Shown one piece after another: positions 1-64,000 of a stretch of DNA of 64,000 bases. How positions within the stretch are numbered: the first letter of the stretch is position 1; every line of letters starts with the position of its first letter. A model generated the notes under the pieces. That model was not told the origin of the DNA and did not search any database. It worked only from the letters and a program-made list of their open reading frames with translations. The stretch comes from Chlamydiota bacterium (GTDB taxonomy: Bacteria; Auribacterota; JACPWU01). The translations under genes were made by a program, and so were the position numbers. The stretch covers positions 3,618 to 67,617 of the forward strand of contig JACPWU010000021.1 of assembly GCA_016196885.1 (NCBI GenBank), given 5' to 3'.

Positions 1-474
1 GACTGGGAGAATGGGACAATGGCTTGCCGAGGCCAAGGCCACCACGCCCATTTGGACGTAACCTTTCGGGCCGCGCGGGCCATCCGGCGTCACGGCCAAA
101 TCAAAACCCTGATCTATGTAACGCTTCAAACGTAACAGCGCTGGATATCCTCCCCTGGAAGAGGAACCCCGTACCACTTCAAACCCAATTTCCTCAACAA
201 AATCACTGACGATTTGACCATCCCGACTCAGGCTAGCCAAGACGCATATTTTTTTGTGCCGGGCCAAAGATAAGTAGCAAAAAGGCATGAGCATGAGTTG
301 ACAATGCCAAAATGCAAAGAGAATGGGACGCCCTCGTGATCGAGCTAAAAAATAATTTTCATCTCCCTCTATTTCCCAAGGGGTGGTGTGGCCGACCCAA
401 CCCATGTAGCCCAGACCCATGCGAATCAGAAGGGTCCGTAGAGGAGGTGATTTAAGAAGCAAATTGAACTTCAT
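1..474 (-). CDS. DUF374 lysophospholipid-acyltransferase-like protein, partial (C-terminus beyond window start); start uncertain (ATG 474 overlapping msbA end, or ATG 420)
   Basis: Minus-strand translation reads MKFNLLLKSPPLRTLLIRMGLGYMGWVGHTTPWEIEGDENYFLARSRGRPILFAFWHCQLMLMPFCYLSLARHKKICVLASLSRDGQIVSDFVEEIGFEVVRGSSSRGG...LAVTPDGPRGPKGY. FAFWH, SRDG, VRGSSSRGG and TPDGPRGP motifs are typical of DUF374. ORF runs off the window edge, so it is absent from the ORF track. Confidence 0.5.
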   Translation of the reverse strand, partial: MKFNLLLKSPPLRTLLIRMGLGYMGWVGHTTPWEIEGDENYFLARSRGRPILFAFWHCQLMLMPFCYLSLARHKKICVLASLSRDGQIVSDFVEEIGFEVVRGSSSRGGYPALLRLKRYIDQGFDLAVTPDGPRGPKGYVQMGVVALASASHCPILPV

Positions 475-2155
475 ACAATTTCCGATACAAGCCTTCTTTT
501 TGAATCAGCTCATCATGCGTCCCCGTTTGAATCATCCGGCCCTGATTCAAAACCAATATTTGATGCGCGTTTCGAACCGTGGACAAACGATGCGCAATCA
601 CGAGCACCGTGCGGCCCTCCATAAGCCTTGTTAAGGCCTCCTGAACGGACCTTTCCGACTGAGAATCTAAAGATGAAGTAGCCTCGTCCAAAATAAGAAG
701 CCTGGGATTTTTCAAAATGGCCCGGGCAATTGCAAGCCGTTGTCTTTCTCCCCCCGAAAGCTTCACACCTCTTTCCCCCACCAAGGTGTCATACCTTTCA
801 GGAAGCGCCATGATAAAATCGTGGGCATTGGCCGCTTGAGCTGCTTCTATGAGTTCACTAGAATTCATTTCGACACGACCATAAGCGATGTTGGCACGAA
901 CGGTGTCATTGAATAAAATGACCTCTTGAGTGACCAGGCCCATTAAACCTCTTAAAGATTTAAGCGCGATCGAACGAATGTCTTTTCCATCTATTTTAAT
1001 TTCTCCCTGCTGGGGATCGTAGAAACGGGCAATCAAATTGGCCATGGTGGATTTTCCAGAACCACTGGGCCCGACCAGCGCCGTGATTTCTCCCGCCTTC
1101 ATCTCAAAATGAATGTCTCTGAGAACCCAATCTTCTTCATATCGAAAAGCCAAATTTGAAAAGCGAATCCCTTCACGAATATCACTCAGTTCAAAAGCAC
1201 CCTTCTTGTCTCTAACCGCAGGGACTTCATCCAGAATTTCAAAAACTCTGACGCCCGCTGCATTGGCTTGTTGAACAAGGCTATTGACCTTTCCTATTTT
1301 TTTGAAAGGTTCATAAATCAAATAAAGCGCTGTCATGAAAGAAAGAAATGTATCTAGACTCAAATGCCTGGCTCCATACCAAAAGCAAAAAGCTGCTCCG
1401 CAAGAAGCCACCACTTCAATGACGGGTCGGGTAAGCTCTGCCGCACGCACGGCATCCATCATGGATTTAAAGAAACGACGATTCTCTTGAGAAAACCGAT
1501 TGATTTCATACTCTTCCATTGAAAAAGCCTTCACCACACGAATCCCACTGATCGTCTCATGTAAAATAGATGTTAAATCTCCGACCTGCGTTTGGGCTTG
1601 GCGAGTTGCCTTTCGAACCCTTTTCCCGAATTTAACAATTGGATAAACGGCCAGGGGAAAAATAAACAAAGACATGCTCGCCAAAAAAGGGTCGAAATAA
1701 AAAAGGGTCCCCAAGAGTCCTAAAAGGCTTAAGGGTTCTTTCACCATATCTGTAATAGCGTTTGAAATCCCATACTGAATCACAGACACATCATTGGTAA
1801 CACGAGAAATGAGATGACCTGTTTTTCGATGCGAAAAAAAATCAAGCGACAAATCATGAAGATGACGGTACAAACGATCTCGAATATCCGAAACAGCCTT
1901 TAGCCCCACCCAATTCATGTAATAGGCCTGCCCAAAATCTGAAAGTCCTCTCATCAAGAAAACAAGCAAGATCAAGCCTGGAACCATAAAAAACATCGAG
2001 GGGCTCTTGCTTACAAAAGCCACTCTCAAAACAAATTTCAAAACCCACACAACCGCTGTATTAAAAATAGAAAAAAGGATCATGCACAAAAAGGCCGTCG
2101 CTAAGCGAGGCCAATAGGGTTTTACAAATTGCAAAAGTCGTCTATACGTTGTCAC
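452..2155 (-). CDS. msbA: Lipid A export ABC transporter permease/ATPase MsbA
   Basis: 567 aa; six-TM N-terminal domain followed by an ABC ATPase with Walker A GPSGSGKST, signature LSGGERQR and Walker B LILDEATSSLD. Confidence 0.85.
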   Translation of the reverse strand: MTTYRRLLQFVKPYWPRLATAFLCMILFSIFNTAVVWVLKFVLRVAFVSKSPSMFFMVPGLILLVFLMRGLSDFGQAYYMNWVGLKAVSDIRDRLYRHLHDLSLDFFSHRKTGHLISRVTNDVSVIQYGISNAITDMVKEPLSLLGLLGTLFYFDPFLASMSLFIFPLAVYPIVKFGKRVRKATRQAQTQVGDLTSILHETISGIRVVKAFSMEEYEINRFSQENRRFFKSMMDAVRAAELTRPVIEVVASCGAAFCFWYGARHLSLDTFLSFMTALYLIYEPFKKIGKVNSLVQQANAAGVRVFEILDEVPAVRDKKGAFELSDIREGIRFSNLAFRYEEDWVLRDIHFEMKAGEITALVGPSGSGKSTMANLIARFYDPQQGEIKIDGKDIRSIALKSLRGLMGLVTQEVILFNDTVRANIAYGRVEMNSSELIEAAQAANAHDFIMALPERYDTLVGERGVKLSGGERQRLAIARAILKNPRLLILDEATSSLDSQSERSVQEALTRLMEGRTVLVIAHRLSTVRNAHQILVLNQGRMIQTGTHDELIQKEGLYRKLYEVQFAS

Positions 2156-3282
2156 TCATTCACCCTTTTTAAAATAATCTCTGCAGCCCTCGCACTTGCC
2201 CCAGGCTCACCCAATTTCTGAAGAACTTCTCGCAAGGCTTGCCGAGTTTCATTCAAAACCTTTTCATTCGAAAGAAAATCCTTTGTCATTTGAGCCAAAT
2301 GTTCGGATTTAAAATCCTCCTGCAAAAGCTCTGGAACAATTTTTTGGGCGGCCACCAGATTCACGAGTCCCACAAAAGGGACTTGAATCAAACGACGAAT
2401 TAAAAAAGCCGTTATCCGCGAAACCCGGTAAAACACAATCATGGGAACACCGCAGTAGGCCGTTTCCAAGGTTGCAGTCCCAGAACAGACCCACGCAAAT
2501 TGAGAAGCGAGAAGACATTCTCTCATACGGCCTCGATAAAGATGCATAAAATCCTCACCCTTCGTGCTTCGACGAATTTCCTCATAAAGGTAATCCGTCG
2601 CACAAGGAACAAGAAAACATATTTTGGGAAACTCGCGCCTCATTTGGCGGGCCGCCTCTAGGAGCACGTCCCAATGACGATGAACTTCGTTCACGCGGCT
2701 GCCGGGCAAAATAGAAATTCTAGGATAAAATTTTTCTAGCTCCTTTGACATCCCTGAGGATGTTTGTTTTTCCCCTTCATCCACCAGCGGATGACCGACA
2801 AAATCAACCGCCATGTTGTTTCGCTCATAAAAATCTTTTTCAAAAGGTAAAATCACCAACATGCGGTCTATGATTTTCTTCATGAGCCCTAAACGCCTCT
2901 TTCCCCAAGCCCAAACTTGAGGACTCACATAATAAATGACTCGCACCTTTTTCCGGTGTGCCCTTTTCGCAAATCTCAAATTAAATCCTGGAAAATCAAT
3001 CAACACAACTGCATTGGGTTTCCACTCATCGAGCGTCCTTGAAAGTTCTCTAAAAACACGTCTGAACTCGCGATAATGTTTCACCACCTCCAAAAGTCCG
3101 ATCACGGCCCACCGGGTCATGTCCTCCAAAATCTGAACCCCATTCTGACGCATCAAGGACCCACCCACACCCAAGAGTTCGACGGAAGGATCTTTTTGAA
3201 TGAGCGCCTGGGCAAGCTGTGCACCCATTTTATCTCCCGAGGGCTCTCCTGCTAAAATCATGATTCTAGGATTTGAGTTCAT
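2152..3282 (-). CDS. lpxB: Lipid-A-disaccharide synthase
   Basis: 376 aa with an LpxB-like N-terminus (MILAGEPSGD) and GT-B fold features; stop overlaps msbA start; sits in an lpx cluster. Confidence 0.85.
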   Translation of the reverse strand: MNSNPRIMILAGEPSGDKMGAQLAQALIQKDPSVELLGVGGSLMRQNGVQILEDMTRWAVIGLLEVVKHYREFRRVFRELSRTLDEWKPNAVVLIDFPGFNLRFAKRAHRKKVRVIYYVSPQVWAWGKRRLGLMKKIIDRMLVILPFEKDFYERNNMAVDFVGHPLVDEGEKQTSSGMSKELEKFYPRISILPGSRVNEVHRHWDVLLEAARQMRREFPKICFLVPCATDYLYEEIRRSTKGEDFMHLYRGRMRECLLASQFAWVCSGTATLETAYCGVPMIVFYRVSRITAFLIRRLIQVPFVGLVNLVAAQKIVPELLQEDFKSEHLAQMTKDFLSNEKVLNETRQALREVLQKLGEPGASARAAEIILKRVNE

Positions 3283-3296
3283 GATAAAACCAGTGC

Positions 3297-3386
3297 AAAA
3301 TGAAAAGTGTAAAATTAAAAATAAAGAAAAAAAGGTTTACTGAAATCGTTCTCAATTTTTCATTCTTAATTTTTCATTCTTAATTT
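3297..3386. repeat. Element J1 (aaaatgaaaagtg ... (aatttttcattctt)x2), lpxB-oxidoreductase junction
   Basis: Shares both ends with J2; encodes the C-terminus of the oxidoreductase. Confidence 0.5.
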
Positions 3387-4287
3387 CTTTCAACACTTCC
3401 ATCGCCACCTCTAAAGCCATTTTTCCATGCTCCCCCGACACCAGAGGGTTTTTCGCATGACGCACGCAATCCATAAAAGAAGCGATCTCCAACTTTAAGG
3501 GTTCGGCCTTTTCAAATTTAATATTTTTCCAAGAAATTTTCCCATTTTCCTTGTGATAAATCTTCCCCTCCTGCCTTAAATAATCCAAAGAAATGTAGGC
3601 GTCCTCTTGAAAAACCCGCACCTTTCTCATGCGCTCCACAGAAACCCGGCTCGTGGTCAAATTGGCAATACAGCCATTTTCAAATTCCAATCGGGCATTG
3701 GCAATGTCTTCAAAGGCGCTGAGGACGGGAACTCCCACGGCACGAATTTCTCTTAAAGGGGAAGGGGTCAACTGCAAAATCACATCAATGTCATGAATCA
3801 TCAAATCCAAAACAACCCCCACATCCGTTCCCCGCTCAGGAAAAGGGCTCAGGCGGTGACACTCGATAAAGCGCGGCGAGGTCAGAATTTTCTGGAGCGC
3901 CTGAAAGGCGGGATTGTAACGCTCAATATGCCCTACTTGGAGAATCAGTCCCTTTTGCTGAGCCTTTTGGATCAGTGCCGCTGCCTGTTCTACCCTTTGG
4001 GCAATCGGTTTTTCCACAAGGACATGAATCCCCCGGTCCAAAAGAAATTCTGCCACTTTGAAATGATCCACCGTCGGAACTGCCACACTCGCCAAATCAA
4101 TTCCCGAAGGCAACCCTTCCAAACTTTGTAAAGGCTGCGCATGATAGCGATGGCCCCACTTAGAAACCTTCTCCCAATCAAGGTCCACAAGCGCGACCAA
4201 TTCAACATCTGAAAGCTCAGAATAAATTCGGGCATGTTCTTTACCCAAATAACCAACCCCTACGACCACCGCTTTAAGTTTTTGCAT
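3352..4287 (-). CDS. Gfo/Idh/MocA family NAD(P)-dependent oxidoreductase
   Basis: N-terminal Rossmann motif VGVGYLGKEHARIY plus the family's C-terminal domain; C-terminal codons are encoded by a J-family repeat. Confidence 0.75.
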   Translation of the reverse strand: MQKLKAVVVGVGYLGKEHARIYSELSDVELVALVDLDWEKVSKWGHRYHAQPLQSLEGLPSGIDLASVAVPTVDHFKVAEFLLDRGIHVLVEKPIAQRVEQAAALIQKAQQKGLILQVGHIERYNPAFQALQKILTSPRFIECHRLSPFPERGTDVGVVLDLMIHDIDVILQLTPSPLREIRAVGVPVLSAFEDIANARLEFENGCIANLTTSRVSVERMRKVRVFQEDAYISLDYLRQEGKIYHKENGKISWKNIKFEKAEPLKLEIASFMDCVRHAKNPLVSGEHGKMALEVAMEVLKEIKNEKLRMKN

Positions 4288-5113
4288 TTTCTCGCCCCAA
4301 TCCCACCATGCTCAATCCCCACCGATTCGCTTTTTCAAAAAAAAATTTTCGATCTAAAATTAATGTTTTTCCTGCCTCTACCCCTAAAAGAGATGCCTTG
4401 GCTTTTCGAAGCACCCGCAATGTCTTGAGCCCAATCACCGGAACATCATAGCGCATGTCTTGATGGGACCGTGCCATTTTCACCACCACCGCCCCTTTTC
4501 CTGCCAATTTTCCGCCTCTTAAAATGGTAGCATCAGTCCCTTCCATACCTTCCAAAGCAACCAGAACTCCCTTTTTCACCACCACCGTCTGCCCCACCTC
4601 TAAATCCGCTAGGACCTTTGCCACTCTCAAACCATATTTCAAATCTTGCCAGTCTTCATCTGATGGCGCATGATTTGTTAAAACACCCTCCTCGGCCAAT
4701 TCACTTTTTAAAAACAACGTGGACTCAAGAAAATGGACTCCCTCTTTCTCCCATTTTTGAATCAATCCCCCCAAAAGACTTTTGGCATCTTTCTGGGGAG
4801 AACCCTTAAAAAATTTCAACCCCTCCACATCAAATTTCAAAGCCCTCAAAGCGAACTTATGTGGAATTTGACCCGCCATCACCCAGTCATGGACCTGACT
4901 CTCTTTTAAAATTTTCAACAACTTTCCAATTTCTCCGATGCCGATCCAGAACATCTGATCCACAAATTTTCCAAATGAGCGATCGGTAATCCCCAGAAAT
5001 CCAATTCCGATTATTTTCTTCACCCCTTGCTGACGGGCCGACTCAGCCACTGAAAGAGGGAAATCTCGATTTCCAGCAATAATACCTAGGGAGTCTATGT
5101 TATGCATTTTCAT
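4274..5113 (-). CDS. lpxI: UDP-2,3-diacylglucosamine hydrolase LpxI (DUF1009 family)
   Basis: GIIAGNRDFPL motif and DUF1009-like C-terminal domain; track ORF trimmed to the internal Met MKMHNIDSLGIIAGN. Confidence 0.7.
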   Translation of the reverse strand: MKMHNIDSLGIIAGNRDFPLSVAESARQQGVKKIIGIGFLGITDRSFGKFVDQMFWIGIGEIGKLLKILKESQVHDWVMAGQIPHKFALRALKFDVEGLKFFKGSPQKDAKSLLGGLIQKWEKEGVHFLESTLFLKSELAEEGVLTNHAPSDEDWQDLKYGLRVAKVLADLEVGQTVVVKKGVLVALEGMEGTDATILRGGKLAGKGAVVVKMARSHQDMRYDVPVIGLKTLRVLRKAKASLLGVEAGKTLILDRKFFFEKANRWGLSMVGLGRENAKT

Positions 5114-5164
5114 CTTAATTTTTTGTGACAATCCTTGAGGAGGTTTCGGTAAGCCGTATGAATA

Positions 5165-5237
5165 GGGGCAAGGGTCAAGAGTCAAGAAAAAACACTAAAT
5201 TGATTATTCTTGACCCATGACCCATGACCCTTGCCCC
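5165..5237. repeat. Long hairpin in the lpxI-lpxA intergenic region (ggggcaagggtca...tcaagaa arms)
   Basis: About 24-bp arms ggggcaagggtcaagagtcaagaa / ttcttgacccatgacccatgacccttgcccc. Confidence 0.45.
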
Positions 5238-5275
5238 TCGCAAGAGAAATACAAACAACACTTCACCCTACAACA

Positions 5276-6046
5276 TCATCTTCCAATCCCTCTTTCCGAA
5301 GCTCGAACAAATTCAAGAAGATGCTCCATTTCAGGGGAAGTTGGAATTTCTGCTTCGACTTTCGAAACGGCATGGGCCACGGTGAGTTTGGACCGAAAAA
5401 GAATCTTAAAAGCCTTTTTAATGTTTTTTTGCAATTCTTGATTCATGCCGCTGCGTGTGAGTCCCACACCATTGATGGTACGCACCACCGCGGGATGACC
5501 ATCCACCATCGCATAGGGAGGAACATCCTGAACGACTTTCGAACATCCACCCACAATGGCCAGGGTTCCAATCTTACAAAACTGATGAACAGCAGAGAGT
5601 CCCCCAATGACGGCCCCATCTTCAATATCCACATGTCCAGCCAATGTCCCCACATTGGCAATAATCACGCGACTTCCCACCCGGCAATTGTGTGCCACGT
5701 GGGCATACGCCATGATCCAGCAATCTTCTCCCACAAGGGTTGCTGTGTCTTCACCCGTCCCCCGATTGATGGTCACAAATTCACGAATGACGGTCCGGGC
5801 ACCTATCCGAGCGTAAACCTTTTCACCTTTAAATTTTTTATCCTGCGAGTCGCTTCCCACAGAGGCCCAAGGGTAAATACGCACATCCGTCCCGATGAAG
5901 GTATCGCGCCCAATCACCACATGGGAATCAATGAAAGACCCCTTCCCAATCTCTGAGCCTTCCCCTACAATCGAATAAGGACCTATCTGGACATCAGAAT
6001 CAATGCGTGCAGTGGGATGAATAATCGCGGTTGGATGAACGGACAT
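5276..6046 (-). CDS. lpxA: Acyl-ACP--UDP-N-acetylglucosamine O-acyltransferase
   Basis: Left-handed beta-helix hexapeptide repeats beginning MSVHPTAIIHPTARIDSDVQIGPYSIVG, with an LpxA-type C-terminal helical domain. Confidence 0.85.
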   Translation of the reverse strand: MSVHPTAIIHPTARIDSDVQIGPYSIVGEGSEIGKGSFIDSHVVIGRDTFIGTDVRIYPWASVGSDSQDKKFKGEKVYARIGARTVIREFVTINRGTGEDTATLVGEDCWIMAYAHVAHNCRVGSRVIIANVGTLAGHVDIEDGAVIGGLSAVHQFCKIGTLAIVGGCSKVVQDVPPYAMVDGHPAVVRTINGVGLTRSGMNQELQKNIKKAFKILFRSKLTVAHAVSKVEAEIPTSPEMEHLLEFVRASERGIGR

Positions 6047-6071
6047 GATTTAAACCCTTTAAGAAAAGCCC

Positions 6072-6144
6072 ACAGTCCACGGTCCATAGTCGATAGAAAA
6101 ATAAAAAATCCCTTCGAACTATTGACCATGGACTATGGACTGTT
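6072..6144. repeat. Element N1 (acagtccacggtccatagtcgatag ... ctattgaccatggactatggactgtt), lpxA-fabZ junction
   Basis: Palindromic; related to N2. Confidence 0.45.
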
Positions 6145-6588
6145 ATGTTCCAGCTCCACCAAACCAAACATCAAATCTGCCTCGGCCACCAATTGATCTT
6201 GGACAAAGGCACTTCCTTTAACCATCCCTGTCTTACTGCGAGCCCGAAGCAGTTCAACTTCAAAACGCAATTGATCGCCTGGGATCACCGTCTTTCGAAA
6301 TCTTGCATTGTCAATCGCCGTAAAATAAGCAAGTTTGCCTTTCGCCTCAGCCCTGCTTAAAAGCATGACCCCCGCCACTTGGGCCATGGCTTCCAAAATC
6401 AATACACCCGGCATCACGGGATGCCCAGGGAAGTGACCTACAAAGAAACTTTCAGTGATCGTCACATTTTTCAAACCCACGGCCTTTGTGTCTGTCATTT
6501 CAAGCATCCGATCTACCAAGAGAAAAGGATAGCGATGAGGCAAAACTTTCTGAATGGCCACCGTATCTAAAATACCATCCGCCATCAT
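6133..6588 (-). CDS. fabZ: 3-hydroxyacyl-ACP dehydratase
   Basis: 151 aa hotdog fold with [12 protein letters not shown] and [13 protein letters not shown] motifs; canonical lpxD-fabZ-lpxA arrangement. Confidence 0.85.
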
Positions 6589-6597
6589 AAATCCTCC

Positions 6598-7464
6598 TTA
6601 AGACCTCGCAAATTCGTGAATGGAACCTTCTTCAACCAACGCACTTGCCAATCGCTTGGCAAATTCAAAATTCATCGCATGACCTGATTTGATGGCCATC
6701 ACATGGGCCTTGAAAGGTTTTCCCAAAAGATAAAGATCCCCCATCAAATCCAAAACCTTATGCCGGACGCATTCATCCGGAAACCTCAAACTTTCCTTGC
6801 TGAAAATGGCATCCTTTCCCACCACCACGGCATTGTCCAAACTCCCGCCCTTGATCAAACCTTGCTTCATCAAATATTCCACTTCATGATAAAAACAAAA
6901 GGTCCGACAAGGAGCGATTTGAGAAATAAAATTTTCTTCGTTCACTTCCACCGTATAAAATTGGTCCTTGATCTTGCTGTCCTTGTAAGACAGGGTAAAT
7001 GAAATGCGGCAGCTCTCGGAGGGAATGGCCACCAAAGACGCATCACCCTCCTCGTAATAAACGGGTCTGGACAATCTCAAACACGTTTTGAGAGACGCCT
7101 GCTCTTCGATCCCACTGGAGCGAATCATTTCGACAAAAGCCAGAGAACTTCCATCTCCCACGGGAGGTTCATTCGCCTCCATTTCAATCAGCAAATTGTC
7201 AATCCCACACCCCATCAAGGCCGCCAAAACATGTTCCACCGTATGAACCTTCACACCCTTTTCCTCAATGGTGGTCCCGCGTGTAACTCCTGTCACATTC
7301 GAGAGCCTCGCCTTCACCACCGGGCGCTCAGGAAGATCCATGCGAACAAATTCGATGCCCGTATTGGGAGGGGCAGGCAAAAAAGTAATGCGTGTTTTAT
7401 TGCCCGTATGAAGGGCAATGCCTGAATAACTCACTTTTTTAGAAATCGTTTTTTGAAATGGCAT
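6598..7464 (-). CDS. lpxC: UDP-3-O-acyl-N-acetylglucosamine deacetylase
   Basis: 288 aa with the LpxC motif HTVEHVLAALMGCGIDN and the zinc-site region. Confidence 0.85.
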   Translation of the reverse strand: MPFQKTISKKVSYSGIALHTGNKTRITFLPAPPNTGIEFVRMDLPERPVVKARLSNVTGVTRGTTIEEKGVKVHTVEHVLAALMGCGIDNLLIEMEANEPPVGDGSSLAFVEMIRSSGIEEQASLKTCLRLSRPVYYEEGDASLVAIPSESCRISFTLSYKDSKIKDQFYTVEVNEENFISQIAPCRTFCFYHEVEYLMKQGLIKGGSLDNAVVVGKDAIFSKESLRFPDECVRHKVLDLMGDLYLLGKPFKAHVMAIKSGHAMNFEFAKRLASALVEEGSIHEFARS

Positions 7465-7471
7465 CTGAAAC

Positions 7472-8503
7472 CTACTGAGAATCTTTCAATTTCTCCACTT
7501 TTTTTTCCAACTCTTTCACCCGGTCGAAAAATGGACCCAGGCGGCGAACATTTGCAATATTTCTTTTTTCTTCTTGAATGGGAAGGGCGGGAGAGCCCCA
7601 CAAAACCATACCTTTTGGCACATCCTTTGAAATTCCAGATTTTGCGGCAATAATAACCTCATCCCCCACTTCAATATGTCCGACCAAACCCGCCTGTCCT
7701 CCAATAATCACATGATGACCAATCTGGGTCGTCCCGGAAATCCCCACTTGGGCTACAATCAGGCAATGTTCACCGATTTCAACGTTATGGGCCACCTGAA
7801 CCAAATTATCAATCTTGGTCCCTTTTTTAATCACCGTCTTCCCAAAGCGAGCGCGGTCCACCGTGACATTGGCCCCCATTTCTACATCATCTCCTATCAC
7901 CACATGTCCAACCTGGGGAATTTTATGATGAACCCCATCCACCGTCTCAAAACCAAAGCCGTCGCTACCAATCACTGTCCCACTGTGAATGATGACACGA
8001 TCCCCCATCACCGTCTCTTCTCGAATCGTGACATGGGGATAAATCAAAGTGTCTCGACCGACTTGACTGTGATGACCGATAAACGAACCCGCCCCGATCG
8101 AGCTTCCTTTCCCAATCTGAACGCCCTCTTCAACCACGGCATAAGGGCCAATGTTTACCGATGGCCCTAAGGAAACGTCCTTCCCTAGAACGGCTGTAGG
8201 ATGAATTCCCTTTGGAAATCCATTGGATGAAGGTTTAAACTGTTCAACAACCTTGTTAAAAGCCAGAGAAGGATTCTTACAGCGAATGACGGTTTTACCA
8301 GGAGGAGGAGAAATTTCCTCTCCTACCAAAACCGCACTGGCTCTCGTCTCATCCAAAAAAGGAAGATATTTAGGATTCGAAAGAAAAGTAATATCCCCTT
8401 CCCGGGCCTCCTTCATTCCGGCCACACCTCCAATCTTGATCTCTGGGCGACCCAAGAGTGTTCCTCCTACCAGTGTTGCAATGTCTTTTAAAGAAAGTTC
8501 CAT
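7472..8503 (-). CDS. lpxD: UDP-3-O-acylglucosamine N-acyltransferase
   Basis: 343 aa; LpxD-type N-terminal domain followed by long hexapeptide repeats. Confidence 0.85.
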   Translation of the reverse strand: MELSLKDIATLVGGTLLGRPEIKIGGVAGMKEAREGDITFLSNPKYLPFLDETRASAVLVGEEISPPPGKTVIRCKNPSLAFNKVVEQFKPSSNGFPKGIHPTAVLGKDVSLGPSVNIGPYAVVEEGVQIGKGSSIGAGSFIGHHSQVGRDTLIYPHVTIREETVMGDRVIIHSGTVIGSDGFGFETVDGVHHKIPQVGHVVIGDDVEMGANVTVDRARFGKTVIKKGTKIDNLVQVAHNVEIGEHCLIVAQVGISGTTQIGHHVIIGGQAGLVGHIEVGDEVIIAAKSGISKDVPKGMVLWGSPALPIQEEKRNIANVRRLGPFFDRVKELEKKVEKLKDSQ

Positions 8504-8588
8504 GAAATACCGTTTCTCGTTTATCGTTGATCGTTTATCGTTAATGGAAATTCTATATTAACGTTTAACGTTCAACGTCTAACAGCTT

Positions 8589-9131
8589 TTACTTTGCCTC
8601 CGCCGGCTTATCCTTCGCCCCTTGGGCTTTCGCCTTCGCCTTTTCATTCATTCTCTTGGTCACCTGTGCTGAAATATCATAGGTAGGGGTTTTATAAAGA
8701 AGGGCACGATCGTTGAAAATCAGATTGTACTTTCCTTCTTTTCCAATCTCCTCAATGGTGGCCTTGATATCATCAAAAATCCCCTTCAAGAGAAAATCCC
8801 TTTTGTTTCGAAGCTCGCTTTTTGTCTTTTCATCAAAATCCTTCAGTGCATTGATCTTCTCATTAATGACAGATTCCTTCTCTTTGCGAGCCTCTTCATT
8901 TAAAAGTTCTGATTCTTCCTTCAACTTCTTAATTTCATCCACCATCTTGGCCCTCTCAGCCGTTTTCCCCTTACCCTCTTCCTTCAACTTCGCATCATTC
9001 TGCTTCGTGAGGTCATATTCGTTAAAAACCTTTTCGACATCCACATAACCTATTTTTAAATCCTCTGCCCAAGCCTTGTTGAACAAACTCAAAAAAAACA
9101 AACCCGCTACCACCATCGCCAACTTTTTCAT
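8589..9131 (-). CDS. skp: OmpH/Skp periplasmic chaperone
   Basis: 180 aa with signal peptide and a Lys/Glu-rich coiled-coil; sits between lpxD and bamA as in many Gram-negatives. Confidence 0.75.
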   Translation of the reverse strand: MKKLAMVVAGLFFLSLFNKAWAEDLKIGYVDVEKVFNEYDLTKQNDAKLKEEGKGKTAERAKMVDEIKKLKEESELLNEEARKEKESVINEKINALKDFDEKTKSELRNKRDFLLKGIFDDIKATIEEIGKEGKYNLIFNDRALLYKTPTYDISAQVTKRMNEKAKAKAQGAKDKPAEAK

Positions 9132-9156
9132 CTCAATCTCCCCTGTTTAATTTTTA

Positions 9157-11445
9157 TTAAAATGAATAACCGATATTAAAATCAAATCTCCCCTTGCTGT
9201 CCTGAAACCTGTCCCGATCAATGGGCCAACCATAATCCAAACGGATCGGGCCAATGGGCAACTCCAATCGAAGGCCAATTCCCGCGCCTGCCCTCAAATC
9301 CCCCAAATCAAATTCTCCATAATCCTCATACACATTCCCCGTGTCATAAAAAACAGCTCCGCGAACCTTTTCAATAATGGGAAACGTCAGCTCAGTACTT
9401 CCCATAATCATGGAACTTCCTCCGATGGGTTCACCGTTTTCGTCCTTCGGGCCCACATCTCTAAACTTAAAACCGCGAATGGTATTGGCCCCCCCTAAGA
9501 AAAATCTTTCGAAAAGGGGAACTCGATCCGTATCTCCGAAACTGTCCACCAAGCCCGCTTGACCACTCAAACGTAAAACGAGGGACAAGGGCAGGGGAAA
9601 ATAAATGCTGTGCTTGGTCACATATTTCGTAAAATCGCGGTCAAGGCCCAGCGGTCCCCCTGCCAGCTCTCCACTGATCGCATTTCGCATGCCCCGAGTG
9701 GGAGAAAGGGCGCTGTCGCGGGTATCCCGCGTCAGGGCCAATTCGATGCTGCTCACATCGGCTGTCCCTTCCTCTTGCTTAATGGCATCCGAGGCCTTAT
9801 CCGAAACATTTCGAATTTCATCCTCCTCCAAGGTGTAGGTCAAATCCGCTCTCACAAACTCCATCAATCTCTTCCCCAATCGAAGATCTCCTCCGGTTCT
9901 TCTTTCATCATAAACATCGCTCAAGAAACGGCTGTCCCTTCGGTAAAGATCCATACCGAAAGAGATCGGACGGTCAAAAAGCCACGGCTCTGTCCAGCTC
10001 AACGTATAATCCTGGCGCTTGGTTCCCACCTGGGCTCGAATCCGAAGCTTCTGGCCATCGCCCGTAAAGGTGGGGAAACTCTTCCAATCAAAATTCTTTT
10101 GAGTGAGTTCCACAAAACCAATCAAATTATCAATCGAGCTGAAACCCGCCCCAAATCCGATCTCTCCCGTCTTCGTTTCCTCCACATCAACTAAAAGATC
10201 CTTGTGATCCTCTTTATCCGTGGACTCAATGTCCATGTAGACGGTTTTGAAATATCCCAAATTCATCAAGCGCTCTTGGCTGCGGCGCACCTTGACCCCA
10301 TTAAAAACCTCGCCCGGCTTCACGGCCAATTCCCGCCGAATTACAATGTCTTTGGTCTTCGTATTGCCCCGAATCTTAATCTCGTTTAAATAAGACATCT
10401 GGTTTTCCGTAATGGAATACGTGACATCAATACACTTGGTTTTGTCATTGTAAACAGTCTGGGGGCCAATCACCGCATCCACGTAGCCCTTGGCCAAATA
10501 ATAATCCCGGATCTGATTCACATCATTCCTCAATTTATCCGGCGTAAAAATCTGCCCAGGGGTCATTTTAAAAGGCTGGGTGATCTCTTGAGTCGGGAAT
10601 GTCTCATTGCCCTCCATGACCACCTGTCCTACATAATAGAAGGAGCCCTCCTCTACCGTGATGAGAAGGGTCATCCTTCGACCCGTCTTGTCATAAGAAA
10701 ATTTCACATCTTTAATTTCGGCATCAATGTAACCTTGAGAGCGATAAAACTCCAGTAAGCGTTCTTTATCCTCTTCAAAAACATCCTCGTTGAAATTGCC
10801 CCCGAAAAAGATGAAAGGCCTTCGGGTTTTCATTACCTTGCGAAGACGCTTGGTGGGGATGGCTTTATTTCCTGAAAAATCCACCCGCCGAATCTTGATA
10901 TGAGCTCCCTCATGCACGTGGATGATGATGGCCGCATGTCCGATCTCCTTATCAATGGAGAGAGAATAATCCACTTGAGTATTGGGATAACCCTTGTCCC
11001 GGTAGAAATCCTTAATCGCCTGAACATCCTCTTTGAGCTGAGTTTCATTGAGGCGGTCCCCAATGGCCAATTTCATTTTTTTCTTCAAGGCCTTCTCATT
11101 AAATTTTTTATTTCCCTCAAAAACGATTTCCTTCACAATGGGTTTTTCAACCACGATAAAAGTCACCACCCACCCATCAAAATCCTCGTATACATCCACC
11201 TGGACATCAGAGAAATAGCCCATCGCGTAGAGGCGCTTCAAATCATCGTCCACATCGGACTGCTGGAAGGAAGAGCCCTCATGTGTCTTTGCCCGGGACA
11301 GAATAAGATCCCGATTGATCGAGCGATTGCCCTGGACCTCCACCTTCTTCACAAGCTTCTCACCGGACGCTGCCCAAAGGAATGTTCCCTGGCTCGTAAA
11401 GGCAATCCAAAAAACAAACAGACTTAAAATCATCTTCCGTATCAT
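9157..11445 (-). CDS. bamA: Outer membrane protein assembly factor BamA
   Basis: POTRA repeats followed by a C-terminal 16-strand barrel ending in aromatic residues (NIGYSF); start trimmed to the Met of MIRKMILSLFVFWIAF (signal peptide). Confidence 0.8.
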   Translation of the reverse strand: MIRKMILSLFVFWIAFTSQGTFLWAASGEKLVKKVEVQGNRSINRDLILSRAKTHEGSSFQQSDVDDDLKRLYAMGYFSDVQVDVYEDFDGWVVTFIVVEKPIVKEIVFEGNKKFNEKALKKKMKLAIGDRLNETQLKEDVQAIKDFYRDKGYPNTQVDYSLSIDKEIGHAAIIIHVHEGAHIKIRRVDFSGNKAIPTKRLRKVMKTRRPFIFFGGNFNEDVFEEDKERLLEFYRSQGYIDAEIKDVKFSYDKTGRRMTLLITVEEGSFYYVGQVVMEGNETFPTQEITQPFKMTPGQIFTPDKLRNDVNQIRDYYLAKGYVDAVIGPQTVYNDKTKCIDVTYSITENQMSYLNEIKIRGNTKTKDIVIRRELAVKPGEVFNGVKVRRSQERLMNLGYFKTVYMDIESTDKEDHKDLLVDVEETKTGEIGFGAGFSSIDNLIGFVELTQKNFDWKSFPTFTGDGQKLRIRAQVGTKRQDYTLSWTEPWLFDRPISFGMDLYRRDSRFLSDVYDERRTGGDLRLGKRLMEFVRADLTYTLEEDEIRNVSDKASDAIKQEEGTADVSSIELALTRDTRDSALSPTRGMRNAISGELAGGPLGLDRDFTKYVTKHSIYFPLPLSLVLRLSGQAGLVDSFGDTDRVPLFERFFLGGANTIRGFKFRDVGPKDENGEPIGGSSMIMGSTELTFPIIEKVRGAVFYDTGNVYEDYGEFDLGDLRAGAGIGLRLELPIGPIRLDYGWPIDRDRFQDSKGRFDFNIGYSF

Positions 11446-11467
11446 GACTCCGCCCCCTCTTTTGAAT

Positions 11468-11626
11468 CCAAGGACAGAGATAGAAAATGAGAATCGAGAC
11501 GCGACAGGTTGGCCCAGATGGACTTGAAGAAAACGTAGGCATACCTGCAAGGTACGTCGAGGCTTTCTGAAAGTCCAGATGGGCCAAGATGTCGCGTCGA
11601 ATTCCATTTTCTATCTCTCTCCTTGG
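11468..11626. repeat. Large hairpin element L (two ~55-bp arms, ~50-bp loop) between dnaB and bamA; possible 5-bp TSD ttgaa
   Basis: Left arm ccaaggacagagatagaaaatgagaatcgagacgcgacaggttggcccagatggac pairs with right arm gtccagatgggccaagatgtcgcgtcgaattccattttctatctctctccttgg. Confidence 0.55.
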
Positions 11627-12993
11627 GTTGAACTATGATTTTCAAAACGTGTGTACTCACTGATGAAGGTTAATTTTAAATCTCCCGTCGGCCCATTCCT
11701 CTGTTTGGCAATCATGATGTCGGCCTCGCCGGGAGAATCTTCTGGATTATAATACTCTCTTCTTAAAAGAAGCACCACTGTATCAGCATCCTGTTCAATG
11801 GCCCCCGATTCTCGCAAATCCGAAAGCCGAGGTTTATTCTCAGGACGATTCTCAGCCGCCCGATTCAACTGAGAGAGAACGAGCACTGGAACATTCAACT
11901 CTCGGGCCAGGGCCTTTAAAGAACGGCTGATCTCTGAAATTTCCTGCTGCCGATTTTCAGATTTATTGCTGGAAGTCTGCATCAATTGAAGATAATCAAT
12001 CACCAAAAGACGAATGTCATAGGCCGCCTTAAACCGCCGGGCCTTGGCCCTCAGCTCCGTTACGGAAAGACCCGGCGTATCATCAATGTAAAGCGGGGCC
12101 TCGGAAAGCATGCTGGCCGAAGTCACCAATTGCGACCAATCTTTATTCGCAAGAAATCCCCTTCGAACATGATGAAGATTCACCCGGGCATGAGAACATA
12201 AAAACCGCTGCACCAATTGCTCCTTGGACATTTCAAGGCTGAAAATCCCAACCGGCATTTTCTCCACCACGGCCACATGCTCCGCAATGTTCAGCGCAAA
12301 AGCCGTTTTCCCCATCGAGGGCCTGGCCGCAATGACAATCATGTCCGAAGCCTGAAGCCCCGAGGTCCGCTCGTCAAAATCTGCAAAACCGGTTGAAAGC
12401 CCGAGAAGCGCCCCCTTTTTCTGAAAGGCCCGGTCAATCGCCTCCATGCTCTGACGCACCAAATCCTTGAAGGGGAGATTGGAAGTGATTTGAGATCGCT
12501 TCTCGACAATGTCAAAAATCTTTTGCTCGGCCACATCCAAAAGCTTATCTACGGATTCTGGACCCTCATAACATTTGGAAATAATCTCGCTCGCGGTATG
12601 AATTAAATTTCTCAAAACCGCTTTTTCGCGAACAATGCTCACATATTCTTCAACATGCGACGAGGAAGGCACCGCTTGTGGCAAGAGGGCAAGCGTACTT
12701 GCACCTCCCACCATCTCAATTTCATTCGCCTTTGAGAGAAATTCCGTCAAGGTAATCAGATCCAAAGGCCGATTGTGATCGTAAAGTTGAATCAGGGCAT
12801 TAAAAACTTTCCGATGAGATTCCAGATAAAAACTATCAGGTTTCAACTGAGAAATCACCGTCGGAATGACCTCTTGATCAATCAAAATCGAGCCGAGAAC
12901 GCCCATTTCGGCTTCGAGATTTTGAGGAGGTAATTTCTCGATGGGAACACCTGCAACTGACTTCATTCTGATAAAACCTCTAGGCCTTGACAA
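11611..12993 (-). CDS. dnaB: Replicative DNA helicase DnaB
   Basis: 460 aa; N-terminal PPQNLEAEMGVLGS, Walker A ARPSMGKTAFALN, RecA-like C-terminal domain. Confidence 0.85.
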   Translation of the reverse strand: MSRPRGFIRMKSVAGVPIEKLPPQNLEAEMGVLGSILIDQEVIPTVISQLKPDSFYLESHRKVFNALIQLYDHNRPLDLITLTEFLSKANEIEMVGGASTLALLPQAVPSSSHVEEYVSIVREKAVLRNLIHTASEIISKCYEGPESVDKLLDVAEQKIFDIVEKRSQITSNLPFKDLVRQSMEAIDRAFQKKGALLGLSTGFADFDERTSGLQASDMIVIAARPSMGKTAFALNIAEHVAVVEKMPVGIFSLEMSKEQLVQRFLCSHARVNLHHVRRGFLANKDWSQLVTSASMLSEAPLYIDDTPGLSVTELRAKARRFKAAYDIRLLVIDYLQLMQTSSNKSENRQQEISEISRSLKALARELNVPVLVLSQLNRAAENRPENKPRLSDLRESGAIEQDADTVVLLLRREYYNPEDSPGEADIMIAKQRNGPTGDLKLTFISEYTRFENHSSTQGER

Positions 12994-13420
12994 CCACCAC
13001 TTTTAATGAAGCTTCTACTTGGCTGTGTAATTTCACCGTGGCCTTAAAATCTCCAAGCGACTTAATCGCTTCTAAATGAATCTTCCTGCGATCTAACAAA
13101 ATATCCTGTTTTTTTAAAGCTTGGGCCACATCTAAATGGGTCACAGAACCATACAATTTATTTTCTTTTCCCACACGTACGGGGATTTGACACTCCAAAG
13201 ATTCCAGACGCGACTTTAAGGCTTGAGACTCTTCCAAAATCTTCTTCTCGGACGCCTCACGATTCTTAGCCACATCCTTCGCCATGCGAATCACACCCTG
13301 ATTCGCCAAGAGAGCCAAATGACGAGGAATCAAAAAATTACGGGCATACCCATCCGCCACTTTGACCACGGCACCTGCGTCACCCAATTTTTCTATTTTC
13401 TCTAATAATAAAACTTCCAT
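12980..13420 (-). CDS. rplI: 50S ribosomal protein L9
   Basis: 146 aa; MEVLLLEKIEKLGDAGAVVKVADGYARNFLIP is a typical L9 N-terminus. Confidence 0.85.
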   Translation of the reverse strand: MEVLLLEKIEKLGDAGAVVKVADGYARNFLIPRHLALLANQGVIRMAKDVAKNREASEKKILEESQALKSRLESLECQIPVRVGKENKLYGSVTHLDVAQALKKQDILLDRRKIHLEAIKSLGDFKATVKLHSQVEASLKVVVVKA

Positions 13421-13438
13421 AATTGCTTATCTCCTTAA

Positions 13439-13507
13439 AACAGCGGTCAGCATTCAGTGTTCAGCAAAAAAATAAACTCCCTATAAAACTGAACGCTAAA
13501 CGCTGTC
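13439..13507. repeat. Repeat F1 (rpsR-rplI intergenic)
   Basis: aacagcggtcagc...aaaaaaataaactccctataaaactgaacgctaaacgctgtc; terminal acagcg/cgctgt inverted repeat. Confidence 0.5.
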
Positions 13508-13509
13508 TT

Positions 13510-13812
13510 TTATTGATCAATCACATGCGGGATCAGAGCAATATACCTCGCCCTTTTCACGGCCTCTGCCAATTGCCGTTCATGAGAAGAGCAATTCCCT
13601 GTGATTCTTCGAGGAATGATTTTCCCACGCTCCGTCAAATTTTTTCTCAAGCGATTCGTGTCTTTGTAATCAATGGCCTCGACATTATCCAAGCAAAACT
13701 TACACTTCTTCTTGCGAATCACCTTCTCTTCGCGTTCGGCTTTACGATCCTCACGCTTCTTATCATCTCTTCTGCGATCATCTCTGTCTCTAAAAAACAT
13801 GTTTCTTTCCAT
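13510..13812 (-). CDS. rpsR: 30S ribosomal protein S18
   Basis: S18 core [38 protein letters not shown]. Confidence 0.85.
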
Positions 13813-13829
13813 AACTTCCCCTTTATTAT

Positions 13830-13913
13830 GTACCGATGTGCCGATGTGTCAATGCGCCGATGTGCCGATGAAATCAATCATTTTTTGACATCGGTACATT
13901 GGCACATCGGCAC
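13830..13913. repeat. ssb-rpsR intergenic hairpin built from tandem CCGATGTG units and their inverted complements
   Basis: gtaccgatgtgccgatgtgtcaatgcgccgatgtgccgatg-loop-catcggtacattggcacatcggcac. Confidence 0.55.
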
Positions 13914-13920
13914 AATTTAC

Positions 13921-14346
13921 TCAAAAAGGAATATCATCCTCGGACGGATGCTCTTCTTCAGCTTCCACCCCTGCCTCTCTGGCAGGAACCGTTGCCTCTT
14001 GTGGAGAGGATCCCTTGGGACGACCTAAAAATTGAATCCGATTGGCACTGACCTTCAAACGGCTCCTCTTCTCCCCTTCTTTCGTCTCCCAAGAATCCAG
14101 CTGGAGGCGCCCCTCGACTAAAATCGGAGAACCCTTTGTCAAATACTGACCCGCCGTTTCCGCCTGACGGCCCCAGACCACAATATCCACAAAACAAACT
14201 TCTTCTTTCTTTTCTCCTGTCTTTGAAAGGTAAACACGGCTCGTGGCCAAACCCAGATCTGCGACCGCTTGTCCCCCAGACGTGTATCTCACTTCAGGAT
14301 CCCTTGTGAGCCGACCCACCAAAAAAACACGATTTAGATCTGCCAT
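13921..14346 (-). CDS. ssb: Single-stranded DNA-binding protein
   Basis: MADLNRVFLVGRLTRDPEVRYT OB fold with acidic C-terminal tail DDIPF. Confidence 0.85.
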   Translation of the reverse strand: MADLNRVFLVGRLTRDPEVRYTSGGQAVADLGLATSRVYLSKTGEKKEEVCFVDIVVWGRQAETAGQYLTKGSPILVEGRLQLDSWETKEGEKRSRLKVSANRIQFLGRPKGSSPQEATVPAREAGVEAEEEHPSEDDIPF

Positions 14347-14410
14347 ACACACCTCCTTTTCCGAGCCGGCGGCTTTTAATATTTAACAGTTATACGCCCT
14401 CGATGGCCCT

Positions 14411-14515
14411 GGTAGTCGCCCGATTCATCGGGCAATCCCTTGTAGTCACCCGATTCATCGGGCAAGATCCATGCAAGGGGCAAGGGACACGGCCCCATCC
14501 ATGGGGCGACTGCAA
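14411..14515. repeat. Degenerate A-family fragment in the ssb-rpsF intergenic region
   Basis: Two tandem cgcccgattcatcgggcaa hairpin modules plus ccatggggcgactgc. Confidence 0.5.
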
Positions 14516-14534
14516 ATTCTTCAAAAGCGCTTGA

Positions 14535-14816
14535 TTAATTCTTAATCAGGAGATATCTCAACACCTGAGCAGAAGTCCTAAGTTTGCTCTCCATCTTGCG
14601 CACGCCTTCAGAGGAAGATTGAAAGACCAAAAGGACATAAGTCCCTTCCCGAAATCCTTTCACTTTATAAGAAAGCATTTTCTTTCCTTGAATCTCACGA
14701 GTTTGAACACTTCCCCCCGCACTTGCCAATTCAGTCTCGAATCCTTTAACCCATTTCTCTGCCTCAGCATCCTGCAAAGCTGGATCTAAAATCATCATGG
14801 TTTCGTAGTTCTTCAA
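14535..14816 (-). CDS. rpsF: 30S ribosomal protein S6 (TTG start with strong SD AAGGAGG)
   Basis: MKNYETMMILDP aligns to S6 N-termini; canonical rpsF-ssb-rpsR-rplI order. Confidence 0.8.
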   Translation of the reverse strand: MKNYETMMILDPALQDAEAEKWVKGFETELASAGGSVQTREIQGKKMLSYKVKGFREGTYVLLVFQSSSEGVRKMESKLRTSAQVLRYLLIKN

Positions 14817-14834
14817 AACAAACCTCCTTTAAAT

Positions 14835-14920
14835 GAGCGTACAGCGTTGAGCGGACAGCGTACAGAAAAACAAATCCGCTCCCTGTAAACTAAACGCTAA
14901 ACGCTGTCCGCTGAACGCTT
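14835..14920. repeat. Repeat F2 (rpsF 5' leader; encodes last codons of pth)
   Basis: gagcgtacagcgttgagcggacagcgtacag...ctccctgtaaactaaacgctaaacgctgtccgctgaacgctt. Confidence 0.5.
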
Positions 14921-15505
14921 ATTTTTCTCTTTCGACTGAGCGTCACTCAAACATTTCTCAGCGGTATCAAGACCTTCCCCCACAAAGGCCATGACAAATT
15001 TGCAGGCCTTCTGAACCATTTTCTCAGTGCTGTCTAATTCGGACAAAGAAAAGGGACTCAACACATGCTTGGCATAATCTTCCTCTTTGTCCTCGGGAAG
15101 ACCTACCCCCATGCGAAGCCTTGGAATTTCAAGGGTTGCACATGATTCCAAAATCGAAAGAAGACCCTTATGCCCGCCGGAACTCCCTCGGGGCCGAAAA
15201 CGCAAATGGCCCAGCTTCAAAAAAACATCGTCTAGTATAACCAAACTCTCTTGGCCAGACAATTTAAAATATTCCAGAATCTTTCGAAACGCCCGGCCGC
15301 TGTGGTTCATGTAAGTGGCGGGTTTGACCAAAAGAAAATCCTGACCCGCTCTCTTTCCCTCAGCAACCAGGCTTTCCCATCTAGATTCACGACGGAAACG
15401 GATGTCACATGCCCTTGCCAATTCATCCATCACCCAAAATCCGACATTGTGCCGTGTCGCGTGATATTTTTCGTCAGGATTGCCCAGGCCCACCAACATC
15501 CTCAT
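14897..15505 (-). CDS. pth: Peptidyl-tRNA hydrolase
   Basis: MRMLVGLGNPDEKYHATRHNVGF is a typical Pth N-terminus; 3' end is encoded by an F-family repeat. Confidence 0.8.
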   Translation of the reverse strand: MRMLVGLGNPDEKYHATRHNVGFWVMDELARACDIRFRRESRWESLVAEGKRAGQDFLLVKPATYMNHSGRAFRKILEYFKLSGQESLVILDDVFLKLGHLRFRPRGSSGGHKGLLSILESCATLEIPRLRMGVGLPEDKEEDYAKHVLSPFSLSELDSTEKMVQKACKFVMAFVGEGLDTAEKCLSDAQSKEKNKRSADSV

Positions 15506-15635
15506 AATGACCAATCTCCCATTTCCAATGACAAATAAATGACCAACACCCCATTTCCAACGATTCAAGATGTGGGAAATGAGTCATTGGAGAATTGGAA
15601 ATTAATTTGACATTTGTTATTGGTCATTGATCGAT

Positions 15636-16376
15636 TTATTTCTTCTTCTCAGCTTCTTTTCCTTCCCCTTCCTTCTTCTGGGCCGCGGGTTCTTTCTTCT
15701 CACCCTTTTCAAGAGGAGCCGCCGCACCTTCAGCTCCCTCAGCAGGCTCCTTCGCCTTACCGATGACCTCAGGCTCCGTAATCTCGGCTTCCTTCGGTGT
15801 CTCTTCTTCCATCTTCGGCAATGCCACGGAGAAAACGCTGATCTCCTTGGCGGTCAAAATGTCCACACCCTCGGGAGGAACAATATCCCGAACGGAAATC
15901 GAGGCGCCTAAATTTAAATTTGAAACATCCACCACCAGGACTTGTGGAATGTTCATGGGCAAACACTCAATTTCTACTTCGCGCAAGGTACATTCCAAAA
16001 CACCGCCCTCTTGTGTCACCCCCATGGGATCGCCTTTGCCCTCGACACGAACCTTCGTTCGCAATTTCTTTTCCATGGAAACTTCCTGAAAATCCACATG
16101 AATCACACAATCCTTCAAGGGATCCATCTGGACATCGCGAATCAAGGCCATTCTTCCCTTTTTCGTTTCTTGATTTTCCAAATCCAGCCGTACAATCAAA
16201 TTTTCAAAGGCATGCCCCTTCACCACTTTTCCAAAATCCTTGGCGTCCATTTTAATCGCCGTTGCGGGCTTCCCATCCCCATAAATGACCGCGGGAATAA
16301 ACCCCGCGCGGCGCAGCCGCTCAACAGATTTTCCTTTTTCCTGCCTCTCTTCAGCCTTCAACAAAAGATCCGCCAT
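15636..16376 (-). CDS. rplY: 50S ribosomal protein L25 / general stress protein Ctc
   Basis: L25/Ctc beta-barrel domain with a Lys/Glu/Ala-rich C-terminal tail. Confidence 0.8.
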   Translation of the reverse strand: MADLLLKAEERQEKGKSVERLRRAGFIPAVIYGDGKPATAIKMDAKDFGKVVKGHAFENLIVRLDLENQETKKGRMALIRDVQMDPLKDCVIHVDFQEVSMEKKLRTKVRVEGKGDPMGVTQEGGVLECTLREVEIECLPMNIPQVLVVDVSNLNLGASISVRDIVPPEGVDILTAKEISVFSVALPKMEEETPKEAEITEPEVIGKAKEPAEGAEGAAAPLEKGEKKEPAAQKKEGEGKEAEKKK

Positions 16377-16385
16377 AACCCCTCC

Positions 16386-17321
16386 TTATAAAAACAGCGA
16401 ACTCACAGATTCATTCTCATGAATGCGTCGAATCGCCTCTCCTAAAAGTTCAGAAACGGTTAACACCTTAATTTTTCCATCCAACTTTTTATCCTTCAAA
16501 GGGATGCTATCTGTCACCAGCAATTCCTTGATATGGGCCTTTTGAATTCTCTCTACTGCAGGGCCTGAAAGAATCGCATGGGCTGCTGTAGCGTAAATTT
16601 CGCTCGCCCCATTTTCATGCACAATTTTAGCGGCCTCGGCCAAGGATCCCGCCGTCGCAATCATGTCATCCACAATAATCGCGGCCTTTCCCCTGACATC
16701 CCCAATCAAATGAAGCACCTCCGCATCCGTTGCATTTACACGCCTCTTATCTACAATCGCCAAATCAGCTCCCAGCCTTGTTGCAAAGGCCCGGGCCCGC
16801 TTAATCCCTCCCACATCGGGAGTCACAATGACCCTGTTCTTTAAATTCAAGTCCTTTAAATAACGAATAAAAACCGGTGCCGAAAAAAGATGATCCAAGG
16901 GAATATCGAAAAATCCCTGAATCTGATCCGCATGTAAATCCATCGTCAAAACACGATCCGCACCGGCCGCCGTAATTAAATTGGCCACGAGCTTCGCCGT
17001 GATGGGAACCCGGGGCCTGTCCTTGCGATCCTGCCGTGCATACCCATAAAAAGGAAGCACCACGGTAAGCCTCGCCCCTGAGGCCCGGACAATGGCATCC
17101 ATGATAATCAAAAGCTCCATCATGTTTTCATTGGCCGGGGGACACGTGGACTGCACCACGAAAACATCCCGCCCCCGAATGTCTTGATTGATGCGAACAA
17201 AAATCTCCCCCTCGCTGAACCTGGAAATCTCAATTTCGCCCAAGGGGATTTTTAAATAATCCGCGATTCTTTTCGCCAACTCAGGATTCGACGTACCTGA
17301 GAAAATGACCATTTCTTTCAT
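16386..17321 (-). CDS. prs: Ribose-phosphate pyrophosphokinase
   Basis: 311 aa; PRPP-binding motif region DLHADQIQGFFDIP and VDDMIATAGS. Confidence 0.85.
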   Translation of the reverse strand: MKEMVIFSGTSNPELAKRIADYLKIPLGEIEISRFSEGEIFVRINQDIRGRDVFVVQSTCPPANENMMELLIIMDAIVRASGARLTVVLPFYGYARQDRKDRPRVPITAKLVANLITAAGADRVLTMDLHADQIQGFFDIPLDHLFSAPVFIRYLKDLNLKNRVIVTPDVGGIKRARAFATRLGADLAIVDKRRVNATDAEVLHLIGDVRGKAAIIVDDMIATAGSLAEAAKIVHENGASEIYATAAHAILSGPAVERIQKAHIKELLVTDSIPLKDKKLDGKIKVLTVSELLGEAIRRIHENESVSSLFL

Positions 17322-17338
17322 ATCACACCTTTTAAAAT

Positions 17339-17429
17339 AGAAGTCAGAATTCAGAAGTCAGAATAATAAGGAGGTTATTTTATTCTGAATTCTGTCTTCT
17401 TACTTCTGTTTTCTGACTTCTGAATTCTG
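17339..17429. repeat. Palindromic element I1 (CAGAA/TTCTG-rich) spanning the prs-glmU junction
   Basis: agaagtcagaattcagaagtcagaataataagg...ttattctgaattctgtcttcttacttctgttttctgacttctgaattctg; right arm encodes the glmU C-terminus. Confidence 0.5.
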
Positions 17430-18680
17430 TTGTAATATCTTCGCCGGCACTCCCACCACCACAGCTCCATCTGGAATATTTTTCCCGCGTGTCACCACAG
17501 CACCCGCTCCCGTCACCGCCCTTTTCCCCATCTGCACAGGTGCCACAAAAATGGTCCCGCTTCCGACAAAAGCCCCTTCATCAATCTGAGTTGTGTGTTT
17601 GGCCTCCCCATCATAATTGGCCGTGATCGTTCCTGCGCCTACATTCACATGAGGACCCACTTGGGCATTCCCCAAATAGGTCAAATGCTTTGCCTTCGTC
17701 CCCTCTCCTATTTGAGAAGCCTTTACCTCCACAAAATTTCCAATCTCCACGCGGTCGGATAAATTTGTCCCCCCGCGAATATGGGTAAAGGGTCCAATCT
17801 CGCATGAGCGACCGATCTTCACCTCTCCTTCAATGACCGTAAAAGGATGAATCACCGAATCTTGTCCAATCTCTACCGTTTCATCAATGAAGGTAGAGGC
17901 AGGATCTATCAGCGTCACTCCCTGATACATCAAGTTTTCCAGCACTCTTTGACGCAAGACTTTTTCGGCTTGCGCCAACTGAGCCCTGGAATTGATGCCC
18001 ATGATCTCATGGGCATCATCCACACAATACGCGGATATGGGCTTATTTTGAAGAGCTAAAATCTGAATCGCATCGGTCAAATAAAGCTCATTTTTCTCCG
18101 GATGAATTTGAATTTCATTCAGCGCATCCTGAAGGGCCGGCCAATCAAAACAATAGGTTCCGGAGTTAATTTCCTCAATGGCCTTTTCGTAAACCGTTGC
18201 GTGAGCCTCTTCTACAACACTAATCACTTCATCGTTACCACCGCGGACAATACGGCCATAACCGGTTGGATTAGGAAGCCTCCCTGTCAAAATCGCTCCA
18301 TAGTATTGATCTTGCTCATGTTTTTCAACAAATTTTTTCAAAGTTTCTAAACGAAGGAGTGGGGCATCCGCACATAAAATTAAAACATCCCCCTGCCATT
18401 TTTTTAAAAAGGACCGAGCTGCCAGCACGGCATGCGCTGTCCCGAGGGGTTTTTCTTGAACTGCAAATTCAAAACCGGCGGGTAACTCTTTCTCAAGGGC
18501 CTCCCCTTGAGGACTCACAACCACAATTTTTTTCTCCAGAGGTAAACCCCCACACAGCTCTGCACTACGGCGAATCAAAGACTTTCCACATACTTGATGA
18601 AGCACCTTGGGAATAGAAGATTTCATCCTCTTGCCCTCTCCCGCCGCTAAAATAATGGCGATCATGCCTTTTTTCTCCAT
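17400..18680 (-). CDS. glmU: Bifunctional GlcNAc-1-phosphate uridyltransferase / glucosamine-1-phosphate acetyltransferase
   Basis: N-terminal nucleotidyltransferase motif LAAGEGKRMKS plus C-terminal hexapeptide-repeat acetyltransferase domain; last codons overlap a palindromic I-family repeat. Confidence 0.8.
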   Translation of the reverse strand: MEKKGMIAIILAAGEGKRMKSSIPKVLHQVCGKSLIRRSAELCGGLPLEKKIVVVSPQGEALEKELPAGFEFAVQEKPLGTAHAVLAARSFLKKWQGDVLILCADAPLLRLETLKKFVEKHEQDQYYGAILTGRLPNPTGYGRIVRGGNDEVISVVEEAHATVYEKAIEEINSGTYCFDWPALQDALNEIQIHPEKNELYLTDAIQILALQNKPISAYCVDDAHEIMGINSRAQLAQAEKVLRQRVLENLMYQGVTLIDPASTFIDETVEIGQDSVIHPFTVIEGEVKIGRSCEIGPFTHIRGGTNLSDRVEIGNFVEVKASQIGEGTKAKHLTYLGNAQVGPHVNVGAGTITANYDGEAKHTTQIDEGAFVGSGTIFVAPVQMGKRAVTGAGAVVTRGKNIPDGAVVVGVPAKILQQNSEVRKQK

Positions 18681-18810
18681 GAATCACTCCGAAAGTTGGC
18701 TAAAATTAGGATTTCGAATTTCGTGTTTATTCCTAAATGGCATACCTCAAATATTTTTCACACTTTATGCTTCTCTCAACCCCTACTTCTCCTTTATACT
18801 CTCTTTCCAC

Positions 18811-18881
18811 TGCCCGGTGGTGTAATGGTAACACAGCAGTTTTTGGAGCTGCTTTTCTAGGTTCGAATCCTAGCCGGGCAG
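18811..18881 (+). tRNA. tRNA-Gln (anticodon UUG)
   Basis: Hand-folded cloverleaf: acceptor tgcccgg/ccgggca with U1-A72 typical of tRNA-Gln, D-stem gtgt/acac, anticodon stem gcagt/gctgc with loop ttTTGga, T-arm ctagg-ttcgaat-cctag. Confidence 0.8.
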
Positions 18882-19033
18882 CTTAAATACCGTTGATCGT
18901 GCAACGTTGTTCGTTCTTCGTTAAAAGCATGACCCTTCCTCGAAATACAAAATTAGGCCTTAGAATATATCTTAAAATAGAAAGATCGTCGAATTGAAAA
19001 AATCAGAGAAAAGCTCTTTGGGAGGGAAATTTT

Positions 19034-19420
19034 TTAACCCTTCTTTCTTTCCGCTTCGTAGGCCTCTAACACCTTTGTTTGAATGTAATCTCTGGCTTCG
19101 ACGGTGATGGGATGTGCAATGTCTCTATGATCTTCCTTGCGATCCTCGTCTTCTGAATGACCTTTCTCTGAAAGAGAGTGCTCGGGCAATTTCGCCCCGC
19201 ACTGCGAACAAAACTTGCTCCGAACGGGCACTTTTTTATGACATTTCAGGCAGGGTTCCTTCATTTTCACACTGGGCATCGCAACAAATAAACCCTTTTT
19301 TCCCTCAATGATTTTTAAATCCCTGACCACAAACATGTCATCAAAGGTGAGGGTGACAAAAGCTTTCAATTTATTGTCTTCGGACTGCGTGAGATGAACT
19401 TTGACCTGTGTGATTTGCAT
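19034..19420 (-). CDS. spoVG: SpoVG-family protein with an inserted CxxC-X11-CxxC zinc-ribbon segment
   Basis: MQITQVKVHL...DMFVVRDLKIIEGKKGLFVAMPS...RDIAHPIT matches SpoVG; about 40 extra residues (EPCLKCHKKVPVRSKFCSQCGAKLPEH...) sit between the AMPS and RDIAHPI blocks. Confidence 0.7.
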   Translation of the reverse strand: MQITQVKVHLTQSEDNKLKAFVTLTFDDMFVVRDLKIIEGKKGLFVAMPSVKMKEPCLKCHKKVPVRSKFCSQCGAKLPEHSLSEKGHSEDEDRKEDHRDIAHPITVEARDYIQTKVLEAYEAERKKG

Positions 19421-19430
19421 CGTCCTCACC

Positions 19431-20300
19431 TCATCTTCCAACTCGCGTCTCGCACACACATGTCCAACACTCAGGAAACTCGCTCTGAATGATCTTTCGA
19501 ATCTCGCAAGCGCTAGTTTGAGAAGGGGCCAGGCCAAAAAGGGTGGGACCACTACCTGAAAGAAGCGACCCCACAGCCCCTGCTCTTCTCAACATCTCTT
19601 TCATCGAAACGAGTGGAGGAAATTTCTTTAAAACCACATCCTCTAAACGATTCAAAAGGTTGCTTGCAAGGTCCCCAAGACGCCCTTCCTTGAGCGCTCC
19701 AAGTACTATTTTAAGATCACCGGCGCCTTGAGTCAAGGTCAAATTCAATTTCCCATAAACCTCAGGCGTGGGAACTTTAAATCGGGGATTGACCAACACC
19801 AGAGAAAAAGGTTTTACCCCTTTTACTTCTTCCAAAATATCCCCGATGCCTCTTCCCAAGGCGGTACCCCCCGTGAGAAAAAAAGGGACATCGGCACCCA
19901 AGGATTGTGCGATTTGAAAACTTTTCTCGGGCGGTAAGCGCATTTGAAAAAGCCGCTCAAGACCCTGGAGCGTCCAAGCCGCATTGCTCGAGCCCCCGCC
20001 CAGTCCTGCGGCCACGGGAATATTTTTTTGGATTCGGATGCGTACCCCCTTTTTGATTTTGGACGCTTCAAAAAAGGCCTGGGCCGCTGAAAAGGCCAAA
20101 TTGCTAGGGCCCCTCGGAATGTCTGGATTCTCAGAAACAATCTCAATACCGGAAGAGATTTTTTCTAAAAAAATTTCATCCGCAAGCGTGATTTCTTGAA
20201 ACACCGTTTCAATATCGTGATAGCCATCTTCCCTTTTGCGAAGCACCTCTAAATAGAGATTCACCTTGGCGGGAGAAAGAATAGCAATGGAATCACTCAT
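19431..20300 (-). CDS. ispE: 4-diphosphocytidyl-2-C-methyl-D-erythritol kinase
   Basis: GHMP kinase motif PVAAGLGGGSSNAAW; 289 aa. Confidence 0.8.
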   Translation of the reverse strand: MSDSIAILSPAKVNLYLEVLRKREDGYHDIETVFQEITLADEIFLEKISSGIEIVSENPDIPRGPSNLAFSAAQAFFEASKIKKGVRIRIQKNIPVAAGLGGGSSNAAWTLQGLERLFQMRLPPEKSFQIAQSLGADVPFFLTGGTALGRGIGDILEEVKGVKPFSLVLVNPRFKVPTPEVYGKLNLTLTQGAGDLKIVLGALKEGRLGDLASNLLNRLEDVVLKKFPPLVSMKEMLRRAGAVGSLLSGSGPTLFGLAPSQTSACEIRKIIQSEFPECWTCVCETRVGR

Positions 20301-20418
20301 GATGCGTCGCCCTTCATTTTATTTTTTCAATCTCTTTGACCTTGTTTCTCAATTTTTCATTCGCCTTACAATTGTTTCCGGGCTGCTCACCCCCTGGAGG
20401 AGGTGAACAGCCTGTCCG

Positions 20419-20455
20419 AAAAAAAGCCCCTGCTCATTTTAAGATAAGCAGGGGC
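20419..20455 (-). terminator. Rho-independent terminator (stem gcccctgct/agcaggggc plus U-run) after the small basic-protein gene
   Basis: 9-bp GC-rich stem with 12-nt loop, followed on the minus strand by 7 U. Confidence 0.6.
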
Positions 20456-20478
20456 TCAAAAAAACGAAGAAAGACCCA

Positions 20479-20565
20479 TTACTTCTTATGACGATCCCTT
20501 CGACTTCTTTTCTTTCTTTTGTGCTTATTCATCTTTGCTTTTCTTTTCTTGCGACCGCAAGGCAT
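20479..20565 (-). CDS. 28-aa highly basic protein, bS22/DUF1713-like (MPCGRKKRKAKMNKHKRKKRSRRDRHKK); not in the ORF track
   Basis: AAGGAG SD 6 nt upstream of ATG; intrinsic terminator 25 nt downstream; KRKxKMxKHKRKKR pattern resembles bacterial bS22 / mitochondrial mS38 C-terminal domains. Confidence 0.45.
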   Translation of the reverse strand: MPCGRKKRKAKMNKHKRKKRSRRDRHKK

Positions 20566-20586
20566 GATTTTCTCCTTTTTAAGCTT

Positions 20587-20662
20587 TTGAACTTTGTATT
20601 GAATAAGATCCTTCGCTCTCACTCAGGATGACACCCCGTGTCCCCCTTGAACCTTCCTTTGG
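20587..20662. repeat. Leader repeat D1 (5' of the bS22-like small gene, 3' of hisG)
   Basis: ttgaac(t)tt(g)tattgaat(a/g)agatccttcgct(c)tcac(t/c)caggatgacacc(c/t)cgtgtc...ctttcc; contains GACAC-N3-GTGTC palindrome. Confidence 0.55.
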
Positions 20663-21532
20663 TTAATATATCACCTTGTTCAGCGGATATTCAATAATTC
20701 CTTCAGCCCCTTGAGACTTTAACTTTGGAATCAGTTCGCGAACGATCTTTTCATCCACAATGGTTTCAACGGCTACCCATCCCTCTTGATTCAATTTGGA
20801 AATCGTCGGTTGACGAAGAGCGGGTAAAAGCGCCACCACCGCCTGCAGTTGATGATCGGGAACATTCATTTTCACACCGACTTTTTCCTCCGCCATCAAA
20901 GCCCCTTTTAAAAGAAGGGCCAGATTTTCAATTTTCTTCTTTTTCCAAGAATCTTCCCAAGCCTTTTTATTGGCGATCACGCGAGTCGTGGATTCCAAAA
21001 CCGTTTCAATGATGCGCAGATGATTGGCCCTGAGGCTCGATCCTGTTTCTGTGATTTCACAAATGGCATCCACCAATTCTGGGACCTTAATTTCTGTGGC
21101 CCCCCATGAAAATTCCACCTCTGCCTTGACACCCCGTTTCTTGAGAAAGGCCTTTGTAAGATTGACACCTTCTGTGGCTATTCTTTTCCCCTCCAAATCT
21201 TCCACCTTCTGAAATTTAGAATCATTGTGAACCGCGATCACCCACCTGACAGGGCGCAAACCTTGTTTGGCATAAATCAAATCGCAAACCTCATGCACAT
21301 CCGAACCATTCTCGACAATCCAGTCCTTGCCCGTGAGTCCCAAATCTAAAACGCCGGACTCTACGTAGCGAGACATCTCCTGAGCCCGAATTAAAATGGC
21401 CTCTATTTCATTGTCATTCACGGAAGGCTTGTAAGACCGCTCCCCCACACGAATGTCGTAGCCCGCCTTTTTAAAAAGGGTGAACGTGGATTCTTGGAGG
21501 CTTCCCTTGGGTAAACCTAACCTCAGCTTCAT
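20663..21532 (-). CDS. hisG: ATP phosphoribosyltransferase (long form with C-terminal regulatory domain)
   Basis: 289 aa; [13 protein letters not shown]-terminus and HisG catalytic plus C-terminal domains. Confidence 0.8.
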
Positions 21533-21547
21533 TCCCGTCTCCCTCTT

Positions 21548-21618
21548 TTGAACCTTTATTGAATGAGATCCTTCGCTTCACCCAGGATGACACCTCGTGT
21601 CACCTTTAAACTTTCTTT
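21548..21618. repeat. Leader repeat D2 (immediately 5' of hisG); A1 inserted at its distal end
   Basis: About 80 percent identical to D1; TGACAC-ctc-GTGTCA inverted repeat about 60 nt upstream of the hisG ATG. Confidence 0.55.
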
Positions 21619-21751
21619 TAGGCATATGCACTTGATTCCCCTCAGATAGAAAGAATTTGTAGTCGCCCCATTTATGGGGCAGCCTTGTGCCCCTTGCATG
21701 GATTGCCCGATGAATCGGGCGACTACTAGGGGAATCAAGTGCATATGCCTA
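21619..21751. mobile_element. MITE family A, copy A1 (133 bp; TIR TAGGCATATGCACTTGATTCCCCT; 8-bp TSD ctttcttt)
   Basis: Imperfect palindrome with terminal inverted repeats and two internal hairpin modules (cgcccgattcatcgggcg and gccccatttatggggc); flanked by identical 8-bp direct repeats. Confidence 0.75.
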
Positions 21752-22445
21752 CTTTCTTTTTATAAAAATCACAACAGGCGCGAATCACACACCTGGGGCA
21801 TCTGGGGTTTTTAACCTTGCAGGTGACTCGGCCATGTTTCATCAATTGAGAATGCAAACTCAATACCAAATATCGTGGCGCAACACAATGAATAACTTCT
21901 TGAACCGCTTCCAAAGGGGCATGATTCCACACCCATCCCAACCTTTTTGAAACCCGCTCTACATGAGTATCTATGGGCATGACAGGCCGATTCAGGGAAT
22001 ACAAAAGAACATGGCTGGCCGTTTTCACCCCAATCCCTTTTAGAGAAAGAAGATATTTTAAAGCCTGGGCTTCCTCCATTTCTCTCAAGAAATCCAGTGA
22101 CAACTCTTTTCGGTCCCGATAAATACGTCCTAAAATTCTTCTGATTCTTAAAGCCTTGGTGTGATTCAAACCGCCTTTTTGAATGGCCGAAGAAATTTCT
22201 CCCACGGGAGCTGCCATCAAACCTTCCCAATTCCTGAATTTCTTTTTCAGCCTTTCAAAAGCCTCTTGGGAGTGAAGAGGTGTGGTGTTCTGCGCAAGAA
22301 TGGTGAACACCAGTTCGTCAAGAGGACCTTTTTTTCCGTCCCGAACCAGACGTCCATGCTTTTCTTGCAGCAAATCATGGACTTTCATCACATTCATTCG
22401 AATGCGCTTTTGATCCTCTGGGGTCAGTTCTAAATTCATAAGCAC
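21735..22445 (-). CDS. nth: HhH-GPD endonuclease III-like DNA glycosylase with 4Fe-4S cluster loop
   Basis: HhH motif LKGIGVKTASHVL and cluster motif CKVKNPRCPRC; last four codons plus stop are supplied by the A1 MITE terminus. Confidence 0.7.
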   Translation of the reverse strand: MLMNLELTPEDQKRIRMNVMKVHDLLQEKHGRLVRDGKKGPLDELVFTILAQNTTPLHSQEAFERLKKKFRNWEGLMAAPVGEISSAIQKGGLNHTKALRIRRILGRIYRDRKELSLDFLREMEEAQALKYLLSLKGIGVKTASHVLLYSLNRPVMPIDTHVERVSKRLGWVWNHAPLEAVQEVIHCVAPRYLVLSLHSQLMKHGRVTCKVKNPRCPRCVIRACCDFYKKKVGICT

Positions 22446-22453
22446 CTGAAAAT

Positions 22454-22496
22454 ACAGTCGACAGTCGATAGACCGTGGACTATGGACTGTTTTTTA
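22454..22496. repeat. Element N2 (acagtcgacagtcgatagaccgtggactatggactgt plus T6), nth-purN junction
   Basis: Hairpin plus T-run on the plus strand; shares the ccatagtc/gactatgg core with N1. Confidence 0.45.
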
Positions 22497-23094
22497 TAAC
22501 CACCCTTCTCCCCTTAACCAAAATCCTTCCCTCTGCAATCAATTTCAGGGCCTCTGGATATAGACGATGTTCCGCCTTTTGAAGGCGCGCATGCAACGTC
22601 TCTGGCGTGTCTTCATCCAACACCTTCACGGCCTCCTGAAGGACAATAGGCCCCGTGTCCAATCCCTCATCCACAAAATGAACCGTGCAGCCTGTGATCT
22701 TCGCTCCTGCCTCCAAGGCCTGCCGCCAAGCGTCAAGGCCCCGAAAAGCTGGGAGGAGCGATGGATGAATGTTGAGAATTTTACCTTTATAGGCCCTGAA
22801 GAAATCACCTTTTAAAACCCGCATGTAACCTGCCAGCACCACCCATTCGACCCCATGATTTTGAAGGGCGTGAATGTAATCAGCCTCTATAGAAGGCTCT
22901 AAATAAGTTTTAAATTTTCCGGGAGGAAGATAAAGATAAGGAATTTTATGAATTCTCGCCTTCTCTAAAATGGGGGCTTTTTCAACATCGGAAATGACAA
23001 GTACGATTTGGGCCTGGAGTTCTCCCTTTTGAATGGCCTCAAAAAGAGCCTCGAAATTCGTCCCTCGTCCCGAACCTAAAATGCCAATCTTCAA
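22480..23094 (-). CDS. purN: Phosphoribosylglycinamide formyltransferase
   Basis: 204 aa; MKIGILGSGRGTNFEAL and the formyltransferase motif region. Confidence 0.8.
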   Translation of the reverse strand: MKIGILGSGRGTNFEALFEAIQKGELQAQIVLVISDVEKAPILEKARIHKIPYLYLPPGKFKTYLEPSIEADYIHALQNHGVEWVVLAGYMRVLKGDFFRAYKGKILNIHPSLLPAFRGLDAWRQALEAGAKITGCTVHFVDEGLDTGPIVLQEAVKVLDEDTPETLHARLQKAEHRLYPEALKLIAEGRILVKGRRVVIKNSP

Positions 23095-23177
23095 GAAGAC
23101 CCACCTTTTCTGCTTGTTTTCTCATCAAAACACCTGTAAGAATTTAAAGAAATGCCCGTTTGAAGTCAAGGGAGGAG

Positions 23178-23279
23178 AAATCTCAAATCCAAATATCAAA
23201 AATCAAAGATCAAAATTAAGGAAGAATTCAATTTAATGGACTCCTTAATTTTGGATTTTGAATTTTGGACTTTGATTTT
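23178..23279. promoter_or_regulatory. Palindromic array of ATCAAA(A) heptamers in the divergent purN / sigma-54-regulator promoter region
   Basis: Left arm tcaaatccaaatatcaaaaatcaaagatcaaaatt, right arm aattttggattttgaattttggactttgatttt, around an aagga...tcctt centre. Confidence 0.4.
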
Positions 23280-23288
23280 AAGGTAACC

Positions 23289-24719
23289 ATGGCCTATAAA
23301 ATTTTAATCGTAGATGATGACGAAGCCATTCGCTATTCGGTTTCCCGCATGCTTTCAGAAGAAGGCTATGAAATCCTTTCTGCCTCCTCCACAAAAGAAG
23401 CGATGGATGTCACCTCTAGGGAATCACCCGACACCGTTCTCATGGACATTCGCATGGGAACGAGCTCGGGCCTTGAAACCCTTCGCGAACTTAAAAAAAT
23501 AGATGAGAAACTGCCTGTGATTCTGATGACCGCCTTTGGAACCACACAAACAGCCATCGAGGCCATGAAGCGCGGGGCCTTTGATTATGTTCTTAAACCT
23601 TTCGAACCTTCGGAATTAAAAGAACTCATTCAAAAAGCCGTCCATGCCCGTATTTCCATGCATCAAAAAGTGAATTTTGAACCCGGGACAGCCATCAACC
23701 TCGAGCAGGACCTCATTGTAGGATCCTCTAAAAAGATGCAAGAGGTTTATAAAATGATCGGGCAAGTAGCCCCCAAAGATGTTTCTCTCTTGATTCGGGG
23801 TGAAAGTGGGACGGGTAAAGAATTAGTAGCCCGAGCCGTTTACCATCATAGCGCACGACGAGATAAACCCTTTTTACCTGTAAACTGCGCCGCTATTCCG
23901 GAAGCCCTTTTGGAAAGCGAACTTTTCGGACATGAGAAAGGGGCCTTCACGGGAGCTTCTTCCCAACGCATTGGGAAATTCGAACAATGTCATGAGGGAA
24001 CGATTTTCTTGGATGAAATTGGGGACATGGCTCCGTCTACACAAGCAAAATTTTTACGTGTTCTTCAAGAAAAAGAATTTCAAAGAATCGGAGGAACCCA
24101 AACGCTGCGTGTGAACGTTCGTGTCATCGCTGCAACCAATAAAAATCTTGAAGAGGAAATGAAAAAAGGTCATTTTAGAGAAGACCTGTTTTACCGCCTG
24201 AACACGATCACGATTTGGCTTCCCCCCTTGCGCGAGAAAAAAGAAGACATCCCAGAATTATGTCTCTACTTTCTAAAAAGATTTTCCCTGGAATTCAACA
24301 AGAATATTCTCGGATTTCATCCCGCGGGTCTTAAGGCCCTGACCCATTATTCCTGGCCGGGGAATATTCGAGAATTGGAGAACACGATCAAAAGGATGGT
24401 GATCACCACCAAGGGCAATTTAATATTGCCAGAAGACATTCAAATGCCTGAAGGGGAAAAAGAAAAGGGTCCAGGGTCCAGGATCCAAGGGAACATTCCC
24501 CAGATTGCTCAAACCATCTTTGATCTGATTCTAGAAGCCCAGGGACGCAATGAACAAGGTGAGATCATGGACCATGTCGAAAAAGAGCTGATCAAATTAG
24601 CTTTGGAAGAAACGCAAGGCAACCAACTTAAGGCTGCTCAAATCTTGGGGATGAATCGCTCAACTTTGCGAAAAAAAATTGAAACCTACAAAATCGTCAA
24701 AGGAGTGGTGGTGGAATAA
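23289..24719 (+). CDS. Sigma-54-dependent two-component response regulator (NtrC family)
   Basis: REC domain, AAA+ sigma-54 interaction domain with GESGTGKE and GAFTGA motifs, C-terminal Fis-type HTH; ATG at 23289 preferred over the track's TTG at 23265. Confidence 0.8.
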   Translation: MAYKILIVDDDEAIRYSVSRMLSEEGYEILSASSTKEAMDVTSRESPDTVLMDIRMGTSSGLETLRELKKIDEKLPVILMTAFGTTQTAIEAMKRGAFDYVLKPFEPSELKELIQKAVHARISMHQKVNFEPGTAINLEQDLIVGSSKKMQEVYKMIGQVAPKDVSLLIRGESGTGKELVARAVYHHSARRDKPFLPVNCAAIPEALLESELFGHEKGAFTGASSQRIGKFEQCHEGTIFLDEIGDMAPSTQAKFLRVLQEKEFQRIGGTQTLRVNVRVIAATNKNLEEEMKKGHFREDLFYRLNTITIWLPPLREKKEDIPELCLYFLKRFSLEFNKNILGFHPAGLKALTHYSWPGNIRELENTIKRMVITTKGNLILPEDIQMPEGEKEKGPGSRIQGNIPQIAQTIFDLILEAQGRNEQGEIMDHVEKELIKLALEETQGNQLKAAQILGMNRSTLRKKIETYKIVKGVVVE

Positions 24720-24737
24720 AATCGACAGAATTTTATT

Positions 24738-27419
24738 ATGAAAATCAATCTCGAAAAAATCCTGAGTCATGCCCAAGCTGAACTCCGCGTCCTTCCTCAG
24801 GGAGGAGATCAAGATTGGACTCGCCTCTTCAAAAAATTTCTTCACGTTGAGAACCATCGCCTTCTCATGGCCCATCGGTATGGAGCAGAAGGCCTCACCC
24901 TCATTCAAAACCGAAGCCATCTCATGGATATTTTGGTGAGGCATATTTTTGAATTGGCGCAAAGAGAGTACGCGATTCAACACGAGAGACCCCCCGTCAA
25001 AATGGCCCTGATTGCCCTGGGAGGCTACGGACGCCAAACCCTCAATCCCTGCTCGGACATTGACATTCTTTTTTTGGCGAAACAATCCTTGCAAACGCCC
25101 GAGGATCAAATTCTAAAACGCATTCTTTATCTTCTCTGGGACATTGGGCTCAAAGTGGGACAAGCGGTGAGAACCATTCCTCAAACAATCGAAGAGGGAA
25201 ATCGCGATTTTAAATCTCGGACCGCGATGATGGAGGCCCGTTTCATCACGGGAGATGAATCCCTTTTTGAAGAATTTCAAAAGCTCTTTTCCAAAAAATG
25301 TTCATCCCTTCGCATCGCAGATTATGTAGCCTTTAAACTTGAAGAGATCAAGACGCGCCATCAGAAATATCAGGGAACCGTTTATTTGCAAGAACCCCAC
25401 GTGAAAGAAGGCGTGGGGGGCTTAAGAGACATCGCCTCGATTCTTTGGCTTTATCAAGCCCTGAAGGGGTACCGAAGCTTTGAAGAACTTTTGGAACATC
25501 GCCTTATTTCAGAAAAAGAATTCAAGATCATCCAGAAATCCCTCAACTTTCTTCACCGCGTTCGAAATGAACTTCATTTTCTTTCTGGAAAATGTTTCGA
25601 CATTCTTTCCGTTCCCCTGCAGCCTAAGGTCGCGAGAAATCTAGGCTACCGTGACACACCGATTCTCAAAATGTCTGAATCCTTCATGAAGGATTATTAC
25701 CTTCATGTTCGAAACATCCATCAAATCACGCAAATGTTCCTTTCCCGAGACGAGATTCAAACCCAGCTCAAAATCCCTTTCCCCCAAAAATTCGTTCAGC
25801 GCCATGGGTTCTCATTCACCGCGGAAGAAATTTTTCCGGGAGAAAATCCAAATCTTTTCAGAGAAAATCCAGCCAAACTCTTCGAAGTCTTTCTCTACTG
25901 TGCCCAAGGCAATGACTCCCTCAGTCAAAGCTTAATTCAGCAAATTCGAGAGCATCTCTTTTTGGTGAATAAAAAAATACAAAGCTCTTCAGAAATATTG
26001 AATCACTTTGTTTCCCTCATGAGCTATGAAAGCCCCATTTCCAAAGCCCTTCGGGCCATGCATGATACAGGATTGCTTGGAAAGTATATTCCAGAATTCG
26101 GGAAGGCCACTTGTTTTGTTCAGCATGATTTCTATCATAAATACACCCTCGACGAACACACCTTGAAAGTGATCGAGTTTCTGGACGAACTTAAAACCAC
26201 ACAAGATCCCCGACAGCAAGGATTCTCGAAATTATTTAAGGAAATTCAAGAGCGGGACGTGCTTTTCCTCTCGGCCCTTTTTCATGACATTGCCAAAACC
26301 CAAGGTCATAACCATGCTGTGAATGGGGCTAAAATGGTGCAAGTGATTTTCGAGAGAATGCCTTACGACCCTATGAAGGCCGAGCGCGTGCGGCTCCTGG
26401 TCGAGCAACATCTGGTCATGTCTCATCTGTCGCAAAGAAGAGATCTCTCGGAAGAAAAAGTGATCATTGATTTTTCACAAAAGGTGGTGGATGTAGAAAA
26501 TCTAAAAATGCTTCAGCTCTTGACTTTTGCGGACTGGCGGGCGACCAGCGAAGACGTTTGGACTGAATGGCGAGAGGCCCTTTTATGGGAGCTTTTTTAT
26601 AAAACCAAGCGCTACCTGGAAGAAAAGGTGATTTTGCTCCCCTCAGAGATAGATGCCATGAAGGAATCGCACCTCGAGATTCTCACCCAAAAGGGCTTCT
26701 CTCGAGAGACCCTTATAAACCATCTGGAAACGCTGCCCGTCCATTATCTTCAGGCGTATCGTTCTGAAACCATCGCCGAACATATCAAGATGATTGAAGC
26801 ACTTCAAAATCAAGACCCCCAAATCCATTGGGACTATCATGAAAAAACCAATGTCACGGACCTGACCATCTGCACGCGAGATCATCTGGGACTTTTTTCG
26901 GAAATGGCGGGGGTGATTGCAAGCCAAGAAGTGAACATTTTGAGCGCTCATATCTTCACGCGAAAAGATGGTTTCATTCTGGATAAATTCTCCCTGGAAA
27001 ACCGTTACGAAAAGGGCATGCTCGACGAGCGGACACGTCAGAAAGTGGAAGAAGGAATGAGGAAGGTTTTGAAACGCACGGTGACGGTGGAAAGCTTTTT
27101 AAGGGCCCACACATCTCAAAAAATGACTGCCAAGAAGGCACAAGCCTTGATTAAATTTGACAACGAAACCAGCCTTGCCACCACTGTCGTGGAAATTCAA
27201 ACGGATGATGAAGTGGGATTTCTCTATAAGGTCACGCGAACGTTTTCAAAGCTGGGACTCAACATTCACCTGGCCAAAATTGCGACGGAAAAAGCTCAAA
27301 TATTGGATGTCTTTTACATCACCGATTTTGACGGAAAGAAAATTGACCACCCCAAGGTTCAAAAAGCGATTCAAGAAGAGCTTCAAAAAGCCATCCAAAG
27401 CCCGTTGGAAGAGATTTAA
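24738..27419 (+). CDS. glnD: Bifunctional [protein-PII] uridylyltransferase/uridylyl-removing enzyme
   Basis: 893 aa; NTase motif GGYGRQTLNPCSDIDILF, HD domain (FHDIAKT), two C-terminal ACT domains. Confidence 0.8.
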   Translation: MKINLEKILSHAQAELRVLPQGGDQDWTRLFKKFLHVENHRLLMAHRYGAEGLTLIQNRSHLMDILVRHIFELAQREYAIQHERPPVKMALIALGGYGRQTLNPCSDIDILFLAKQSLQTPEDQILKRILYLLWDIGLKVGQAVRTIPQTIEEGNRDFKSRTAMMEARFITGDESLFEEFQKLFSKKCSSLRIADYVAFKLEEIKTRHQKYQGTVYLQEPHVKEGVGGLRDIASILWLYQALKGYRSFEELLEHRLISEKEFKIIQKSLNFLHRVRNELHFLSGKCFDILSVPLQPKVARNLGYRDTPILKMSESFMKDYYLHVRNIHQITQMFLSRDEIQTQLKIPFPQKFVQRHGFSFTAEEIFPGENPNLFRENPAKLFEVFLYCAQGNDSLSQSLIQQIREHLFLVNKKIQSSSEILNHFVSLMSYESPISKALRAMHDTGLLGKYIPEFGKATCFVQHDFYHKYTLDEHTLKVIEFLDELKTTQDPRQQGFSKLFKEIQERDVLFLSALFHDIAKTQGHNHAVNGAKMVQVIFERMPYDPMKAERVRLLVEQHLVMSHLSQRRDLSEEKVIIDFSQKVVDVENLKMLQLLTFADWRATSEDVWTEWREALLWELFYKTKRYLEEKVILLPSEIDAMKESHLEILTQKGFSRETLINHLETLPVHYLQAYRSETIAEHIKMIEALQNQDPQIHWDYHEKTNVTDLTICTRDHLGLFSEMAGVIASQEVNILSAHIFTRKDGFILDKFSLENRYEKGMLDERTRQKVEEGMRKVLKRTVTVESFLRAHTSQKMTAKKAQALIKFDNETSLATTVVEIQTDDEVGFLYKVTRTFSKLGLNIHLAKIATEKAQILDVFYITDFDGKKIDHPKVQKAIQEELQKAIQSPLEEI

Positions 27420-27446
27420 CCCAGATTTTGCAATAGACGCGAGAAC
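27417..27446. repeat. Half-copy G2 (taacccagattttgcaatagacgcgagaac) overlapping the glnD stop codon
   Basis: Exact reverse complement of the right 30 bp of G1. Confidence 0.6.
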
Positions 27447-27575
27447 CGCTTATTTTTCATTCCCCTCGTTCACAACATTTTCCTAAAAAACCATGGCCCA
27501 AATAGAGATCAATTGTTATCATTTTCCAAAGCCTAAAGTCTTTTTAGGGATTCTTGAAAAAATTCATGAGACAAC

Positions 27576-28349
27576 ATGAATCAGAAAAAACCTACTCAAA
27601 CCCATTGGGATGCCGTCTCCAAATGGTACGACCAGAAAGTCGGGAAAGAGGGCTCTGAGTATCACATGGAGGTTTTGATCCCCGGTCTTCTTCAAATGCT
27701 TCAGCCCCGAAAAGGGGAAAAAATCCTGGATCTGGGTTGCGGACAGGGAGTTCTTTGTCGGACCTTGGCCAAAGAAGGTGTGCACATGACCGGCATTGAC
27801 GCCAGTCCCCTCCTCATTGAAAGTGCCAAACGCTATCCTGAAGGAAAAAATTTGATTCATTATCAAGCGCACGAAGCCCAAAGTTTGAAAGGGATTCCAG
27901 ACACCTGTTTTGATGCCGTGGTTTCTCTCTTGGCCATTCAGAATATGAATCCGTTAGAATCCGTCATGAAAGAAGTCACACGTGTGGTTAAAAAAAGGGG
28001 GCATTTGCTCTGGGTTCTCAACCATCCTTGTTTTCGCATCCCGAAGGCATCTCACTGGGGTTTCGATGAAGAGGAAAAAATTCAGTATCGAAGAGTCGAC
28101 CGCTATTTAAGCCTGATGAAAGTTCCCATTCAAATGCATCCAGGGGAAAAACCGGATGTCGTGACCTGGTCTTTTCATCGCCCGCTTTCTTTTTATTTTG
28201 AATTGTTTGCCTCATTTGGCTGGGCGGTGACAGGACTTGAAGAATGGACTTCTCATAAGAAGAGTGAGCCGGGACCCCGCGCTAAAGCTGAAGATCGTGC
28301 CCGGTTAGAAATTCCGCTTTTTCTGGCAATCGGGGCAGAGAAAAGTTAA
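27576..28349 (+). CDS. Class I SAM-dependent methyltransferase
   Basis: Motif I ILDLGCGQGVL; 257 aa. Confidence 0.6.
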   Translation: MNQKKPTQTHWDAVSKWYDQKVGKEGSEYHMEVLIPGLLQMLQPRKGEKILDLGCGQGVLCRTLAKEGVHMTGIDASPLLIESAKRYPEGKNLIHYQAHEAQSLKGIPDTCFDAVVSLLAIQNMNPLESVMKEVTRVVKKRGHLLWVLNHPCFRIPKASHWGFDEEEKIQYRRVDRYLSLMKVPIQMHPGEKPDVVTWSFHRPLSFYFELFASFGWAVTGLEEWTSHKKSEPGPRAKAEDRARLEIPLFLAIGAEKS

Positions 28350-28433
28350 GAGAACCCGTGTATTTTTGAACAACCCCCCAAACGCTGTCATTTCGAACGA
28401 GCCAAGGCGAGTGAGAAATCTTGTTTTTAACGC

Positions 28434-28790
28434 TAGCCCACGTTTCATCTGAAAATAGTCTTTAGTTATTCTTATACAATAAGTTATGATGACTTGTAGT
28501 CGCCCGATTCATCGGGCAGCCCCATAAATGGGGCGACTACAAGGGTGATTTTCATCCCCCTTTGTGACGGACAGTCATGGCCGCGCGAGGAACGCCTGAG
28601 TCCGCCTTGGATGCGAGGAAGACGCTCCGTGCCATGTGAGGCGTATTTTACAGTACGTCGAGCACGGCCGACCTCTCTTGCGACGCCAGACGAGGCGGAC
28701 TTGGCGCTCGCAGCAGAAATGTGATGAGAAATGTGGGCCAGAAGAAAGATTTCTCAGTCGGGCATCCCGATGTAGCATCGGGATGCTCTT
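28434..28790. repeat. Composite repeat C1 (~355 bp: arm containing an A-core hairpin pair plus ~160-bp palindromic core)
   Basis: Arm tagccc(a/g)cgtttcatctgaaaatagtcttta...gtagtcgcccgattcatcgggcagccccataaatggggcgactacaagggtgattttcatccccctttgtgac...agtcatggcc is shared with C2 in inverted orientation; the core is shared in direct orientation. Confidence 0.65.
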
Positions 28791-28820
28791 CTTCGAAATG
28801 ACATGAGAGGGAGTTTTTTA

Positions 28821-29603
28821 CTATTTCACGACATTTTGTCGGAGAATATATTCATCCACTTCTCTTCGCGTGAGCTGCCGCGTTTCTCCTACTTTCAAAT
28901 CTCCAATTTCCAAATTTCCAATCGCCACTCGCCGAAGTTTCGAAACCTCTGATCCTACCGCTTCCAGCATCTTACGTATTTGGCGATTTTTCCCTTCCTT
29001 CAGAGTCATTTCAAGCCACGTACTGGCCTCATTTGTTTTTAGAATGTGACACTGACAGGGTTGAGTAAAAGCACCTTTATCCAATTTAACGCCTGAACGA
29101 AGCCTTTTGATTTGATCCTCACTCAATTTTCCCCGAGCCTTGACTTCGTAAGTTTTGGGAATCCCATATTCATGATTCGTCAAAACTTCCCCTAGCTCTG
29201 TGTCGTTTGTGAAAAATAAAAGGCCGGTGGTATTGGCATCCAAGCGCCCCACCGGAAAAACTCGAACGCTTAATTTAGGAAGAAATTGATAGACCGTTGT
29301 TCGGCCTTCAGGATCTTGAGCGGTCGTGATTACATCCAAAGGTTTATTGAGAACGAGGTAAATTTTAACTTGAGACCGGGCAATCTTGCCATCCCATTCA
29401 ATCACATCCTCTTCCACCCACGTTCGATGCTCCGGATCTCTCACCACCCGGTGATTCACCTTCACGCGACCGGCACGAATCCACTGACCTGCCTCACTGC
29501 GAGAAACAATTCCCAATTTCGAAAGGACCCTGGCCAAGCCGTGTCCACCCCTTCTTTCAGGCGTTCTAGATTTTTCTTTGGAATAAAATTTTTTATGCCT
29601 CAT
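28821..29603 (-). CDS. rluB: Pseudouridine synthase, RsuA/RluB family (S4 domain plus catalytic domain)
   Basis: S4-like N-terminus and catalytic-Asp motif RLDANTTGLLFFTND. Confidence 0.75.
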   Translation of the reverse strand: MRHKKFYSKEKSRTPERRGGHGLARVLSKLGIVSRSEAGQWIRAGRVKVNHRVVRDPEHRTWVEEDVIEWDGKIARSQVKIYLVLNKPLDVITTAQDPEGRTTVYQFLPKLSVRVFPVGRLDANTTGLLFFTNDTELGEVLTNHEYGIPKTYEVKARGKLSEDQIKRLRSGVKLDKGAFTQPCQCHILKTNEASTWLEMTLKEGKNRQIRKMLEAVGSEVSKLRRVAIGNLEIGDLKVGETRQLTRREVDEYILRQNVVK

Positions 29604-30573
29604 TTTTTTGACCCGCCGCCTTTCGAAGACGATTCATGATGGCTCGTCCCAATCCTTCTTCTGGGACCCTTTCTGCATCAATTTCCTGAAGTCCTGCATC
29701 ATCCAAATGGTGGAGCGCGGAAAATAAATTTGCAGCTGCCTCTTTAAAATCCCCACTCACAGACAAAATTTCAATATGCCCGTAATGAAGAGAACGTGAA
29801 GGAGCTCGAAAACACAGAAGCCCTATTTTCTCTGAAGCATTTTCTCTATATTGACCTCTTGAAATAAGGTTTACACGGGTTCTGGGCGAATAATGTCGCG
29901 CCATTTGACCTGGGGCTAAAATAGACGAAGGATTTTCAATACCCTCTCTTACAGGGCCAATCACTTTTTCAATTTTTTCAAGCACCCATCCCCCCGGTCT
30001 CAAAAGACAAGGCACCTTTTGGCTGAAATCTATAATCGTGGACTCTACACCGATTGAACAAGGACCGCCATCCAAAATGAGATCAACCTTTTCTCCAATT
30101 TGATCCATCACATGCTGCGCGGTTGTCGGGCTTAAATATTCAAAAGGATTTGCGCTGGGCGCCGCAATCGGACACTTGCTCTGGCGAATCAAATCCAGTG
30201 CGATCGGGTGGTTCGGTATCCGCAGCGCCACAGAAGGAAGTCCGGCCGTCACAATGTCTGGAACGATTTTTTTCTTTGGGAGAATCACCGTCAAAGGGCC
30301 CGGCCAAAACTTCTCCATTAATTTTTTAGCCTTTTCAGGAATAGAAGCAGCCAATGAATCTATTTGAGAGAAATCTGCTACATGAACAATAATGGGGTCC
30401 AATCGAGGCCGATTCTTTACTTCAAAAATTTTCGCCACCGCCATGGGATCCAACGCATTGGCCCCCAAACCATACACGGTTTCCGTTGGAAAAGCGACCA
30501 ATCCACCTTGCTGAATCAAAAGGGCCGCTTGATGAAGAATTTTGGGGGAAGAATTAACCAAATGAACTGTCAT
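29593..30573 (-). CDS. tsaC: L-threonylcarbamoyladenylate synthase (Sua5/YrdC with C-terminal Sua5 domain)
   Basis: YrdC motif AFPTETVYGLGANA; track ORF trimmed to MTVHLVNSS because the 28-aa N-terminal extension is translation of repeat B1. Confidence 0.75.
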   Translation of the reverse strand: MTVHLVNSSPKILHQAALLIQQGGLVAFPTETVYGLGANALDPMAVAKIFEVKNRPRLDPIIVHVADFSQIDSLAASIPEKAKKLMEKFWPGPLTVILPKKKIVPDIVTAGLPSVALRIPNHPIALDLIRQSKCPIAAPSANPFEYLSPTTAQHVMDQIGEKVDLILDGGPCSIGVESTIIDFSQKVPCLLRPGGWVLEKIEKVIGPVREGIENPSSILAPGQMARHYSPRTRVNLISRGQYRENASEKIGLLCFRAPSRSLHYGHIEILSVSGDFKEAAANLFSALHHLDDAGLQEIDAERVPEEGLGRAIMNRLRKAAGQKNEA

Positions 30574-30593
30574 AATAAAATTTTCCTTGAGAA

Positions 30594-30746
30594 GTGGGTG
30601 GTCCGACTGGGGGTCCCCCGACAAGCGCCAGCAGGTGGAGTCAACGGCTTCTAACAATAACCTATCAAGAACTGACCCGACACCGACCCCACAGGGGGGC
30701 TATAACCTCTGTGCCGTTGTCGGGGGTGAGGAGGAACAGGACCCAC
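30594..30746. repeat. Structured element family B, copy B1 (tsaC-sufT intergenic)
   Basis: Shares ccgactgggggtccccc...cgccagcaggtggag...cgaccccacagggg(g)ctataacctctgtgccg...gggggtgaggagg with B2 and B3; helix segments differ between copies but stay complementary. Confidence 0.7.
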
Positions 30747-30755
30747 TTCTCATCT

Positions 30756-31304
30756 TTAAAACCCCAACTGCAACTTCGCCGCCTCTGACATCATGCTCAT
30801 ATTCCAAGGGGGATCCCACACCCATTGCACATCGGCGTCTCTCACCCCTGGAATGCTTAAAATCTTGGTCTTTGCATCGGTCGCAAGGATAGACCCCATT
30901 CCGCAACCTGGCGCCGTCAAAGTCATTTTAACTTCAACCTTATTTCCACCTTCAGCCAAAGGCATGACACGGCAATCATAAACCAAACCCAACTCTACAA
31001 TATTAATGGGAATCTCGGGATCAAAACAGGTTCTTAATTGATCCCAAACCATTTTTTCAATATCCGCCCCCTCTGAAGCTTGAGGAGCTCTTGCCTCTGG
31101 TGGAATTTCTTTTCCAAGCGCGTCTGCATCCTTTCCCTCAATTCTCACCATGTAAAGCTCAGGCGTAATCACCGTGTAAGAACCGCCCAAAGTTTGAGTG
31201 AGGGTGACCACCGAGCCACAACGCAGCATCATGGGCGTCCCATCCGGTATCTGAATAGCCGGGCAGTCCCGCGTTAAACTAACTCGTTCTTGTGTTTTCA
31301 TCAT
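30756..31304 (-). CDS. sufT: SufT-like Fe-S assembly protein (DUF59/MIP18) with about 75-aa N-terminal extension of unknown family
   Basis: C-terminal DUF59 region MVWDQLRTCFDPEIPINIVELGLVYD...APGCGMG; sits inside the suf cluster; flanked on both sides by B-family structured elements. Confidence 0.6.
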   Translation of the reverse strand: MMKTQERVSLTRDCPAIQIPDGTPMMLRCGSVVTLTQTLGGSYTVITPELYMVRIEGKDADALGKEIPPEARAPQASEGADIEKMVWDQLRTCFDPEIPINIVELGLVYDCRVMPLAEGGNKVEVKMTLTAPGCGMGSILATDAKTKILSIPGVRDADVQWVWDPPWNMSMMSEAAKLQLGF

Positions 31305-31323
31305 TCACTCTACCTCCAACAAA

Positions 31324-31472
31324 GCGGGTGTCCCGACTGGGGGTCCCCCACTGTGCGCCAGCAGGTGGAGTCCTACATCTCCTTACTTCCATATGTGACT
31401 TTCCCGACACCGACCCCACAGGGGCTATAACCTCTGTGCCGACAGTGGGGGTGAGGAGGGACAGGCCCCGCT
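31324..31472. repeat. Structured element family B, copy B2 (sufT-sufU intergenic)
   Basis: As B1; terminal helix gcggg/cccgc and internal helix actgtg/cacagt. Confidence 0.7.
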
Positions 31473-31479
31473 ACCTTAA

Positions 31480-31941
31480 TTACACATTATCCTCTGTCGT
31501 CACGGCCTGACCCCTTTTTCCCAGGGCTGCCTTCAAGGTATGCCAAGCCAGCGTGGCACATTTTACCCGTGTGGGATATTCCGAGACACCGGAAAAAACA
31601 GCCAATTTACCCAGTAATTTTAAATCGAAACCAGCGTTTGTCGGACCCGAAAGCATTTTGTGAAAATTTTGGAACAATAGAAGAGCCTCCTGCTTCGTCT
31701 TGCCTTTTACCCCTGTCGTCATCATCGATGCCGAGGATTTCGAAATTGCGCAACCCGATCCTTGAAAACCGATGTCCTGGATTTGATCCCCTTTCATTTG
31801 CAAATAAAGATTCAGACGATCCCCACACAAAGGGTTATAGCCTTCCGCCACATGATCCGCATTTTCAATCGCATGAAAGTTGCGGGGATTTTTGTTATGA
31901 TCCAAAATCATTTCTTGATAGAGTTCATTTAATTCGCTCAT
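31480..31941 (-). CDS. sufU: SufU/IscU-like Fe-S scaffold (NifU N-terminal domain)
   Basis: NPLCGD...GSGCAISKSSASMM...EYPTRVKCATLAWH contains the three conserved Cys. Confidence 0.7.
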   Translation of the reverse strand: MSELNELYQEMILDHNKNPRNFHAIENADHVAEGYNPLCGDRLNLYLQMKGDQIQDIGFQGSGCAISKSSASMMTTGVKGKTKQEALLLFQNFHKMLSGPTNAGFDLKLLGKLAVFSGVSEYPTRVKCATLAWHTLKAALGKRGQAVTTEDNV

Positions 31942-33233
31942 CCAAAAATCTCCGTCACATGCCCAAGCGCCTCAACCATCACGTCAATTTCAGAGCGAGT
32001 ATTGTAAAGCGCAAAAGAGGCCCTCACCGTAGCAGGAACCCCCAGAAAATCCATGAGCGGCATGGTACAGTGATGCCCCGCTCGCAGTGCCACCCCGGCT
32101 CGATCCAACACGGTTCCTACATCATGGGCATGAACAAGGTCAAAGACAAAGGAAACAATGCCAGCGCGATCAGAGGGTTCTCCCACCAAACGCAAAGTCG
32201 GCACCGATAAAAGCAATTTCACACCATAAGTTACAAGATCTTTTTCATGCACCGCGATCGCCTCCAAACCCACACTTCGAATGTAATCCAAGTAAAGCGT
32301 CTTCTCAAATGTGACACGGCTGATCATGTCACCGCCTCCCTGATAGGGCGGCATTTTTTCAAGCCGTTCTTTCTTTCCATAAAGAACGCCAATGCCCGTG
32401 GGACCATAAATTTTATGCCCCGAAAAAACATAAAAATCTGCGTCCAGCACCTGCACATCCACTTTTAAATGGGCCACTGCTTGGGCCCCATCTACCAAAA
32501 CAGGAATACCTTTGGCATGGGCCATTTGAATCATTTTTTGGACAGGATTCACCGTCCCTAGTGCATTGGAAACATGAACGATCGAAACTAATTTTGTCCG
32601 AGCATTCAAAAGTCGCTCATATTCCTCTAATAAAAGTTCACCCTTCTTATTGATAGGAATGACGCGCAGCTTCGCACCCATTTGCTCACACAACATTTGC
32701 CAAGGAACAATGTTGGAATGGTGTTCCATTGCAGAAATCAAAATTTCGTCACCCGCTTTTAAAAAAGTGCGCCCGAAACTTTGTGCAACCAAGTTAATGG
32801 CCTCCGTTGTTCCACGTACGAAAACAATCTCACACACCTCTTTTGCATGGATGAAGCGTTGAACTTTCCCCCGAGCCGCTTCATAATCCTGCGTGGCCCT
32901 TTCGCTCAAAAAATGAATGCCGCGATGAATATTCGCATTCTCATCTGAATAATATTGATTCAGAACGTCAATGACCCACAGAGGTTTTTGCGTCGTCGCT
33001 GCATTGTCCAAATAAACGAGCGGCTTCCCATAAATTTTCTGCCTCAAAATGGGAAAATCCTGCCGCAGCCTCTTGACATCGAGAGAGGATGGACATAACG
33101 CACTACCTGATACATCGTTAACCCCTCCAACTCCCCTTGGATAACGGGAGAACTCCCCTCTTATTCTAAGAGGGGCTGGGGGAGTTAATTCATTTTCACC
33201 CTTTGAATGGGCCATTTTTCCCCTTGCCTTCAT
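31938..33233 (-). CDS. sufS: Cysteine desulfurase SufS (start uncertain; about 50-aa N-terminal extension overlaps repeat E1)
   Basis: Class V aminotransferase with DFPIL entry motif, SGHK PLP lysine and RAGHHC active-site Cys. Confidence 0.75.
   Translation of the reverse strand: MKARGKMAHSKGENELTPPAPLRIRGEFSRYPRGVGGVNDVSGSALCPSSLDVKRLRQDFPILRQKIYGKPLVYLDNAATTQKPLWVIDVLNQYYSDENANIHRGIHFLSERATQDYEAARGKVQRFIHAKEVCEIVFVRGTTEAINLVAQSFGRTFLKAGDEILISAMEHHSNIVPWQMLCEQMGAKLRVIPINKKGELLLEEYERLLNARTKLVSIVHVSNALGTVNPVQKMIQMAHAKGIPVLVDGAQAVAHLKVDVQVLDADFYVFSGHKIYGPTGIGVLYGKKERLEKMPPYQGGGDMISRVTFEKTLYLDYIRSVGLEAIAVHEKDLVTYGVKLLLSVPTLRLVGEPSDRAGIVSFVFDLVHAHDVGTVLDRAGVALRAGHHCTMPLMDFLGVPATVRASFALYNTRSEIDVMVEALGHVTEIFG
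33147..33188. repeat. Repeat E1 (gggagaactcccctcttattctaagaggggctgggggagttaa) inside the 5' extension of the sufS ORF
   Basis: Shares (a)agagggctgggggagtta with E2; contains hairpin cccctctta-ttc-taagagggg. Confidence 0.5.
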
Positions 33234-34510
33234 AGCAACCTTCCCAACAACACCTCCTCCACCCTCTGCCGCACCGGCTCCAGCCGAATCTGATCCGTCA
33301 CTTCATGCATAAACCCATAGGTTAAAAGCCTTCGAGCGGCTGCCTCCCCCAACCCTCGGGTCTTCAAATAAAAAAGGGGCTCTTCTTCCAATTGACCCAC
33401 AGCAGCTCCATGCGTACACTTCACATCATCCGCCAAAATTTCCAATTGGGGTCTTGTGTCCACTTTGGCATCCTTTGAAAGCAAAAGATTTTGATTGGTC
33501 TGCTGTGCATCCGTTTTTTGAGCGCCGTGCCTCACCAAAATCTTTCCATAAAAAACGGCCGTGGACCGCCCCGACAAGACGCCTTTATAAAGCTGACGGC
33601 TGGTTCCCTGAGGAAAGGCATGATCCACAAAAGTGGTGTTATCCACATGCTGGCCTTCTTCTGTCCAATAAAGCCCATTTGAAACACACTCACTGCCTTC
33701 CCCGCGAAGGGTCATATTTAAATCATTGCGAACCAACTTTCCAGAAAGGGTGGCAACGGCATGAGAAAAAAAACTGTTCCGTTCTTGGTTCACATAAGAA
33801 GACCCGATGTGAAATGCTTTTCCCCCTTGTTTCTGGATTTGAATCAACTCTAGCCTGGCCCCTTCTTTCAAAACCATTTCTGTTAAAGGACTCGAGAAAT
33901 AAACTTCTCCATCCAACCCCACATGACTTTCCACCACGGTCGCTTCACTGTGCTCATTCAACACGAAAAGATTTCTTGGGAAAATGGCCTCAGGCCTCTG
34001 GCAAGAATAAATAAAAAGAAAATGAATCGGATGCTGGATTTTAGCCCCTTTCGGAATTTCCAAAAAAAGCCCCTCTTGAAAAAGAGCCGTGTTTAAAGCA
34101 TCCAACGGCTTTTCTTTTCTCTCTTGGTCGAAATATTTTTGAAAACTTTTTTCATGGACAGCTTCTCTTAAAGATTTTATCTGGAGCCCTTGAGATTTTC
34201 GGGAAAGAGACTCCGTATAAAACCCATTCACAAAAACCAAACGGTCTGCGGGTAAATCTTCTAAGAAGAGAGGCCCTGGGGAGAGAGGCAAAGAAGGAGG
34301 GTGAAAAGAAATTTCGTAAGGGGTATTCACCACCTGTGAAACATCCGTATATTTCCACTCTTCCCTCTCTTGAGTCGGGAAGCCCAGAGGGGAAAATTGG
34401 TCAAAGGCTTTTTGACGAAGGGCTCGAAGGAAAGAGCCCTCCTTTTGCCTTTGAAGAAATTCAAAGGCTGAAACAAAAGAATCCATTTTAGAAACGAACC
34501 CAGCGCTCAC
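33230..34510 (-). CDS. sufD: Fe-S cluster assembly protein SufD
   Basis: 426 aa right-handed beta-helix SufBD family member between sufC and sufS. Confidence 0.75.
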   Translation of the reverse strand: MSAGFVSKMDSFVSAFEFLQRQKEGSFLRALRQKAFDQFSPLGFPTQEREEWKYTDVSQVVNTPYEISFHPPSLPLSPGPLFLEDLPADRLVFVNGFYTESLSRKSQGLQIKSLREAVHEKSFQKYFDQERKEKPLDALNTALFQEGLFLEIPKGAKIQHPIHFLFIYSCQRPEAIFPRNLFVLNEHSEATVVESHVGLDGEVYFSSPLTEMVLKEGARLELIQIQKQGGKAFHIGSSYVNQERNSFFSHAVATLSGKLVRNDLNMTLRGEGSECVSNGLYWTEEGQHVDNTTFVDHAFPQGTSRQLYKGVLSGRSTAVFYGKILVRHGAQKTDAQQTNQNLLLSKDAKVDTRPQLEILADDVKCTHGAAVGQLEEEPLFYLKTRGLGEAAARRLLTYGFMHEVTDQIRLEPVRQRVEEVLLGRLL

Positions 34511-34519
34511 AACGCCTCC

Positions 34520-35281
34520 TCACGATTTGGCCGAGGCTAAAGAATCCTTCACCCCATCATAGCCTTCCCTCTCCAGTTGAAGGGCAAGGTCTTTGCTCCC
34601 GGACTTCACAATGCGACCTTCTAAAAGCACATGCACAAAATCTGGCACAATGTAATTCAAGAGCCTCTGATAATGGGTCACCACCATCATCGAACGATCT
34701 GGCGATCTCAACTGATTAACCCCTGCGGCCACGATTTTCAAGGCATCAATGTCCAGCCCTGAATCCGTTTCATCCAAAATAGCAAGTCGCGGTTCTAACA
34801 CCGTCATCTGTAAAATCTCGTTTCGCTTCTTTTCTCCACCCGAAAAACTTTCATTCACAGAGCGATGGGCCAAGGTTTGATCCATTTCGACCTGTTTCAA
34901 TTTTTTATTAAACAATTCTAAAAACTCCATCGCGTCCAATTCCGGGAGACCTTTGGCCACCCGAACTTCATTCAACGCCGCCTTCAAAAAATAGGTATTG
35001 CTCACACCCGGAATTTCAACCGGATATTGAAACGCGAGAAAAATTCCTTCTCGGGCCCTCATTTCAGGTTCCATCTTCAGAAGATTGTTTCCCTCAAAAA
35101 GAACTTCACCCTTTGTCACTGTATAAGCAGGATCTCCCGCTAAAACCTTAGCCAAAGTGCTTTTTCCAGAGCCATTCGGCCCCATCACCGCATGCACCTC
35201 ACCCTTGTTAATTTTGAGTGAAATTCCTTTAAGGATTTGAACACCTTCTATACTCACATGCAAATTCTTGATCTCTAACAT
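34520..35281 (-). CDS. sufC: Fe-S cluster assembly ATPase SufC
   Basis: Walker [10 protein letters not shown], signature FSGGEKKR, Walker [12 protein letters not shown]; ATG at 35281 preferred over the track's TTG at 35293. Confidence 0.85.
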
Positions 35282-35290
35282 GCCCGCCTC

Positions 35291-35329
35291 CAACCTTTGA
35301 ACTTTTGAACCCTTAAACTTTTGAACCTT
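35291..35329. repeat. Tandem-repeat element H1 (GGTTCAAAAGTT units) in the sufB-sufC intergenic region
   Basis: caacctttgaacttttgaacccttaaacttttgaacc. Confidence 0.45.
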
Positions 35330-35332
35330 TTT

Positions 35333-36766
35333 TTACCCCACACTTCCTTCCAAACTCACACCCAAAAGTTTCGAGGCTTCCACCGCAAACTCCATCGGTA
35401 AATTGCGAAACACCTCTTTACAAAATCCATTCACAATCATGTTCACCGCATTCTCACTGGAAATCCCCCGCTGCTTACAATAAAAAAGCTGCTCATCACT
35501 GATTTTTGAGGTGGATGCCTCATGCCCTACCTTGGAAGAGTTATTCTGGACCTCGATATAAGGAAAGGTGTTGGCCGCACAGTCGCTTCCCAAAAGCAAT
35601 GAATCGCATTGCGTGTAATTGCGTGCATTTTGGGCTTTTGGAAGCACCTTCACCAATCCCCGATAGGTGTTATTGCCATGCCGTGCTGAAATCCCTTTTG
35701 AAATAATGGTGCTTCGCGTATTTTTCCCCACATGAATCATTTTGGTTCCCGTATCGGCCTGCTGATAATTGTTGCAGAGCGCCACCGAATAAAATTCGCC
35801 CACCGAATCATCTCCTATCAAAATCACACTCGGATATTTCCACGTAATGGCCGAACCTGTTTCCACCTGAGTCCAGGTGATTTTAGAATTTCGTCCCACA
35901 CACTTTCCTCGCTTCGTCACAAAATTATAAATACCACCTTTGCCTTCTTTATCACCCGAATACCAATTCTGCACCGTCGAATATTTGATAGAGGCCTTTT
36001 CCTGAGCCACCAACTCCACCACCGCCGCGTGAAGCTGATTTGTATCTCTGAGGGGTGCAGAGCAACCTTCAAGATAACTTACATAGCTTCCCTCTTCAGC
36101 CACAATCAACGTCCGTTCAAATTGCCCCGTCTCGGCGGCATTGATTCTGAAATAAGTAGATAGCTCCATCGGACAGCGCACCCCTTTGGGGATATAACAA
36201 AAAGAACCATCACTAAACACCGCGGCATTTAAGGCCGCATAAAAATTATCCGTATAAGGAACCACGGAACCCAAATATTTTTGAATGAGATCTGGATGAT
36301 TTTGAACCGCCTCTGAAAAAGAACAAAAAATAACCCCTGCCTTGGACAATTGCTCTTTGAAAGTCGTGGCAACCGAAACGCTGTCAAACACCGCATCCAC
36401 GGCCACACCCGCCAGTCGCTTTTGCTCTTCAAGCGGAATGCCCAATTTCTCAAATGTGGTGAGCAACTCTTTATCCACTTCCTCAAGGCTGTTTAATTTT
36501 GGTTTTTTCTTGGGCGCGGAATAATAAATGATGTCCTGATAATCAATTTTGGGGTAATGCACATGCGACCAGCTAGGTTCTTTCATCGTCAACCAATGCC
36601 GATAGGCCTTCAAACGCCACTCCAACATAAAAGAAGGCTCGTTCTTCTTCTGGGAAATGAGACGAATCACATCCTCACTCAACCCTTTCGGAAGAGTATC
36701 CACCTCCATGGGTGTCACAAAACCATATTTGTATTCTTGTTGAATGAATGAATCTGGCTTATTCAT
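35333..36766 (-). CDS. sufB: Fe-S cluster assembly protein SufB
   Basis: 477 aa; highly conserved SufB C-terminal region. Confidence 0.85.
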
Positions 36767-36921
36767 AACATCTGCTCCTGACTACCTTTCTAAACTACAA
36801 CACACGCCGCTTCACTTGTCATCTCGAGGAGCGCTTTTTGCGACGAGAGATCTTTCTCTTGAAAATGACAATATAACGCAACAAACTAGACTAAATCACT
36901 CTGATTAAACAACAAAAAAAA

Positions 36922-37368
36922 TTAACCCGCCTGCGGCATTAGATGTTCGATCTTTCTTGCGTCCTTTGCCATCATTTCAAGCGTCATCGAGCCAAAAAAA
37001 TCATCCAAAACCTTTTTCGTCTTTTTCCAAATCGGTGTAATCCCACACAAGCAAAAATGCGTGCACACAATATGCTCTCTCACCTGGGGCTCGCAAAATA
37101 CCTCAAACGTGCTGCCTTCCAAAGCCTCAATGACGTCTTTCAATGTAATTTCGCATGCCGCTCTGGCCAAGGAATACCCACCTTCTTTCCCCTGATGCGA
37201 CACGACAATATGTGCGGCCCTCAAATGCTGCATGATCTTTTCAATATAGGTCGCCGAAAAATGCTCTCGCTGGGCAATTTCCTTCACGGTCACGAGGTCA
37301 CCCGAAGCCTTCCGCGCCATATAAACAAGACACACAAAGCCATATTCCGTCTTTGTCGTAAACCGCAT
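36922..37368 (-). CDS. iscR: Rrf2-family transcriptional regulator with Cys cluster (IscR-like)
   Basis: wHTH N-terminus MRFTTKTEYGFVCLVYMA plus Cys-rich ligand region CEPQVREHIVCTHFCLCG; immediately upstream of sufBCDS. Confidence 0.75.
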   Translation of the reverse strand: MRFTTKTEYGFVCLVYMARKASGDLVTVKEIAQREHFSATYIEKIMQHLRAAHIVVSHQGKEGGYSLARAACEITLKDVIEALEGSTFEVFCEPQVREHIVCTHFCLCGITPIWKKTKKVLDDFFGSMTLEMMAKDARKIEHLMPQAG

Positions 37369-37468
37369 GTTATGATCCTCTTAGCTCATCTTACTAAATC
37401 AGACTCTTTTTGTCCATATTAAAAAATATCAGACATTCAGATATTTTTGTTAACGGATACTGAATAAA
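37369..37468. promoter_or_regulatory. Rrf2-regulator upstream region with three (A/T)ATCAG(A/G) repeats (candidate autoregulatory operator)
   Basis: taaatcagactc, atatcagacattc, aataaatcaggtaaa within 100 bp upstream of the Rrf2 gene start. Confidence 0.3.
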
Positions 37469-38410
37469 TCAGGTAAAGGCTTGCTCTAAAACGGGGGAGG
37501 GTCTTGAAGCAGAGCGGCTCTCTTTGCGAGCGAGGGATTTCTCGGCGTGGAGCCTTGCCCGTAGAATTCTTTCTGGAGGAATGCGTGTTAAATCCTTTGC
37601 CATTTTAAAAAAGCCCATCAGAGAGATCAGCCACTTGCTGGGATCCCAGTGATACCAACGAATTCCATTGCGATAATCGCCTGGGAAACGGTGATGAAAA
37701 CTGTGATACCCTTCTCCCAGCGTGACCAATGCAACCAACCCATGGTCCTTTGCATTTACCTCTGGATCATAGGTGGCCTTTCCAATCCAATGGCAAAGAG
37801 AATTGATGCAAAAGGTGGCTTGTTGAACGAAAAAGATCCGAAAACAAACCGCTGTGAAAAAAGTGCTCCATCCATGGCCGGCCATGATTCCAAGGGTCCA
37901 TGGAACGAGAATCCCAGACACCAACGCCCAGACCCCATAATATTGATGCTGATTCATGATGATTTTATTTTTTTGAAGGTCTTTGACGTTTTCGTAAACC
38001 TTGGGCTGTTTCCAAAAAATAAGCCATCCGATATGGGCATGCCAAAACCCTTGTTTCATGCTATAGGGGTCTCTTTTCGTGTCGGGATAGAGATGATGAG
38101 AGCGATGCTGGGAAGCCCATTTCAGGGCAGACTGTTCAAAGGCACCCGCTCCGAAAAAAAGAAAGAGGAACTTTACAAAGGAAGGAACTTTGTAAGAGAC
38201 ATGCGCAAAGAGGCGATGATAGCCCATCGTTACACTCAACCCCGTCGCAGCCACATAAAAGAAGAAGAGTAAAAGGTCAAACCTTGAAATGCCATGGGAA
38301 AAAATATAAAGGGGCATCCCGATCACGGCAAGAGCCGCACTCACAACCATAAAAAGGAATATCCCCCACTGCATTCCCCTTTCTGGATAAATCAAAGAAT
38401 CCGACATCAC
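37469..38410 (-). CDS. Membrane fatty-acid desaturase (stearoyl-CoA/acyl-lipid delta-9 type)
   Basis: Three His boxes (HRLFAH, HRSHH, HSFHHRFP) and four TM segments. Confidence 0.75.
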   Translation of the reverse strand: MMSDSLIYPERGMQWGIFLFMVVSAALAVIGMPLYIFSHGISRFDLLLFFFYVAATGLSVTMGYHRLFAHVSYKVPSFVKFLFLFFGAGAFEQSALKWASQHRSHHLYPDTKRDPYSMKQGFWHAHIGWLIFWKQPKVYENVKDLQKNKIIMNQHQYYGVWALVSGILVPWTLGIMAGHGWSTFFTAVCFRIFFVQQATFCINSLCHWIGKATYDPEVNAKDHGLVALVTLGEGYHSFHHRFPGDYRNGIRWYHWDPSKWLISLMGFFKMAKDLTRIPPERILRARLHAEKSLARKESRSASRPSPVLEQAFT

Positions 38411-38498
38411 CCCTCCCTCTGAAAAGAATTCATATGAAAAGAACTCACAAATGATACTATCTTTAAAAAGAGGAGCAAGTCCTTTTTTAAATTTTTAA

Positions 38499-38631
38499 TA
38501 GGCATATGCACTTGATTCCCCTAGTAGTCGCCCGATTCATCGGGCAATCCATGCAAGGGGCACAAGGCTGCCCCATCAATGGGGCGACTACAAATTCTTG
38601 CTATCTGAGGGGAATCAAGTGCATATGCCTA
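38499..38631. mobile_element. MITE family A, copy A2 (133 bp, inverted relative to A1; 8-bp TSD atttttaa), inserted at the left terminus of element B4
   Basis: Near-identical to the reverse complement of A1; flanked by atttttaa on both sides. Confidence 0.75.
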
Positions 38632-38803
38632 ATTTTTAAAAGTGTGTCCTTTATTCATGCGGGTGACACCCAACAGGGTCCCCATCAAGTGCCAGAAGAA
38701 AGAGTCATTTGCATCAGCCATACATCTGGCATCCCTCATCGAGACCGATGCCGTTGATGGGGTGGTTGGGCGGCAGGACCCGCCCCCTTTCCAAAGGACA
38801 CAC
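38632..38803. mobile_element. MITE-like element B4: same outer TIRs as B3 but a different ~110-bp structured core
   Basis: TIR aaaagtgtgtccttt...aaaggacacacttttaaatac; subterminal gcgggtg...cccgcc; internal long-range complement cccaacagggtccccatcaa / ttgatggggtggttggg. Confidence 0.6.
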
Positions 38804-38940
38804 TTTTAAATACATCATCATCAAAAATAGGTAGACACTTCTAGGAAAAATTATGAGATAATTCGAACAAAGAAGGAGTCTCGACCCTGAAACGAATTTT
38901 CATATTCTTAAGCATTTTTCTTCTTTCAGCCTCTCTGGCC

Positions 38941-39462
38941 TTGGCCATGCATTGCCCTCGATGTCAGTATGACAATAGGCAGCGAGCAACCTATTGTGAA
39001 AACTGCGGCTATCAACTCCCACAAGTTATTTATTGCTCACAATGCGGCTTTGAAAATCCTTATGGGGCCACTTACTGTTCACGCTGCCAAGCTCCCTTGG
39101 GAGAGGCAGCTCCACCGGCTCCCACAGGGGTAGAGGAAATTTTTGTTCATCATCACCATCACCACGATGAACCCCACTCGGATTGGCGGCTCGTGGCCAC
39201 CCTTTCAGCAAGTGGGGATGATAAGGGAGTTGAGCTTCCAGGAGGGGGATTGATTCATCAGGTCAAATTAAGAGGGGTCAGCGGTTCTCTGATTATTAAT
39301 ACCGTCACCGTCAGAGAAGGAGGGGAAGCCACTCATTTTCCAATCACCACGAGATTCGCCCCTGGTCAAGAAGTGGTGAAGGACTTGGGAAGAGAATACA
39401 ATTCCACAGGTTTTCGTGTGAGCCGCAAGGGCACGGGATCTGTTGAGTTATATGTTCAATAA
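38941..39462 (+). CDS. Double zinc-ribbon protein with His6 tract and C-terminal beta domain of unknown function
   Basis: Four CxxC pairs in the first 55 aa, then HHHHHH, then a 90-aa domain with no family recognised. Confidence 0.5.
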   Translation: MAMHCPRCQYDNRQRATYCENCGYQLPQVIYCSQCGFENPYGATYCSRCQAPLGEAAPPAPTGVEEIFVHHHHHHDEPHSDWRLVATLSASGDDKGVELPGGGLIHQVKLRGVSGSLIINTVTVREGGEATHFPITTRFAPGQEVVKDLGREYNSTGFRVSRKGTGSVELYVQ

Positions 39463-39601
39463 ATACGGTTAAAAGTTGGAAGTTTTTAGAGGAGTTTATT
39501 TTTAACAATTTTGTACATCGTTCTTCTAAATTTTTTTGTGAGCCCTGTTTGTTAATCTGGAAGAACTTACACAAACCCACAAAAAATGTAAGGGCAAATC
39601 A

Positions 39602-39629
39602 TTGACTTTCTTTAGGAGTGTTGTATATT
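39602..39629 (+). promoter_or_regulatory. Sigma-70-type promoter TTGACT-16 bp-TATATT
   Basis: Near-consensus -35/-10 hexamers with 16-bp spacer; predicted TSS about 39636. Confidence 0.55.
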
Positions 39630-39639
39630 GAGGGGTAGA

Positions 39640-39762
39640 AGGTGATATAGATATTCTCTGATAAGGGCAAACTATCCGTAAGGATAGGACGCAAAGCCAT
39701 GGGCCCCTGGGTAGCTAGGGAGGGGGGTCGCCAGGTTGCCGGAGCATAGGCTGAAGAGTCAA
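39640..39762 (+). promoter_or_regulatory. Candidate c-di-GMP-I (GEMM) riboswitch aptamer
   Basis: GGGCAAAC, then 5-bp stem with GUAA (GNRA) tetraloop, then GGACGCAAAGCC, then a second GC-rich hairpin. The junction strings and stem length match the Vibrio cholerae Vc2 aptamer as recalled from memory. Confidence 0.6.
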
Positions 39763-39814
39763 GAAAAGCGTCTATTCTTTTACGGAAGTGAAAGAATAGA
39801 CGCTTTTCTTTTTT
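39763..39814 (+). terminator. Intrinsic terminator / expression platform (18-bp stem gaaaagcgtctattcttt and its complement, loop tacggaagtg, then TTTTTT)
   Basis: Perfect 18-bp stem followed by a T-run, 50 nt upstream of the I9-like gene start. Confidence 0.75.
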
Positions 39815-39864
39815 ACGTGTTTTAACGTCTTGTGTGTGCATCCGCGTTCAGAATAGGGAGAAGA

Positions 39865-40188
39865 ATGAAAAGGGTCCTGATCTGCCTATTGGGGATGGGT
39901 ATGATGATCGAGGCAATGAGTGGAGCGAACGCCCGAGGGGAGGAAGGAAAAAGGGGGAGGGAAATTTTTGTTCGTTTTAAGGCTGAAGTCTCTCAAGACA
40001 GGATACAGGATCTCTTCAAGGAATACCAATTAGAGGTGATTGAGAAATACCCCGCCATTGAGAATCTTTATTTGTGCAAGGTTCCATTGGATTTGAAAAC
40101 GCAAGCGGTCATTCGAAAATTAGAAAAGGAGGGCGATGTTGCCTATGTAGAGGCAAATCAGAAAGTGGAAGCACTCGAAGTCCGATAG
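39865..40188 (+). CDS. Secreted standalone subtilisin-propeptide (peptidase inhibitor I9)-like protein
   Basis: SD GGGAGAAG; signal peptide MKRVLICLLGMGMMIEAMSGA; EIFVRFKAEV...LYLCKVPLDL...VAYVEANQKV aligns with the two propeptides of the downstream protease. Confidence 0.65.
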   Translation: MKRVLICLLGMGMMIEAMSGANARGEEGKRGREIFVRFKAEVSQDRIQDLFKEYQLEVIEKYPAIENLYLCKVPLDLKTQAVIRKLEKEGDVAYVEANQKVEALEVR

Positions 40189-40229
40189 GGTCGAAGTCGT
40201 AGAGTCATTACCAGAGAGGCCGGGGTTCT

Positions 40230-43200
40230 ATGATGAAGTCCAACTGGATGAAGAGGGGGATTGTGTCATGCATCTTGGGAGTGGGGTTGTGGGGAAGCGC
40301 CAGTCTCTTTTCATTTTCTGATGAAGAAAAGAAATACGCCCCCGATGAATTGCTCGTCCGCTATAAACCAGGGGTTTCGAGTGCCCAAATCCGGCAGTTG
40401 AGAAAGGCCATCCATGCCGAACGTCTCGAGAAGTTTTCCATCAATGATGTGCAGCATTATAAACTCGAGGCCGGTCAGTCTCTTCAAGAAGCTCTTTCAG
40501 AGTTAAAGGGTTCCTCCAAAGTTCTTTACGCAGAACCCAATTATGTTGTGGAGTTAAATCAAACCCCCAACGATCCCGACTTTTCCAAACTCTACGGAAT
40601 GAATAACACCGGCCAGACCGGCGGTACAGCTGACGCCGACATTGATGCCCCCGAGGCTTGGAATACACAGACTGGAAATCAGAACCTCGTGATCGCGATT
40701 ATTGATACGGGCGTGGACTACAACCATCCGGATCTGGCAGCAAATATCTGGACCAATCCCAAGGAAATTGCAGGCAACGGCATAGACGATGACGGCAACG
40801 GTTACGTGGACGATATTCATGGTTGGGATTTTTATAACAAGGACGCCGATCCCATGGATGATCATTACCATGGCACTCACGTAGCGGGCACCATTGCAGG
40901 AGTGGGCAATAACGGCATCGGTGTGACAGGCGTGGTCTGGAAAGCCAAGATCATGGCACTTAAATTCTTGAGCTCGGGTGGATCGGGATACACTTCAGGT
41001 GCGATTTCGGCGATCAATTATGCCACTCAAATGGGCGCAAAAATTTCCAATAACAGCTGGGGGGGCGGGGGCTATTCGCAGGCCTTGAAAGATGCCATCA
41101 CGGCCAATCAGAATGCAGGGGCTTTGTTTGTAGCCGCTGCAGGAAATAGCGGCGTCAATGCAGACACTTCTCCCATGTATCCCGCGGCTTATGACGTGGC
41201 CAATATTATTTCTGTGGCTGCGACGGACGCTAAAGATCAATTGGCCTCTTTTTCAAATTATGGAAAAACCAGCGTGGATTTAGGGGCCCCGGGGGTGAGT
41301 ATTTACAGCACTGCTCCCAACAACACGTATAAAACCTTAAGTGGGACTTCCATGGCAACCCCTCATGTCGCGGGAGCGGTCGCCTTAATCTGGTCTCAAT
41401 TTCCGAGCCTGACGAATCTTCAGGTGAAAGATAAATTGCTCGTCTCCACAGATCCGATTTCAGCCCTGTCTGGAAAAACGGTGAGCGGGGGAAGGCTCAA
41501 CATCAATAATTTTATGGAGAATGACACGACGGCCCCGGCCCCTGTCACTAATTTAGCCACTTCCAGCGTTTCCTATTTTACCACCACACTCACGTGGACA
41601 GCGACGGGAGACGATGGTTTCACAGGACAGGCAAGCACCTATGATTTGCGCTATTCTACGAGTGCCATCACAGAGTCTAATTTTTCCTCGGCCCTTCAGG
41701 CGTCCGGGCTCCCCTCACCTAAGACTTCAGGACAGACAGAGACTTTTAAGGTGACAGGACTTTCTTCCAACACGGCTTATTATTTTGCACTCAAGGTGAA
41801 GGACAACGTGGGAAATACTTCTTCCCTTTCGAATGTGATTTCAGCCACCACCTCTCAGGGAACCACTTTCTACCAGGATAATTTTGAGAATGGCCAGGGA
41901 AGTTGGGTCACAGGAGGAACAAACGGCACGGGTGGAGGGACCTTGTGGCATCTTTCAACCCGTAAATCCAACAGTGCGACCCATTCCTTCTATTATGGCA
42001 GTGAGTCCAAGGGTAATTACAACACAGGACAAGCCAATTATGGTTGGATCACTTCTCCCAAAATTTATTTAACCTCGGCTACCAATTCCACTTTGATTTT
42101 TAACCACTATCTGACGACGGAGAATCTGGCCCCCTATGATGAAGGAAGTGTCAGAATTTCAACAGACGGCGGATCCACTTTTACAACGCTCAACAAATTC
42201 TATTCAACCAGCTCAAAATGGCAACAGGTTTCCGTAGATCTTTCGAAATATGATGGGAAAACCGTCTACATTCAATTTTATTTTACGACGCTGGACGCGC
42301 TCTACAACAGTTATGAAGGTTGGTATGTGGACGATGTGCAGGTGATGGCAGATGGGCAAGGTGACACCACACCTCCTGCCGCGATCAGTAATTTGGCAAT
42401 TTCTTCTCTGGGTCAATATTCCCTGACATTGAACTGGACGGCGACAGGAGACGATGGGAATACGGGAACAGCCTCTTTCTACGATTTACGCTACTCCACG
42501 AGCACCATCACAGATTCCAACTTTTCTTCGGCCGTTCAAGTCTCAGGCCTCTCTTCCCCGAAGGCGGCCGGAAATTCCGAATCCTTTGAAGTGAAGAATC
42601 TTTCCAGTGGAGTCACTTATTATTTTGCGATCAAGGCCACGGACGATCTTTCCAATACCTCCGCTATTTCAAACGGGGTGAATGGAAAAACAAAAACGGG
42701 ACCCAAAATCAGCGTGTCTCCCAGCACCCTTGCGAAAGTCAGTTTGGATGTTGGGAAATCAACCACACAGTCCCTGACGATCCAAAACACAGGCGATGAA
42801 AATTTGACATTTGACATCACAGAAATTCCGACAACCACCGCCAGCAGTGCTGAATCTTCCTCCTCTTTGGAAACGGGATCGAGCGCGTCAGCTGCCTATG
42901 CACCTTCCCAAATTTTGGTGAAATTTAAAGAGGGCCTGTCTGAGGCAGCCATTCATGGACTCGGAGATTCAGTGGACGCAAGAACCGTTAAAATTTATTC
43001 CGACATTGATGTCCATTTGATTGAAACCGCTTCAGGATTGGATGCCCAGGAAATGGCCAGAATGTACCTGGCGAGCGGCTTGGTAGAATATGCAGAACCC
43101 AATTATGTTGTTCAAGCCTTAAGTACCTTCCCCAACGATTCTTCTTTCTCTCAACTCTACGGCCTTCACAACACAGGACAAACGGGGGGAACCGCAGATG

Positions 43201-46200
43201 CGGACATTGACGCCCCTGAGGCCTGGGACACTACAAAGGGGGCAAGCTCGGTCGTGGTGGCAGTGATTGACACGGGTGTAGATTACACACATCCTGACTT
43301 ATCAGCCAACATGTGGACAAACTCAGGAGAAATCCCAAACAATGGATTGGACGATGACGGAGATGGTTATGTGGACGACTATCGAGGATGGGATTTTGTG
43401 AACGAAGACAATGATCCTATGGATGACAATAAGCATGGCACACACGTTTCCGGAACCATTGGTGGAGTTGGAAACAACGGTACAGGCGTCGCCGGTGTTT
43501 GTTGGAACGTCAAAATCATGCCTCTTAAATTCTTAAGTGGGAGTGGGTCTGGATACACCTCGGATGCAGTCGAGGCCGTTCTTTACGCCAATAAAAAAGG
43601 TGCGAATGTGATGAGCAACAGCTGGGGCGGCGGCGGATATTCTCAGGCCCTGTATGACGCTATTAAAGCGGCCGAGGTGAAAGGCATTCTCTTCGTAGCC
43701 GCCGCGGGAAATAGCTCGAGCAACAATGATCAAGTGGCCAATTATCCCTCGAATTACAACATCTCGAACGTCATTGCCGTCGCAGCCACAGATGCGAACG
43801 ATGCCCTGGCCTGGTTTTCAAATTATGGAGCGAACACGGTTCATTTGGGCGCCCCGGGGGTCAGCATCTATAGTACCCTGCCGGGAAACACCTATGGCTC
43901 TTTGAGTGGAACTTCCATGGCGACCCCCCATGTAGCTGGGGCTTGTGCCCTCGTGTGGTCCGCGAATCCTTCCTGGAATTATGCGAAAGTGAAAAATCAG
44001 ATCATGGTGGGCACAGATAAAATTTCGAGCATGAGTGGTAAAACAGTTTCAGGCGGTCGGCTGAATGTTTACAAAGCCCTTCAAGCGGCAGAAACCACGC
44101 CTCCCTCAGCCGTCACCGATTTGTCCAGCTCCATGGTTTCTTTTTCCACCCTTAAACTTAAATGGACGGCAACGGGGGATGATGGCAATACCGGAACAGC
44201 CACCTCTTACGAGATTCGTTATTCTACAAGTTCTATCACGAGTTCTAACTTTAGTTCCGCTACGTTGATCAGCAATACCCCCACACCCAAATCTGCTGGA
44301 GGGGCTGAAGAATTCAACGTCACAGGCCTTTCCCAAAAGACAACTTATTACTTTGCCATGAAAGTGACCGATGATGCCAGCAACACCTCTGGCCTTTCGA
44401 ATGTGACCTCTGCCACCACAGACGAAGCGGTGGTAACCTACTTGGATAGCATGGAAACAGGAGCCGGATGGACGGTGACAGGCTTGTGGCATCTTTCCAC
44501 ACGAAAATCTAACAGCCCCACGCATTCTTTCTATTATGGAGACGAGACCAAAGGAAATTACGATACAGGTTCTACCACCCAAGGGACGCTGACATCCTCT
44601 ACCATCGACCTTTCATCGGGGGTCACGCCTCAACTCTCTTTTCAATATTGGAGAAAAGTGGAGTCGGGAGGGATCTATGACAAAACCTATTTAGAAATTT
44701 CAAAAGACAATGGCTCCAATTGGACCCAGCTTTGGTACAAGAACTCCAGCAACACCTCTGAACAAGCCTGGACCAGTTCTGGACCCTTGGATTTAAGCTC
44801 TTACAAAGGCGCTAAAGTCCTTTTGAGATTTACCTTTGATTCTGTGGATGCCTACTTGAATTTTTATGAAGGATTCTACGTGGATGATGTTCAAATCTTG
44901 GATTCAAAAACAGATTTTAACTGGCTCTCCGTGCAACCAGCAACAGGAACCTTAACAGCCAATCAATCTAGCACCGTGACCTTAACCTACACAGCCGTTT
45001 CTAGCGGAACTTACAAAGGAGCCATTCTGATTAAGAGCAATGACCCTGCCAAACCCTCTACCACCCTTTCTCTAGAGTTGACAGCCACTCAAGACACAAC
45101 AGCCCCCTCCGCCATCAGCAATTTAAAAGTTGCCTCCATTGCCAGCAGCAACACCTCTCTAACCCTGACATGGACAGCGCCAGGCGATGACGACAACGTG
45201 GGAACGGCCAGCTCTTATGAAATTCGCTACTCTACAAGCCTCATAACAGATGCTAATTTCAGCGCGGCCACTTTGGCTCCAAATCCACCCACGCCCCAAG
45301 TCGCGGGAAGCACTGAAACCTTCAGCCTGACAGGGCTCGCCCTTTCACAAAATTATTATTATGTTGCGATCAAGACCCAGGACGATGTGGGGCAAGTTTC
45401 TAGCCTCTCCAATGTGGTCAAGACGAGTGACTTGGATTCCGATGGGGACGGGTTGTGCGACCAAGATGAGTACAGCATGGGCACAGATCCTCTCAAGTCA
45501 GATACAGATTCCGATGGGTTCAGCGATGGCCAGGAAAAATCGATTGGGACGGATCCTGTGAAGAGCACAGATTTCCCAGCCACGATTATTCTGACATGCG
45601 ACAATGCCTATGAAATTTACATCAATGGTGTCTTCAAAGGGAATGACTCTAATTGGACAAACAAAGAAACATATTATGCAAAGTTAGGAGACACCATCGC
45701 CATTAAAGGCATAGATCTCGGCGGCATTGCAAGTCTCCTTTGCCAAATCAGCCATGGAAATAAAATCATGCCTTCCAATTTTCTCTGGAAGGCTTCACCT
45801 CAAGCCGCCTCGGGCTGGACAAATCCAAACTTTGACGACTCTTCTTGGCCAGGTGCAGTAGAACATTTTGCATACGGACATGGGCCCTGGGAACAATGGG
45901 TGAACGGATTTGACGCCAGCAACAATTGGATCTGGACGAATCGGCCGGAGGAACATGATACTGTCTATTTTCGGCGGAAGGTGGACTTTTCACAAAATGC
46001 CCTCTTACGGGTTACGGCAGATAATGCCTTTGAAGCTTGGCTGGATGGTCAATACCTGGGATCCAGCAATGTGTGGCATCTGCCCAAATTTTTTATTGGG
46101 ACTGTCAGTGAAGGCAGCCTCATCGCCCTTCACGGGATAGACCTGGGAGGGATAGGAGGACTGCTTGCCTCTCTTACCTACGTGGACTCGAATGGAAAAA

Positions 46201-47336
46201 GGCAAATGGTAGGAACCAACTCCTCATGGAAAATAAGTACCACATCCTCCTCGGGCTGGCAAAACACAGGCTTTGACGAAAACAGCTGGTCCTCAGCGAC
46301 AGAGTGGGCTGCCTTCGGAAGTGGGGTGTGGGGTTCTTTTGACATGGGTGCCCATTTTTCGAATGCAAGCCAAGCCAAGTGGATTTGGGCCTCGGACCCC
46401 TATTCTATCGATGACATCTATGCGAGAAAAACGATCCTCACCCCCAACGCAACACTCAGCATGACGGCGGACAACAAGTTCAAAGTTTATCACAATGGGA
46501 ACCTCGTTGCCTCCAGCTCCCAATGGTGGTCCCCCGCCGTCGTCGGTCTTAATAATCTCCAAAATGGAGACGTCATTGCTGTGAGGGCCGATGATGAAGG
46601 AGGCATTGCAGCGTTTCTTGCAAAGCTGGACTTTAATGGAACTCAAATCTTCTCAAATACAACATGGAAGGCCTCCACAGGACCTTTCTGGGAAGCAGAC
46701 CTCTCTTGGACGTCAAAAAGCTATGACGACTCGAACTGGACAAGCGCCTTCCCAGTCGGAGGCAACGGAATATCCCCGTGGGGATATTTGTCTGACTGTG
46801 GGAGTGCGCAATGGATTTGGGCCTCATCAGACACGGACGGTGTCAACACCTCTTTTTTTAGGTGGACGGTGGGAACCAACAATACAGAAGTAGGTGTAAC
46901 CTCTTTTCTGGTCAGCGCAGACAATGAATACAAGTTCTACAAGAATGGTGTGCTCATCACATCAGGAAGTCGGTGGTATATGCCGGAGAGCTTCACATGT
47001 TTATTATCCCCTGGGGATGTCATTGCGATCGAGGCAAGAGATTATGGTTATAAAGCGGGACTTTTGCTCTACGCCTCCGGGGCTTATAACCTCGTCTCGG
47101 ACAGCTCTTGGAAAATGAGTACCACCGAACAGTCGGGAGGATGGGCGAGTAAAACATTTGACGACTCTGGCTGGGCTTCAGCCAGTGATCACGGGGCCTA
47201 CGGCATTGCACCTTGGGGAAGCAATGCTTCAGGATTCCCAACCAGTTCTTCAGCTCGTTGGATTTGGGGCCCCAACAATCAGACTGGGGCAACAAACATT
47301 GATTCCCACGTCTTCTTCAGAAAGAAAATTGCTTAA
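40230..47336 (+). CDS. 2368-aa secreted multidomain protein with two complete propeptide(I9)-subtilisin(S8) units, Fn3-like and MAM/lectin-like jelly-roll domains, thrombospondin-type-3-like Ca-binding repeats and four C-terminal ~150-aa beta-sandwich repeats
   Basis: Signal peptide; catalytic triads present twice (IDTGVDY(N/T)HPDL, HGTHV(A/S)GTI, GTSMATPHVAG); repeated LxWTAxGDDGxxGxAxxYxxRYSTSxITxxNFSSA modules; DSDGDG motifs; repeats containing WIW and FDDSxW. Confidence 0.8.
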   Translation: MMKSNWMKRGIVSCILGVGLWGSASLFSFSDEEKKYAPDELLVRYKPGVSSAQIRQLRKAIHAERLEKFSINDVQHYKLEAGQSLQEALSELKGSSKVLYAEPNYVVELNQTPNDPDFSKLYGMNNTGQTGGTADADIDAPEAWNTQTGNQNLVIAIIDTGVDYNHPDLAANIWTNPKEIAGNGIDDDGNGYVDDIHGWDFYNKDADPMDDHYHGTHVAGTIAGVGNNGIGVTGVVWKAKIMALKFLSSGGSGYTSGAISAINYATQMGAKISNNSWGGGGYSQALKDAITANQNAGALFVAAAGNSGVNADTSPMYPAAYDVANIISVAATDAKDQLASFSNYGKTSVDLGAPGVSIYSTAPNNTYKTLSGTSMATPHVAGAVALIWSQFPSLTNLQVKDKLLVSTDPISALSGKTVSGGRLNINNFMENDTTAPAPVTNLATSSVSYFTTTLTWTATGDDGFTGQASTYDLRYSTSAITESNFSSALQASGLPSPKTSGQTETFKVTGLSSNTAYYFALKVKDNVGNTSSLSNVISATTSQGTTFYQDNFENGQGSWVTGGTNGTGGGTLWHLSTRKSNSATHSFYYGSESKGNYNTGQANYGWITSPKIYLTSATNSTLIFNHYLTTENLAPYDEGSVRISTDGGSTFTTLNKFYSTSSKWQQVSVDLSKYDGKTVYIQFYFTTLDALYNSYEGWYVDDVQVMADGQGDTTPPAAISNLAISSLGQYSLTLNWTATGDDGNTGTASFYDLRYSTSTITDSNFSSAVQVSGLSSPKAAGNSESFEVKNLSSGVTYYFAIKATDDLSNTSAISNGVNGKTKTGPKISVSPSTLAKVSLDVGKSTTQSLTIQNTGDENLTFDITEIPTTTASSAESSSSLETGSSASAAYAPSQILVKFKEGLSEAAIHGLGDSVDARTVKIYSDIDVHLIETASGLDAQEMARMYLASGLVEYAEPNYVVQALSTFPNDSSFSQLYGLHNTGQTGGTADADIDAPEAWDTTKGASSVVVAVIDTGVDYTHPDLSANMWTNSGEIPNNGLDDDGDGYVDDYRGWDFVNEDNDPMDDNKHGTHVSGTIGGVGNNGTGVAGVCWNVKIMPLKFLSGSGSGYTSDAVEAVLYANKKGANVMSNSWGGGGYSQALYDAIKAAEVKGILFVAAAGNSSSNNDQVANYPSNYNISNVIAVAATDANDALAWFSNYGANTVHLGAPGVSIYSTLPGNTYGSLSGTSMATPHVAGACALVWSANPSWNYAKVKNQIMVGTDKISSMSGKTVSGGRLNVYKALQAAETTPPSAVTDLSSSMVSFSTLKLKWTATGDDGNTGTATSYEIRYSTSSITSSNFSSATLISNTPTPKSAGGAEEFNVTGLSQKTTYYFAMKVTDDASNTSGLSNVTSATTDEAVVTYLDSMETGAGWTVTGLWHLSTRKSNSPTHSFYYGDETKGNYDTGSTTQGTLTSSTIDLSSGVTPQLSFQYWRKVESGGIYDKTYLEISKDNGSNWTQLWYKNSSNTSEQAWTSSGPLDLSSYKGAKVLLRFTFDSVDAYLNFYEGFYVDDVQILDSKTDFNWLSVQPATGTLTANQSSTVTLTYTAVSSGTYKGAILIKSNDPAKPSTTLSLELTATQDTTAPSAISNLKVASIASSNTSLTLTWTAPGDDDNVGTASSYEIRYSTSLITDANFSAATLAPNPPTPQVAGSTETFSLTGLALSQNYYYVAIKTQDDVGQVSSLSNVVKTSDLDSDGDGLCDQDEYSMGTDPLKSDTDSDGFSDGQEKSIGTDPVKSTDFPATIILTCDNAYEIYINGVFKGNDSNWTNKETYYAKLGDTIAIKGIDLGGIASLLCQISHGNKIMPSNFLWKASPQAASGWTNPNFDDSSWPGAVEHFAYGHGPWEQWVNGFDASNNWIWTNRPEEHDTVYFRRKVDFSQNALLRVTADNAFEAWLDGQYLGSSNVWHLPKFFIGTVSEGSLIALHGIDLGGIGGLLASLTYVDSNGKRQMVGTNSSWKISTTSSSGWQNTGFDENSWSSATEWAAFGSGVWGSFDMGAHFSNASQAKWIWASDPYSIDDIYARKTILTPNATLSMTADNKFKVYHNGNLVASSSQWWSPAVVGLNNLQNGDVIAVRADDEGGIAAFLAKLDFNGTQIFSNTTWKASTGPFWEADLSWTSKSYDDSNWTSAFPVGGNGISPWGYLSDCGSAQWIWASSDTDGVNTSFFRWTVGTNNTEVGVTSFLVSADNEYKFYKNGVLITSGSRWYMPESFTCLLSPGDVIAIEARDYGYKAGLLLYASGAYNLVSDSSWKMSTTEQSGGWASKTFDDSGWASASDHGAYGIAPWGSNASGFPTSSSARWIWGPNNQTGATNIDSHVFFRKKIA

Positions 47337-48196
47337 GCCGCATCACCTTGTTTAGAATGCGTCAGACGATAAACATATTTTCGCGAAAGACCTTTCATTT
47401 CGGCCACCCATTTCACGGCCTCTTTCTTCGATAGATTGTGGTTCTTCATCGTTTCTTCCACTTCTTGAACGAGCGTTGACTCATCCAAAGAAGAAACATG
47501 GATCTCTTCCTCTTTAAAACCCTGAACAACCAATACAAATTCTCCTTTGAGATTTTTTAAATCCAACCGGGAAAGAATCTCTTTCAGAAAACCCCTTTCG
47601 AAAGTTTCAAACTTTTTGGTCAATTCTCTGGCAACCGTGACCTTTCTATTTCCAAAAATTTCGAAAAGATCTTTAAGACTTTCTTTGATCCGGCGTACAG
47701 ATTCATAAAAAATCAAAGTCCTTGGCTCTGCTTTCAAATCCATGAGAAATTTTCTTCTGGCCATTTTTCTCTCTGGCAAAAATCCCTCGAAGGCAAAGCG
47801 ATGAAGCGGCAATCCTGAAATCGTCAAAGCCGTCAAAAAAGCGGCAGGCCCCGGAATAGCAAAAACGGGAATCTGATGCTCAATGGCAAGAGCGATCACT
47901 TTAAAACCCGGATCCGAAATCCCGGGTGTTCCGGCATCGCTCACCAAGGCAATGTCTTGTCCTTGCCGAAGACGCTCGATCAAATCAAGGGAACGAGACT
48001 TTTCATTAAAATCGTGACAACTGACGAGGGGCTTGTGAATATCATATCTTTGGAGGAGCTTACTCGTTTGGCGTGTGTCTTCACAAGCAATCAGGGTGAC
48101 CTCTTTCAAAATCCTCAGCGCCCGCAAAGTAATATCCTCTAAGTTTCCAATGGGAGTTGAAACAACATAAAGCGTTCCGGACATAGATCGCCTCAA
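47333..48196 (-). CDS. rsmI: 16S rRNA (cytidine1402-2'-O)-methyltransferase
   Basis: YVVSTPIGNLEDITLRALRILKEV...ACEDTR N-terminus typical of RsmI. Confidence 0.8.
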   Translation of the reverse strand: MRRSMSGTLYVVSTPIGNLEDITLRALRILKEVTLIACEDTRQTSKLLQRYDIHKPLVSCHDFNEKSRSLDLIERLRQGQDIALVSDAGTPGISDPGFKVIALAIEHQIPVFAIPGPAAFLTALTISGLPLHRFAFEGFLPERKMARRKFLMDLKAEPRTLIFYESVRRIKESLKDLFEIFGNRKVTVARELTKKFETFERGFLKEILSRLDLKNLKGEFVLVVQGFKEEEIHVSSLDESTLVQEVEETMKNHNLSKKEAVKWVAEMKGLSRKYVYRLTHSKQGDAA

Positions 48197-49305
48197 GCCT
48201 TCTTGAAATACCCTTGTGCAAACTGAATTCTTCTGTGAATACTCGGATGATCATAAAGAAAAATTTCCACCCAGCGGGGTGGATTCATTTCGGAGAGATT
48301 TTGCTCGGCCAATTTCTTCATGGCCCGAGTAAAGGCATCTACATTTCGGGTCTGGTCTAAAGCAAATTGGTCCGCCTGCTTTTCTAATTTCCGAGAATAC
48401 CCATTTTGAAAAGGCATCAACAAAAGTGAAAAAAGAAAAAGGATTAAAAGAAGGATCGGCAGCCCTGCAACGTCGGCAATTCCATTCAGATGAAGGGTTA
48501 GAATCAACCGCCCTAAAAATTGAGAAGCACAAAAAAATCCCGAAAGACTTGCAAAAAGTCCCAACGTCATCAGCCGCCAAAGATGACGATGGTAATCATG
48601 TCCCAATTCATGCGCCAAAACCACTTCAATTTCATCTGGCGAAAAATGTGTAATCAAAGTATCCCCCAAAATAATTCTCTTAGAACTTCCGAGCCCCGTA
48701 CACATGGCATTCGCCTTTTTAGTCTTTCGACTCATGTCCATTTGAAAAACGCCCAGCACCTTCACGCCCGCGCGATGGGCCAAAGCCTTCAGTTTTTCCA
48801 CCAAAGAAGAATCCTTGAGTGGCTCCACCTTATAAAAAAGCGGCAAAATCAAGGTCGGGGTAATCCGCCCTAAAATCACCGTGAAAAGAAAATAGAAAAA
48901 AGAGGCAAAAAGCCACCATCCATGAGGAAACGCCCTCAACAAAATGTAAATGACCTCAACAGAGATAAGAGAAAAAATCAAATTTAAGAAAAAACCCTTC
49001 ACTCCATCCCACAACCACTGGAGAAAACTCTGTTTAGACAGCTTAAAATAATGCTCCACACGAAACGCAGCATACCCTAAAGGAAAGGCAATCATCGTCA
49101 TTAAAATTATAAATACACCCATATATAATGCGTTTTTTACATAAAAATTGGGAAAGTAACTATAAATAATACTTAATAAATTAAAAGAACATCCACTTAT
49201 TTGGAAAAAAAGCAAAAATAGAAGAAAAATAAAGAGGTTAGCCATAAAAAATAACCTCTTTATTTTTGCATAACTTTTTGACTTAGAATGAGTTTCTTTT
49301 TCCAT
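48193..49305 (-). CDS. M48-family zinc metallopeptidase (HtpX-like) with N-terminal TM region
   Basis: HELGHDYHRH zinc motif and multiple TM helices. Confidence 0.65.
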   Translation of the reverse strand: MEKETHSKSKSYAKIKRLFFMANLFIFLLFLLFFQISGCSFNLLSIIYSYFPNFYVKNALYMGVFIILMTMIAFPLGYAAFRVEHYFKLSKQSFLQWLWDGVKGFFLNLIFSLISVEVIYILLRAFPHGWWLFASFFYFLFTVILGRITPTLILPLFYKVEPLKDSSLVEKLKALAHRAGVKVLGVFQMDMSRKTKKANAMCTGLGSSKRIILGDTLITHFSPDEIEVVLAHELGHDYHRHLWRLMTLGLFASLSGFFCASQFLGRLILTLHLNGIADVAGLPILLLILFLFSLLLMPFQNGYSRKLEKQADQFALDQTRNVDAFTRAMKKLAEQNLSEMNPPRWVEIFLYDHPSIHRRIQFAQGYFKKA

Positions 49306-49346
49306 AGTGAATTCTTCAATAAAAAAATATACGGTGGGAAATAATT

Positions 49347-50183
49347 TTATGAGGAGACAGCTTCTACAATTCTCTCCAAATCTTCCACAGAATAATATTC
49401 AATCTCGATTTTGCCCTTTTTCTGACCGTGTTTGATATAAACCTTGGTATGAAGTGCCTCTTCTAACTTTTCTTCCATGGCCTTGAGCTCAGGATTTTTC
49501 TTCAAAATCTTTCGATGAAAAGGTTTTTTCTGAACTTGCACCCTCTCTTCAATTTCGCGAACGGAAAGGCCCCTTTTCACAACCTCTTGCGCCCATTTGA
49601 TCTGGTCTTGCGAGTTGGAAAGCCCCAAAATAGCCTTGGCATGCCCAAAGGTTAAATCCCCTTTTTCCATCATTTCTTGAATTTCTTTGGGGAGACTCAA
49701 AAGGCGAAGAAAGTTGGCTACCGTCGCTCTGTTTTTTCCAACCTTCTCTGCTACAGAGTCTTGAGTCAATTCATAATCCCGCATCAGCCGCATGTAGGCC
49801 CGGGCTTCCTCCATCAGACCTAAATTCTGCCTCTGAATATTCTCAATCAACGCCATTTGCAAAGAGGCTTCATCTGTTGCCTCTTTCACAAGCGCTGGAA
49901 TCCGTGTCCAGCCCAAGGCCTTGGCAGCCCTGAGTCGCCTTTCTCCAGCGATTAATTCATATCGGGATTGATGTCTGCGAACCAAAATAGGTTGAAGAAG
50001 CCCGCTTGTTTTCAATGACTCTTTGAGTTCTATCAAAGAAGCCTCATCAAAATCTTTTCGAGGCTGCTGGGGATTGAGATCTATCCATTGAATATCCACC
50101 GATTCTACTTTCCCATCAGGTCCTGCAATGGGTGTGTTTTGAATTAATGCACCTAACCCCTTGCCTAAAGCTTGCTTAGCCAT
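49347..50183 (-). CDS. parB: Chromosome partitioning protein ParB
   Basis: ParB box GERRLRAAK, HTH, C-terminal dimerisation domain. Confidence 0.85.
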   Translation of the reverse strand: MAKQALGKGLGALIQNTPIAGPDGKVESVDIQWIDLNPQQPRKDFDEASLIELKESLKTSGLLQPILVRRHQSRYELIAGERRLRAAKALGWTRIPALVKEATDEASLQMALIENIQRQNLGLMEEARAYMRLMRDYELTQDSVAEKVGKNRATVANFLRLLSLPKEIQEMMEKGDLTFGHAKAILGLSNSQDQIKWAQEVVKRGLSVREIEERVQVQKKPFHRKILKKNPELKAMEEKLEEALHTKVYIKHGQKKGKIEIEYYSVEDLERIVEAVSS

Positions 50184-50289
50184 AGTTATGCCTCCTCGTT
50201 ATTTTGATTTATCCCCTTCCTCGTCCACACCTGCAAACACTTACCCTGACTCGGTCATGTGGAGAGGGCTCCCCCCTTATTTCAAGTTT

Positions 50290-51162
50290 TTACAAGATTT
50301 TATAGTCCCCGCGGGATAGTTCCCTGTGGAAAAGAGGGCTGGGGGAGTTATGAGTTTTCGTAGTGTCGCCAACCTTTAAGGATTCAAAAGATTGAACCCC
50401 TAAGTTACGTTCCATAAACTCCTTAGCAAACTGTAAATAGCTTTCAGCTCCTATCGAAGCCTCATCATAATAAAGAATCGGTTTCCCGAAGCTGGGGGCT
50501 TCGCTCAGTCGGACACTGCGAGGAATGACTGTTTTGAATATGAACTCTGGGAAATACTTGCGCACCTCTTCCATCACTTGCCGCGTTAAATTGGTTCTCA
50601 AATCAGCCATGGTGAAAAGAATGCCTGCGACTCCCAAATGCGAATTGATATTGGCCCGGACCAGATCCACCGTTTTTAGAAGCTGTGTTAATCCCTCCAA
50701 GGCATAATACTCGCATTGAATCGGCATGAGAACCCCATCAGCCGCTGAAAGGGCATTGATGGTCAGCACATTTAAAGAAGGCGGACAATCAATGATAATG
50801 CATCCATAATTTTCCTTAGCTTTTGCTAAGAGCTTTCTTAAAATATTATTTCTATCCTCGATTTCTAAAAGCTCAATCTCAGCTCCCGTTAAATCCGCAA
50901 CTGAGGGAATCACCTCCATTCCATCCCAAGAAGTGGACACGATTGCTTCGGCTAGAGGCAATTGCTTCACCAAAACACTGTAAATACTCTTTTCAATTTT
51001 ATTTCGATCCAAACCGACGCCACTGGTCGCATTGGCTTGGGGATCCATGTCAATGAGAAGAGTTTTAACTTTTAACCGGGAGAGAGAAGCAGCCAAATTA
51101 ACAGCCGTGGTCGTTTTTCCAACGCCCCCTTTTTGGTTGGTAACCGCAATGATTTTACCCAT
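50290..51162 (-). CDS. parA: Chromosome partitioning ATPase ParA/Soj (C-terminal about 30-aa extension partly encoded by repeat E2)
   Basis: Deviant Walker A KGGVGKTTT; 290 aa versus about 255 typical. Confidence 0.85.
   Translation of the reverse strand: MGKIIAVTNQKGGVGKTTTAVNLAASLSRLKVKTLLIDMDPQANATSGVGLDRNKIEKSIYSVLVKQLPLAEAIVSTSWDGMEVIPSVADLTGAEIELLEIEDRNNILRKLLAKAKENYGCIIIDCPPSLNVLTINALSAADGVLMPIQCEYYALEGLTQLLKTVDLVRANINSHLGVAGILFTMADLRTNLTRQVMEEVRKYFPEFIFKTVIPRSVRLSEAPSFGKPILYYDEASIGAESYLQFAKEFMERNLGVQSFESLKVGDTTKTHNSPSPLFHRELSRGDYKIL
50313..50350. repeat. Repeat E2 inside the 3' extension of parA
   Basis: gggatagttccctgtggaaaagagggctgggggagtta. Confidence 0.5.
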
Positions 51163-51177
51163 AAGGGAATCTCCAGA

Positions 51178-51250
51178 GGACAGAACTCAGAATACAGAAT
51201 AAATACAACTCCTTAATCATTCTGACTTCTGAGTTCTGTCTTCTGTCTTC
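51178..51250. repeat. Palindromic element I2 upstream of parA
   Basis: ggacagaactcagaatacagaata...tcattctgacttctgagttctgtcttctgtc. Confidence 0.5.
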
Positions 51251-51260
51251 CGATCTATTA

Positions 51261-51274
51261 GTTCCACGTGGAAC
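51261..51274. promoter_or_regulatory. Second GTTCCACGTGGAAC palindrome, about 100 bp upstream of parA
   Basis: Perfect 14-bp palindrome identical to the core of the 52536..52567 site. Confidence 0.5.
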
Positions 51275-51396
51275 AAAATAATGATACATGGCTTATACAA
51301 AAGAAAGCAAGATTTTTGATGAGCAAAATTAAGAAATCCGCCTTTTTTATTGTGGGTGACTCTGAAAGGGTCCCTCCAAGTTATTCTGGAAATTGA

Positions 51397-51844
51397 TTGT
51401 AGTCGCCCCATTTATGGGGCCATGCATGGATTGCCCGATAAATCGGGCGACTACGCTTGACGGATCAAGAATACTTGAGCCAAGTCCATATGCCAAAATT
51501 TATTTCTCCGACAGGCTCCTAGCCCGCATTTCTCATCAGATTTCGTCGCGAGTCCGCCTAAGGTGGATTGGAGGGGAGGTTGCACGACTGAGGCCATGCG
51601 AGGCATACCTTACAGTATGTTGAGCGTGGCCGACCGAGTCTGCACGGAGGGACGAAGCGGAATCGGAGAAGAGCGGCAGAAATCTGACGAGAAACGGCCA
51701 TGACTTTCAGTCACAAAGGGGGATGAAAATCACCCTTGTAGTCGCCCCATTTATGGGGCTGCCCGATGAATCGGGCGACTACAAGTAATCATAACTTATT
51801 GTATAAAAATAAGTAAAGACTATTTTCAGATGAAACGCGGGCTA
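51397..51844. repeat. Composite repeat C2 (inverted-arm copy of C1, with an extra A-core hairpin at its left end)
   Basis: Core gcatttctcatcagatttcg...ttacagtatgttgagcgtggccgacc...gcagaaatctgacgagaaac followed by the reverse-complemented C1 arm; overlaps the stop of the hypothetical secreted-protein gene. Confidence 0.65.
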
Positions 51845-52498
51845 AAACCCTGCCTGAGATTCTAACTGCTTCTGCCAGGCTAGGCGAATCATTTCTAATT
51901 TTCTCAAAATATCTTGGAAAGAAGACCCTTGGTCTATCATCATAACCAGTTCATCAATATCTTTCGTCGTCAATCCCAGATTGACACTTCTCGTCTCTTG
52001 TTGGACCCAGGTCACATTTCTGCGAATCAAATCTAAGCTGCCCGGTTTCTCCTCTCTGGAGAAGGACTGGACATAAGAGGCCACACATTCTGCACCTTCT
52101 AAATGCACTCCCAATATAAAAAGGCTTGAAATCTGTGTGCTTAAACTCGCCCACGTGTTTTGTTCAAACTCAATGCTGCCAAGCAAACTCTGTCGAATTT
52201 CTGGAAAAGTGAGCTGATCTAACTGAGATTGAAGCTGAACCAGAGAATTGGCTGGATTTCCCATTCTTCGAGAAGTATCAATGCTCCAGGAAAGATTTCG
52301 CTTGATTAAATCGAGGGACCCTGGTCTTTCAGCTGTTGAAAAAGCCTCATTCAAAGAAGCGGTGCACTCGGCCCCTCCCAATTGTATCCCCAAAATAAAC
52401 ACGTCCCTCTTCATTTCATCAGCCAAGGATTTTCCAGGATGAAAAACAGCAAGGGTTAGAACCAAAAATAAAGCCTCAACAAAGGATTTAAGTTTCAA
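51842..52498 (-). CDS. Secreted hypothetical protein with internal ~95-aa tandem duplication (TTG start with AAAGGAGG SD)
   Basis: Signal peptide MKLKSFVEALFLVLTLAVF; duplicated block ILG(I/V)(Q/H)L(G/E)GAEC(T/V)AS...PGSLDLI(K/R)RN. Confidence 0.45.
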   Translation of the reverse strand: MKLKSFVEALFLVLTLAVFHPGKSLADEMKRDVFILGIQLGGAECTASLNEAFSTAERPGSLDLIKRNLSWSIDTSRRMGNPANSLVQLQSQLDQLTFPEIRQSLLGSIEFEQNTWASLSTQISSLFILGVHLEGAECVASYVQSFSREEKPGSLDLIRRNVTWVQQETRSVNLGLTTKDIDELVMMIDQGSSFQDILRKLEMIRLAWQKQLESQAGF

Positions 52499-52535
52499 GA
52501 AAACCTCCTTTCATTAAGAGCAGTGAATAGCACTT

Positions 52536-52567
52536 AAATGTTTTGTTCCACGTGGAACAAAACATTT
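52536..52567. promoter_or_regulatory. Perfect 32-bp palindrome aaatgttttgttccacgtggaacaaaacattt (CACGTG-centred), 38 bp upstream of the secreted-protein gene start and 2 bp after the ATPase stop
   Basis: Sequence equals its reverse complement over 32 bp. Confidence 0.6.
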
Positions 52568-52569
52568 AA

Positions 52570-54036
52570 TTAACTTCCAAAAAAATCATCCAGGGTTAAA
52601 ATGGTATCAAAATAAGCCCCTGTCTTCACTGCTTTTTGAACGCCGTGGGAGGCAATGAGGACTCTGCGAAAACTTTTTTTCTTGAGTTGGAGATGCGTTT
52701 CAAAAAGTTTTATCTTATCCTCAAAAGCATGAACTACTTCCATCCCGACAGGCCTTCTCTGATATTTGATTTCGCAAAGCGTTATCACGTGATCATCCCG
52801 GTCAAAGACAAGATCCATTTGAAAACCAGGATTCTTGTCTTGAGTCTTCCGGTTAAAAAAGACCCCGTGGCGATATCGGACAGATGCAAATCCCAAAAGA
52901 TCGGCAAGGTCTGTATGATGGCTTCTACAAAACCTCTCGAAGGCCAAACCCAACCATTTTTGATAACTTGAAACATCGAGTCCCATCCCGGGATTTTCGT
53001 CAAAGTCACCCAGGGTAATACGATTCAGTTGGGGTCGGATAAATTTATTGTAGAATTGAATGTAGTAGTCTCTGATACCGTATCTGACCAGTAGACTTTT
53101 GAAATCAGCGAAATAAGGGGTGTTTCTCTCGATAAAGGTACATCTTTCAAGGTCCTCAAGCACTTTTGTGATCTCGCCGCCAGAACTGATTCCCAGATGA
53201 TGGGCAATTTCATCACGGGTTGAAAATTTTTTGCGGGACAAGAAGTCTAGGATTTTTTGATAATGTTTGTTCGAAGATAAACTGCTCGTAAAAATGCGAT
53301 CGTATTCTCTTACAAAAAGGCCGGTGGAAGAAAATGCGTTTTGGCAAATTCCTAAAAAGACAGAATCCGCTTCTTTAAGATATTTCAAATACTCTGGAAT
53401 TCCGCCCACCGTCAAATAGGCCTCCATGACTTCTTCATGAGATCGGCTTCCAAGAAATGTTTTAACCTCTTTCACGGAAAGTTCTTTCAGGTGAAATTCA
53501 TGCATGGAACGATTGTATAACGCCTTGGAATGCAATACCTTATTAACCAAAAAGGAAGGGGAAGACCCACACAGAATGAGCAAGAGCTTTGGATGATGTC
53601 TAAAATGATTGTCCCAAGCCCACTTCAAATCAGAAATAAATTCATCTTTTTGATCTGCTAGCCACTGAACCTCTTCAAAGTAAAGGGTCCAGATCCCTTT
53701 TCGAAGGGCATCTGCCAGAATTTTGAAAAACTCCATCCAGGTCTCATGTCCGGAAAAAGGGCGTTTCTTTTTTTTAAGGTAATAGCCCAATTGGATATAA
53801 CAACGTTTCAGTTGTTCAGAGCCCTTAAGTCCTTCAACCCCCTCAAATTTCAGGATATTCCGGTCCCGAAAGGTTTGTTCCAAAAGCTCGGTTTTCCCAA
53901 CCCGGCGACGGCCGTACATCACGATGATTTGGGCCTTGGGGGAATGGGCAATCTGGAGGAGCTTTTCTTGTTCCTGCCTTCGTCCAATGAAATTGGAATG
54001 AATGGGTATTTGTTTGGATTTCATAAAAATCGCCAA
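52570..54036 (-). CDS. AAA+ ATPase (archaeal-ATPase-like, PF01637) with C-terminal DUF234 domain
   Basis: Walker A GRRRVGKTEL, DExx-like LLILCGS, C-terminal about 100-aa DUF234-like region. Confidence 0.6.
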   Translation of the reverse strand: MAIFMKSKQIPIHSNFIGRRQEQEKLLQIAHSPKAQIIVMYGRRRVGKTELLEQTFRDRNILKFEGVEGLKGSEQLKRCYIQLGYYLKKKKRPFSGHETWMEFFKILADALRKGIWTLYFEEVQWLADQKDEFISDLKWAWDNHFRHHPKLLLILCGSSPSFLVNKVLHSKALYNRSMHEFHLKELSVKEVKTFLGSRSHEEVMEAYLTVGGIPEYLKYLKEADSVFLGICQNAFSSTGLFVREYDRIFTSSLSSNKHYQKILDFLSRKKFSTRDEIAHHLGISSGGEITKVLEDLERCTFIERNTPYFADFKSLLVRYGIRDYYIQFYNKFIRPQLNRITLGDFDENPGMGLDVSSYQKWLGLAFERFCRSHHTDLADLLGFASVRYRHGVFFNRKTQDKNPGFQMDLVFDRDDHVITLCEIKYQRRPVGMEVVHAFEDKIKLFETHLQLKKKSFRRVLIASHGVQKAVKTGAYFDTILTLDDFFGS

Positions 54037-54123
54037 TTACTGTTGTAAAATCTCATAATTGGCGATTTTTGTCAATATTTTATCCAAATAGTATCATTTT
54101 TATAGCTATTTGGATAATGGGTC

Positions 54124-55947
54124 TCATCTCCCGACCCCGCTTTGCTTACGAAGATAAATGAGAAGGGTCGTAATATCCGCGGGTGAAACCCCTGAGATTC
54201 TCGCGGCTTGACCGAGGGAACGGGGCTGAATGGAAGCGAGTTTTTCCTGGGCCTCTCTTCTAAGGCCTTGAATGGAGGCAAAGTCCATCGCAAGGGGTAT
54301 GATTTTATCTTCTAATCTTTGCATTTTCTCTATCGTCTGCTTTTCTCTTTGAATATAACCCTCGTACTTGGCCTCGATTTCGACCTGGCGAATCACATCT
54401 TGAGGGAGGGAACTTGCTTTTCCTTCGAGTCCCAGCAAAGTGGTATAAGAGGACGCGGGCCTTTTTAAAATCTGATAAAGGGTTTCTTGTCCATGTCGTG
54501 TTTTCTTTAAACGATTGAGCTCTTCCTGTATTTTTTCATTTTTTTCTTCCAGGGCTTCAAGGGCCGTTTTAGGAATAAGCCCCATTTTATAGCCGTAATG
54601 CATCAAGCGGGTATCTGCATTGTCTTGCCTTAAGAGAAGCCGATATTCGGCCCGGGAGGTAAACATGCGGTAAGGTTCCTTTGTTCCCTTGGTCACCAAA
54701 TCATCTATCAAAACCCCGATATAGGCCTCCGAGCGTTTTAAAATCAAGGGTTCTTTGCCCAGAAGCTTCAGCCCCGCATTGATCCCAGCCATCAGGCCTT
54801 GAGCCCCTGCTTCCTCATAGCCACTCGTCCCATTGATTTGACCCGCCAAGAAAAGGTTCGAGAGGGTCTTGGTCTCTAAAGTTGCATGAAGCTGCGTGGG
54901 AGGAGCAAAGTCATATTCCACCGCATAACCATAGCGAATGATTTCGGCATGCTCGAGCCCTGTAATCGAATGAACAATCTCTTCCTGAACATCTTCAGGT
55001 AAGCTCGTGGAAGAACCATTGATGTAAATTTCATCCGTGTCCAATCCTTCGGGCTCTAAAAAGATCTGATGCTTTAATTTATCTGGAAATCGCATGATTT
55101 TGTCTTCAATCGAAGGACAGTAACGCGGCCCAATTCCTACAATCCTCCCTGAATAGAGCGGAGAGCGATGAATGTTTTTCCGAATCACTTCGGCCGTTCG
55201 ATCGGTCGTATAAGTGATATAGCAAGGAACCTGTAGGAGTCTCTTTTCCACGGGGAAATGAGAAAAGGAATAGGGCTCGGGATCGCCATGCTGAACTTGA
55301 ACTTTCGAGTAATCAATAGACCGCTCACTGATTCGAGGCGGCGTTCCTGTCTTCAAACGCAAGAGTTCAATGCCTGCTTTTTGAAGGCAGTCCGAGAGCC
55401 CGTAAGAAGGAAATTCTCCCGCTCGACCCGCGGCAAAAGAAGATTCTCCCACGTGACATAATCCCTTTAAGAAAGTGCCTGTCGTAATAATGACAATTTT
55501 GCCTTTATAAATCGTTCCTGAATTTGTCTTAACTCCTTCTACTACATTATCTTTTAAAATTAACTCCTCGACAATCACTTGCCTTAAATCCAAATGAGGC
55601 TGCCTCTCAACCACGTGACGCATTTCGATGGAGTATTGCTTTTTATCCGCTTGGGCCCGGGGAGCCCAGACAGCCGGGCCCTTGCTCATGTTGAGCATTC
55701 TAAACTGAATGCTGGTTTTATCCGTGATTTTGGCCATTTCTCCACCCAGGGCATCCATTTCCCTCACCAAATGGCCCTTGGCGATTCCCCCAATCGCCGG
55801 ATTGCAGGGCATTTTGGCCACGGTGTCCAAATTGAGCGTGAAAAGGGCGGTCTCCAGGTTCATCCGGGCCGTGGCCAGAGCCGCCTCACAACCCGCATGG
55901 CCCGCACCAACCACAATAACGTCATAGGTTTTTGGATAGATATACAT
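54124..55947 (-). CDS. mnmG: tRNA uridine-5-carboxymethylaminomethyl modification enzyme MnmG/GidA
   Basis: FAD motif YDVIVVGAGHAGCEAA; track ORF trimmed to MYIYPKTYDV. Confidence 0.85.
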   Translation of the reverse strand: MYIYPKTYDVIVVGAGHAGCEAALATARMNLETALFTLNLDTVAKMPCNPAIGGIAKGHLVREMDALGGEMAKITDKTSIQFRMLNMSKGPAVWAPRAQADKKQYSIEMRHVVERQPHLDLRQVIVEELILKDNVVEGVKTNSGTIYKGKIVIITTGTFLKGLCHVGESSFAAGRAGEFPSYGLSDCLQKAGIELLRLKTGTPPRISERSIDYSKVQVQHGDPEPYSFSHFPVEKRLLQVPCYITYTTDRTAEVIRKNIHRSPLYSGRIVGIGPRYCPSIEDKIMRFPDKLKHQIFLEPEGLDTDEIYINGSSTSLPEDVQEEIVHSITGLEHAEIIRYGYAVEYDFAPPTQLHATLETKTLSNLFLAGQINGTSGYEEAGAQGLMAGINAGLKLLGKEPLILKRSEAYIGVLIDDLVTKGTKEPYRMFTSRAEYRLLLRQDNADTRLMHYGYKMGLIPKTALEALEEKNEKIQEELNRLKKTRHGQETLYQILKRPASSYTTLLGLEGKASSLPQDVIRQVEIEAKYEGYIQREKQTIEKMQRLEDKIIPLAMDFASIQGLRREAQEKLASIQPRSLGQAARISGVSPADITTLLIYLRKQSGVGR

Positions 55948-56029
55948 GTTTTCACCCACACCCATCATCCGTTTGAGTCTGAAAAATAGCAAAAAAAAAC
56001 CGTTTTGAATATGAGGATTTTTTGCTTTT

Positions 56030-56698
56030 TTATTTTGAGGCAATACTAACATCCTTGATTACTTGGGGCAGGTATAAATTCATCCAAGAGGTTTGTTTCT
56101 GAGAAAGAACCTCTTTTGTCCCAATACCCTTTGTCATTTCAAAACAGCCATTCATTTGAATTAAGAGTTCACGGACCTCTAAGCTTTCTGAAAGATTCTC
56201 CAAGGCCTTTCTAAATTCACTCGGGTAACTCGCATGAAGAAGGCATAGGTCATAAATATCTGTAGGTTCAATTCGATCCACAACACAATAGAGTTTCTCC
56301 AGGATCATGTCTTTTTCAGATAAAATCGGGCACCGAAGTTCGGGCTCATAAAGCAATGTGACCGGACGCCAAATTTTTCCAATATCGACTTTTGTTTCAA
56401 GTTTGGGATATCTGATATACAGTTGACAGAAGTGTTCTCCACGACGCGTAATTCTATATTTAACCTTCTCAAGATTACACTGCTTCACAAGCTCAAGCAT
56501 CGCCTTGTAACTAGAGATTTCTTCTTTCGGGGAGAGAATATCTACGTCCTTACTGTTGCGCGCATGTTGTGGAAGTCTTAAGGTTAGCCACGTTCCTCCC
56601 GAGAGGGCATAATTTTTACGGATGAGCGGACATTTTAAAATCCATTTGGCAAGTGATAAAATATCTTGCCTTGAAGGCTCTTCAGGCATTTTTTTCAT
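56030..56698 (-). CDS. AbiEii/DUF1814-family nucleotidyltransferase (type IV TA toxin-like)
   Basis: N-terminal motif LSGGTWLTLRL...RNSKDVDIL matches the GGTxL...RxSxDhD signature of AbiEii-type NTases; overlaps the stop of the upstream HTH gene. Confidence 0.55.
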   Translation of the reverse strand: MKKMPEEPSRQDILSLAKWILKCPLIRKNYALSGGTWLTLRLPQHARNSKDVDILSPKEEISSYKAMLELVKQCNLEKVKYRITRRGEHFCQLYIRYPKLETKVDIGKIWRPVTLLYEPELRCPILSEKDMILEKLYCVVDRIEPTDIYDLCLLHASYPSEFRKALENLSESLEVRELLIQMNGCFEMTKGIGTKEVLSQKQTSWMNLYLPQVIKDVSIASK

Positions 56699-57086
56699 AA
56701 AGACCTCGAATCAGACTTTTGCGAAAAATTCTTTCAAGAAGGGTTCTTCCTTTGCGCACATATTTTTCCGCCACAGACCTTTGAATCATTTTAGGAATGA
56801 GTTGTGGGGCACGCCTAAAAAGAATGGGAATCATTTCTTCTTTCGATGGGATTGATTGTTCTCTCCAGAAGATTGAATAGGGAGCTATTTTTTGAGGTCT
56901 TCCAGAGGAATAGTGTCCTTGAATTTTTTTAAAACGATCGAAAGAAGCTAATGGAATAAACCAGGTATGTCCCTTTTTCAAACATTGCTTCAAGCGCTTT
57001 TCCCGGCAATATCGAGCCATCAAGGACTTCGTAATTCCTAATCTTGCCGCTGCCTCAGTGGCTGTTAAGAAAACATTCTTCATCAT
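56682..57086 (-). CDS. HTH (excisionase/HTH_17-like) DNA-binding protein, putative antitoxin/regulator partner of the NTase
   Basis: MMKNVFLTATEAAARLGITKSLMARYCREKRL helix-turn-helix; track ORF (TTG start inside repeat H2) trimmed to the internal Met pair. Confidence 0.45.
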   Translation of the reverse strand: MMKNVFLTATEAAARLGITKSLMARYCREKRLKQCLKKGHTWFIPLASFDRFKKIQGHYSSGRPQKIAPYSIFWREQSIPSKEEMIPILFRRAPQLIPKMIQRSVAEKYVRKGRTLLERIFRKSLIRGLYEKNA

Positions 57087-57201
57087 GATTTTATTATACA
57101 CTATTTTGAACAATTTTTGAAAAATTTTGGGATGGTAGACTTTGGTCAAATGGACTGGATTTGATTCGGGAATTTTAAAGGTTAAAGATTTTAAGTATTT
57201 T

Positions 57202-57242
57202 AACCCTTGGACGTTTGAACTTTTCAACCCTTAAACTTTTTT
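57202..57242. repeat. Element H2 between the HTH gene and mnmE
   Basis: aacccttggacgtttgaacttttcaacccttaaacttttttt, similar to H1. Confidence 0.45.
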
Positions 57243-58652
57243 TCACTTCCCAATGCAAAACCTCGAGAAAAGGGTCTGGATCATTTCTTCATTGACAGAG
57301 GTGCCCAATAATTCATCCCATTTCAGAAGGGCGCTGTGAAGATCGCTGGAGATCAAGTCATCTCCTAAATTGTTTTCTAAGGCGTTCTGGGCACTCCTCA
57401 AGTCTTTCTCCACCGCCTGCAAGATTTCTTGATGCCGGGCGTTGACGAGGTATTGGCATTCTAAAATGTCATTTTTGGATTTCACCCATTTTAGAAGAGC
57501 CTCTTCCAGCGTTTTCAAACCCTGTCCCAAAAGGAGAGAAGTTTCAAAAAAAGGATGGCGAGGAAAGGTTTTTAAAATTTCACTTTTCGAAAAATTTTTG
57601 TTCAAATCCACTTTGTTAAAAATCAACATCGCATCTTTTCCATTGCCCAACCAGGGTTGGACCTTGGTAAGATCAAAAGGGGAGCCAGAGACATCAAAAA
57701 TCCACAAAATTAAATCCGCTTCTTCATATTGATGATGCGTGACTTCAATTCCCTTTTTCTCGACAATGTTTTCGGGTTCTCTCAGGCCCGCCGTGTCTAC
57801 CAAACGCAAGGGAACGCCATTAAAATTCATTTCGTATTCGATAGCATCTCTCGTTGTGCCCGGTAGTTCAGTCACAATGGCCAATTCTTTTTTGGCCAAT
57901 GAATTGAGAAGACTGGATTTTCCAACATTGGGCTCTCCCATGAGAACCCCTTTAAAACCCTCTTTCAAGATGCGTCGCGTTTTGGCCCCTTTTAAAAGAT
58001 TCTGAATTTCGTCCCTGATTTCTTTTAGAAGTTGAGCGTAATCTCGCGGGGAAACGCCTTGCGGAACATATTCTGGAAAATCAATGTTGGCCTCGGTCTC
58101 GACCATCACGTCAAAAATTTTTTGACGGAGGTTGAGTAATTTTCCAGAGAATTCTCCTTTCAGTTGCTGGAGGGCATATTTTCTTTGCAGTTCGGATTTT
58201 GCCTGAATCAAATCTATAACGGCCTCTGCCTGAGAAAGGTCTAAGCGGCCATTTAAAAAGGCCCTTTGGGTGAATTCTCCTGGCCGGGCTAGGCGGGCCC
58301 CTTTTTCCAAGATGAGCGACAGAATTCTTTGAGCCAGATAGGGGCTTCCGTGGAGATAAATTTCAAAAGAGTCTTCGCAGGTGTAACTTTTGGGAGCTTT
58401 AAATACACACCCCATTCCTTCATCCAAAGCCTCTTTCTCATCCGAAACGGATCCCAAATACAAGCGCTGAATCTCAAAGGAAGAAGGGGATTTGCCTGAG
58501 GACGTCCTGAAAATTTGATCGGCGATCATGAGAGAAGCGCTCCCGCTCAAGCGAAGCACGGCCAAAGCGCCTTCTCCAAGAGGCGTGGCAAGGGCCACAA
58601 TGGTGTCTTCAGCAATATTGGAGACATCTTTATTTTTCATGCCCATTTCCAT
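57243..58652 (-). CDS. mnmE: tRNA modification GTPase MnmE/TrmE
   Basis: G1 GEPNVGKSSL, G3 DTAG, G4 NKVD, C-terminal CIGK. Confidence 0.85.
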   Translation of the reverse strand: MEMGMKNKDVSNIAEDTIVALATPLGEGALAVLRLSGSASLMIADQIFRTSSGKSPSSFEIQRLYLGSVSDEKEALDEGMGCVFKAPKSYTCEDSFEIYLHGSPYLAQRILSLILEKGARLARPGEFTQRAFLNGRLDLSQAEAVIDLIQAKSELQRKYALQQLKGEFSGKLLNLRQKIFDVMVETEANIDFPEYVPQGVSPRDYAQLLKEIRDEIQNLLKGAKTRRILKEGFKGVLMGEPNVGKSSLLNSLAKKELAIVTELPGTTRDAIEYEMNFNGVPLRLVDTAGLREPENIVEKKGIEVTHHQYEEADLILWIFDVSGSPFDLTKVQPWLGNGKDAMLIFNKVDLNKNFSKSEILKTFPRHPFFETSLLLGQGLKTLEEALLKWVKSKNDILECQYLVNARHQEILQAVEKDLRSAQNALENNLGDDLISSDLHSALLKWDELLGTSVNEEMIQTLFSRFCIGK

Positions 58653-58674
58653 AACCTTATGGGTTCCAGAAACT

Positions 58675-59082
58675 TCATCGTGTCAGCCATTCCTTTAGAA
58701 AGTCTGCGGGAGATCGGACATGGACTCCCAACTTTTTCGCGGCATGAAAATGTCTTGCATTGCCCGTGACCAGGACCTCCACATGGCCCGTGACAGCCAC
58801 CTCGATGAAGGCACGGTCCGTCTCATCCAAAAACCGATCAGGGATGACTTGTGGCAAAACCAGCAGTGCCTGGTCTAACAAGGCATCCAAAAAGTCGTCA
58901 ACACTTTGATTAGAAAGGGAAAACTTTCCACGGGTGAGAACTTCACGATACTCATTGCAAATGCGATCGTCCACGCAAAGTTCCACATCACCTCGTAAGA
59001 GGAGTTGAACAACTCGATGGCAAGTCCCACCTGGTGTGAGAATGGACGACACCAAAACATTTGTATCTAGAACAATCCTCAT
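58675..59082 (-). CDS. PIN-domain ribonuclease-type toxin
   Basis: MRIVLDTNVLVSS with conserved acidic residues; ATGA overlap with the upstream antitoxin stop. Confidence 0.6.
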   Translation of the reverse strand: MRIVLDTNVLVSSILTPGGTCHRVVQLLLRGDVELCVDDRICNEYREVLTRGKFSLSNQSVDDFLDALLDQALLVLPQVIPDRFLDETDRAFIEVAVTGHVEVLVTGNARHFHAAKKLGVHVRSPADFLKEWLTR

Positions 59083-59375
59083 GGTGAAGGATGCCGTCTT
59101 CCTCTTCGAACTTGCTGAATCCACCCTTCGATCTGTGTCTTGCTCAGCCGATTCAACCCCTTTCGTCTGGCCTCTTCCTGTAGTTTAATCAAAGCGGCCA
59201 TACCCCGAGCTTGACGCCAAACACGCAAGGTTTGTTCGAAGGATCTCTCATTCAGAGGCGCGAGCAATCCCATGGGTTTACCTCTGGATGTCAATACCAG
59301 CTCTCTTTCTTCCTTTAGCATTCGCCACACAGAGCCAGGGTGGAGACGAAATTCTCTGACCGGTACGAATTTCAT
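59079..59375 (-). CDS. Phd/YefM-like antitoxin
   Basis: MKFVPVREFRLHPGSVWRMLKEERELVLTSRGKPMGLL is a typical Phd N-terminus; trimmed from the track ORF. Confidence 0.55.
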   Translation of the reverse strand: MKFVPVREFRLHPGSVWRMLKEERELVLTSRGKPMGLLAPLNERSFEQTLRVWRQARGMAALIKLQEEARRKGLNRLSKTQIEGWIQQVRRGRRHPSP

Positions 59376-59458
59376 AGGCCCTCCATTTCCTACGTAAAGT
59401 CTACATGATGTTATCCTCAAGGTCAACCTCTAAAGATTCACCTACTTGCTAAGATCGT

Positions 59459-59663
59459 GTATTTAAAAGTGTGTCCTTTTATGGATGCGGGTGGCCCGAC
59501 TGGGGGTCCCCCGCTGATCGCCAGCAGATGGAGAACATGGACCTCTCGTTACATTCAAAACCCAACCGACATCGACCCCACGGGGGCTATAACCTCTGTG
59601 CCGTCAGCGGGGGTGAGGAGGGACAGGACCCGCCTCCTCTTAAAAGGACACACTTTTAAATAC
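59459..59663. mobile_element. Family B copy B3 with outer 22-bp TIRs GTATTTAAAAGTGTGTCCTTTT / AAAAGGACACACTTTTAAATAC (MITE-like), upstream of the Phd-PIN module
   Basis: B core at 59487..59634 flanked by perfect terminal inverted repeats. Confidence 0.65.
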
Positions 59664-59741
59664 AGCATCCTTGCTAACGTCCCCTTAAAATTCTATCATT
59701 CATGAACAAAAGTCGTTGCTAAAGAGGGAGAAAGAACTTTA

Positions 59742-59822
59742 AACCCAGAATTTGCAATAGGCCGCGGAATTCGACGCAAGATCTTGCTCTTGAGTTCTCG
59801 CGTCTATTGCAAAATCTGGGTT
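59742..59822. repeat. Palindromic element G1 (aacccagaatttgcaatag ... ctattgcaaaatctgggtt)
   Basis: 81-bp element with 19-bp terminal inverted repeats and internal gcaagatcttgc palindrome, between yidC stop and element B3. Confidence 0.6.
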
Positions 59823-59901
59823 AAAAAGTAACCCTCCCATTCCCCCCTTACAAGCGAGTCCGGGTGCTCTGAAGAAACGTATCTCGAGAAAAAAAGGGGG
59901 T

Positions 59902-61569
59902 TCAAGCCCTCTTCTGAATCCGATACTGCTGTAAGATGGTAATCACGGTGTTGGTAATCCAGTAAAGGACGAGGCCTGAGGCAAAGCCGTAGAAGAGGAA
60001 CGTGAGCATCACGGGCATGAAAACCTTCATCATTTTCTGGCTGGGGTCTGAGGGCGTCATTCTCTGTTGCCAAAACATCGCAGCACCATTCAACATGGGA
60101 AGGAAATTGACCGGAAATGTCCCCAGATGAAAAAGGGTATCGGGCCTGGCCAAATCCTTGATCCAAAGGAAATCGGCCCCTCTCAATTCCAGAGAAACCA
60201 TGAGAATTTGATAAAAGGCAATGAAAATGGGCATCTGAACCAGCATGGGCAGACAACCCGCCAGGGGCTTGATGTTGTGCTCTTTGTAGAGGGCCATGGT
60301 CTCTTGCTGGATTTTTTTAGGATTCGAGCCGTGTTTCTTTTTGATTTGATCTAATTTGGGTTTCAAGGCCTGCATTTCCTTCATGGAATGAAAGCTGATG
60401 GCACTGAGCGGATAAAAGAGAAATTTAACAATCAGGGTTAAAACAATAATGGAAATTCCATAATTATGGAAAATGCGGTTGAGGCCATGAAGACTCATCA
60501 CGAAGCCACGACATAAATGTCCCCATAAGCCGTCAAACCCTAAAAGGCTTTCAAAATGATGATTAAAGGATTTAAGGAGATCATAATCCTTGGGGCCCTC
60601 GTACAATAAAAAATGCATTTTCTTCGTCTCATTCGGAGCCAATACGAAAGAGGTCGTGCGAAGTGCACAGGCGTAATAGATTTGGGAATTTTCCTCCACG
60701 CTTTCGGTGATTAAAGAGAAGGCATCCACGTCCAGAGGCTTTGCCAACAGGGTAAAATATTTGCTTTTCATGGCGGCCCAGGAAAGCTCAAAATCCTCGA
60801 CCTTGCGCTCTTTAATGGATCGAATGGATTTTCTCATATAAGATCCGCTGCCCCCAGCCAAGTAAAAGTCGACTTCAAGGGGCTGCAATTCGTCCGTTCC
60901 CGCAACAGCATTTTTGTTGAAGGAAGAGGTACGGTGACTGATTTGCTTCATAAATCCGAGAGAAAGGTCATAGCCTTTGTAGAAGCTGTAGGGCTTCTTG
61001 CGATGGTTGGTGAGAGTGATTTCTAAATCAATGGTATAATTTTCTTTTAAGGTGAATTTCTTTTGGAGCGTGATTTGGTGATCTCGAACTTCAAAGAGCA
61101 CAAAATCCGAACCCCGGTCTGCCACTCGATAGGCTCGAAAAGCATCGTGGGAAAAATCGCTCACCCTCGGCAAAGCACCGGGTTGAACGTCTGGATTTTG
61201 AAAGTCCACCAAGGGGACTTCGCGATCGTGAATGAGTCCTGTTTCTTTCAACGTGAGGGACTTCACGGCCGCCCTCCAACTGGAAAAGGTGACCTTCACC
61301 AAAGAATTTTCAAGGACAATTTCTTGCTCCTCAGGCATGGGAGTTTCATCTACCTTGGGCCCTTGAAGCAGCTCTTCAGAGGGTTTTTCACCCAAAGCCT
61401 TTTCTGAGGAGGGAGTCACTCCTTGAGAGACATTCGAAGTGGGCTGTGGAATGTGCTTGCGATAAAAATAAGACCAGCCGATGGAGATAGCAAAGCAAAG
61501 GGCAAAGGCTAAAATGATGCGCCATCCCATAGAGGGATCATTATCTTGCATCTGTGAATTTTTAGGCAT
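59902..61569 (-). CDS. yidC: Membrane protein insertase YidC
   Basis: Large periplasmic domain plus five C-terminal TM helices; track GTG start at 61650 lies inside repeat J2, so the Met at 61569 is preferred. Confidence 0.8.
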   Translation of the reverse strand: MPKNSQMQDNDPSMGWRIILAFALCFAISIGWSYFYRKHIPQPTSNVSQGVTPSSEKALGEKPSEELLQGPKVDETPMPEEQEIVLENSLVKVTFSSWRAAVKSLTLKETGLIHDREVPLVDFQNPDVQPGALPRVSDFSHDAFRAYRVADRGSDFVLFEVRDHQITLQKKFTLKENYTIDLEITLTNHRKKPYSFYKGYDLSLGFMKQISHRTSSFNKNAVAGTDELQPLEVDFYLAGGSGSYMRKSIRSIKERKVEDFELSWAAMKSKYFTLLAKPLDVDAFSLITESVEENSQIYYACALRTTSFVLAPNETKKMHFLLYEGPKDYDLLKSFNHHFESLLGFDGLWGHLCRGFVMSLHGLNRIFHNYGISIIVLTLIVKFLFYPLSAISFHSMKEMQALKPKLDQIKKKHGSNPKKIQQETMALYKEHNIKPLAGCLPMLVQMPIFIAFYQILMVSLELRGADFLWIKDLARPDTLFHLGTFPVNFLPMLNGAAMFWQQRMTPSDPSQKMMKVFMPVMLTFLFYGFASGLVLYWITNTVITILQQYRIQKRA

Positions 61570-61597
61570 TGGAGTTACCTTGTTTTCTAAAATAAGT

Positions 61598-61682
61598 GAA
61601 AAATGAAAAGTGAACAATGAAAATTTGCCAAGAACTTTAACGAAATTCACTTCTTATTCTTAATTTTTCATTCTTAATTTTT
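61598..61682. repeat. Element J2, yidD-yidC junction
   Basis: gaaaaatgaaaagtgaac...attcttaatttttcattcttaattttt; overlaps the yidD stop and creates the N-terminal GTG extension of the yidC ORF. Confidence 0.5.
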
Positions 61683-61896
61683 AACTGTCCTTTATTGGAT
61701 CATATCCGCCCGAGTGAAAGGGATGACATTTTAAAATTCTTTTTAAACCCAAAAATAAACCTCGCCAGCCCCCTTTTTTCTCGACCGCAAGGCGACAATA
61801 CTCCGAGCAATTGGGCTGGAAACGACAGGCGGGCCCGAGAAAAGGTGAAACGAGCGTTTGATACATCCGAATCAAAAGAGAAACAAGCATTTTCAT
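61681..61896 (-). CDS. yidD: Membrane protein insertion efficiency factor YidD
   Basis: YQTLVSPFLGPACRFQPNCSEYCRLAVEKKG is the YidD signature. Confidence 0.8.
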   Translation of the reverse strand: MKMLVSLLIRMYQTLVSPFLGPACRFQPNCSEYCRLAVEKKGGWRGLFLGLKRILKCHPFHSGGYDPIKDS

Positions 61897-61903
61897 GAAA
61901 TTT

Positions 61904-62251
61904 TTAAGTGACCCGCATGGACGCTAATTTTCCCATTTCATCTAAAATCACTTCGTATTTCCAAACCTTCTGATCTGTCTTTGCCAAAAACACCCACCAC
62001 CTGGCCTTTTGAAAAAGATGTTTTTGTTGCCTAAAAGATTCGCGCATCCAGCGCTTGATTTGATGACGCTGGACGGCAGAACCGATTCTCTTCGCAACCA
62101 CAAAGCCCCCCTTCAAATCGCCGACGGGGGACTCTCTAACGTAGGCTACCAGGGAGGAAGTGACATGCTTTTTCCCCTTTTCAAGAACCCAGCGAATGTC
62201 CTGGGAGGCTGTCAAACGTTCACTTTTGGGAAAGGACAAGTCCAAAGGCAT
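61904..62251 (-). CDS. rnpA: RNase P protein component
   Basis: RNR-like motif VAKRIGSAVQRHQIKRWMRESFR; trimmed to MPLDLSFPKSERL. Confidence 0.75.
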   Translation of the reverse strand: MPLDLSFPKSERLTASQDIRWVLEKGKKHVTSSLVAYVRESPVGDLKGGFVVAKRIGSAVQRHQIKRWMRESFRQQKHLFQKARWWVFLAKTDQKVWKYEVILDEMGKLASMRVT

Positions 62252-62262
62252 GGAAGTCTGGG

Positions 62263-62400
62263 TCAAGAAACGACGAGACGACGGCGCCCTTTCCTTCTGC
62301 GGCTTTTCAAAACCGCACGCCCCCCGTGCGTCGAAGATCTCTTGCGAAATCCATGGGTGCGGCGCCTTCTCAAACGAGATGGACGAAAAGTTCTTTTCAC
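62263..62400 (-). CDS. rpmH: 50S ribosomal protein L34 (GTG start); not in the ORF track
   Basis: Translation [45 protein letters not shown] aligns with E. coli L34 [44 protein letters not shown]; stop abuts rnpA start. Confidence 0.75.
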
Positions 62401-62592
62401 GTGAAAACCCTCTTTTCAAAAATAAACCTCCCCTGACCCTCTTTGAAAAAAGGGGCAAGGGGGAATTTTTATTCTATTTTGTTCCGGTTTAACGACATTT
62501 TATAATAACACCGCTTTTAAATTTAAGGGCACCATTCTATAGAGGGAAGCGCTCGGTGTCAAGAGCCGTCATTAGATCGGGATAAACAGCCT

Positions 62593-63849
62593 TTAGGCAA
62601 GTCCTTGCATTAGCTTAATGAGAGGCAGGAACATGGCAATGACAATGAATCCAACAATAAAGGCCAGGCAGATGATGAGCAAAGGCTCCAAAATAGAGGT
62701 GAGCCCCTGGACGGTGACGTCCACTTCTTCGTCATAGGTGTCTGCAATTTTGACCAGCATTTCTGCCAAGTTTCCAGTTTGTTCTCCGACATCAATCATG
62801 CCGATCACCATGGGCGGAAACACCTCACTCTGCTTCAAGGGATCGACAATGGATTCTCCTTCACGAATGCTGTCATGCACAGAGGTGACGGCCCTGGATA
62901 CGACTTCATTGCCAATGGTGTCGCGGACAATCATGAGTGCCTTCAAGATGGGAACACCACTCGTCATCAATGTGCCCAGCGTTCTTGAAAAACGGGCGAT
63001 GGAGATTTTTCGAATGATGTCGCCAAAAATCGGCATTTTTAATTTGAGTTGATCCAACTTTAATTTGCCCTTGGGCCTGCGGTTGGTGATTCTTAACGCT
63101 GTGATGAGAAGGGATACAATCAACACAAAAACATACCATCTTCTTTTTGAAAAGTCGCTGATGTTGATCATGACGGTGGTTAAGGTCGGTAAATCAATGT
63201 CCAATTCCAGAAAAATATCTGCAAATTTTGGGATGATAACCGTGATTAAAAAAGTGACAATGCCAAACGCAAAAACCATCACCAAAATCGGATAGATCAT
63301 GGCTGATTTAATGCGGGACTTGAGGCGTTGACTCTTTTCCATGAACTCGGCCAGGCGGTTCAGCACCTCATCTAAAACGCCTCCCGCCTCACCGGCCCGA
63401 ACCATGCTAACGTAAAGTTTGGTGAAAATCTTTGGGAATCTCTCCAAGGCCTCTGAGAAAGTGCTGCCGCTTTCCACAGCATTGGCCAAGGTAAGAACCG
63501 TTTCCTTCAAGGCCTTGTTTTTTTCCTGCTCTTTCAAGAGATGAAGACATTTTAAAATGGGGAGTCCCGCATCAATTAAAACAGCGAGCTGGCGGGTGAA
63601 AACCGTGAGCGCCTTTAGGCTCAGGGTCCCTCGAAAGAATTTTTTTAAAAAGGTGAAGGATTCTCTCCTTTCCCCAGGGATCGGTATGCGTCCTGATTCA
63701 AGAGACTGGCCCCCCGAAGCCTCTGTCACATTGAGTGGGAAAAGGCCGCGGCCGCGAAGAATATTGATGGCACTGATGGTGTTATCAGCACCCACCGATC
63801 CCTTGACCTGCTTGCCTTGCGCATCGGTAGCGATGTAATCGAATTTCAT
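62593..63849 (-). CDS. gspF: Type II secretion / type IV pilus platform protein GspF/PilC
   Basis: Two T2SSF repeats and three TM segments; trimmed to MKFDYIATDAQGKQ. Confidence 0.8.
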   Translation of the reverse strand: MKFDYIATDAQGKQVKGSVGADNTISAINILRGRGLFPLNVTEASGGQSLESGRIPIPGERRESFTFLKKFFRGTLSLKALTVFTRQLAVLIDAGLPILKCLHLLKEQEKNKALKETVLTLANAVESGSTFSEALERFPKIFTKLYVSMVRAGEAGGVLDEVLNRLAEFMEKSQRLKSRIKSAMIYPILVMVFAFGIVTFLITVIIPKFADIFLELDIDLPTLTTVMINISDFSKRRWYVFVLIVSLLITALRITNRRPKGKLKLDQLKLKMPIFGDIIRKISIARFSRTLGTLMTSGVPILKALMIVRDTIGNEVVSRAVTSVHDSIREGESIVDPLKQSEVFPPMVIGMIDVGEQTGNLAEMLVKIADTYDEEVDVTVQGLTSILEPLLIICLAFIVGFIVIAMFLPLIKLMQGLA

Positions 63850-63900
63850 GAAGACCCTTTCAAAATCCAAAATTTTCTCACGCAATGATCTTGGGAACAT

Positions 63901-63952
63901 TTTAGATTTTGATCTGTCATTTTGATTTTTGCATTTTGATTTTTGATTTTAC
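63901..63952. promoter_or_regulatory. Second array of five AATCAAAA-like units immediately upstream of gspF
   Basis: Minus strand reads gtaaaatcaaaaatcaaaatgcaaaaatcaaaatgacagatcaaaatctaaaATG. Confidence 0.4.
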
Positions 63953-64000
63953 TACGTCTCCTTCACCACTTCTTCAAAGGTTGTCAGCCCATCATAAAGC
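63953..64000 (-). CDS. 3' end of GspE/PilB-family secretion ATPase (partial)
   Basis: C-terminal peptide ...LYDGLTTFEEVVKET* matches the conserved GspE C-terminus; only 16 codons are in the window. Confidence 0.35.

Follow-up and report, generated by a model that had tools for sequence, protein, structure and literature searches.

A 28-Codon Gene Downstream of hisG in a Chlamydiota Bacterium, Very Probably Encoding the Ribosomal Protein bS22

Introduction

Does the spacer between hisG and ispE in the genome of a Chlamydiota bacterium contain a gene, and if it does, what does the gene encode? The question arose from an initial annotation of a 64,000-nucleotide stretch of DNA (here called the window), made from the letters alone, in which a very short and very basic reading frame on the minus strand was proposed to be an unannotated gene for a relative of the ribosomal protein bS22. 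Solved ribosomes of Mycobacterium, Flavobacterium and Borrelia contain bS22 [PMC10618245; PMC7797042; PMC10081302]. The protein is buried in a pocket of the 30S subunit made up of helices h2, h27, h44 and h45 of 16S rRNA [PMC10618245; PMC7797042]. It contacts 23S rRNA at the subunit interface, via H68 in Borrelia [PMC10618245] and via H70 in Flavobacterium, where bS22 sits between h44 and h45 and touches the 50S subunit [PMC7797042]. The paper on the Borrelia ribosome predicted that further bacteria have bS22 which is unannotated [PMC10618245].

The reading frame in the window (20565..20479, minus strand) is very probably the gene for bS22. As such, it is an ordinary ribosomal protein gene of a known family.

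The Reading Frame and Its Signals

The order of genes on the minus strand is purN, an nth-like gene, hisG, the bS22 reading frame, ispE, spoVG and glmU. The features of the region are collected in Table 1. The start codon, the AAGGAG ahead of it and the stop codon were all found in the sequence as they had been initially described. Of the encoded residues, 17 of 28 are lysine or arginine (61%). The intrinsic terminator that had been described downstream is also present, but the distance given for it (25 nt) has to be corrected, as the hairpin begins 21 nt past the stop codon. The hairpin, GAGCCCCTGCTTATC/TTAAAA/TGAGCAGGGGCTT, is followed by the T-run; half of the pairs (7 of 14) are G-C, and the fold has an energy of -26 kcal/mol (z = -4.7), with 0 of 200 shuffled sequences equally stable.

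Table 1. Coordinates of the bS22 reading frame, its signals and other features of the window
Feature	Position	Strand	Remarks
bS22 coding sequence	20479..20565	-	28 codons plus TAA; encodes MPCGRKKRKAKMNKHKRKKRSRRDRHKK; ATG 20565..20563 and stop 20481..20479 read directly from 20300..20800
Shine-Dalgarno sequence AAGGAG	20572..20577	-	6 nt 5' of the ATG; read directly
Intrinsic terminator	20419..20457	-	14-bp hairpin 20457..20424 overlapping a run of 7 T, 20425..20419; terminator scan
Candidate sigma-70-like promoter (weak)	20665..20694	-	TTGAAT, 18 nt, TG-TATATT; inside the 3' end of hisG
Lineage-specific repeat, about 64 nt	20597..20660	-	5' spacer between hisG and the Shine-Dalgarno sequence; not part of the conserved gene
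Second copy of the repeat	21557..21619	-	upstream of hisG; 83-95% identical
Perfect 24-nt inverted repeat	21619-21642 / 21728-21751		between the nth-like gene and hisG; abuts the repeat copy
23-nt inverted repeat	21659-21681 / 21704-21726		nested inside the 24-nt inverted repeat; 87% complementarity
c-di-GMP-I-GGC riboswitch aptamer (RF03167)	39657..39744	+	67.4 bits versus gathering score 59; E 9e-14; full-length
tRNA (RF00005)	18811..18881	+	63.8 bits; between glmU and spoVG, on the opposite strand to its neighbours
SpoVG homolog	19034..19420	-	L020, 6113..6499; C-terminal zinc-ribbon-like extension CLKCHKK…CSQCG; weak match to Pfam Zn_Ribbon_1

In the list of open reading frames of the window there is a longer reading of 47 amino acids, which starts with GTG (20622..20479). 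The additional 19 residues at its N-terminus are conserved in none of the relatives described below, so the ATG at 20565 is the start. The extension overlies the lineage-specific repeat, which creates the spurious GTG-started reading, and the 47-residue version was therefore rejected as the true gene. It was also considered whether the repeat itself, which holds two small hairpins (GACACGGGGTGTC and ATCCTGAGTGAGAGCGAAGGAT), might be a regulatory RNA or a conserved leader of the gene. This was rejected, because the corresponding spacers of the relatives lack the repeat and a second copy precedes hisG; its appearance is that of a REP- or MITE-like insertion. Similarly, a known RNA family can be set aside for 20419..20662, where a scan of the whole window gave no match to an Rfam covariance model at gathering score. 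The riboswitch and the tRNA in Table 1 are the only Rfam matches in the window.

Two further observations were made in the vicinity. The nested inverted repeats (21619..21751) may represent a small mobile element or form a structured RNA. The SpoVG homolog with a match to Zn_Ribbon_1 recurs, faintly, in the related locus L028, whereas the loci L023 and L024 carry a faint match to PF12773 (DZR) instead.

How the reading frame would be transcribed can be stated less firmly. The candidate promoter matches the consensus at 9 of 12 positions, and the region holds 2 such sites versus 2.0 expected by chance; thus, a promoter of its own at 20694..20665 is a possibility suggested by the sequence and not a finding. 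The terminator scan found no terminator between hisG and the reading frame, which makes transcription together with hisG just as possible.

Conservation in Relatives

A frame of just 28 codons, rich in A and G, might have arisen by chance in a purine-rich spacer, in which case the Shine-Dalgarno sequence would be accidental and the terminator would belong to hisG, after which a terminator is expected anyway; that promoter-like sites occur in the region at chance frequency agrees with such an origin. The comparison with other genomes speaks against this. The relatives used were five hisG loci, L024 to L028, of which the HisG proteins are 74-85% identical to that of the window (in descending order, 85, 80, 78, 75 and 74%). 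In all five, the gap that follows hisG is uncalled and contains an intact bS22-like reading frame. The encoded peptides are MPCGRKKRKSKMNKHKRKKRSRQDRHKK (L024), MPSGRKLRKAKMNKHKRKKRSRRDRHKKKA (L025), MPCGRKRRKAKMNKHKRKKRSRRDRHKRKP (L026) and MGSLKKRRKAKINKHKRRKRMRADRHKK (L027), and the peptide of L028 is identical to that of the window. It had been pointed out at the outset that frameshifts or stop codons in relatives would speak against a gene; the intact frame in five syntenic orthologs speaks for one.

When the whole spacers were aligned with MAFFT, the reading frame was the sole conserved block: DNA 5' of the Shine-Dalgarno sequence and 3' of the stop codon could not be aligned. A chance frame would hardly be the only conserved island in such a spacer. 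Within the frame, synonymous changes far exceed nonsynonymous ones. The window differs from L024 by 9 synonymous and 2 nonsynonymous codon changes, from L025 also by 9 and 2, from L028 by 5 and 0, and from L026, the most informative close pair, by 15 and 2. In this last pair, the differences at codon positions 1, 2 and 3 number 7, 2 and 17. The pattern has the signature that would be left by purifying selection on a translated frame. As third-position differences number 5 to 17, the frames of the relatives cannot be assembly copies of one sequence.

The signals around the frame are also found in most of these relatives. In L024, L025, L026 and L028, an SD-like motif (AAGGAGG, GGGAGG or AAGGAG) lies 6-7 nt 5' of the ATG, and the reading frame is followed by a hairpin and U-tract (z from -3.3 to -7.3), of which the stem sequences differ from one locus to another. 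In L027, neither an SD-like motif nor a terminator was found at the bS22 reading frame.

Homology to bS22

When all chains in the PDB were searched with the window peptide using phmmer, exactly three sequences were retrieved, each aligned over residues 1-28. These were 8fmw_V, the "30S ribosomal protein bS22" of Borrelia burgdorferi (MPCGRKRKLKKISTHKRKKKRRKNRHKK; E 1.8e-4), which has the identical N-terminal MPCGRK; 7jil_5, the bS22 of Flavobacterium johnsoniae (E 2.5e-3); and 9i5v_10, an "AURKAIP1/COX24 domain-containing protein" (E 0.019). Peptides that are very short and compositionally biased give but modest E-values when a single sequence is used. A family HMM was built from 18 peptides, drawn from the GTDB loci described below and the three PDB chains, leaving out the window peptide and its close relatives. 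Among 1910 six-frame, stop-to-stop segments of the window, this HMM matched only the reading frame under study (41 bits, E 2e-11), the runner-up having an E-value of 0.98. As a control, the peptide was shuffled, keeping the initial methionine and the composition: none of 20,000 shuffled sequences reached the real score of 43.5 bits (maximum 15.8 bits, mean -5.6 bits). As the scores of the shuffled peptides were far below the real score, the match reflects the order of the residues and not the content of lysine and arginine.

Taken with the conserved island, the excess of synonymous changes and a peptide family that occurs in six phyla or more without change in its length or its ends (see below), the E-value of the HMM and the result of the shuffling make a chance reading frame vanishingly improbable.

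Searches of the PDB with profiles (alignments A1 and A3) and by phmmer with the MGSL variant of the peptide (the L027 ortholog, see below) returned the same three chains; mycobacterial bS22 and mS38 were not retrieved. Because mycobacterial bS22 is not retrieved by sequence, the tie to this founding member rests on published structural superpositions. The resemblance that the initial annotation had seen to bS22 of mycobacteria and Bacteroidetes thus divides into two parts. It holds for the branch of Bacteroidota and spirochaetes, with PDB chains of which the window peptide aligns over its full length, but was not seen for the mycobacterial protein, the chain of which sequence searches did not return. 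The resemblance to the domain DUF1713 (PF08213), which had also been proposed, is seen indirectly, through the L027 ortholog, while the window peptide itself scores below the threshold of that model, as described next.

Why the Gene Was Missed

The gene had initially been called unannotated, and this proved to be so. A second metagenome-assembled genome (GCA_016178005.1, contig JACOUD010000001.1) encodes a HisG that is 100% identical to that of the window, and its gene calls include nothing between hisG and ispE; the exact window peptide is absent from about 15 billion proteins, NCBI nr included. Nor is this peculiar to the window peptide: 8 of 11 family peptides that were looked up are absent from the same collection, and the bS22 of Borrelia is present there as a PDB chain only. 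When 5.8 billion protein clusters were queried with the 47-residue reading, there was a single match, an unnamed 29-residue protein (P0137).

The models used for annotation can explain much of this. No family among the NCBIfam models matches the window peptide at E-values up to 10, which fits with the gene being neither named nor called in the GenBank record. The Pfam model PF08213 (COX24_C; DUF1713) matches it weakly, over profile positions 5-27, with 14.7 bits (E 0.028), which is below the gathering threshold of 23 bits. However, the verified bS22 chains fare no better: 8FMW and 7JIL give no match to PF08213, and 9I5V gives 12.2 bits. As verified members are equally below the threshold, PF08213 under-covers this branch, and the low score of the window peptide does not exclude it from the family. 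The syntenic ortholog in L027, which begins with MGSL, scores 25.6 bits and is above the cutoff. We infer that PGAP rescues the MGSL variant by means of the Pfam model, whereas the MPCG variant is both below the threshold of that model and below the length limits of gene callers. The sole match to P0137 and the absence of 8 of the 11 peptides both fit this explanation. A mildly new point is that current models overlook nearly all of the MPCG branch, broad as it is.

Distribution and Signature of the Family

GTDB representative genomes were scanned with a pattern and by tblastn using a four-sequence alignment (A1). At least 19 further loci were confirmed among the 600 pattern matches listed. 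As the genome of the window is not among the loci listed, these sample the phylogenetic spread and do not amount to a census of it. The loci listed are from Marinimicrobia/Fidelibacterota, Flavobacteriia, Saprospiraceae, Treponema, Sphaerochaeta, Fibrobacterota and Verrucomicrobiota. Extended to the stop codon, their peptides are 29-31 residues long, start with M(P/G)(C/S)(G/L)(K/R)K and end with NRHK(K/S)K. When 21 members of 28-33 residues, which represent six phyla or more, were aligned, the invariant residues were M1, K6, K11, H15-K16-R17, K19 and R25-H26-K27.

In three spirochaete loci (L012, L013 and L015, from Treponema, Sphaerochaeta and Spirochaetales), the bS22 reading frame has a GTG start codon, which agrees with the non-canonical GUG reported for bb0822 of Borrelia [PMC10618245].

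A much wider reading can be put forward tentatively, although it is at present rather doubtful: bS22 of the MPCG/MPSG type could be a near-universal, almost wholly unannotated component of the ribosome across a large block of bacteria. This block may consist of the FCB group, Spirochaetota, Fibrobacterota, Marinimicrobia/Fidelibacterota and the PVC group, rather than bS22 being a curiosity of three lineages. That the protein is nearly unannotated in the block would follow from PF08213 under-covering this branch, together with gene callers passing over reading frames of fewer than 30 codons.

Linkage to hisG

In all five relatives (L024-L028), tblastn with the window HisG showed that hisG immediately precedes the bS22 reading frame. 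A sixth case is L017 (5105..6084), from a Verrucomicrobiota metagenome-assembled genome, which had turned up independently via the peptide pattern: its hisG (58% HisG identity) lies directly before bS22, with about 30 nt between them. By contrast, in the FCB-group and spirochaete loci examined, tblastn found no hisG near bS22. As the pair is present in PVC loci and absent from the FCB and spirochaete loci, it is characteristic of the PVC group. The linkage of hisG and bS22 in PVC lineages would be mildly new; in the literature, no paper was found that names bS22 together with Verrucomicrobia. Possibly, this coupling makes the dosage of bS22 depend on how strongly hisG, with which histidine biosynthesis begins, is transcribed; if true, this would connect the composition of the ribosome to the supply of PRPP and ATP.

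The gene downstream is not constant. It is ispE in the window and in L024, a gene for a TPR protein in L027 and L028, and a gene for a 467-residue protein without a Pfam match in L026. This bears on the possibility that the short frame encodes a cis-regulatory leader peptide, the translation of which controls the hairpin by attenuation and hence the read-through from hisG into ispE. A short reading frame with a strong terminator within 21 nt, situated between two biosynthetic genes, would agree with such a mechanism. However, the downstream gene would not be expected to vary among close relatives, nor the sequence of the peptide to be conserved across phyla in unrelated genomic contexts. Furthermore, the peptide has no run of regulatory codons (there are only 2 His), the fold has a single stable terminator and no alternative anti-terminator pairing that overlaps the end of the reading frame, and L027 keeps the frame without the terminator. 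A leader peptide is thus extremely unlikely, and the bS22 gene remains the preferred reading.

Proposed Role

The product of the bS22 gene would be a highly basic, helical peptide of about 30 residues, translated from its own Shine-Dalgarno sequence and ATG. By homology, it would insert into the pocket of 16S rRNA helices described above, which is close to the decoding centre, and there its lysines and arginines would neutralise the charge of the rRNA backbone, stabilise h44 and h45, and add to an intersubunit bridge. Situated just after hisG, the gene makes up a compact unit, which its own intrinsic terminator closes and insulates from ispE. By analogy with the members of known structure, we infer the translation of the peptide, its incorporation into the ribosome, its binding site and its physiological effect.

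The physiological effect of bS22 has been studied in Mycobacterium smegmatis, in which the gene is highly expressed but non-essential; its deletion leaves the translation profile unchanged but renders the cells more sensitive to kanamycin and other aminoglycosides, an effect that acts through the contact of Lys-16 with the backbone of h44 [PMC10081302]. The Borrelia gene has been listed as a candidate essential gene [PMC10618245]. As the deletion in M. smegmatis has no growth or translation phenotype except for the sensitivity to aminoglycosides [PMC10081302], the core role of the protein is subtle, and it could be argued that the window encodes a true peptide of the bS22 family which acts mainly off the ribosome: as a nucleic-acid-binding peptide, as an antimicrobial-like cationic peptide, or as a conditional component in stress or hibernation. 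That PVC lineages have kept the gene next to hisG also hints at expression that is linked to conditions. Against this, all of the members for which there are experimental data are stoichiometric, buried components of the 30S subunit, and the invariant residues of the family agree with the members that have been resolved structurally, which makes a role mainly off the ribosome very unlikely.

The main value of identifying a ribosomal bS22 here is to correct an annotation: the inventory of ribosomal proteins for this metagenome-assembled genome and its relatives is incomplete. Current understanding is not overturned, as the family is established and its PVC-group versions have already been named in GenBank. 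However, claims that restrict bS22 to Actinobacteria, Bacteroidota and Borrelia are an artefact of gene calling. A dedicated bS22 profile, e.g. the family alignment A3, would recover the missed genes in bulk. As bS22 adjoins the aminoglycoside site in h44, knowing which lineages carry it bears somewhat on the prediction of antibiotic susceptibility, and its distribution also bears on reconstructing the evolution of ribosomal proteins (bS22, mS38 and eL41).

Comparison with Known Members

The known counterparts include mycobacterial bS22 (MSMEG_0945 / Rv0550B), mitochondrial mS38 (AURKAIP1/Cox24, PF08213) and eukaryotic eL41, which reportedly occupy an equivalent pocket near h44 [PMC10618245; PMC10081302]. 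These three are rich in lysine and arginine, as is the window peptide, but their sequences resemble its branch too little for phmmer or the family profile to retrieve them. Furthermore, mS38 is much longer, its basic helix being its C-terminal domain only, and eL41 is a single unbent helix.

The "AURKAIP1/COX24 domain-containing proteins" of Verrucomicrobiota (e.g. MBI4026106.1 and HAL05001.1) are from the PVC superphylum, as is the window. MBI4026106.1, which was given this name by PGAP, is the L027 peptide and is 68% identical to the window peptide. In L027 and L017, this variant is encoded directly after hisG, as in the window. It differs in having MGSLKK as its N-terminus instead of MPCGRK, and in scoring 25.6 and 18.8 bits with PF08213. 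Thus, the MGSLKK variant passes or approaches the threshold and is annotated, whereas the variant in the window does not and is not.

The bS22 of Flavobacterium johnsoniae (Fjoh_1533; 7JIL chain 5) and the 9I5V chain have 57% identity to the window peptide over the full length and share its H15-K16-R17-K18-K19 core and its RHKK end. They are 30 residues long and begin with MPSG or MPNG instead of MPCG, and the Bacteroidota genes lack a Shine-Dalgarno sequence, whereas the gene in the window has a canonical AAGGAG.

The bS22 of Borrelia burgdorferi (bb0822; 8FMW chain V) is 61% identical to the window peptide over the full length. Borrelia belongs to the Spirochaetota and the window to the PVC group, the genomic contexts differ, and the start codon is GUG in the Borrelia gene but AUG in that of the window; the Borrelia protein has been seen in cryo-EM density, whereas that of the window is predicted from sequence. 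Both proteins have 28 residues, MPCGRK at the N-terminus and NRHKK or DRHKK at the C-terminus, with a content of lysine and arginine of 61%, the value reported for Borrelia bS22 [PMC10618245]; and both genes are unannotated in their own genomes.

Follow-up and report, generated by a model that had tools for sequence, protein, structure and literature searches.

An element present twice in the window

The window, by which we mean the whole 64,000-nt stretch of DNA analysed here, is unusually rich in small repeats. It is part of contig JACOUD010000001.1 of MAG GCA_016178005.1, listed at NCBI as Chlamydiae bacterium. An endonuclease III-like gene (nth) and hisG lie on the same strand, and a 133-bp element, A1, occupies the end of nth and the space between the two genes. 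A second copy, A2, lies at the edge of another MITE-like element, B4 (Table 1).

Table 1. Positions of the family A copies, their duplications and the related repeats.
Feature	Position	Strand	Remarks
Endonuclease III-like (HhH-GPD) gene	21735..22439	-	last four codons (GICT) and stop inside A1
MITE copy A1 (133 bp)	21619..21751	-	on the minus strand reads in A2's orientation
A1 TSD, left (ctttcttt)	21611..21618		direct reading of letters
A1 TSD, right (ctttcttt)	21752..21759		direct reading of letters
A1 terminal inverted repeat, 24 bp	21619..21642	+	partner 21728-21751 on the minus strand
GTAG-tagged doublet in A1	21659..21726		units 21659-21680 (+) and 21705-21726 (-); 24-nt spacer
MITE copy A2 (133 bp)	38499..38631	+	TIRs 38499-38522 and 38608-38631
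A2 TSD, left (atttttaa)	38491..38498		direct reading of letters
A2 TSD, right (atttttaa)	38632..38639		overlaps outer edge of B4 left terminus
GTAG-tagged doublet in A2	38524..38591		units 38524-38545 (+) and 38570-38591 (-)
MITE-like B4, host of nested A2	38635..38810		18-mer inverted repeats 38635-38652 and 38793-38810; true ends a few bases further out
Decayed family A copy	14387..14537 (bounds approximate)	+	degenerate termini; extra hairpin unit 14412-14433; doublet 14442-14513
Decayed family A-like copy	51399..51496	-	doublet 51399-51454 (12-nt spacer); one recognisable terminus, ending 51496
Tight doublet outside family A	28496..28540		1-nt spacer; inside 150-bp repeat 28434-28583
Tight doublet outside family A	51738..51782		1-nt spacer; inside 150-bp repeat 51695-51844
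Tight doublet, ~3.5 kb left of the window	L035:15667-15711		third identical copy, in yet another context

A1 and A2 are mutual reverse complements with 2 mismatches over their 133 positions (98.5% identity), and the sequences flanking them are unrelated. Each is bounded by perfect 24-bp terminal inverted repeats (TIRs) and by perfect 8-bp target-site duplications (TSDs), the sequence of which differs between the copies. Exact matches to the 24-mer TAGGCATATGCACTTGATTCCCCT number exactly four in the window (21619+, 21751-, 38499+, 38631-), against none in 100 shuffles, and they fall into two inverted pairs, 21619/21751 and 38499/38631; this family, referred to as family A, has TAGGCATATGCAC... 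ends. The element is non-coding, its sole open reading frames being read-through artefacts, and an Rfam scan returned no family match, only microRNA-precursor noise far below threshold. As a whole it folds into one long hairpin (DNA, -43.9 kcal/mol, z -9.6; RNA, -76.9 kcal/mol, z -11.2). The window holds two intact copies and two decayed ones. The original prediction had described A1 and A2 as 133-bp reverse complements flanked by perfect 8-bp repeats and had called them MITEs; this description stands, allowing for the two mismatches, for an element that is short and non-coding and has perfect TIRs and TSDs. Its reading of the ORF-track peptides as element translations was likewise correct for both MHLIPLVVARFIGQSMQGAQGC... 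frames, which run through A1 and A2.

Short elements elsewhere with the same terminus

We searched for the terminus in other sequence collections. In a collection of representative genomes, among which the genome studied here is not included, the single match lay in another MAG (L008), where the same terminus tip encloses an unrelated interior and the TSD is ttatttta. Scanning metagenomes with the conserved tip yielded 14 loci, mostly elements of 110-192 bp with several different interiors. There was no match to the terminus in viral contigs and none in a blastn comparison of A2 with plasmids, and a protein search with the 42-aa peptide accidentally encoded by the MITE, run to find further copies, gave no candidates.

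Thirteen short elements with the terminus were checked, comprising A1, A2 and 11 from other MAGs or metagenomes. A script detected a perfect 8-bp TSD in eight of them (A1, A2, L008, L011, L015, L017, L019 and L021); L009 has one by eye, and L010 has one if a 1-nt indel in the terminus is allowed, for a total of 8 to 10 out of 13. The original prediction had held that other copies lacking flanking direct repeats would count against it, and most of the other elements with the terminus do have 8-bp TSDs. Across the copies compared, the base 5' of the TSD is mostly A and the base 3' mostly T, a pattern that we take to be a preference for AT-rich A-N8-T targets. The A that usually precedes the TSD had raised the idea of an obligatory 9-bp or 10-bp duplication, which was rejected, as L011 excludes 9 bp and A2 excludes 10 bp. 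A TA duplication with GGC...GCC ends was also rejected because it would leave the 8-bp repeats unexplained. We also observed a 68-bp mini-element (L022:231-298) with the same terminus tip, almost no interior and no matching TSD.

MITEs from an unrelated metagenome (OBEQ01; L011, L012 and L020) share with family A the identical 24-bp terminus, the hairpin doublet described below and part of one linker. Their outer stem carries a compensatory change, from GTAGTC...GACTAC to GTAGTT...AACTAC. This sharing of terminus, doublet and part of the linker indicates that the doublet was already in an ancestral MITE.

Full-length insertion sequences with the same ends

A metagenomic element of 1,014 bp (L013:424-1437) has the termini TAGGCGTATGCACTTGATTCCCCTA and TAGGCATATGCACTTGATTCCCCTA, identical to those of family A at 24/24 and 23/24 positions. 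Its single ORF encodes 304 aa with a Zn_ribbon_IS1595 domain (PF12760, 45.7 bits) and a DDE_Tnp_IS1595 domain (PF12762, 101.8 bits), and it scores 196.5 bits against NCBIfam NF033547 (cutoff 75). The G+C content of this insertion sequence (IS) is 60.7%, compared with 50.5% for its flanks, and is also far above that of its own AT-rich termini. Homologues of this transposase at E <= 1e-30 number at least 8,000, and most lie on contigs of ~1 kb. Full-length relatives on longer contigs measure 1,017-1,021 bp and are 72-77% identical in amino acid sequence, and a clade of full-length IS (P0025) has the same terminus as family A. The nearest annotated transposases from cultured organisms share just 51-57% identity. 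The same termini occur in hosts with contig G+C contents of about 40% to 57%, which suggests that this IS clade has spread widely by horizontal transfer.

Three distinct full-length insertions are flanked by 8-bp TSDs, ATTGGGAA (L027), AAAGATAA (L030/L032) and TTTGAAAA (L031); L030 and L032 represent one insertion present in two records and were counted once. On a plasmid of Legionella antarctica, an annotated copy of the IS1595 family (L034) has the homologous terminus CAGGGCTATGCAGTTGACT and the TSD TTATTATT. Matching TSDs are missing from L013 itself and likewise from the copies L023-L026, L029, L016 and L022, possibly because different copies were joined during assembly or the sites were rearranged later. 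The flanks of L023-L026, full-length IS of the P0025 clade, do not match each other, and those of L026 are mutually reverse-complementary (tgaaagataaaa / ttttatctttca), probably an assembly artefact at a multi-copy IS.

IS1595 members usually generate 8-bp TSDs and encode a zinc finger together with DDE_Tnp_IS1595 (PMC8101967), and an IS1595-derived MITE with 25-bp inverted repeats and 8-bp direct repeats is on record (PMC3852290, Table 4). On sequence grounds, then, family A is an IS1595-type MITE, given the matching termini of full-length IS, the 8-bp TSDs of both the IS and the short elements, and the published rule for the family. A parent from ISL3 or IS256, which the original prediction had named as examples, was not borne out, since the full-length elements with these termini encode IS1595-family transposases. 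On the contig itself, tblastn with the transposase found no IS1595 transposase gene or fragment in the window, only noise, the called genes of the 9.5 kb left flank (L035) include no transposase domain, and no transposase gene was seen in the ~73.5 kb of contig examined.

A1 at the end of the endonuclease III-like gene

The nth-like frame now ends in ...CDFYKKKVGICT, that is, ...YKKKVGICT and the stop. The original prediction had A1 rewriting this C-terminus, which agrees with the position of GICT and the stop inside the element, and when we deleted A1 and one TSD in silico the frame returned, also as had been claimed, to a shorter ending (...CDFYKKKV, 230 aa) across a reconstructed empty junction that reads ...TTTTTATAAAAAGAAAGTTTAAAGGTGACAC.... 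The four Fe-S cysteines (C-X6-C-X2-C-X5-C) are upstream of the changed tail. Homologues of nth at 57-66% identity have short, variable, basic tails, none with the VGICT ending that, if common to homologous genes, had been named as a sign of ancestral sequence. Because the change lies after the Fe-S cysteines and homologue tails are short and variable, a functional consequence of the four added residues seems unlikely.

A ~90-nt repeated unit occurs on the minus strand at 20590-20690 and 21540-21620, immediately downstream of and overlapping the stops of hisG and of the pre-insertion nth. It contains a GACAC-GGG-GTGTC hairpin followed by GTCATCCTGAGTGA..GCGAAGGATCT and ATTCAATA.AAGTTCAAAAG, and represents either a further family of small repeats or a 3' element common to both genes. 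The nth copy of this unit is the one in which A1 is inserted. The reconstructed empty site aligns continuously with the uninterrupted copy just downstream of hisG, which thereby provides an internal empty-site control in support of the insertion. Among related sequences we found no empty orthologous nth-hisG site, the closest nth homologue being 66% identical. Three independent Logan assemblies, from three runs, all already carry A1 and break inside its terminus on both sides, as is expected of an assembler at a multi-copy repeat.

We infer the insertion of A1 from its TSD, the near-identity of A1 and A2, and the uninterrupted paralogous unit. A1 would have landed in the last sense codon of the endonuclease III-like gene, giving the protein four extra residues (GICT), and would at the same time have placed a very stable hairpin between this gene and hisG. 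An effect of the predicted hairpin on nth-hisG read-through is possible. A consensus scan detected no promoter created by the insertion.

A2, the B family and other features of the window

The B family is MITE-like, with a GC-rich interior, and is represented at 38635-38810 and 59462-59660. Its 18-mer inverted repeat TTTAAAAGTGTGTCCTTT is found at 38635/38810 and 59462/59660, and a longer terminus of 22 nt, TGTATTTAAAAGTGTGTCCTTT, is common to three of the four B ends. The right-hand TSD of A2 (38632-38639) overlaps the first 5 nt of the B 18-mer and falls within the 22-nt terminus of the other three ends. This overlap upholds the earlier claim that A2 is nested in the left terminus of B4, and locates it at the outer edge; on this reading A2 inserted into the outer portion of the B4 terminus. 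B-related repeats were seen at 30592-30751, 31322-31476 and 59485-59638, and segments of the B interior recur at ~30.6 and 31.4 kb.

Several other features of the window were recorded. A 32-nt perfect inverted repeat (TTTAACCCAGATTTTGCAATAGACGCGAGAAC) has its two arms 32 kb apart, at 27415-27446 and 59794-59825. Short AT-rich motifs in tandem or inverted arrangement (TTTTCATTCTTAATTT, AGAATTCAGAAGTCAGAAT and others like them) recur in the intergenic segments 3343-3386, 61651-61694, 23182-23282 and 51174-51249. A c-di-GMP-I-GGC riboswitch (Rfam RF03167, 67.4 bits) is located at 39657-39744 (+), upstream of short ORFs and of a 2,368-aa ORF at 40230-47336.

The core is a GTAG-tagged hairpin doublet

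The interior of family A consists of two 22-nt units in inverted orientation, GTAGTCGCCCGATTCATCGGGC (G-type) and GTAGTCGCCCCATTTATGGGGC (C-type), each made of GTAGTC and a 16-nt palindrome (unit motif GTAGTCGCCC). The window contains 13 units, with 0 expected, and a generic scan for GTAG next to a GC-rich palindrome found only this family there. Units always pair as one G-type with one C-type, inverted and with GTAG outside, at spacers of 1, 12, 24 or 28 nt; this arrangement was seen in all six doublets of the window, in one in L035 and in those of L011 and L012. In the hairpin, 98% of cells are paired and the sole variable pair switches cleanly between G-C and C-G; the covariation amounts to essentially one event. 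The units are locally dense and lie outside long ORFs, except where A1 overlaps the end of nth.

The doublet also occurs outside family A. A tight 49-nt form, TTGTAGTC...GACTACAA, occurs without any sequence difference at 28.5 kb, at 51.75 kb and in L035, in unrelated flanks and with no trace of the family A terminus. The original prediction had listed four sites of degenerate family A core hairpins. The hairpins do recur at all four, but only those at 14.4 and 51.4 kb belong to degenerate family A copies, the other two (28.5 and 51.75 kb) being perfect tight doublets in a 150-bp repeat. The two copies of that repeat are 96% reverse-complementary and built around the tight doublet, with weaker similarity beyond; we recognised no termini or duplications at either. 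In L035 (15570-15810) the stand-alone doublet sits inside an extended palindrome of its own (ATGAAAGTyCTTTTT...AAAAAGGACTTTCAT) and adjoins sequence resembling a tRNA 3' end (GGTTCGAATCCCGC).

As far as the letters can tell, the core hairpins form a separate module, a REP-like doublet with GTAG tags that is also intact outside family A, and the family A interior is not the remnant of a transposase gene. By analogy with known repeats, the doublet is probably a second mobile module, of REPIN type and handled by RAYT (HUH tyrosine transposase). A tblastn search of the window and the other loci examined gave no match to a RAYT gene, a weak negative given that the only query was an approximate E. 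coli RAYT sequence.

Origin of family A

The best explanation of these data as a whole, to which we assign a probability of roughly 0.85, is that the family A element is a MITE, a non-autonomous DNA transposon, of the IS1595 family, mobilised in trans and built around a REP-like doublet. Its termini, its TSDs and a full-length IS1595-family element bearing identical ends have been shown directly, and we infer the mobilisation in trans. A full-length IS of ~1 kb would supply an IS1595-type transposase, with an N-terminal zinc ribbon and a DDE domain, that recognises the 24-bp TIRs and inserts the element into AT-rich DNA by an 8-bp staggered cut, repair of which would leave the 8-bp duplication. 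The doublet would have become the core of an ancestral MITE and would now travel with it.

Other origins of the element were weighed against this one. Every assembly of this population carries A1 and no empty-site strain was found, as would be the case if A1 were ancestral sequence or a segmental duplication and not a product of transposition; this is barely credible when the copies are 98.5% identical between unrelated flanks, both have perfect TSDs of different sequence, nth homologues lack the tail and the paralogous unit is uninterrupted at the equivalent point. Just as slight is the chance that the MITE belongs to another family with 8-bp TSDs, ISL3 or IS256, as no element of either family with these ends was seen and the sole full-length elements found with them encode IS1595-family transposases, although the length of the TSD by itself would suit both families. 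Alternatively, the whole 133-bp element might be an extended REPIN moved by an HUH enzyme (RAYT or IS200/IS605-type), with the TIRs as the outer part of a long palindrome. The folding of the entire element into one long hairpin is consistent with this, as are recorded GTAG dimers within longer palindromes (PMC3733652). We nevertheless consider an extended REPIN very improbable, because a DDE (IS1595) transposase gene is found between the very same 24-bp ends and elements with these ends and unrelated interiors exist. Moreover, most copies are flanked by perfect 8-bp TSDs, which argue against HUH movement, since single-strand HUH transposition is not known to make target-site duplications.

With family A read as an IS1595-type MITE, the history of its core can be pictured in more than one way. 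It is a real though minority possibility that the doublet is simply the MITE's own palindromic core, with the stand-alone doublets being MITE relics without termini, or copies spread by recombination, and RAYT playing no part. The decayed family A copies at 14.4 and 51.4 kb still hold the doublet, no RAYT match was obtained in the window and loci examined (with the approximate query, a weak negative), and truncated MITEs that come to resemble REPs are known in Coxiella QMITE2 (PMC10969869). In contrast, the tight 49-nt doublet has one and the same sequence at 28.5 kb, at 51.75 kb and in L035 despite unrelated flanks and no family A terminus, and the GTAG tag and HH heterodimer layout fit the REP class (PMC3733652). 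A further reading, which we advance tentatively and think rather unlikely, is a composite of two systems, in which a REPIN-type doublet (an HUH/RAYT substrate) became the core of an IS1595-type MITE (a DDE substrate). It might have arisen if the loop exposed when a MITE palindrome is extruded is a favoured target of single-strand transposition. If such a composite did arise, a very widespread IS family would carry the doublet from genome to genome. Its architecture, seen also in an unrelated metagenome and possibly in Anabaena, would then mark a recurrent route for seeding REP families in new lineages.

Significance

Family A is well supported and is an ordinary kind of bacterial mobile DNA, and its value here is a reliable annotation for an uncultured lineage. 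A1 accounts for the assembly breaks between nth and hisG in this population, and the odd C-terminus of the endonuclease III-like protein can be read as a transposon artefact and not as biology. The transposase family responsible is identified as IS1595, of which metagenomes contain extremely large numbers (at least 8,000 close homologues). The single point of broader interest is that a GTAG REP-like doublet lies within DDE-type termini, which suggests that two unrelated kinds of miniature mobile element interact; this arrangement has a partial precedent in Anabaena that was noted in passing in 2013 (PMC3733652) and apparently never taken further.

Comparison with known systems

Among IS1595 elements and their MITEs, the Haloquadratum walsbyi MITE of 165 bp, linked to ISHwa6, has 25-bp inverted repeats and 8-bp direct repeats (PMC3852290, Table 4). 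Family A resembles this group in its TIRs of 24-25 bp, its 8-bp TSDs, a size in the range of 130-190 bp and termini that are those of a ~1 kb IS encoding a single transposase with zinc ribbon and DDE_Tnp_IS1595 domains. It differs in that its interior is a GTAG REP-like doublet and not an internally deleted IS, and in that its cognate IS came to light in metagenomes other than this one. The cyanobacterial Nezha MITE is linked to ISNpu3 (PMC3184786), the IS family of which is not given in the reviews that mention it.

GTAG-tagged REPs form HH heterodimers with spacers of 1-100 bp (Di Nocera et al. 2013, PMC3733652). The doublets described here share with these REPs, and with REPINs and BIMEs, a GTAG at one end of a 22-nt GC-rich palindrome, HH dimers with GTAG outside, heterodimeric pairing of units with different stems and loops, spacers within that range (1 to 28 nt) and, in the window, a mostly extragenic location and a high local density; unlike them, some of the doublets here are enclosed by DDE-type termini with duplications. 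In Anabaena (Trichormus) variabilis, GTAG-15 dimers lie inside long palindromes TATAGGAnTnnnATTTGATT... (PMC3733652), and as in family A a GTAG dimer is thus enclosed by a long terminal palindrome. By eye only, the A. variabilis consensus resembles the family A terminus (TAGG..T...TTGATT); the first 50 kb of A. variabilis plasmid A contained no copy of the published consensus palindrome.

Finally, Rickettsia palindromic elements, ERIC and Anabaena MITEs are known to fuse to host ORFs (PMC10969869, PMC3184786). As in those cases, a small palindromic repeat in a coding region provides in-frame codons or a stop, whereas A1 adds just four residues at the extreme C-terminus, after the last Fe-S cysteine.

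What the first reader, a model, noticed from the sequence alone, without database searches (positions are those of the whole stretch)
28434..51844. Inverted composite repeats (~355-450 bp) bracket a 22.6-kb segment (rluB to parA)
C1 (28434..28790) and C2 (51397..51844) share a ~150-bp arm in opposite orientation, including an A-core hairpin pair. They also share a ~160-bp internally palindromic core in direct orientation. Inverted repeats of this size flanking rluB-tsaC-suf-desaturase-protease-rsmI-htpX-parAB are substrates for homologous inversion. The odd arm/core geometry suggests a past inversion or rearrangement between copies. The palindromic core, with G.U-compatible mismatches on one strand only, could also be a structured RNA.
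Basis: seen in the sequence. Interest (0 to 1): 0.5.

Follow-up and report, generated by a model that had tools for sequence, protein, structure and literature searches.

The report
Two copies of a mosaic mini-transposon
The two repeats are real, but they are two copies of a small non-coding mobile element made of nested hairpins, one of several such families in this genome, and related genomes show that the 23-kb stretch between them has not been flipped.

Summary
28434-28583 and 51695-51844 are a 150-nt inverted repeat (96%, E 1.6e-55). The adjacent 132-nt GC-rich cores match only in direct orientation (score 40 direct, 10 inverted, shuffles 9.8±1.7).

Each copy is a bounded unit: C1 28436-28738 and C2 51522-51842. 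Each has ~21-nt terminal inverted repeats found nowhere else in the window, and flanking TA/CA and TA/TA. Each contains a GTAG-headed hairpin doublet (REP/REPIN-like) and a long imperfect palindrome, and has no credible ORF.

The window holds 13 such REP units at 6 sites. It also holds a second 150-nt inverted pair (B elements with perfect 9-10-bp target duplications) interleaved with C1/C2, and a third hairpin family. Inverted bracketing is therefore expected by chance.

Three related genomes keep gidA-(hyp218)-parA-parB-htpX-rsmI-S8 protease exactly as here, so the C2 junction is ancestral and no C1×C2 inversion is fixed. The closest of these relatives has no C or REP sequence in the hyp218-parA spacer.

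A C1×C2 crossover cannot produce the arm/core geometry; a local module flip or a separate arm addition can. The structured-RNA idea has only weak support. Verdict: an ordinary mosaic MITE/BIME-like repeat in an uncultured "Chlamydiae" MAG.

The parts
28436..28738 (+). C1 element proper (303 bp): left terminal repeat, AT-rich 37 nt, REP doublet, 40-nt linker, GC-rich core, right terminal repeat. It lies between convergent genes: the methyltransferase (+, ends 28349) and rluB (-, ends 28821).
   Evidence: End-to-end alignment with the reverse complement of C2. Terminal-repeat motif search. The ssDNA fold is closed by its termini, z -6.3. Flanking genes.
51522..51842 (-). C2 element proper (321 bp), in the opposite orientation to C1. 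It lies between the stop codon of hyp218 and the parA upstream region. Its last base supplies the G of the hyp218 TAG stop.
   Evidence: The ssDNA fold is closed by TAGCCCGC/GCGGGCTA, z -6.6. The hyp218-parA spacer of relative GCA_016178055.1 is 260 bp and has no C or REP sequence.
28434..28435 (.). TA immediately outside the C1 left end. The right flank at 28739-28740 is CA.
   Evidence: Read. Possible TA target duplication with one mismatch; this is inferred.
51520..51521 (.). TA immediately outside one end of C2, matched by TA at 51843-51844 outside the other end.
   Evidence: Read. Possible TA target duplication; this is inferred.
28436..28456 (+). Terminal-repeat motif M, C1 left end: GCCCACGTTTCATCTGAAAAT.
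   Evidence: The motif occurs only in C1 and C2 within 64 kb.
28716..28738 (-). Terminal-repeat motif M, C1 right end (reverse complement GCCCACATTTCTCATCACATTTC). It carries the same A variant as the C1 left end.
51522..51544 (+). Motif M1 of C2: GCCCGCATTTCTCATCAGATTTC. It carries the G variant, as does the other C2 end.
51679..51699 (-). Internal motif M2 of C2. With M1 it forms a ~21-nt inverted repeat around the core. C1 lacks this motif.
   Evidence: It pairs with M1 in the folds.
51822..51842 (-). Motif M3, the outer end of the C2 arm.
28494..28542 (.). REP doublet (REPIN-like) in the C1 arm: GTAGTC-GCCCGATTCATCGGGC-A-GCCCCATAAATGGGGC-GACTAC.
   Evidence: Stem covariation across 28 variants.
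51736..51784 (.). REP doublet in the C2 arm.
28584..28715 (+). GC-rich imperfect palindrome (core) of C1. The shared central hairpin is at 28631-28668.
51545..51678 (+). Core of C2, in the same absolute orientation as the C1 core. The shared central hairpin is at 51593-51630.
51397..51500 (.). Separate half B-type element (REP doublet 51399-51454 plus a degenerate B terminal repeat). It is adjacent to C2 and is not part of the C element.
   Evidence: 85-98% matches to metagenome loci L062 and L064.
28387..28422 (.). Left half of the local palindrome that C1 interrupts. Its partner is 28741-28802, with perfect 11-nt and 10-nt inverted repeats.

Best explanation
C1 and C2 are two copies of a non-coding, non-autonomous mosaic repeat. 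It is a MITE-like unit of about 300-320 bp with ~21-nt terminal inverted repeats. It appears to have inserted at TA. It carries two nested hairpin modules: a REP doublet (GTAG-headed, REPIN/BIME-like) and a GC-rich imperfect palindrome.

The copies sit in intergenic DNA in opposite orientation by chance. This genome has many small palindromic elements: REP doublets, B elements with target duplications, and the G hairpin family.

Shown:
- the element boundaries, the terminal repeats and the nested hairpins;
- the absence of coding capacity;
- the absence of C2 from the homologous spacer of a related genome;
- the ancestral gene order across C2.

Inferred:
- mobilisation in trans by a transposase encoded elsewhere;
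- TA as the target site;
- that the 'arm inverted / core direct' geometry arose inside the element.

Two routes could give that geometry. The core could have flipped between the inverted M1/M2 repeats, or by hairpin template switching. Alternatively, a young arm module (96% identical between copies) could have joined opposite sides of two older, diverged core palindromes (~70% identical). The second route also explains the unequal divergence, which is significant at p = 1.4e-9.

If transcribed, the hairpins would most plausibly act as REP and ERIC elements do, as passive mRNA 3'-end or stability structures. The element is not a switch for the 22.6-kb segment.
For: - Repeat geometry.
- Terminal-repeat motif M is present only at the ends of C1 and C2, plus one internal copy in C2. 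The A/G variant co-varies between the two ends of each copy.
- Whole-element ssDNA folds are closed by the termini, z -6.3 and -6.6.
- Flanks are TA/TA (C2) and TA/CA (C1). Bacterial MITEs typically have terminal inverted repeats, terminal TA and target duplications (PMC2229807).
- There are 13 REP units at 6 sites against 0 expected by chance. The GTAG head plus hairpin matches the REP definition (PMC3479197). Doublets in inverse orientation are BIME/REPIN.
- 127 of 155 GTAG-headed candidates keep a 5-bp stem, in 28 stem variants; control heads give about 1.
- B elements in the same window have perfect 10-bp and 9-bp target duplications and form a second, interleaved 150-nt inverted pair.
- No transposase or recombinase appears among the called genes of the window and flanks, and no RAYT-like ORF was found.
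- There are no credible ORFs inside the elements and no Rfam family matches.
- Synteny across C2 is conserved in three relatives, and the closest of these has a 260-bp spacer with no C or REP sequence.
- GC skew is negative on both flanks and over most of the segment; the exception is 38-44 kb around the + strand protease gene.
Against: - Only two full copies were seen, plus one partial arm-like copy at L058 16792-16879. The rest of the MAG could not be scanned, so 'multi-copy mobile element' rests on few instances.
- The TA duplication is imperfect in C1, and a 2-nt match is weak evidence.
- No parent IS with matching ends and no empty site in a close strain could be found. The nearest relatives are only ~56-77% identical in protein.
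- Arm and core diverge very unequally (96% versus ~70%, p = 1.4e-9). This is not expected if the whole unit transposed once.
- The wobble pattern of the central hairpin favours the + strand in both copies. That hints at some strand-specific constraint beyond a junk palindrome.
Confidence: 0.7

Rival explanations
1. The arms are working recombination substrates. The 22.6-kb segment (rluB to parA) inverts, or recently inverted, by homologous recombination between C1 and C2, so the population holds both orientations.
For: The arms are 150 nt at 96% identity with a 77-bp perfect run. The much higher identity of arm than core could reflect gene conversion between the two copies. The left junction (rluB | methyltransferase) is a synteny breakpoint relative to the relatives.
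Against: - The right junction, gidA-(hyp218)-parA-parB-htpX-rsmI-S8(-), is identical in three relatives. An inversion would have broken it.
- GC skew has the same sign inside and outside the segment over most of its length.
- Most genes in the segment and in both flanks are on the - strand, so an inversion would turn about 17 genes, including parAB and the suf operon, against their neighbours.
- No recombinase gene is nearby.
- A C1×C2 crossover cannot generate the observed arm/core geometry.
- An interleaved second inverted pair exists without a matching rearrangement. The suf-Sua5-rluB order is kept in GCA_016178055.1.
Confidence: 0.06
2. The GC-rich core is a structured non-coding RNA, or a cis-acting RNA hairpin, read from the + strand in both copies. 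The surrounding repeat is only its vehicle.
For: - + strand RNA folds are 11-16 kcal/mol better than - strand folds in both copies.
- The cores keep the same absolute orientation although their host elements are inverted.
- In the shared central hairpin (28631-28668 / 51593-51630), one pair changed on both sides and four one-sided changes are all wobble-compatible on the + strand.
- The local replication-type skew would predict the opposite bias.
Against: - No Rfam family matches, even at E≤10.
- There are only two copies, ~70% identical with indels. Outside the central hairpin the two folds differ: one long hairpin versus a three-way junction.
- The copies share no upstream promoter-like sequence and no terminator.
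- In C2 the + strand is antisense to every neighbouring gene.
- Palindromic DNA can self-correct by template switching, which mimics compensatory change.
- Five events give at best p of about 0.03-0.06.
Confidence: 0.1
3. The unit is a BIME/REPIN-type array moved as single-stranded DNA by a REP-associated tyrosine transposase (RAYT), not a cut-and-paste MITE. The TA flanks would then be coincidental and the conserved piece is the REP doublet with its flanks.
For: - The best-conserved stretch is the REP doublet and its immediate flanks (77-bp perfect run).
- The REP units have the GTAG head required by RAYTs.
- A third copy on the same contig shares only the doublet plus short flanks.
- RAYT genes exist in MAGs that carry this hairpin (L011, Y1_Tnp E 4.8e-10).
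- The same absolute orientation of both cores would fit strand-biased ssDNA mobility.
Against: - No RAYT was found in the window or flanks.
- The one RAYT found is flanked by a different REP sequence.
- The terminal repeats M are unrelated to the REP hairpin and close the whole element.
- B elements carrying the same REP doublet have classical 9-10-bp target duplications, which ssDNA Y1 transposition does not make.
Confidence: 0.2
4. The geometry is an assembly artefact of a short-read MAG, caused by mis-joining at repeats or palindromes.
For: The source is a metagenome-assembled contig. Independent Logan contigs from three runs break inside or next to the elements, at 28704, 28728 and 51426.
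Against: Those independent contigs are 100% identical to the window across rluB, the C1 right end and into the core, and across parA to the B-type doublet. The arms and stems contain mismatches, so they are resolvable. The large-scale order agrees with three relatives.
Confidence: 0.03

Closest known systems
REP / BIME / REPIN elements of Enterobacteria and Pseudomonas (mobilised by RAYT, TnpA-REP)
   Same: The arm hairpin pair is made of 22-nt units, each with a 5' GTAG head followed by an imperfect GC-rich palindrome. The units are arranged as inverted doublets with short linkers. They are intergenic, high in copy number, and combined with other motifs into mosaics.
   Different: No associated RAYT could be shown. 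The same 22-mer occurs in MAGs assigned to 11 phylum-level groups, whereas REPIN-RAYT systems are described as mostly vertically inherited (abstract of 10.1101/2022.05.22.493013). Here the doublet is a passenger inside larger elements that have their own terminal repeats (B and C).
Bacterial MITEs with TA ends (Correia/CREE of Neisseria, RUP of S. pneumoniae linked to IS630)
   Same: Non-coding, with terminal inverted repeats, TA at the ends, insertion in intergenic DNA close to gene ends, and a whole-element hairpin fold.
   Different: C is larger than the <200 bp described there. It is GC-rich in its centre, carries a nested REP doublet, has an internal extra copy of the terminal repeat in one copy, and has no identified parent IS.
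ERIC/IRU and YPAL/RU-2 long imperfect palindromes of enterobacteria
   Same: These are 127-168-bp imperfect palindromes that are not AT-rich, have internal inverted repeats, insert next to or into regions of dyad symmetry, and occur in either orientation (for YPAL). C1 likewise sits in the loop of a pre-existing palindrome.
   Different: There is no sequence similarity. The core here is embedded in a bigger bounded unit. Effects on mRNA were not tested.
Invertible DNA segments bounded by inverted repeats (invertons; large recombination-driven inversions between IS or rRNA copies)
   Same: Inverted repeats flank a segment. In addition, the C2 core is bounded by ~21-nt inverted repeats (M1/M2) and is found in the opposite relative orientation in the other copy.
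   Different: There is no recombinase gene nearby. There is no evidence of two orientations at one locus. Synteny shows the 22.6-kb segment in its ancestral orientation.

Membership tests
REP / REPIN (BIME) | Short (about 20-40 nt) imperfect palindromes, intergenic, many copies per genome | tested here: met
   13 units in 64 kb at 6 sites, against 0 expected by chance. The sites lie between ORFs.
REP / REPIN (BIME) | Conserved GTAG tetranucleotide 5' of the hairpin foot | tested here: met
   All 13 units start GTAG or GCAG. With a GTAG head, 127 of 155 candidates keep the stem; other heads give about 1. Definition taken from PMC3479197.
REP / REPIN (BIME) | [quoted passage not shown] | tested here: met
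   All six sites are doublets or a triplet, with linkers of 1 to ~28 nt. The folds show the doublet as a closed two-hairpin unit.
REP / REPIN (BIME) | A cognate single-copy RAYT (Y1_Tnp) gene flanked by the same REPs | not testable with these tools
   None was found in the window, the flanks or the 60+ fetched loci. The only RAYT found (L011) is flanked by a different REP.
Bacterial MITE | Terminal inverted repeats | tested here: met
   Motif M is at both ends of C1 and C2 and nowhere else in the window. The termini pair in whole-element folds.
Bacterial MITE | Target-site duplication | tested here: inconclusive
   TA/TA for C2 and TA/CA for C1. Two bases in two copies is weak evidence. By contrast, B elements have perfect 10-bp and 9-bp duplications.
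Bacterial MITE | No transposase, small size | tested here: met
   303 and 321 bp. The only ORFs are short, Arg-rich and unrelated between the copies, apart from similarity that follows from the shared nucleotide sequence.
Bacterial MITE | Filled and empty sites, or many dispersed copies | tested here: inconclusive
   C2 is absent from the homologous spacer of GCA_016178055.1, but that spacer is otherwise unalignable. Two full copies and one partial copy were seen in about 77 kb of the contig.
Bacterial MITE | A parent IS with matching ends | not testable with these tools
   There were no hits for the M motif in IMG/VR.
Invertible segment / recombination-driven inversion | Both orientations observed, or junctions that differ from relatives at both ends | tested here: not met
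   The right junction is identical in three relatives. Only the assembled junctions were seen in the independent Logan contigs, which are too short to span the repeats.
Invertible segment / recombination-driven inversion | A site-specific recombinase encoded nearby (for programmed inversion) | tested here: not met
   The Pfam lists for all called genes of the window and flanks contain none.
Structured RNA family | Match to a curated covariance model | tested here: not met
   Rfam 15 at gathering thresholds on the whole window and at E≤10 on both loci gave only generic hairpin noise.
Structured RNA family | Covariation supporting one structure | tested here: inconclusive
   There are only two sequences. 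4 of 29 consensus pairs changed on both sides, and only the central hairpin is convincingly shared.

The most novel reading that the evidence does not exclude
The GC-rich core may be a strand-specific functional hairpin, either an RNA or the single-stranded DNA form of a mobile module. On this reading it is kept in one absolute orientation (the + strand) whichever way its carrier element points. That could happen because it flips between the ~21-nt inverted M repeats like a miniature invertible cassette. It could also happen because it is a separate ssDNA-type mobile palindrome whose orientation is tied to replication direction.

Two side observations would fit. All four G-family hairpins lie on the + strand. 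The same GTAG hairpin is shared across phyla. Together these would point to an undescribed, horizontally spreading hairpin-transposition system in uncultured bacteria.
Probability: 0.08. Interest if true: 0.55.

Novelty: new member of a known kind. Interest (0 to 1): 0.25.

Why it matters
As it stands this matters little. It documents that an uncultured groundwater MAG, labelled Chlamydiae, is packed with nested palindromic repeats. It also shows that inverted copies of such repeats should not be read as inversion switches without synteny or read evidence.

It is useful for annotation, because the boundaries and terminal repeats of three element families are now defined.

Two modest leads come out of it. 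First, a GTAG-headed REP hairpin is shared almost unchanged by MAGs assigned to 11 phylum-level groups, which is at odds with the usual picture of lineage-specific, vertically inherited REP/RAYT pairs. Second, one module sits in opposite relative orientations in two copies of the same element.

Tried and rejected
- Rfam at gathering thresholds and at E≤10 gave nothing but generic hairpin noise.
- Hammerhead idea: CUGAUGAG/CUGACGAG-GAAA strings lie in the terminal repeats, but there is no stem II and no Rfam hit. Rejected.
- 6S-like long hairpin: no Rfam hit.
- Metagenome scan for the core centre (TTACAGTAYGTYGAGCRYGGCCGACC): 0 hits.
- Metagenome scan for G-type plus C-type REP doublets: 5 loci carrying B-type or plain doublets and no C arm or core.
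- IMG/VR scans for both terminal-repeat variants and for the REP 22-mer: 0 hits.
- BLAST of C1 and C2 against all fetched loci: only the REP doublet is shared.
- RAYT search by motif, and by phmmer with an E. coli YafM sequence recalled from memory: none in the window. One hit in a Stahlbacteria locus was confirmed as Y1_Tnp, but it is flanked by a different REP.
- Recurrent neighbouring proteins next to REP hits: none.
- Small ORFs in the elements: no credible peptide. The 67-aa ORF is not on record anywhere.
- Promoter and terminator scans: nothing shared by the two copies.
- Literature search for the hairpin sequence: only chance primer matches.
- Covariance model of the G family: extra hit only in relative L065, and none in the suf operon of GCA_016178055.1. 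A conserved suf cis-regulator was therefore rejected.

Full report
SOURCE. The window is part of contig JACOUD010000001.1 (121 kb) of MAG GCA_016178005.1. NCBI labels it 'Chlamydiae bacterium'. G+C is 45.8%.

The finding's interval runs from the gap between a class-I methyltransferase (+, 27576-28349) and rluB (-, 28821-29603) to the gap between parA (-, 50290-51162) and a 218-aa protein with no Pfam match, called hyp218 here (-, 51842-52498). Between these lie:
- Sua5/tsaC;
- a SufT-like protein, NifU, sufSDCB and Rrf2;
- a desaturase;
- a zinc-ribbon protein;
- a c-di-GMP riboswitch;
- a 2368-aa S8 protease (+);
- rsmI, htpX and parB.

BLAST and the repeat finder both give 28434-28583 versus 51844-51695: 150 nt, 96%, inverted, E 1.6e-55. 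There are six mismatches and a 77-bp perfect run.

Next to each arm lies a GC-rich imperfect palindrome. The two cores align only in direct orientation. The local score is 40 direct and 10 inverted, while shuffled sequences give 9.8±1.7 with a maximum of 18. So the odd geometry, arms inverted and cores direct, is genuine.

As RNA, the + strand folds better than the - strand in both copies.

2. ANATOMY.
A global alignment of C1 with the reverse complement of C2 also matches at the far end, GAAAT.TGATGAGAAATG.GGGC. That tail is the inverted partner of the outermost ~21 nt of the arm, GCCC[A/G]CGTTTCATCTGAAAAT. I call this motif M.

A fuzzy search finds M only at five places in 64 kb:
- both ends of C1 (28436-28456 +, 28716-28738 -);
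- both ends of C2 (51522-51544 +, 51822-51842 -);
- one internal copy in C2 (51679-51699 -).

Within each copy the two ends share the same variant: GCCCAC in C1 and GCCCGC in C2. Folded as ssDNA, each whole element is closed by its termini and contains two sub-hairpins, the REP doublet and the core. The z-scores are -6.3 and -6.6.

Immediately outside the ends are TA...CA (C1) and TA...TA (C2). In C2, the TA plus the element's terminal base make the TAG stop of hyp218.

The units are therefore C1 = 28436-28738 (303 bp) and C2 = 51522-51842 (321 bp). The size difference is mainly due to the internal M copy.

C1 sits in the loop of a local palindrome that is unique in the window, with perfect 11-nt and 10-nt inverted repeats at 28387-28422 / 28741-28802.

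It is a half B-type element with its own REP doublet, matching metagenome loci at 85-98%.

The elements contain no credible ORFs. No Rfam family matches, even at E≤10. No promoter-like or terminator-like site is shared by the copies.

3. THE 'A-CORE HAIRPIN PAIR' IS A REP DOUBLET.
The motif GTAGTCGCCCSATTNATSGGGC occurs 13 times in the window, against 0 expected. The units form six inverted doublets or triplets, at 14412, 21659, 28496, 38524, 51399 and 51738.

Each unit is a GTAG head followed by a hairpin. The two units of a doublet differ by compensating changes: GCCCG...CGGGC versus GCCCC...GGGGC.

REPs are defined by this combination of a 5' GTAG and an imperfect palindrome. BIMEs and REPINs are two REPs in inverse orientation with a linker (PMC3479197; PMC3337134).

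In about 560 kb of fetched DNA, 127 of 155 GTAG-headed candidates keep a 5-bp stem, in 28 different stem variants. Control heads give about 1. The loci were collected with the main variant, but the other variants were not selected for.

The MAGs are labelled Stahlbacteria, WOR-3, Zixiibacteriota, Poribacteria, Planctomycetota, Nitrospirae, Nitrospinota, Elusimicrobiota, Doudnabacteria, Actinomycetota and Proteobacteria.

No protein recurs next to these hits. There are no hits in IMG/VR. No RAYT lies in the window or its flanks. One RAYT in a Stahlbacteria locus was confirmed as Y1_Tnp, but it is flanked by a different GTAG-REP.

4. THE GENOME IS FULL OF SUCH ELEMENTS, SO BRACKETING IS EXPECTED.
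A second inverted pair of 150 nt at 94% (21618-21767 / 38483-38632) interleaves with C1/C2. These are B elements of 131 bp, with terminal repeats AGGCATATGCACTTGATTCCCCT and a central REP doublet.

They have perfect target duplications:
- B1: ACTTTCTTTT at 21610-21619 and 21751-21760;
- B2: AATTTTTAA.

A third family of GC-rich hairpins, the G elements, has four copies. A partial arm-like copy (REP doublet plus short flanks, 84-92%) lies 3.5 kb left of the window, next to tRNA genes. Any two copies of a family have an even chance of being inverted.

5. NO INVERSION.
ParA homologues of 68-77% identity led to three relatives: GCA_964640155.1, GCA_016178055.1 and a contig from SRR22387960. All three have T2SSF-rnpA-yidC-...-trmE-...-gidA-(hyp218)-parA-parB-htpX-rsmI followed by the S8 protease on the opposite strand. 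This is the window's order and orientation.

The junction across C2 is therefore ancestral. A fixed C1×C2 inversion would have separated parA from gidA/hyp218.

In GCA_016178055.1 the hyp218-parA spacer is 260 bp without any C or REP sequence. It is 679 bp in the window, and the coding alignment ends exactly at the stop codon where the C2 arm begins.

The left junction does vary. Two relatives have methyltransferase(-)|rluB(+) in divergent arrangement. GCA_016178055.1 has suf-Sua5-rluB followed by dnaN. C1 therefore lies at a rearrangement-prone spot, but its partner breakpoint is not C2.

GC skew is negative on both flanks and over most of the segment; it turns weakly positive only around the + strand protease gene at 38-44 kb. 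Most genes inside and outside are on the - strand.

6. WHY A C1×C2 CROSSOVER CANNOT EXPLAIN THE GEOMETRY (inference).
Write a copy as arm-sL-loop-sR-tail. A crossover between inverted homologous parts of two inverted copies rebuilds arm-sL-loop-sR-tail at both sites, with swapped parts. The loop never changes orientation relative to its own arm.

The geometry needs a change inside one copy. Two routes fit.
(a) A flip of the core between the inverted M1/M2 repeats that bound it in C2, or between the hairpin's own stems, followed by loss of the internal M in C1.
(b) A young arm module joined to opposite sides of two older core palindromes.

Route (b) also explains why the arm is 96% identical and the core ~70% (Fisher p = 1.4e-9). 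Gene conversion of the arms is a third possibility. I cannot decide between these routes.

7. THE RNA IDEA.
Only one sub-structure is clearly shared, a 15-bp central hairpin (28631-28668 / 51593-51630). It has one pair changed on both sides and four one-sided changes, all wobble-compatible on the + strand.

The local skew implies deamination mainly on the - strand (inference). That would favour the opposite pattern, so there is a faint hint of + strand constraint.

Against this:
- there are only two copies;
- the overall folds differ;
- no transcription signals are shared;
- the C2 + strand is antisense to all its neighbours;
- palindromes can self-correct by template switching.
I rate this reading at about 0.1.

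8. VERDICT.
This is a real repeat with an ordinary explanation. C1 and C2 are two copies of a mosaic, non-autonomous, hairpin-rich intergenic element. It is MITE-like, with TA ends, and carries a REPIN-like doublet. It lies in a repeat-rich genome.

It is a new member of a known kind. Membership in REP/REPIN is met for three sequence features and untestable for the RAYT. Membership in MITEs is met for terminal repeats, small size and lack of coding capacity, and inconclusive for target duplication and copy number.

The inversion reading fails the synteny test. Read-level data would be needed to exclude rare inversion or core flipping.

Noticed in passing
window 14412-14513, 21659-21726, 28496-28540, 38524-38591, 51399-51454, 51738-51782; loci L007-L064: The 22-nt GTAG-headed hairpin GTAGTCGCCCSATTNATSGGGC occurs unchanged in at least 51 loci of MAGs assigned to 11 phylum-level groups, including three complete Poribacteria chromosomes. 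Partner hairpins show compensated stem changes. There are no hits in IMG/VR. Such breadth is unusual for REP sequences, which are described as lineage-specific and vertically inherited.
   Followed up: partly
window 21620-21750 and 38500-38630 (partial copy 14374-14521): B elements are 131-bp MITEs with terminal repeats AGGCATATGCACTTGATTCCCCT, a central REP doublet, and perfect 10-bp (ACTTTCTTTT) and 9-bp (AATTTTTAA) target duplications. The two copies form a 150-nt, 94% inverted pair interleaved with C1/C2. Related copies occur in L010, L060, L062, L064 and L067.
   Followed up: partly
window 30592-30755, 31322-31480, 38657-38792, 59485-59642; L065 7782-7872: A third family of GC-rich long hairpins (G elements), with all four copies on the + strand. 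Two lie inside the suf operon spacers. Two are flanked by inverted GTATTTAAAAGTGTGTCCTTT repeats. 11 of 36 consensus pairs show compensatory change. A covariance model also hits a shorter copy between trmE and gidA in a related genome, but finds nothing in the suf operon of GCA_016178055.1.
   Followed up: partly
window 39657-39744 (+): A c-di-GMP-I-GGC riboswitch (67.4 bits, E 9e-14) lies upstream of a small Fervidolysin-N-pro-like ORF (39832-40188) and the 2368-aa S8 protease (40230-47336). This suggests c-di-GMP control of a giant secreted protease.
   Followed up: no
window 51261-51274: A parS-like palindrome GTTCCACGTGGAAC lies about 100 bp upstream of parA. The same 14-mer is present upstream of parA in all three relatives examined (L065, L067, L069).
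   Followed up: partly
L058 16690-17090 (contig region about 3.5 kb left of the window): The 3' end of a tRNA gene (…CGAATCCCGCTGGGGTCGCATTTCCCT) is repeated about 310 bp downstream. A REP doublet and a GC-rich stretch lie between the repeats, and a second direct repeat (AAAAGTGATCCTGTGATTTTGCTGC) is also present. This looks like the scar of an integration at a tRNA.
   Followed up: no
window 28821-29603 and 27576-28349 versus L070, L071, L072: The rluB/methyltransferase neighbourhood is a synteny breakpoint. The two genes are adjacent and divergent in two relatives and convergent here. In GCA_016178055.1, rluB is followed by dnaN instead.
   Followed up: partly
window 17334-17381, 23182-23282, 35293-35330, 51174-51249, 57203-57240; L058 16400-16690: Many spacers carry short tandem 7-8-nt AT-rich units (for example TTCAAAGG/GTTCAAAA and CAGAAGT/CAGAATT), often as small palindromes around gene starts and tRNA genes.
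   Followed up: no
L011 1503-2048 (-) and flanks 1430-1500, 2050-2120: A RAYT-like Y1_Tnp gene in a Stahlbacteria MAG is flanked on both sides by GTAG-headed hairpins of a different sequence (GGAGTAGGGCGTTTACGCCC…). That genome therefore carries at least two REP families.
   Followed up: partly

Follow-up and report, generated by a model that had tools for sequence, protein, structure and literature searches.

Inside the suf operon of the genome studied here, sufT lies between two copies of a sequence of about 150 nt, which raises the question of whether these copies form a dedicated regulator of the suf genes or belong to an element with no particular tie to them. An earlier note on the window (the whole 64,000-nt stretch of DNA analyzed) had described three copies of this sequence, termed family B, and had read the compensatory base changes between them as selection on a secondary structure. 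The explanation of family B that we consider most probable, at roughly 60%, is a structured miniature mobile element specific to this lineage, similar in type to MITEs, bcr1 or ERIC and co-transcribed passively in the operon.

The window corresponds to bases 41,989-105,988 of the 121-kb contig JACOUD010000001.1 in the metagenome-assembled genome (MAG) GCA_016178005.1. Family B is a non-coding repeat of ~150 nt, with four copies of 125-153 nt in the ~80 kb of this genome that were read (Table 1), and all four are intergenic. Copies A, B and C lie exactly where they had been placed, and the search for more copies that the earlier note had proposed yielded a diverged fourth copy, D. This copy was found by repeat search, is recovered at E = 5e-6 with a profile built from A-C alone, and keeps the architecture of the other three. 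The blocks said to be common to A-C were confirmed against counts expected from shuffled sequence: CCGACTGGGGGTCCCCC has three exact occurrences (four matches at ≤3 mismatches, versus 0.18 expected), GCTATAACCTCTGTGCCG and GGGGGTGAGGAGGGACAGG occur three times each (versus 0.01 and 0.03 expected, respectively), and CGCCAGCAGGTGGAG occurs three times at 0-1 mismatch. The exact blocks common to A-C are 15-21 nt long. Identity among A-C is 92-93% in the conserved blocks and falls to the random level in a 5-bp helix segment and an apical segment of 31-35 nt. The cores have a G+C content of 58-64%, versus 43-49% for the window. All four copies share one orientation (4/4), a number too small to count as a signal.

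Table 1. Positions of the genes, repeat copies, helices and terminal features discussed in the text, numbered from the first letter of the window; paired positions are given as 5' side/3' side.
Feature	Position	Strand	Remark
sufD	33230-34510	-	in the same gene row as sufB and sufC
sufS	31938-33233	-	
sufU	31480-31941	-	
sufT	30756-31304	-	
Sua5/TsaC gene (tsaC)	30573 (start codon)	-	
Pseudouridine synthase gene		-	in the same gene row
Copy A core	30594-30746	+	in the sufT-tsaC spacer (30574-30755)
Copy A P1	30594-30599/30741-30746	+	extension GAGAA/TTCTC at 30589-30593/30747-30751
Copy A P1b	30602-30604/30733-30735	+	
Copy A P3	30615-30624/30717-30726	+	variable segment CCCCCGACAA/TTGTCGGGGG
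Copy A P4	30634-30637/30681-30684	+	variable apical loop 30641-30675
Copy B core	31324-31472	+	in the sufU-sufT spacer (31305-31479)
Copy B P1	31324-31329/31466-31471	+	
Copy B P1b	31332-31334/31458-31460	+	
Copy B P3	31345-31354/31442-31451	+	variable segment CCCCCACTGT/ACAGTGGGGG
Copy B P4	31364-31367/31408-31411	+	variable apical loop 31371-31402
Copy C core	59487-59634	+	between yidC and an antitoxin/PIN pair
Copy C P1	59487-59492/59628-59633	+	
Copy C P3	59508-59517/59604-59613	+	variable segment CCCCCGCTGA/TCAGCGGGGG
Copy C P4	59527-59530/59570-59573	+	GATG/CATC; variable apical loop 59534-59564
Copy C shell, left terminal inverted repeat (arm)	59453-59486	+	GATCGTGTATTTAAAAGTGTGTCC...; 28/34 matches to the right arm in reverse complement
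Copy C shell, right terminal inverted repeat (arm)	59636-59669	+	
Copy C shell, left 8-bp direct repeat	59445-59452		CTTGCTAA
Copy C shell, right 8-bp direct repeat	59670-59677		CTTGCTAA
Copy D (diverged)	38659-38783	+	between a fatty-acid desaturase gene and a zinc-ribbon gene
Copy D P3			variable segment CCCCATCAA/TTGATGGGG
Copy D shell, left arm	38634-38658	+	outer part missing at the junction with a REP-type repeat (38483-38632)
Copy D shell, right arm	38786-38819	+	AAAGGACACACTTTTAAATAC identical to the copy C arm

The core fold was predicted from the four copies with RNAalifold, which returned the same architecture from either strand. The predicted fold is a long interrupted stem leading to a three-way junction, with conserved unpaired loops. 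In A, C and D the core is closed by a helix P1 of the form GYGGGT/ACCCRC, with GTGGGT/ACCCAC in A and GCGGGT/ACCCGC in the other two, while B combines GCGGGT with CCCCGC on the 3' side; the variation in the terminal helix reported earlier is thus present. Copy-specific complementary bases elongate this helix (GAGAA/TTCTC in A, GGA/TCC in C). The stem continues through the short helix P1b (YCC/GGR) and an asymmetric conserved internal loop, in which GACTGGGGGT faces TGAGGA, to P3, a 10-bp helix whose variable 5-bp segment is flanked by constant CCCCC/GGGGG. From the three-way junction arises P4 (GRTG/CAYC), capped by the variable loop of 31-35 nt, and in A-C the junction also bears a short conserved hairpin, CACAGGGG/CCTCTGTG, which is replaced by the hairpin GGCATC/GATGCC in D. 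The conserved blocks had all been taken to be single-stranded; their conservation stands, but parts of them are paired (CCCCC with GGGGG).

Double-sided changes were seen in 11 of the 36 pairs across the four copies, with pairing kept in 94% of the cells. None of 500 shuffles reached this covariation, and controls in which the 3' partners were slid by 1-3 columns gave at most four double-changed pairs. The variable segment of P3 is complementary in 4/4 copies and all five of its pairs change (GACAA, ACTGT, GCTGA and ATCAA, each with its exact complement). The earlier note had described this segment as a 6-mer; the complementarity is real, but its strings 'cacagt' (B) and 'atcagc' (C) are absent from the sequence, and the core of the segment is 5 bp. 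Compensation in P1 is seen as a C:G to T:A change in copy A. We also observed compensated pairs beyond those listed earlier, in P1b (TCC/GGA in A versus CCC/GGG in B and C, a C:G to T:A change in A) and in P4 (GGTG/CACC in A and B versus GATG/CATC in C, a G:C to A:T change). Where A-C differ within the conserved blocks, compensated pairs account for over half of the differences. The statement that the helices are preserved by compensatory changes was therefore upheld, and because of the 11 double-changed pairs, the empty shuffle distribution (0/500) and the low counts of the slid controls (≤4), the family B fold is, judged from an alignment of only four sequences, under selection.

Folding energies, compared with shuffles of the same composition on both strands, were not unusual (z = -1.8 to +0.5), and the case for structure is therefore carried by the covariation alone. 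All of the informative pairs are Watson-Crick on both strands, so the covariation is silent on the strand, and on RNA versus single-stranded DNA. The earlier step from covariation to selection on a secondary structure thus holds for the fold, but the pairs do not discriminate RNA from DNA.

The G-U evidence on the strand is contradictory, with a plus-strand hairpin in A-C set against minus-strand pairs in D. It bears on the proposal that each copy is an independent small RNA gene, encoded on the plus strand and running antisense to the neighboring genes. The CACAGGGG/CCTCTGTG hairpin contains a G-U pair on the plus strand only, with a second G-U arising in C through an A-to-G change, and a promoter-like TTAACC-16-TAAAAT (9/12) ends 12 nt before copy A. 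However, this hairpin lacks covariation support and competes with another pairing, several pairs of copy D are G-U on the minus strand only, and no promoter-like or terminator-like site common to the copies was found. We regard such small RNA genes as highly improbable.

The setting of copies A and B was consistent with passive transcription from the operon. The sufU-sufT spacer is 175 nt long, of which 149 nt are the core of copy B. Without the cores of A and B, the two spacers would measure about 26-29 nt and contain normal ribosome-binding sites. The SufU C-terminus (VTTEDNV*) is identical to that of a sister MAG; the SufU end is native, and copy B therefore lies wholly within the spacer, outside the coding sequence. 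No promoter or terminator was predicted in the A and B spacers on the gene strand, which, together with the co-directional genes, makes co-transcription of A and B plausible. The suf genes lie on the minus strand, so in the operon mRNA the strings of the earlier note would appear as their reverse complements. Its placement of two copies in the spacers of a co-directional operon was accordingly right and their transcription is plausible, but on the other strand.

The tsaC and sufT start codons follow copies A and B, respectively, at a distance of 15-20 nt. In the predicted fold, the ribosome-binding site of sufT is unpaired, and the extended terminal stem pairs part of the region from the ribosome-binding site to the start codon of tsaC. 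This arrangement would suit a cis-acting RNA recruited by the host, serving as a stabilizer, a processing site or an insulator that uncouples sufU, sufT and tsaC, with the copies maintained by host selection. The proximity to the two start codons, the unpaired sufT ribosome-binding site and the compensated helices are in line with this explanation, as are the spacers free of predicted promoters and terminators on the gene strand and the three copies that lie between co-directional genes in the same orientation relative to them. Against it, the genes downstream of the copies on the gene strand (sufT, tsaC, the antitoxin/PIN pair and the desaturase) are unrelated, the folding energies are ordinary for the composition, the shared orientation (3/3) is not significant, copy C has transposon-type ends, and relatives do without the element. 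Host recruitment appears rather unlikely on balance.

The comparison with relatives covered the suf operons of the sister MAG and a distant relative, both of them remote at 64-65% SufT identity, and family B is absent from both. The sufU-sufT spacer is 15 nt in the distant relative and 267 nt in the sister MAG, where it is AT-rich and unrelated in sequence. In the sister MAG, sufT abuts the following gene by 1 nt, and the sufS-sufU spacer is occupied by another palindromic repeat; a third palindromic family of the window recurs in its suf operon. No SufT relative above 65% identity was present in the protein collection, so the lineage is poorly sampled. The same copies recur in two further assemblies of this organism. 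We rejected a riboswitch-like suf regulator, as family B is absent from the suf operons of the relatives and its other copies precede unrelated genes. The best reading is that family B is not tied to suf and is not a dedicated suf regulator.

That two direct copies flank a single gene could also recall a folded recombination site acting at the DNA level (attC-like or Xer-type), with sufT as the bracketed cassette. The imperfect palindrome, its attC-like length and its variable centre would fit such a site. However, sufT follows sufU in the relatives as well and is hence native rather than a cassette, the other copies bracket no genes, the ends show no RYYYAAC/GTTRRRY core sites and no integrase is nearby. 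An integron attC site was rejected on these grounds, and we see hardly any probability in the recombination-site explanation as a whole.

Further candidates were rejected or returned no match. A small protein gene was dismissed, as the frames are broken by indels and no frame has a protein homologue; all open frames, searched against a collection of 5.8 billion protein sequences, gave no match at E up to 1. The earlier note had matched the family to no riboswitch or ribozyme consensus, and the Rfam scan that it suggested was in agreement: with Rfam 15, the whole window gave at the gathering level only one tRNA and one c-di-GMP riboswitch, both outside the copies, and the four copies searched at E up to 10 gave sub-threshold, chance-level matches only.

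Features that point to mobility are found around copies C and D. Copy C sits inside a shell of terminal inverted repeats with the terminal sequence GATSSTGTATTTAAAAGTGTGTCC, flanked by a perfect 8-bp CTTGCTAA repeat that we read as the target-site duplication of the shell; such a combination is classic for a miniature element that has transposed. The arms of D match those of C in 21/21 positions of the inner part. Taken together, the arms of C and D are ~90% identical and their cores about 55-70% identical per block, while the core of C is 92-93% identical to the naked cores of A and B. A simple one-family MITE history would not predict these values. Either two core subfamilies would have entered the same shell apex independently, or the cores would have been exchanged by recombination.

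No arms surround A and B, which have only a closing helix of 5-11 bp, and no direct repeat of ≥6 nt was found at their borders. Direct repeats of 5 nt, TAAAA at A and TACCT at B, were discounted because the borders are not comparable, and they are likely due to chance in AT-rich flanks. No transposase or other mobilizing gene was found in the ~80 kb of this genome read. At least two other repeat families crowd into the same intergenic regions of the window, and one of these consists of GTAG-headed REP-type hairpins. Assemblies made independently from two sequencing runs break off at one shared base within copy B and also 5 nt ahead of the core of C, as repeats would be expected to cause.

The internal loops of the core are asymmetric and non-complementary, and simple arm-to-arm DNA correction cannot explain this pattern. 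The conservation of these loops suggests that something reads them. The core might be a new mobile functional RNA, either a self-cleaving ribozyme or an RNA that binds or guides its own mobilizing enzyme, acting in cis for its own spread, with the constant loops as active or binding sites. This would account for the bimodal conservation, with identical blocks of 15-21 nt beside random-level segments; the near-perfect conservation of unpaired loops beside saturated variable segments fits as well. Asymmetric conserved loops, which arm-to-arm correction would have erased, naked copies with neither terminal repeats nor target duplication, the architecture kept in the diverged copy D and the lack of a matching Rfam family are further points in its favor. 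It would also explain two diverged core subfamilies at the same palindromic-shell apex, which hints at insertion at a hairpin tip.

Such a functional RNA nevertheless seems unlikely. None of the known ribozyme or guide-RNA models fits, no copy has a gene for a recombinase, reverse transcriptase or nuclease beside it, and there are just four copies, in one genome. Each variable loop resembled its own insertion site no better than it resembled the sites of the other copies or shuffled sequence (p = 0.14-0.80), and comparison of the loops with the window gave chance-level matches only. A guide-type RNA in particular (IS110 bridge RNA or TnpB/IscB ωRNA) was rejected on the loop-target comparison and on the lack of an adjoining recombinase or nuclease gene.

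Among described elements, bcr1 of the Bacillus cereus group, one of the bcr1-bcr18 repeats, comes closest. It is a transcribed intergenic repeat of ~155 bp in which compensatory changes keep the RNA structure; it also shows properties of mobile elements, and its genomic distribution is not conserved (PMC3184786). Family B resembles it as a non-coding intergenic repeat of ~150 nt with a compensated structure. The two differ in that they share no sequence similarity and belong to different phyla, and in that transcription has been shown for bcr1 and is deduced from position here. Furthermore, bcr1 copies have 5-bp direct repeats, whereas family B has an 8-bp duplication at C only and none at A and B.

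The ERIC/IRU elements of enterobacteria and the Correia elements of Neisseria are imperfect palindromes of ~105-160 bp in transcribed operon spacers. They form long hairpins in the mRNA that can alter its stability or processing. In essence each of them consists of a single long hairpin that has terminal inverted repeats and is flanked by TA or short duplications. Unlike them, family B has a three-way junction, asymmetric conserved loops and a hypervariable 5-bp segment, and no sequence similarity to them. Classic bacterial MITEs have terminal inverted repeats and a target-site duplication and are mobilized in trans by the transposase of an IS. Copy C resembles these in its 34-nt inverted repeat (28/34), its 8-bp duplication, its small size, the absence of an ORF and its membership in a multi-copy family. 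It departs from them in that the ends belong to an outer shell that A and B lack and in that no parent IS was seen in the ~80 kb read.

REP/REPIN sequences are palindromes of 20-40 nt with a GTAG or CGTC head (PMC3733652). Family B shares with them the intergenic position, the palindromic form and the compensated stems, and REP-type units occur in the same genome; assignment to this class was rejected on the length of 150 nt and on the ends, GYGGGT...ACCCRC, with no GTAG/CGTC head. A PATE derived from IS200/IS605 was likewise rejected, as the copies have no common target on either flank (left: GAGAA, ACAAA, TGGAT and TTCAT; right: TTCTC, TACCT, CTCCT and CCCCT).

No copies outside this genome were found in the collections searched. 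A scan of 185,579 species-representative genomes, a set from which the source genome is absent, with GGGCTATAACCTCTGTGCC gave three chance matches in coding or unrelated sequence, and a 20-mer gave two chance matches in the JGI metagenomes. Two viral-contig scans (including IMG/VR) and BLAST searches of plasmids and phages returned nothing, and a further ~15 kb of the source genome beside the window held no additional copy. The absence elsewhere is weakly established, as the exact-match scans used one block each.

We therefore return to the structured miniature mobile element. Under this explanation, only element lineages that still fold would be copied, and selection would act among element lineages. 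Such a limit on copying would explain both the covarying helices and the constant loops, the latter as sites that a mobilizing protein would recognize. The sufBCDSU-sufT-tsaC mRNA would contain copies A and B as passive passengers in reverse-complement form, and there they would form a stable structure just upstream of the sufT and tsaC ribosome-binding sites. The effect of this structure would be at most a modulation of mRNA stability or processing. The covariation observed here is accordingly best taken as a mark of a structured mobile repeat and does not point to a regulator of the riboswitch type.

If the mobile-element explanation is true, family B would be another structured miniature repeat family, from a poorly known uncultured lineage (NCBI label 'Chlamydiae bacterium'). 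Its copies should then not be annotated as suf regulators, and covariation within one genome would not by itself imply a regulatory RNA. The repeats would also mark repeat-driven breaks in metagenome assemblies. Finally, if the constant loops are an active site or a protein-recognition site, an undescribed, structure-dependent way of moving would be indicated, because the core would move without classical transposon ends and sits at the tip of another palindromic element.

The plus-strand GC skew of the window was negative in 15 of 16 bins, falling to −0.25, and the minus strand encodes most of the genes. The window thus probably falls within a single replichore whose leading strand is the minus strand. 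All four copies (A to D) of family B, the ~150-nt structured intergenic repeat, share a common orientation relative to this presumed leading strand.

Two of these copies, C and D, are enclosed by a shell of terminal inverted repeat arms. A PIN_3 toxin/antitoxin-like gene pair follows immediately downstream, on the gene strand, of shelled copy C. A c-di-GMP-I-GGC riboswitch aptamer was detected upstream of the gene at 40230-47336, whose 2368-aa product combines two subtilase domains with fibronectin-type repeats.

The window also contains a second repeat family, distinct from family B, with units of ~150 nt. These units are bordered by AGGCATATGCACTTGATTCCCC in inverted orientation and carry one doublet each of GTAG-headed REP-type hairpins (GTAGTCGCCCGATTCATCGGGC), with 94-96% reverse complementarity between paired copies. 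The copy at 38483-38632, which has AATTTTTAA on either side, adjoins the left shell arm of copy D and cuts it short.

Features located in the window, with contig ends and sister-genome positions
Feature	Position	Strand	Remarks
PIN_3 toxin gene and 98-aa antitoxin-like gene	58675-59375	-	4-nt overlap
c-di-GMP-I-GGC riboswitch aptamer	39657-39744	+	RF03167; 67.4 bits vs gathering score 59
Second-family units	21618-21767, 28434-28583, 38483-38632, 51695-51844		
Second-family fragments	14392-14489, 51392-51454		
Third palindromic repeat	59735-59830, 27415-27446; sister MAG sequence L012, about 5060-5250		TTTAACCCAGAATTTGCAATAG...CTATTGCAAAATCTGGGTTAAA
Short AT-rich tandem motifs	3343-3386, 61651-61694, 35293-35330, 57203-57240		families D4, D8: TTTTCATTCTTAATTT; ACTTTTGAACCCTTAAAC
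Contig ends, other assemblies	31427 (L004 and L005), 59482 (L015), 59798 (L011)		

A third, palindromic repeat is common to both the window and the sister MAG GCA_016178055.1. In the sister genome it is represented by a longer copy, which takes up the spacer between sufS and sufU, so that this family, too, occupies a suf spacer. The SufB of this sister MAG (L012 1-1453) comprises 835 aa and includes a LAGLIDADG homing-endonuclease domain, which suggests the presence of an intein; the window SufB comprises 477 aa without this domain. Short AT-rich motifs recur where minus-strand genes meet, as at the sufB/sufC junction.

Contigs assembled independently from runs SRR12113387 and SRR12113416 ended within or beside the repeat copies. 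The four known family B copies share only stretches shorter than 31 nt among themselves, and the contig breaks thus hint at further, more closely matching copies elsewhere in the genome.
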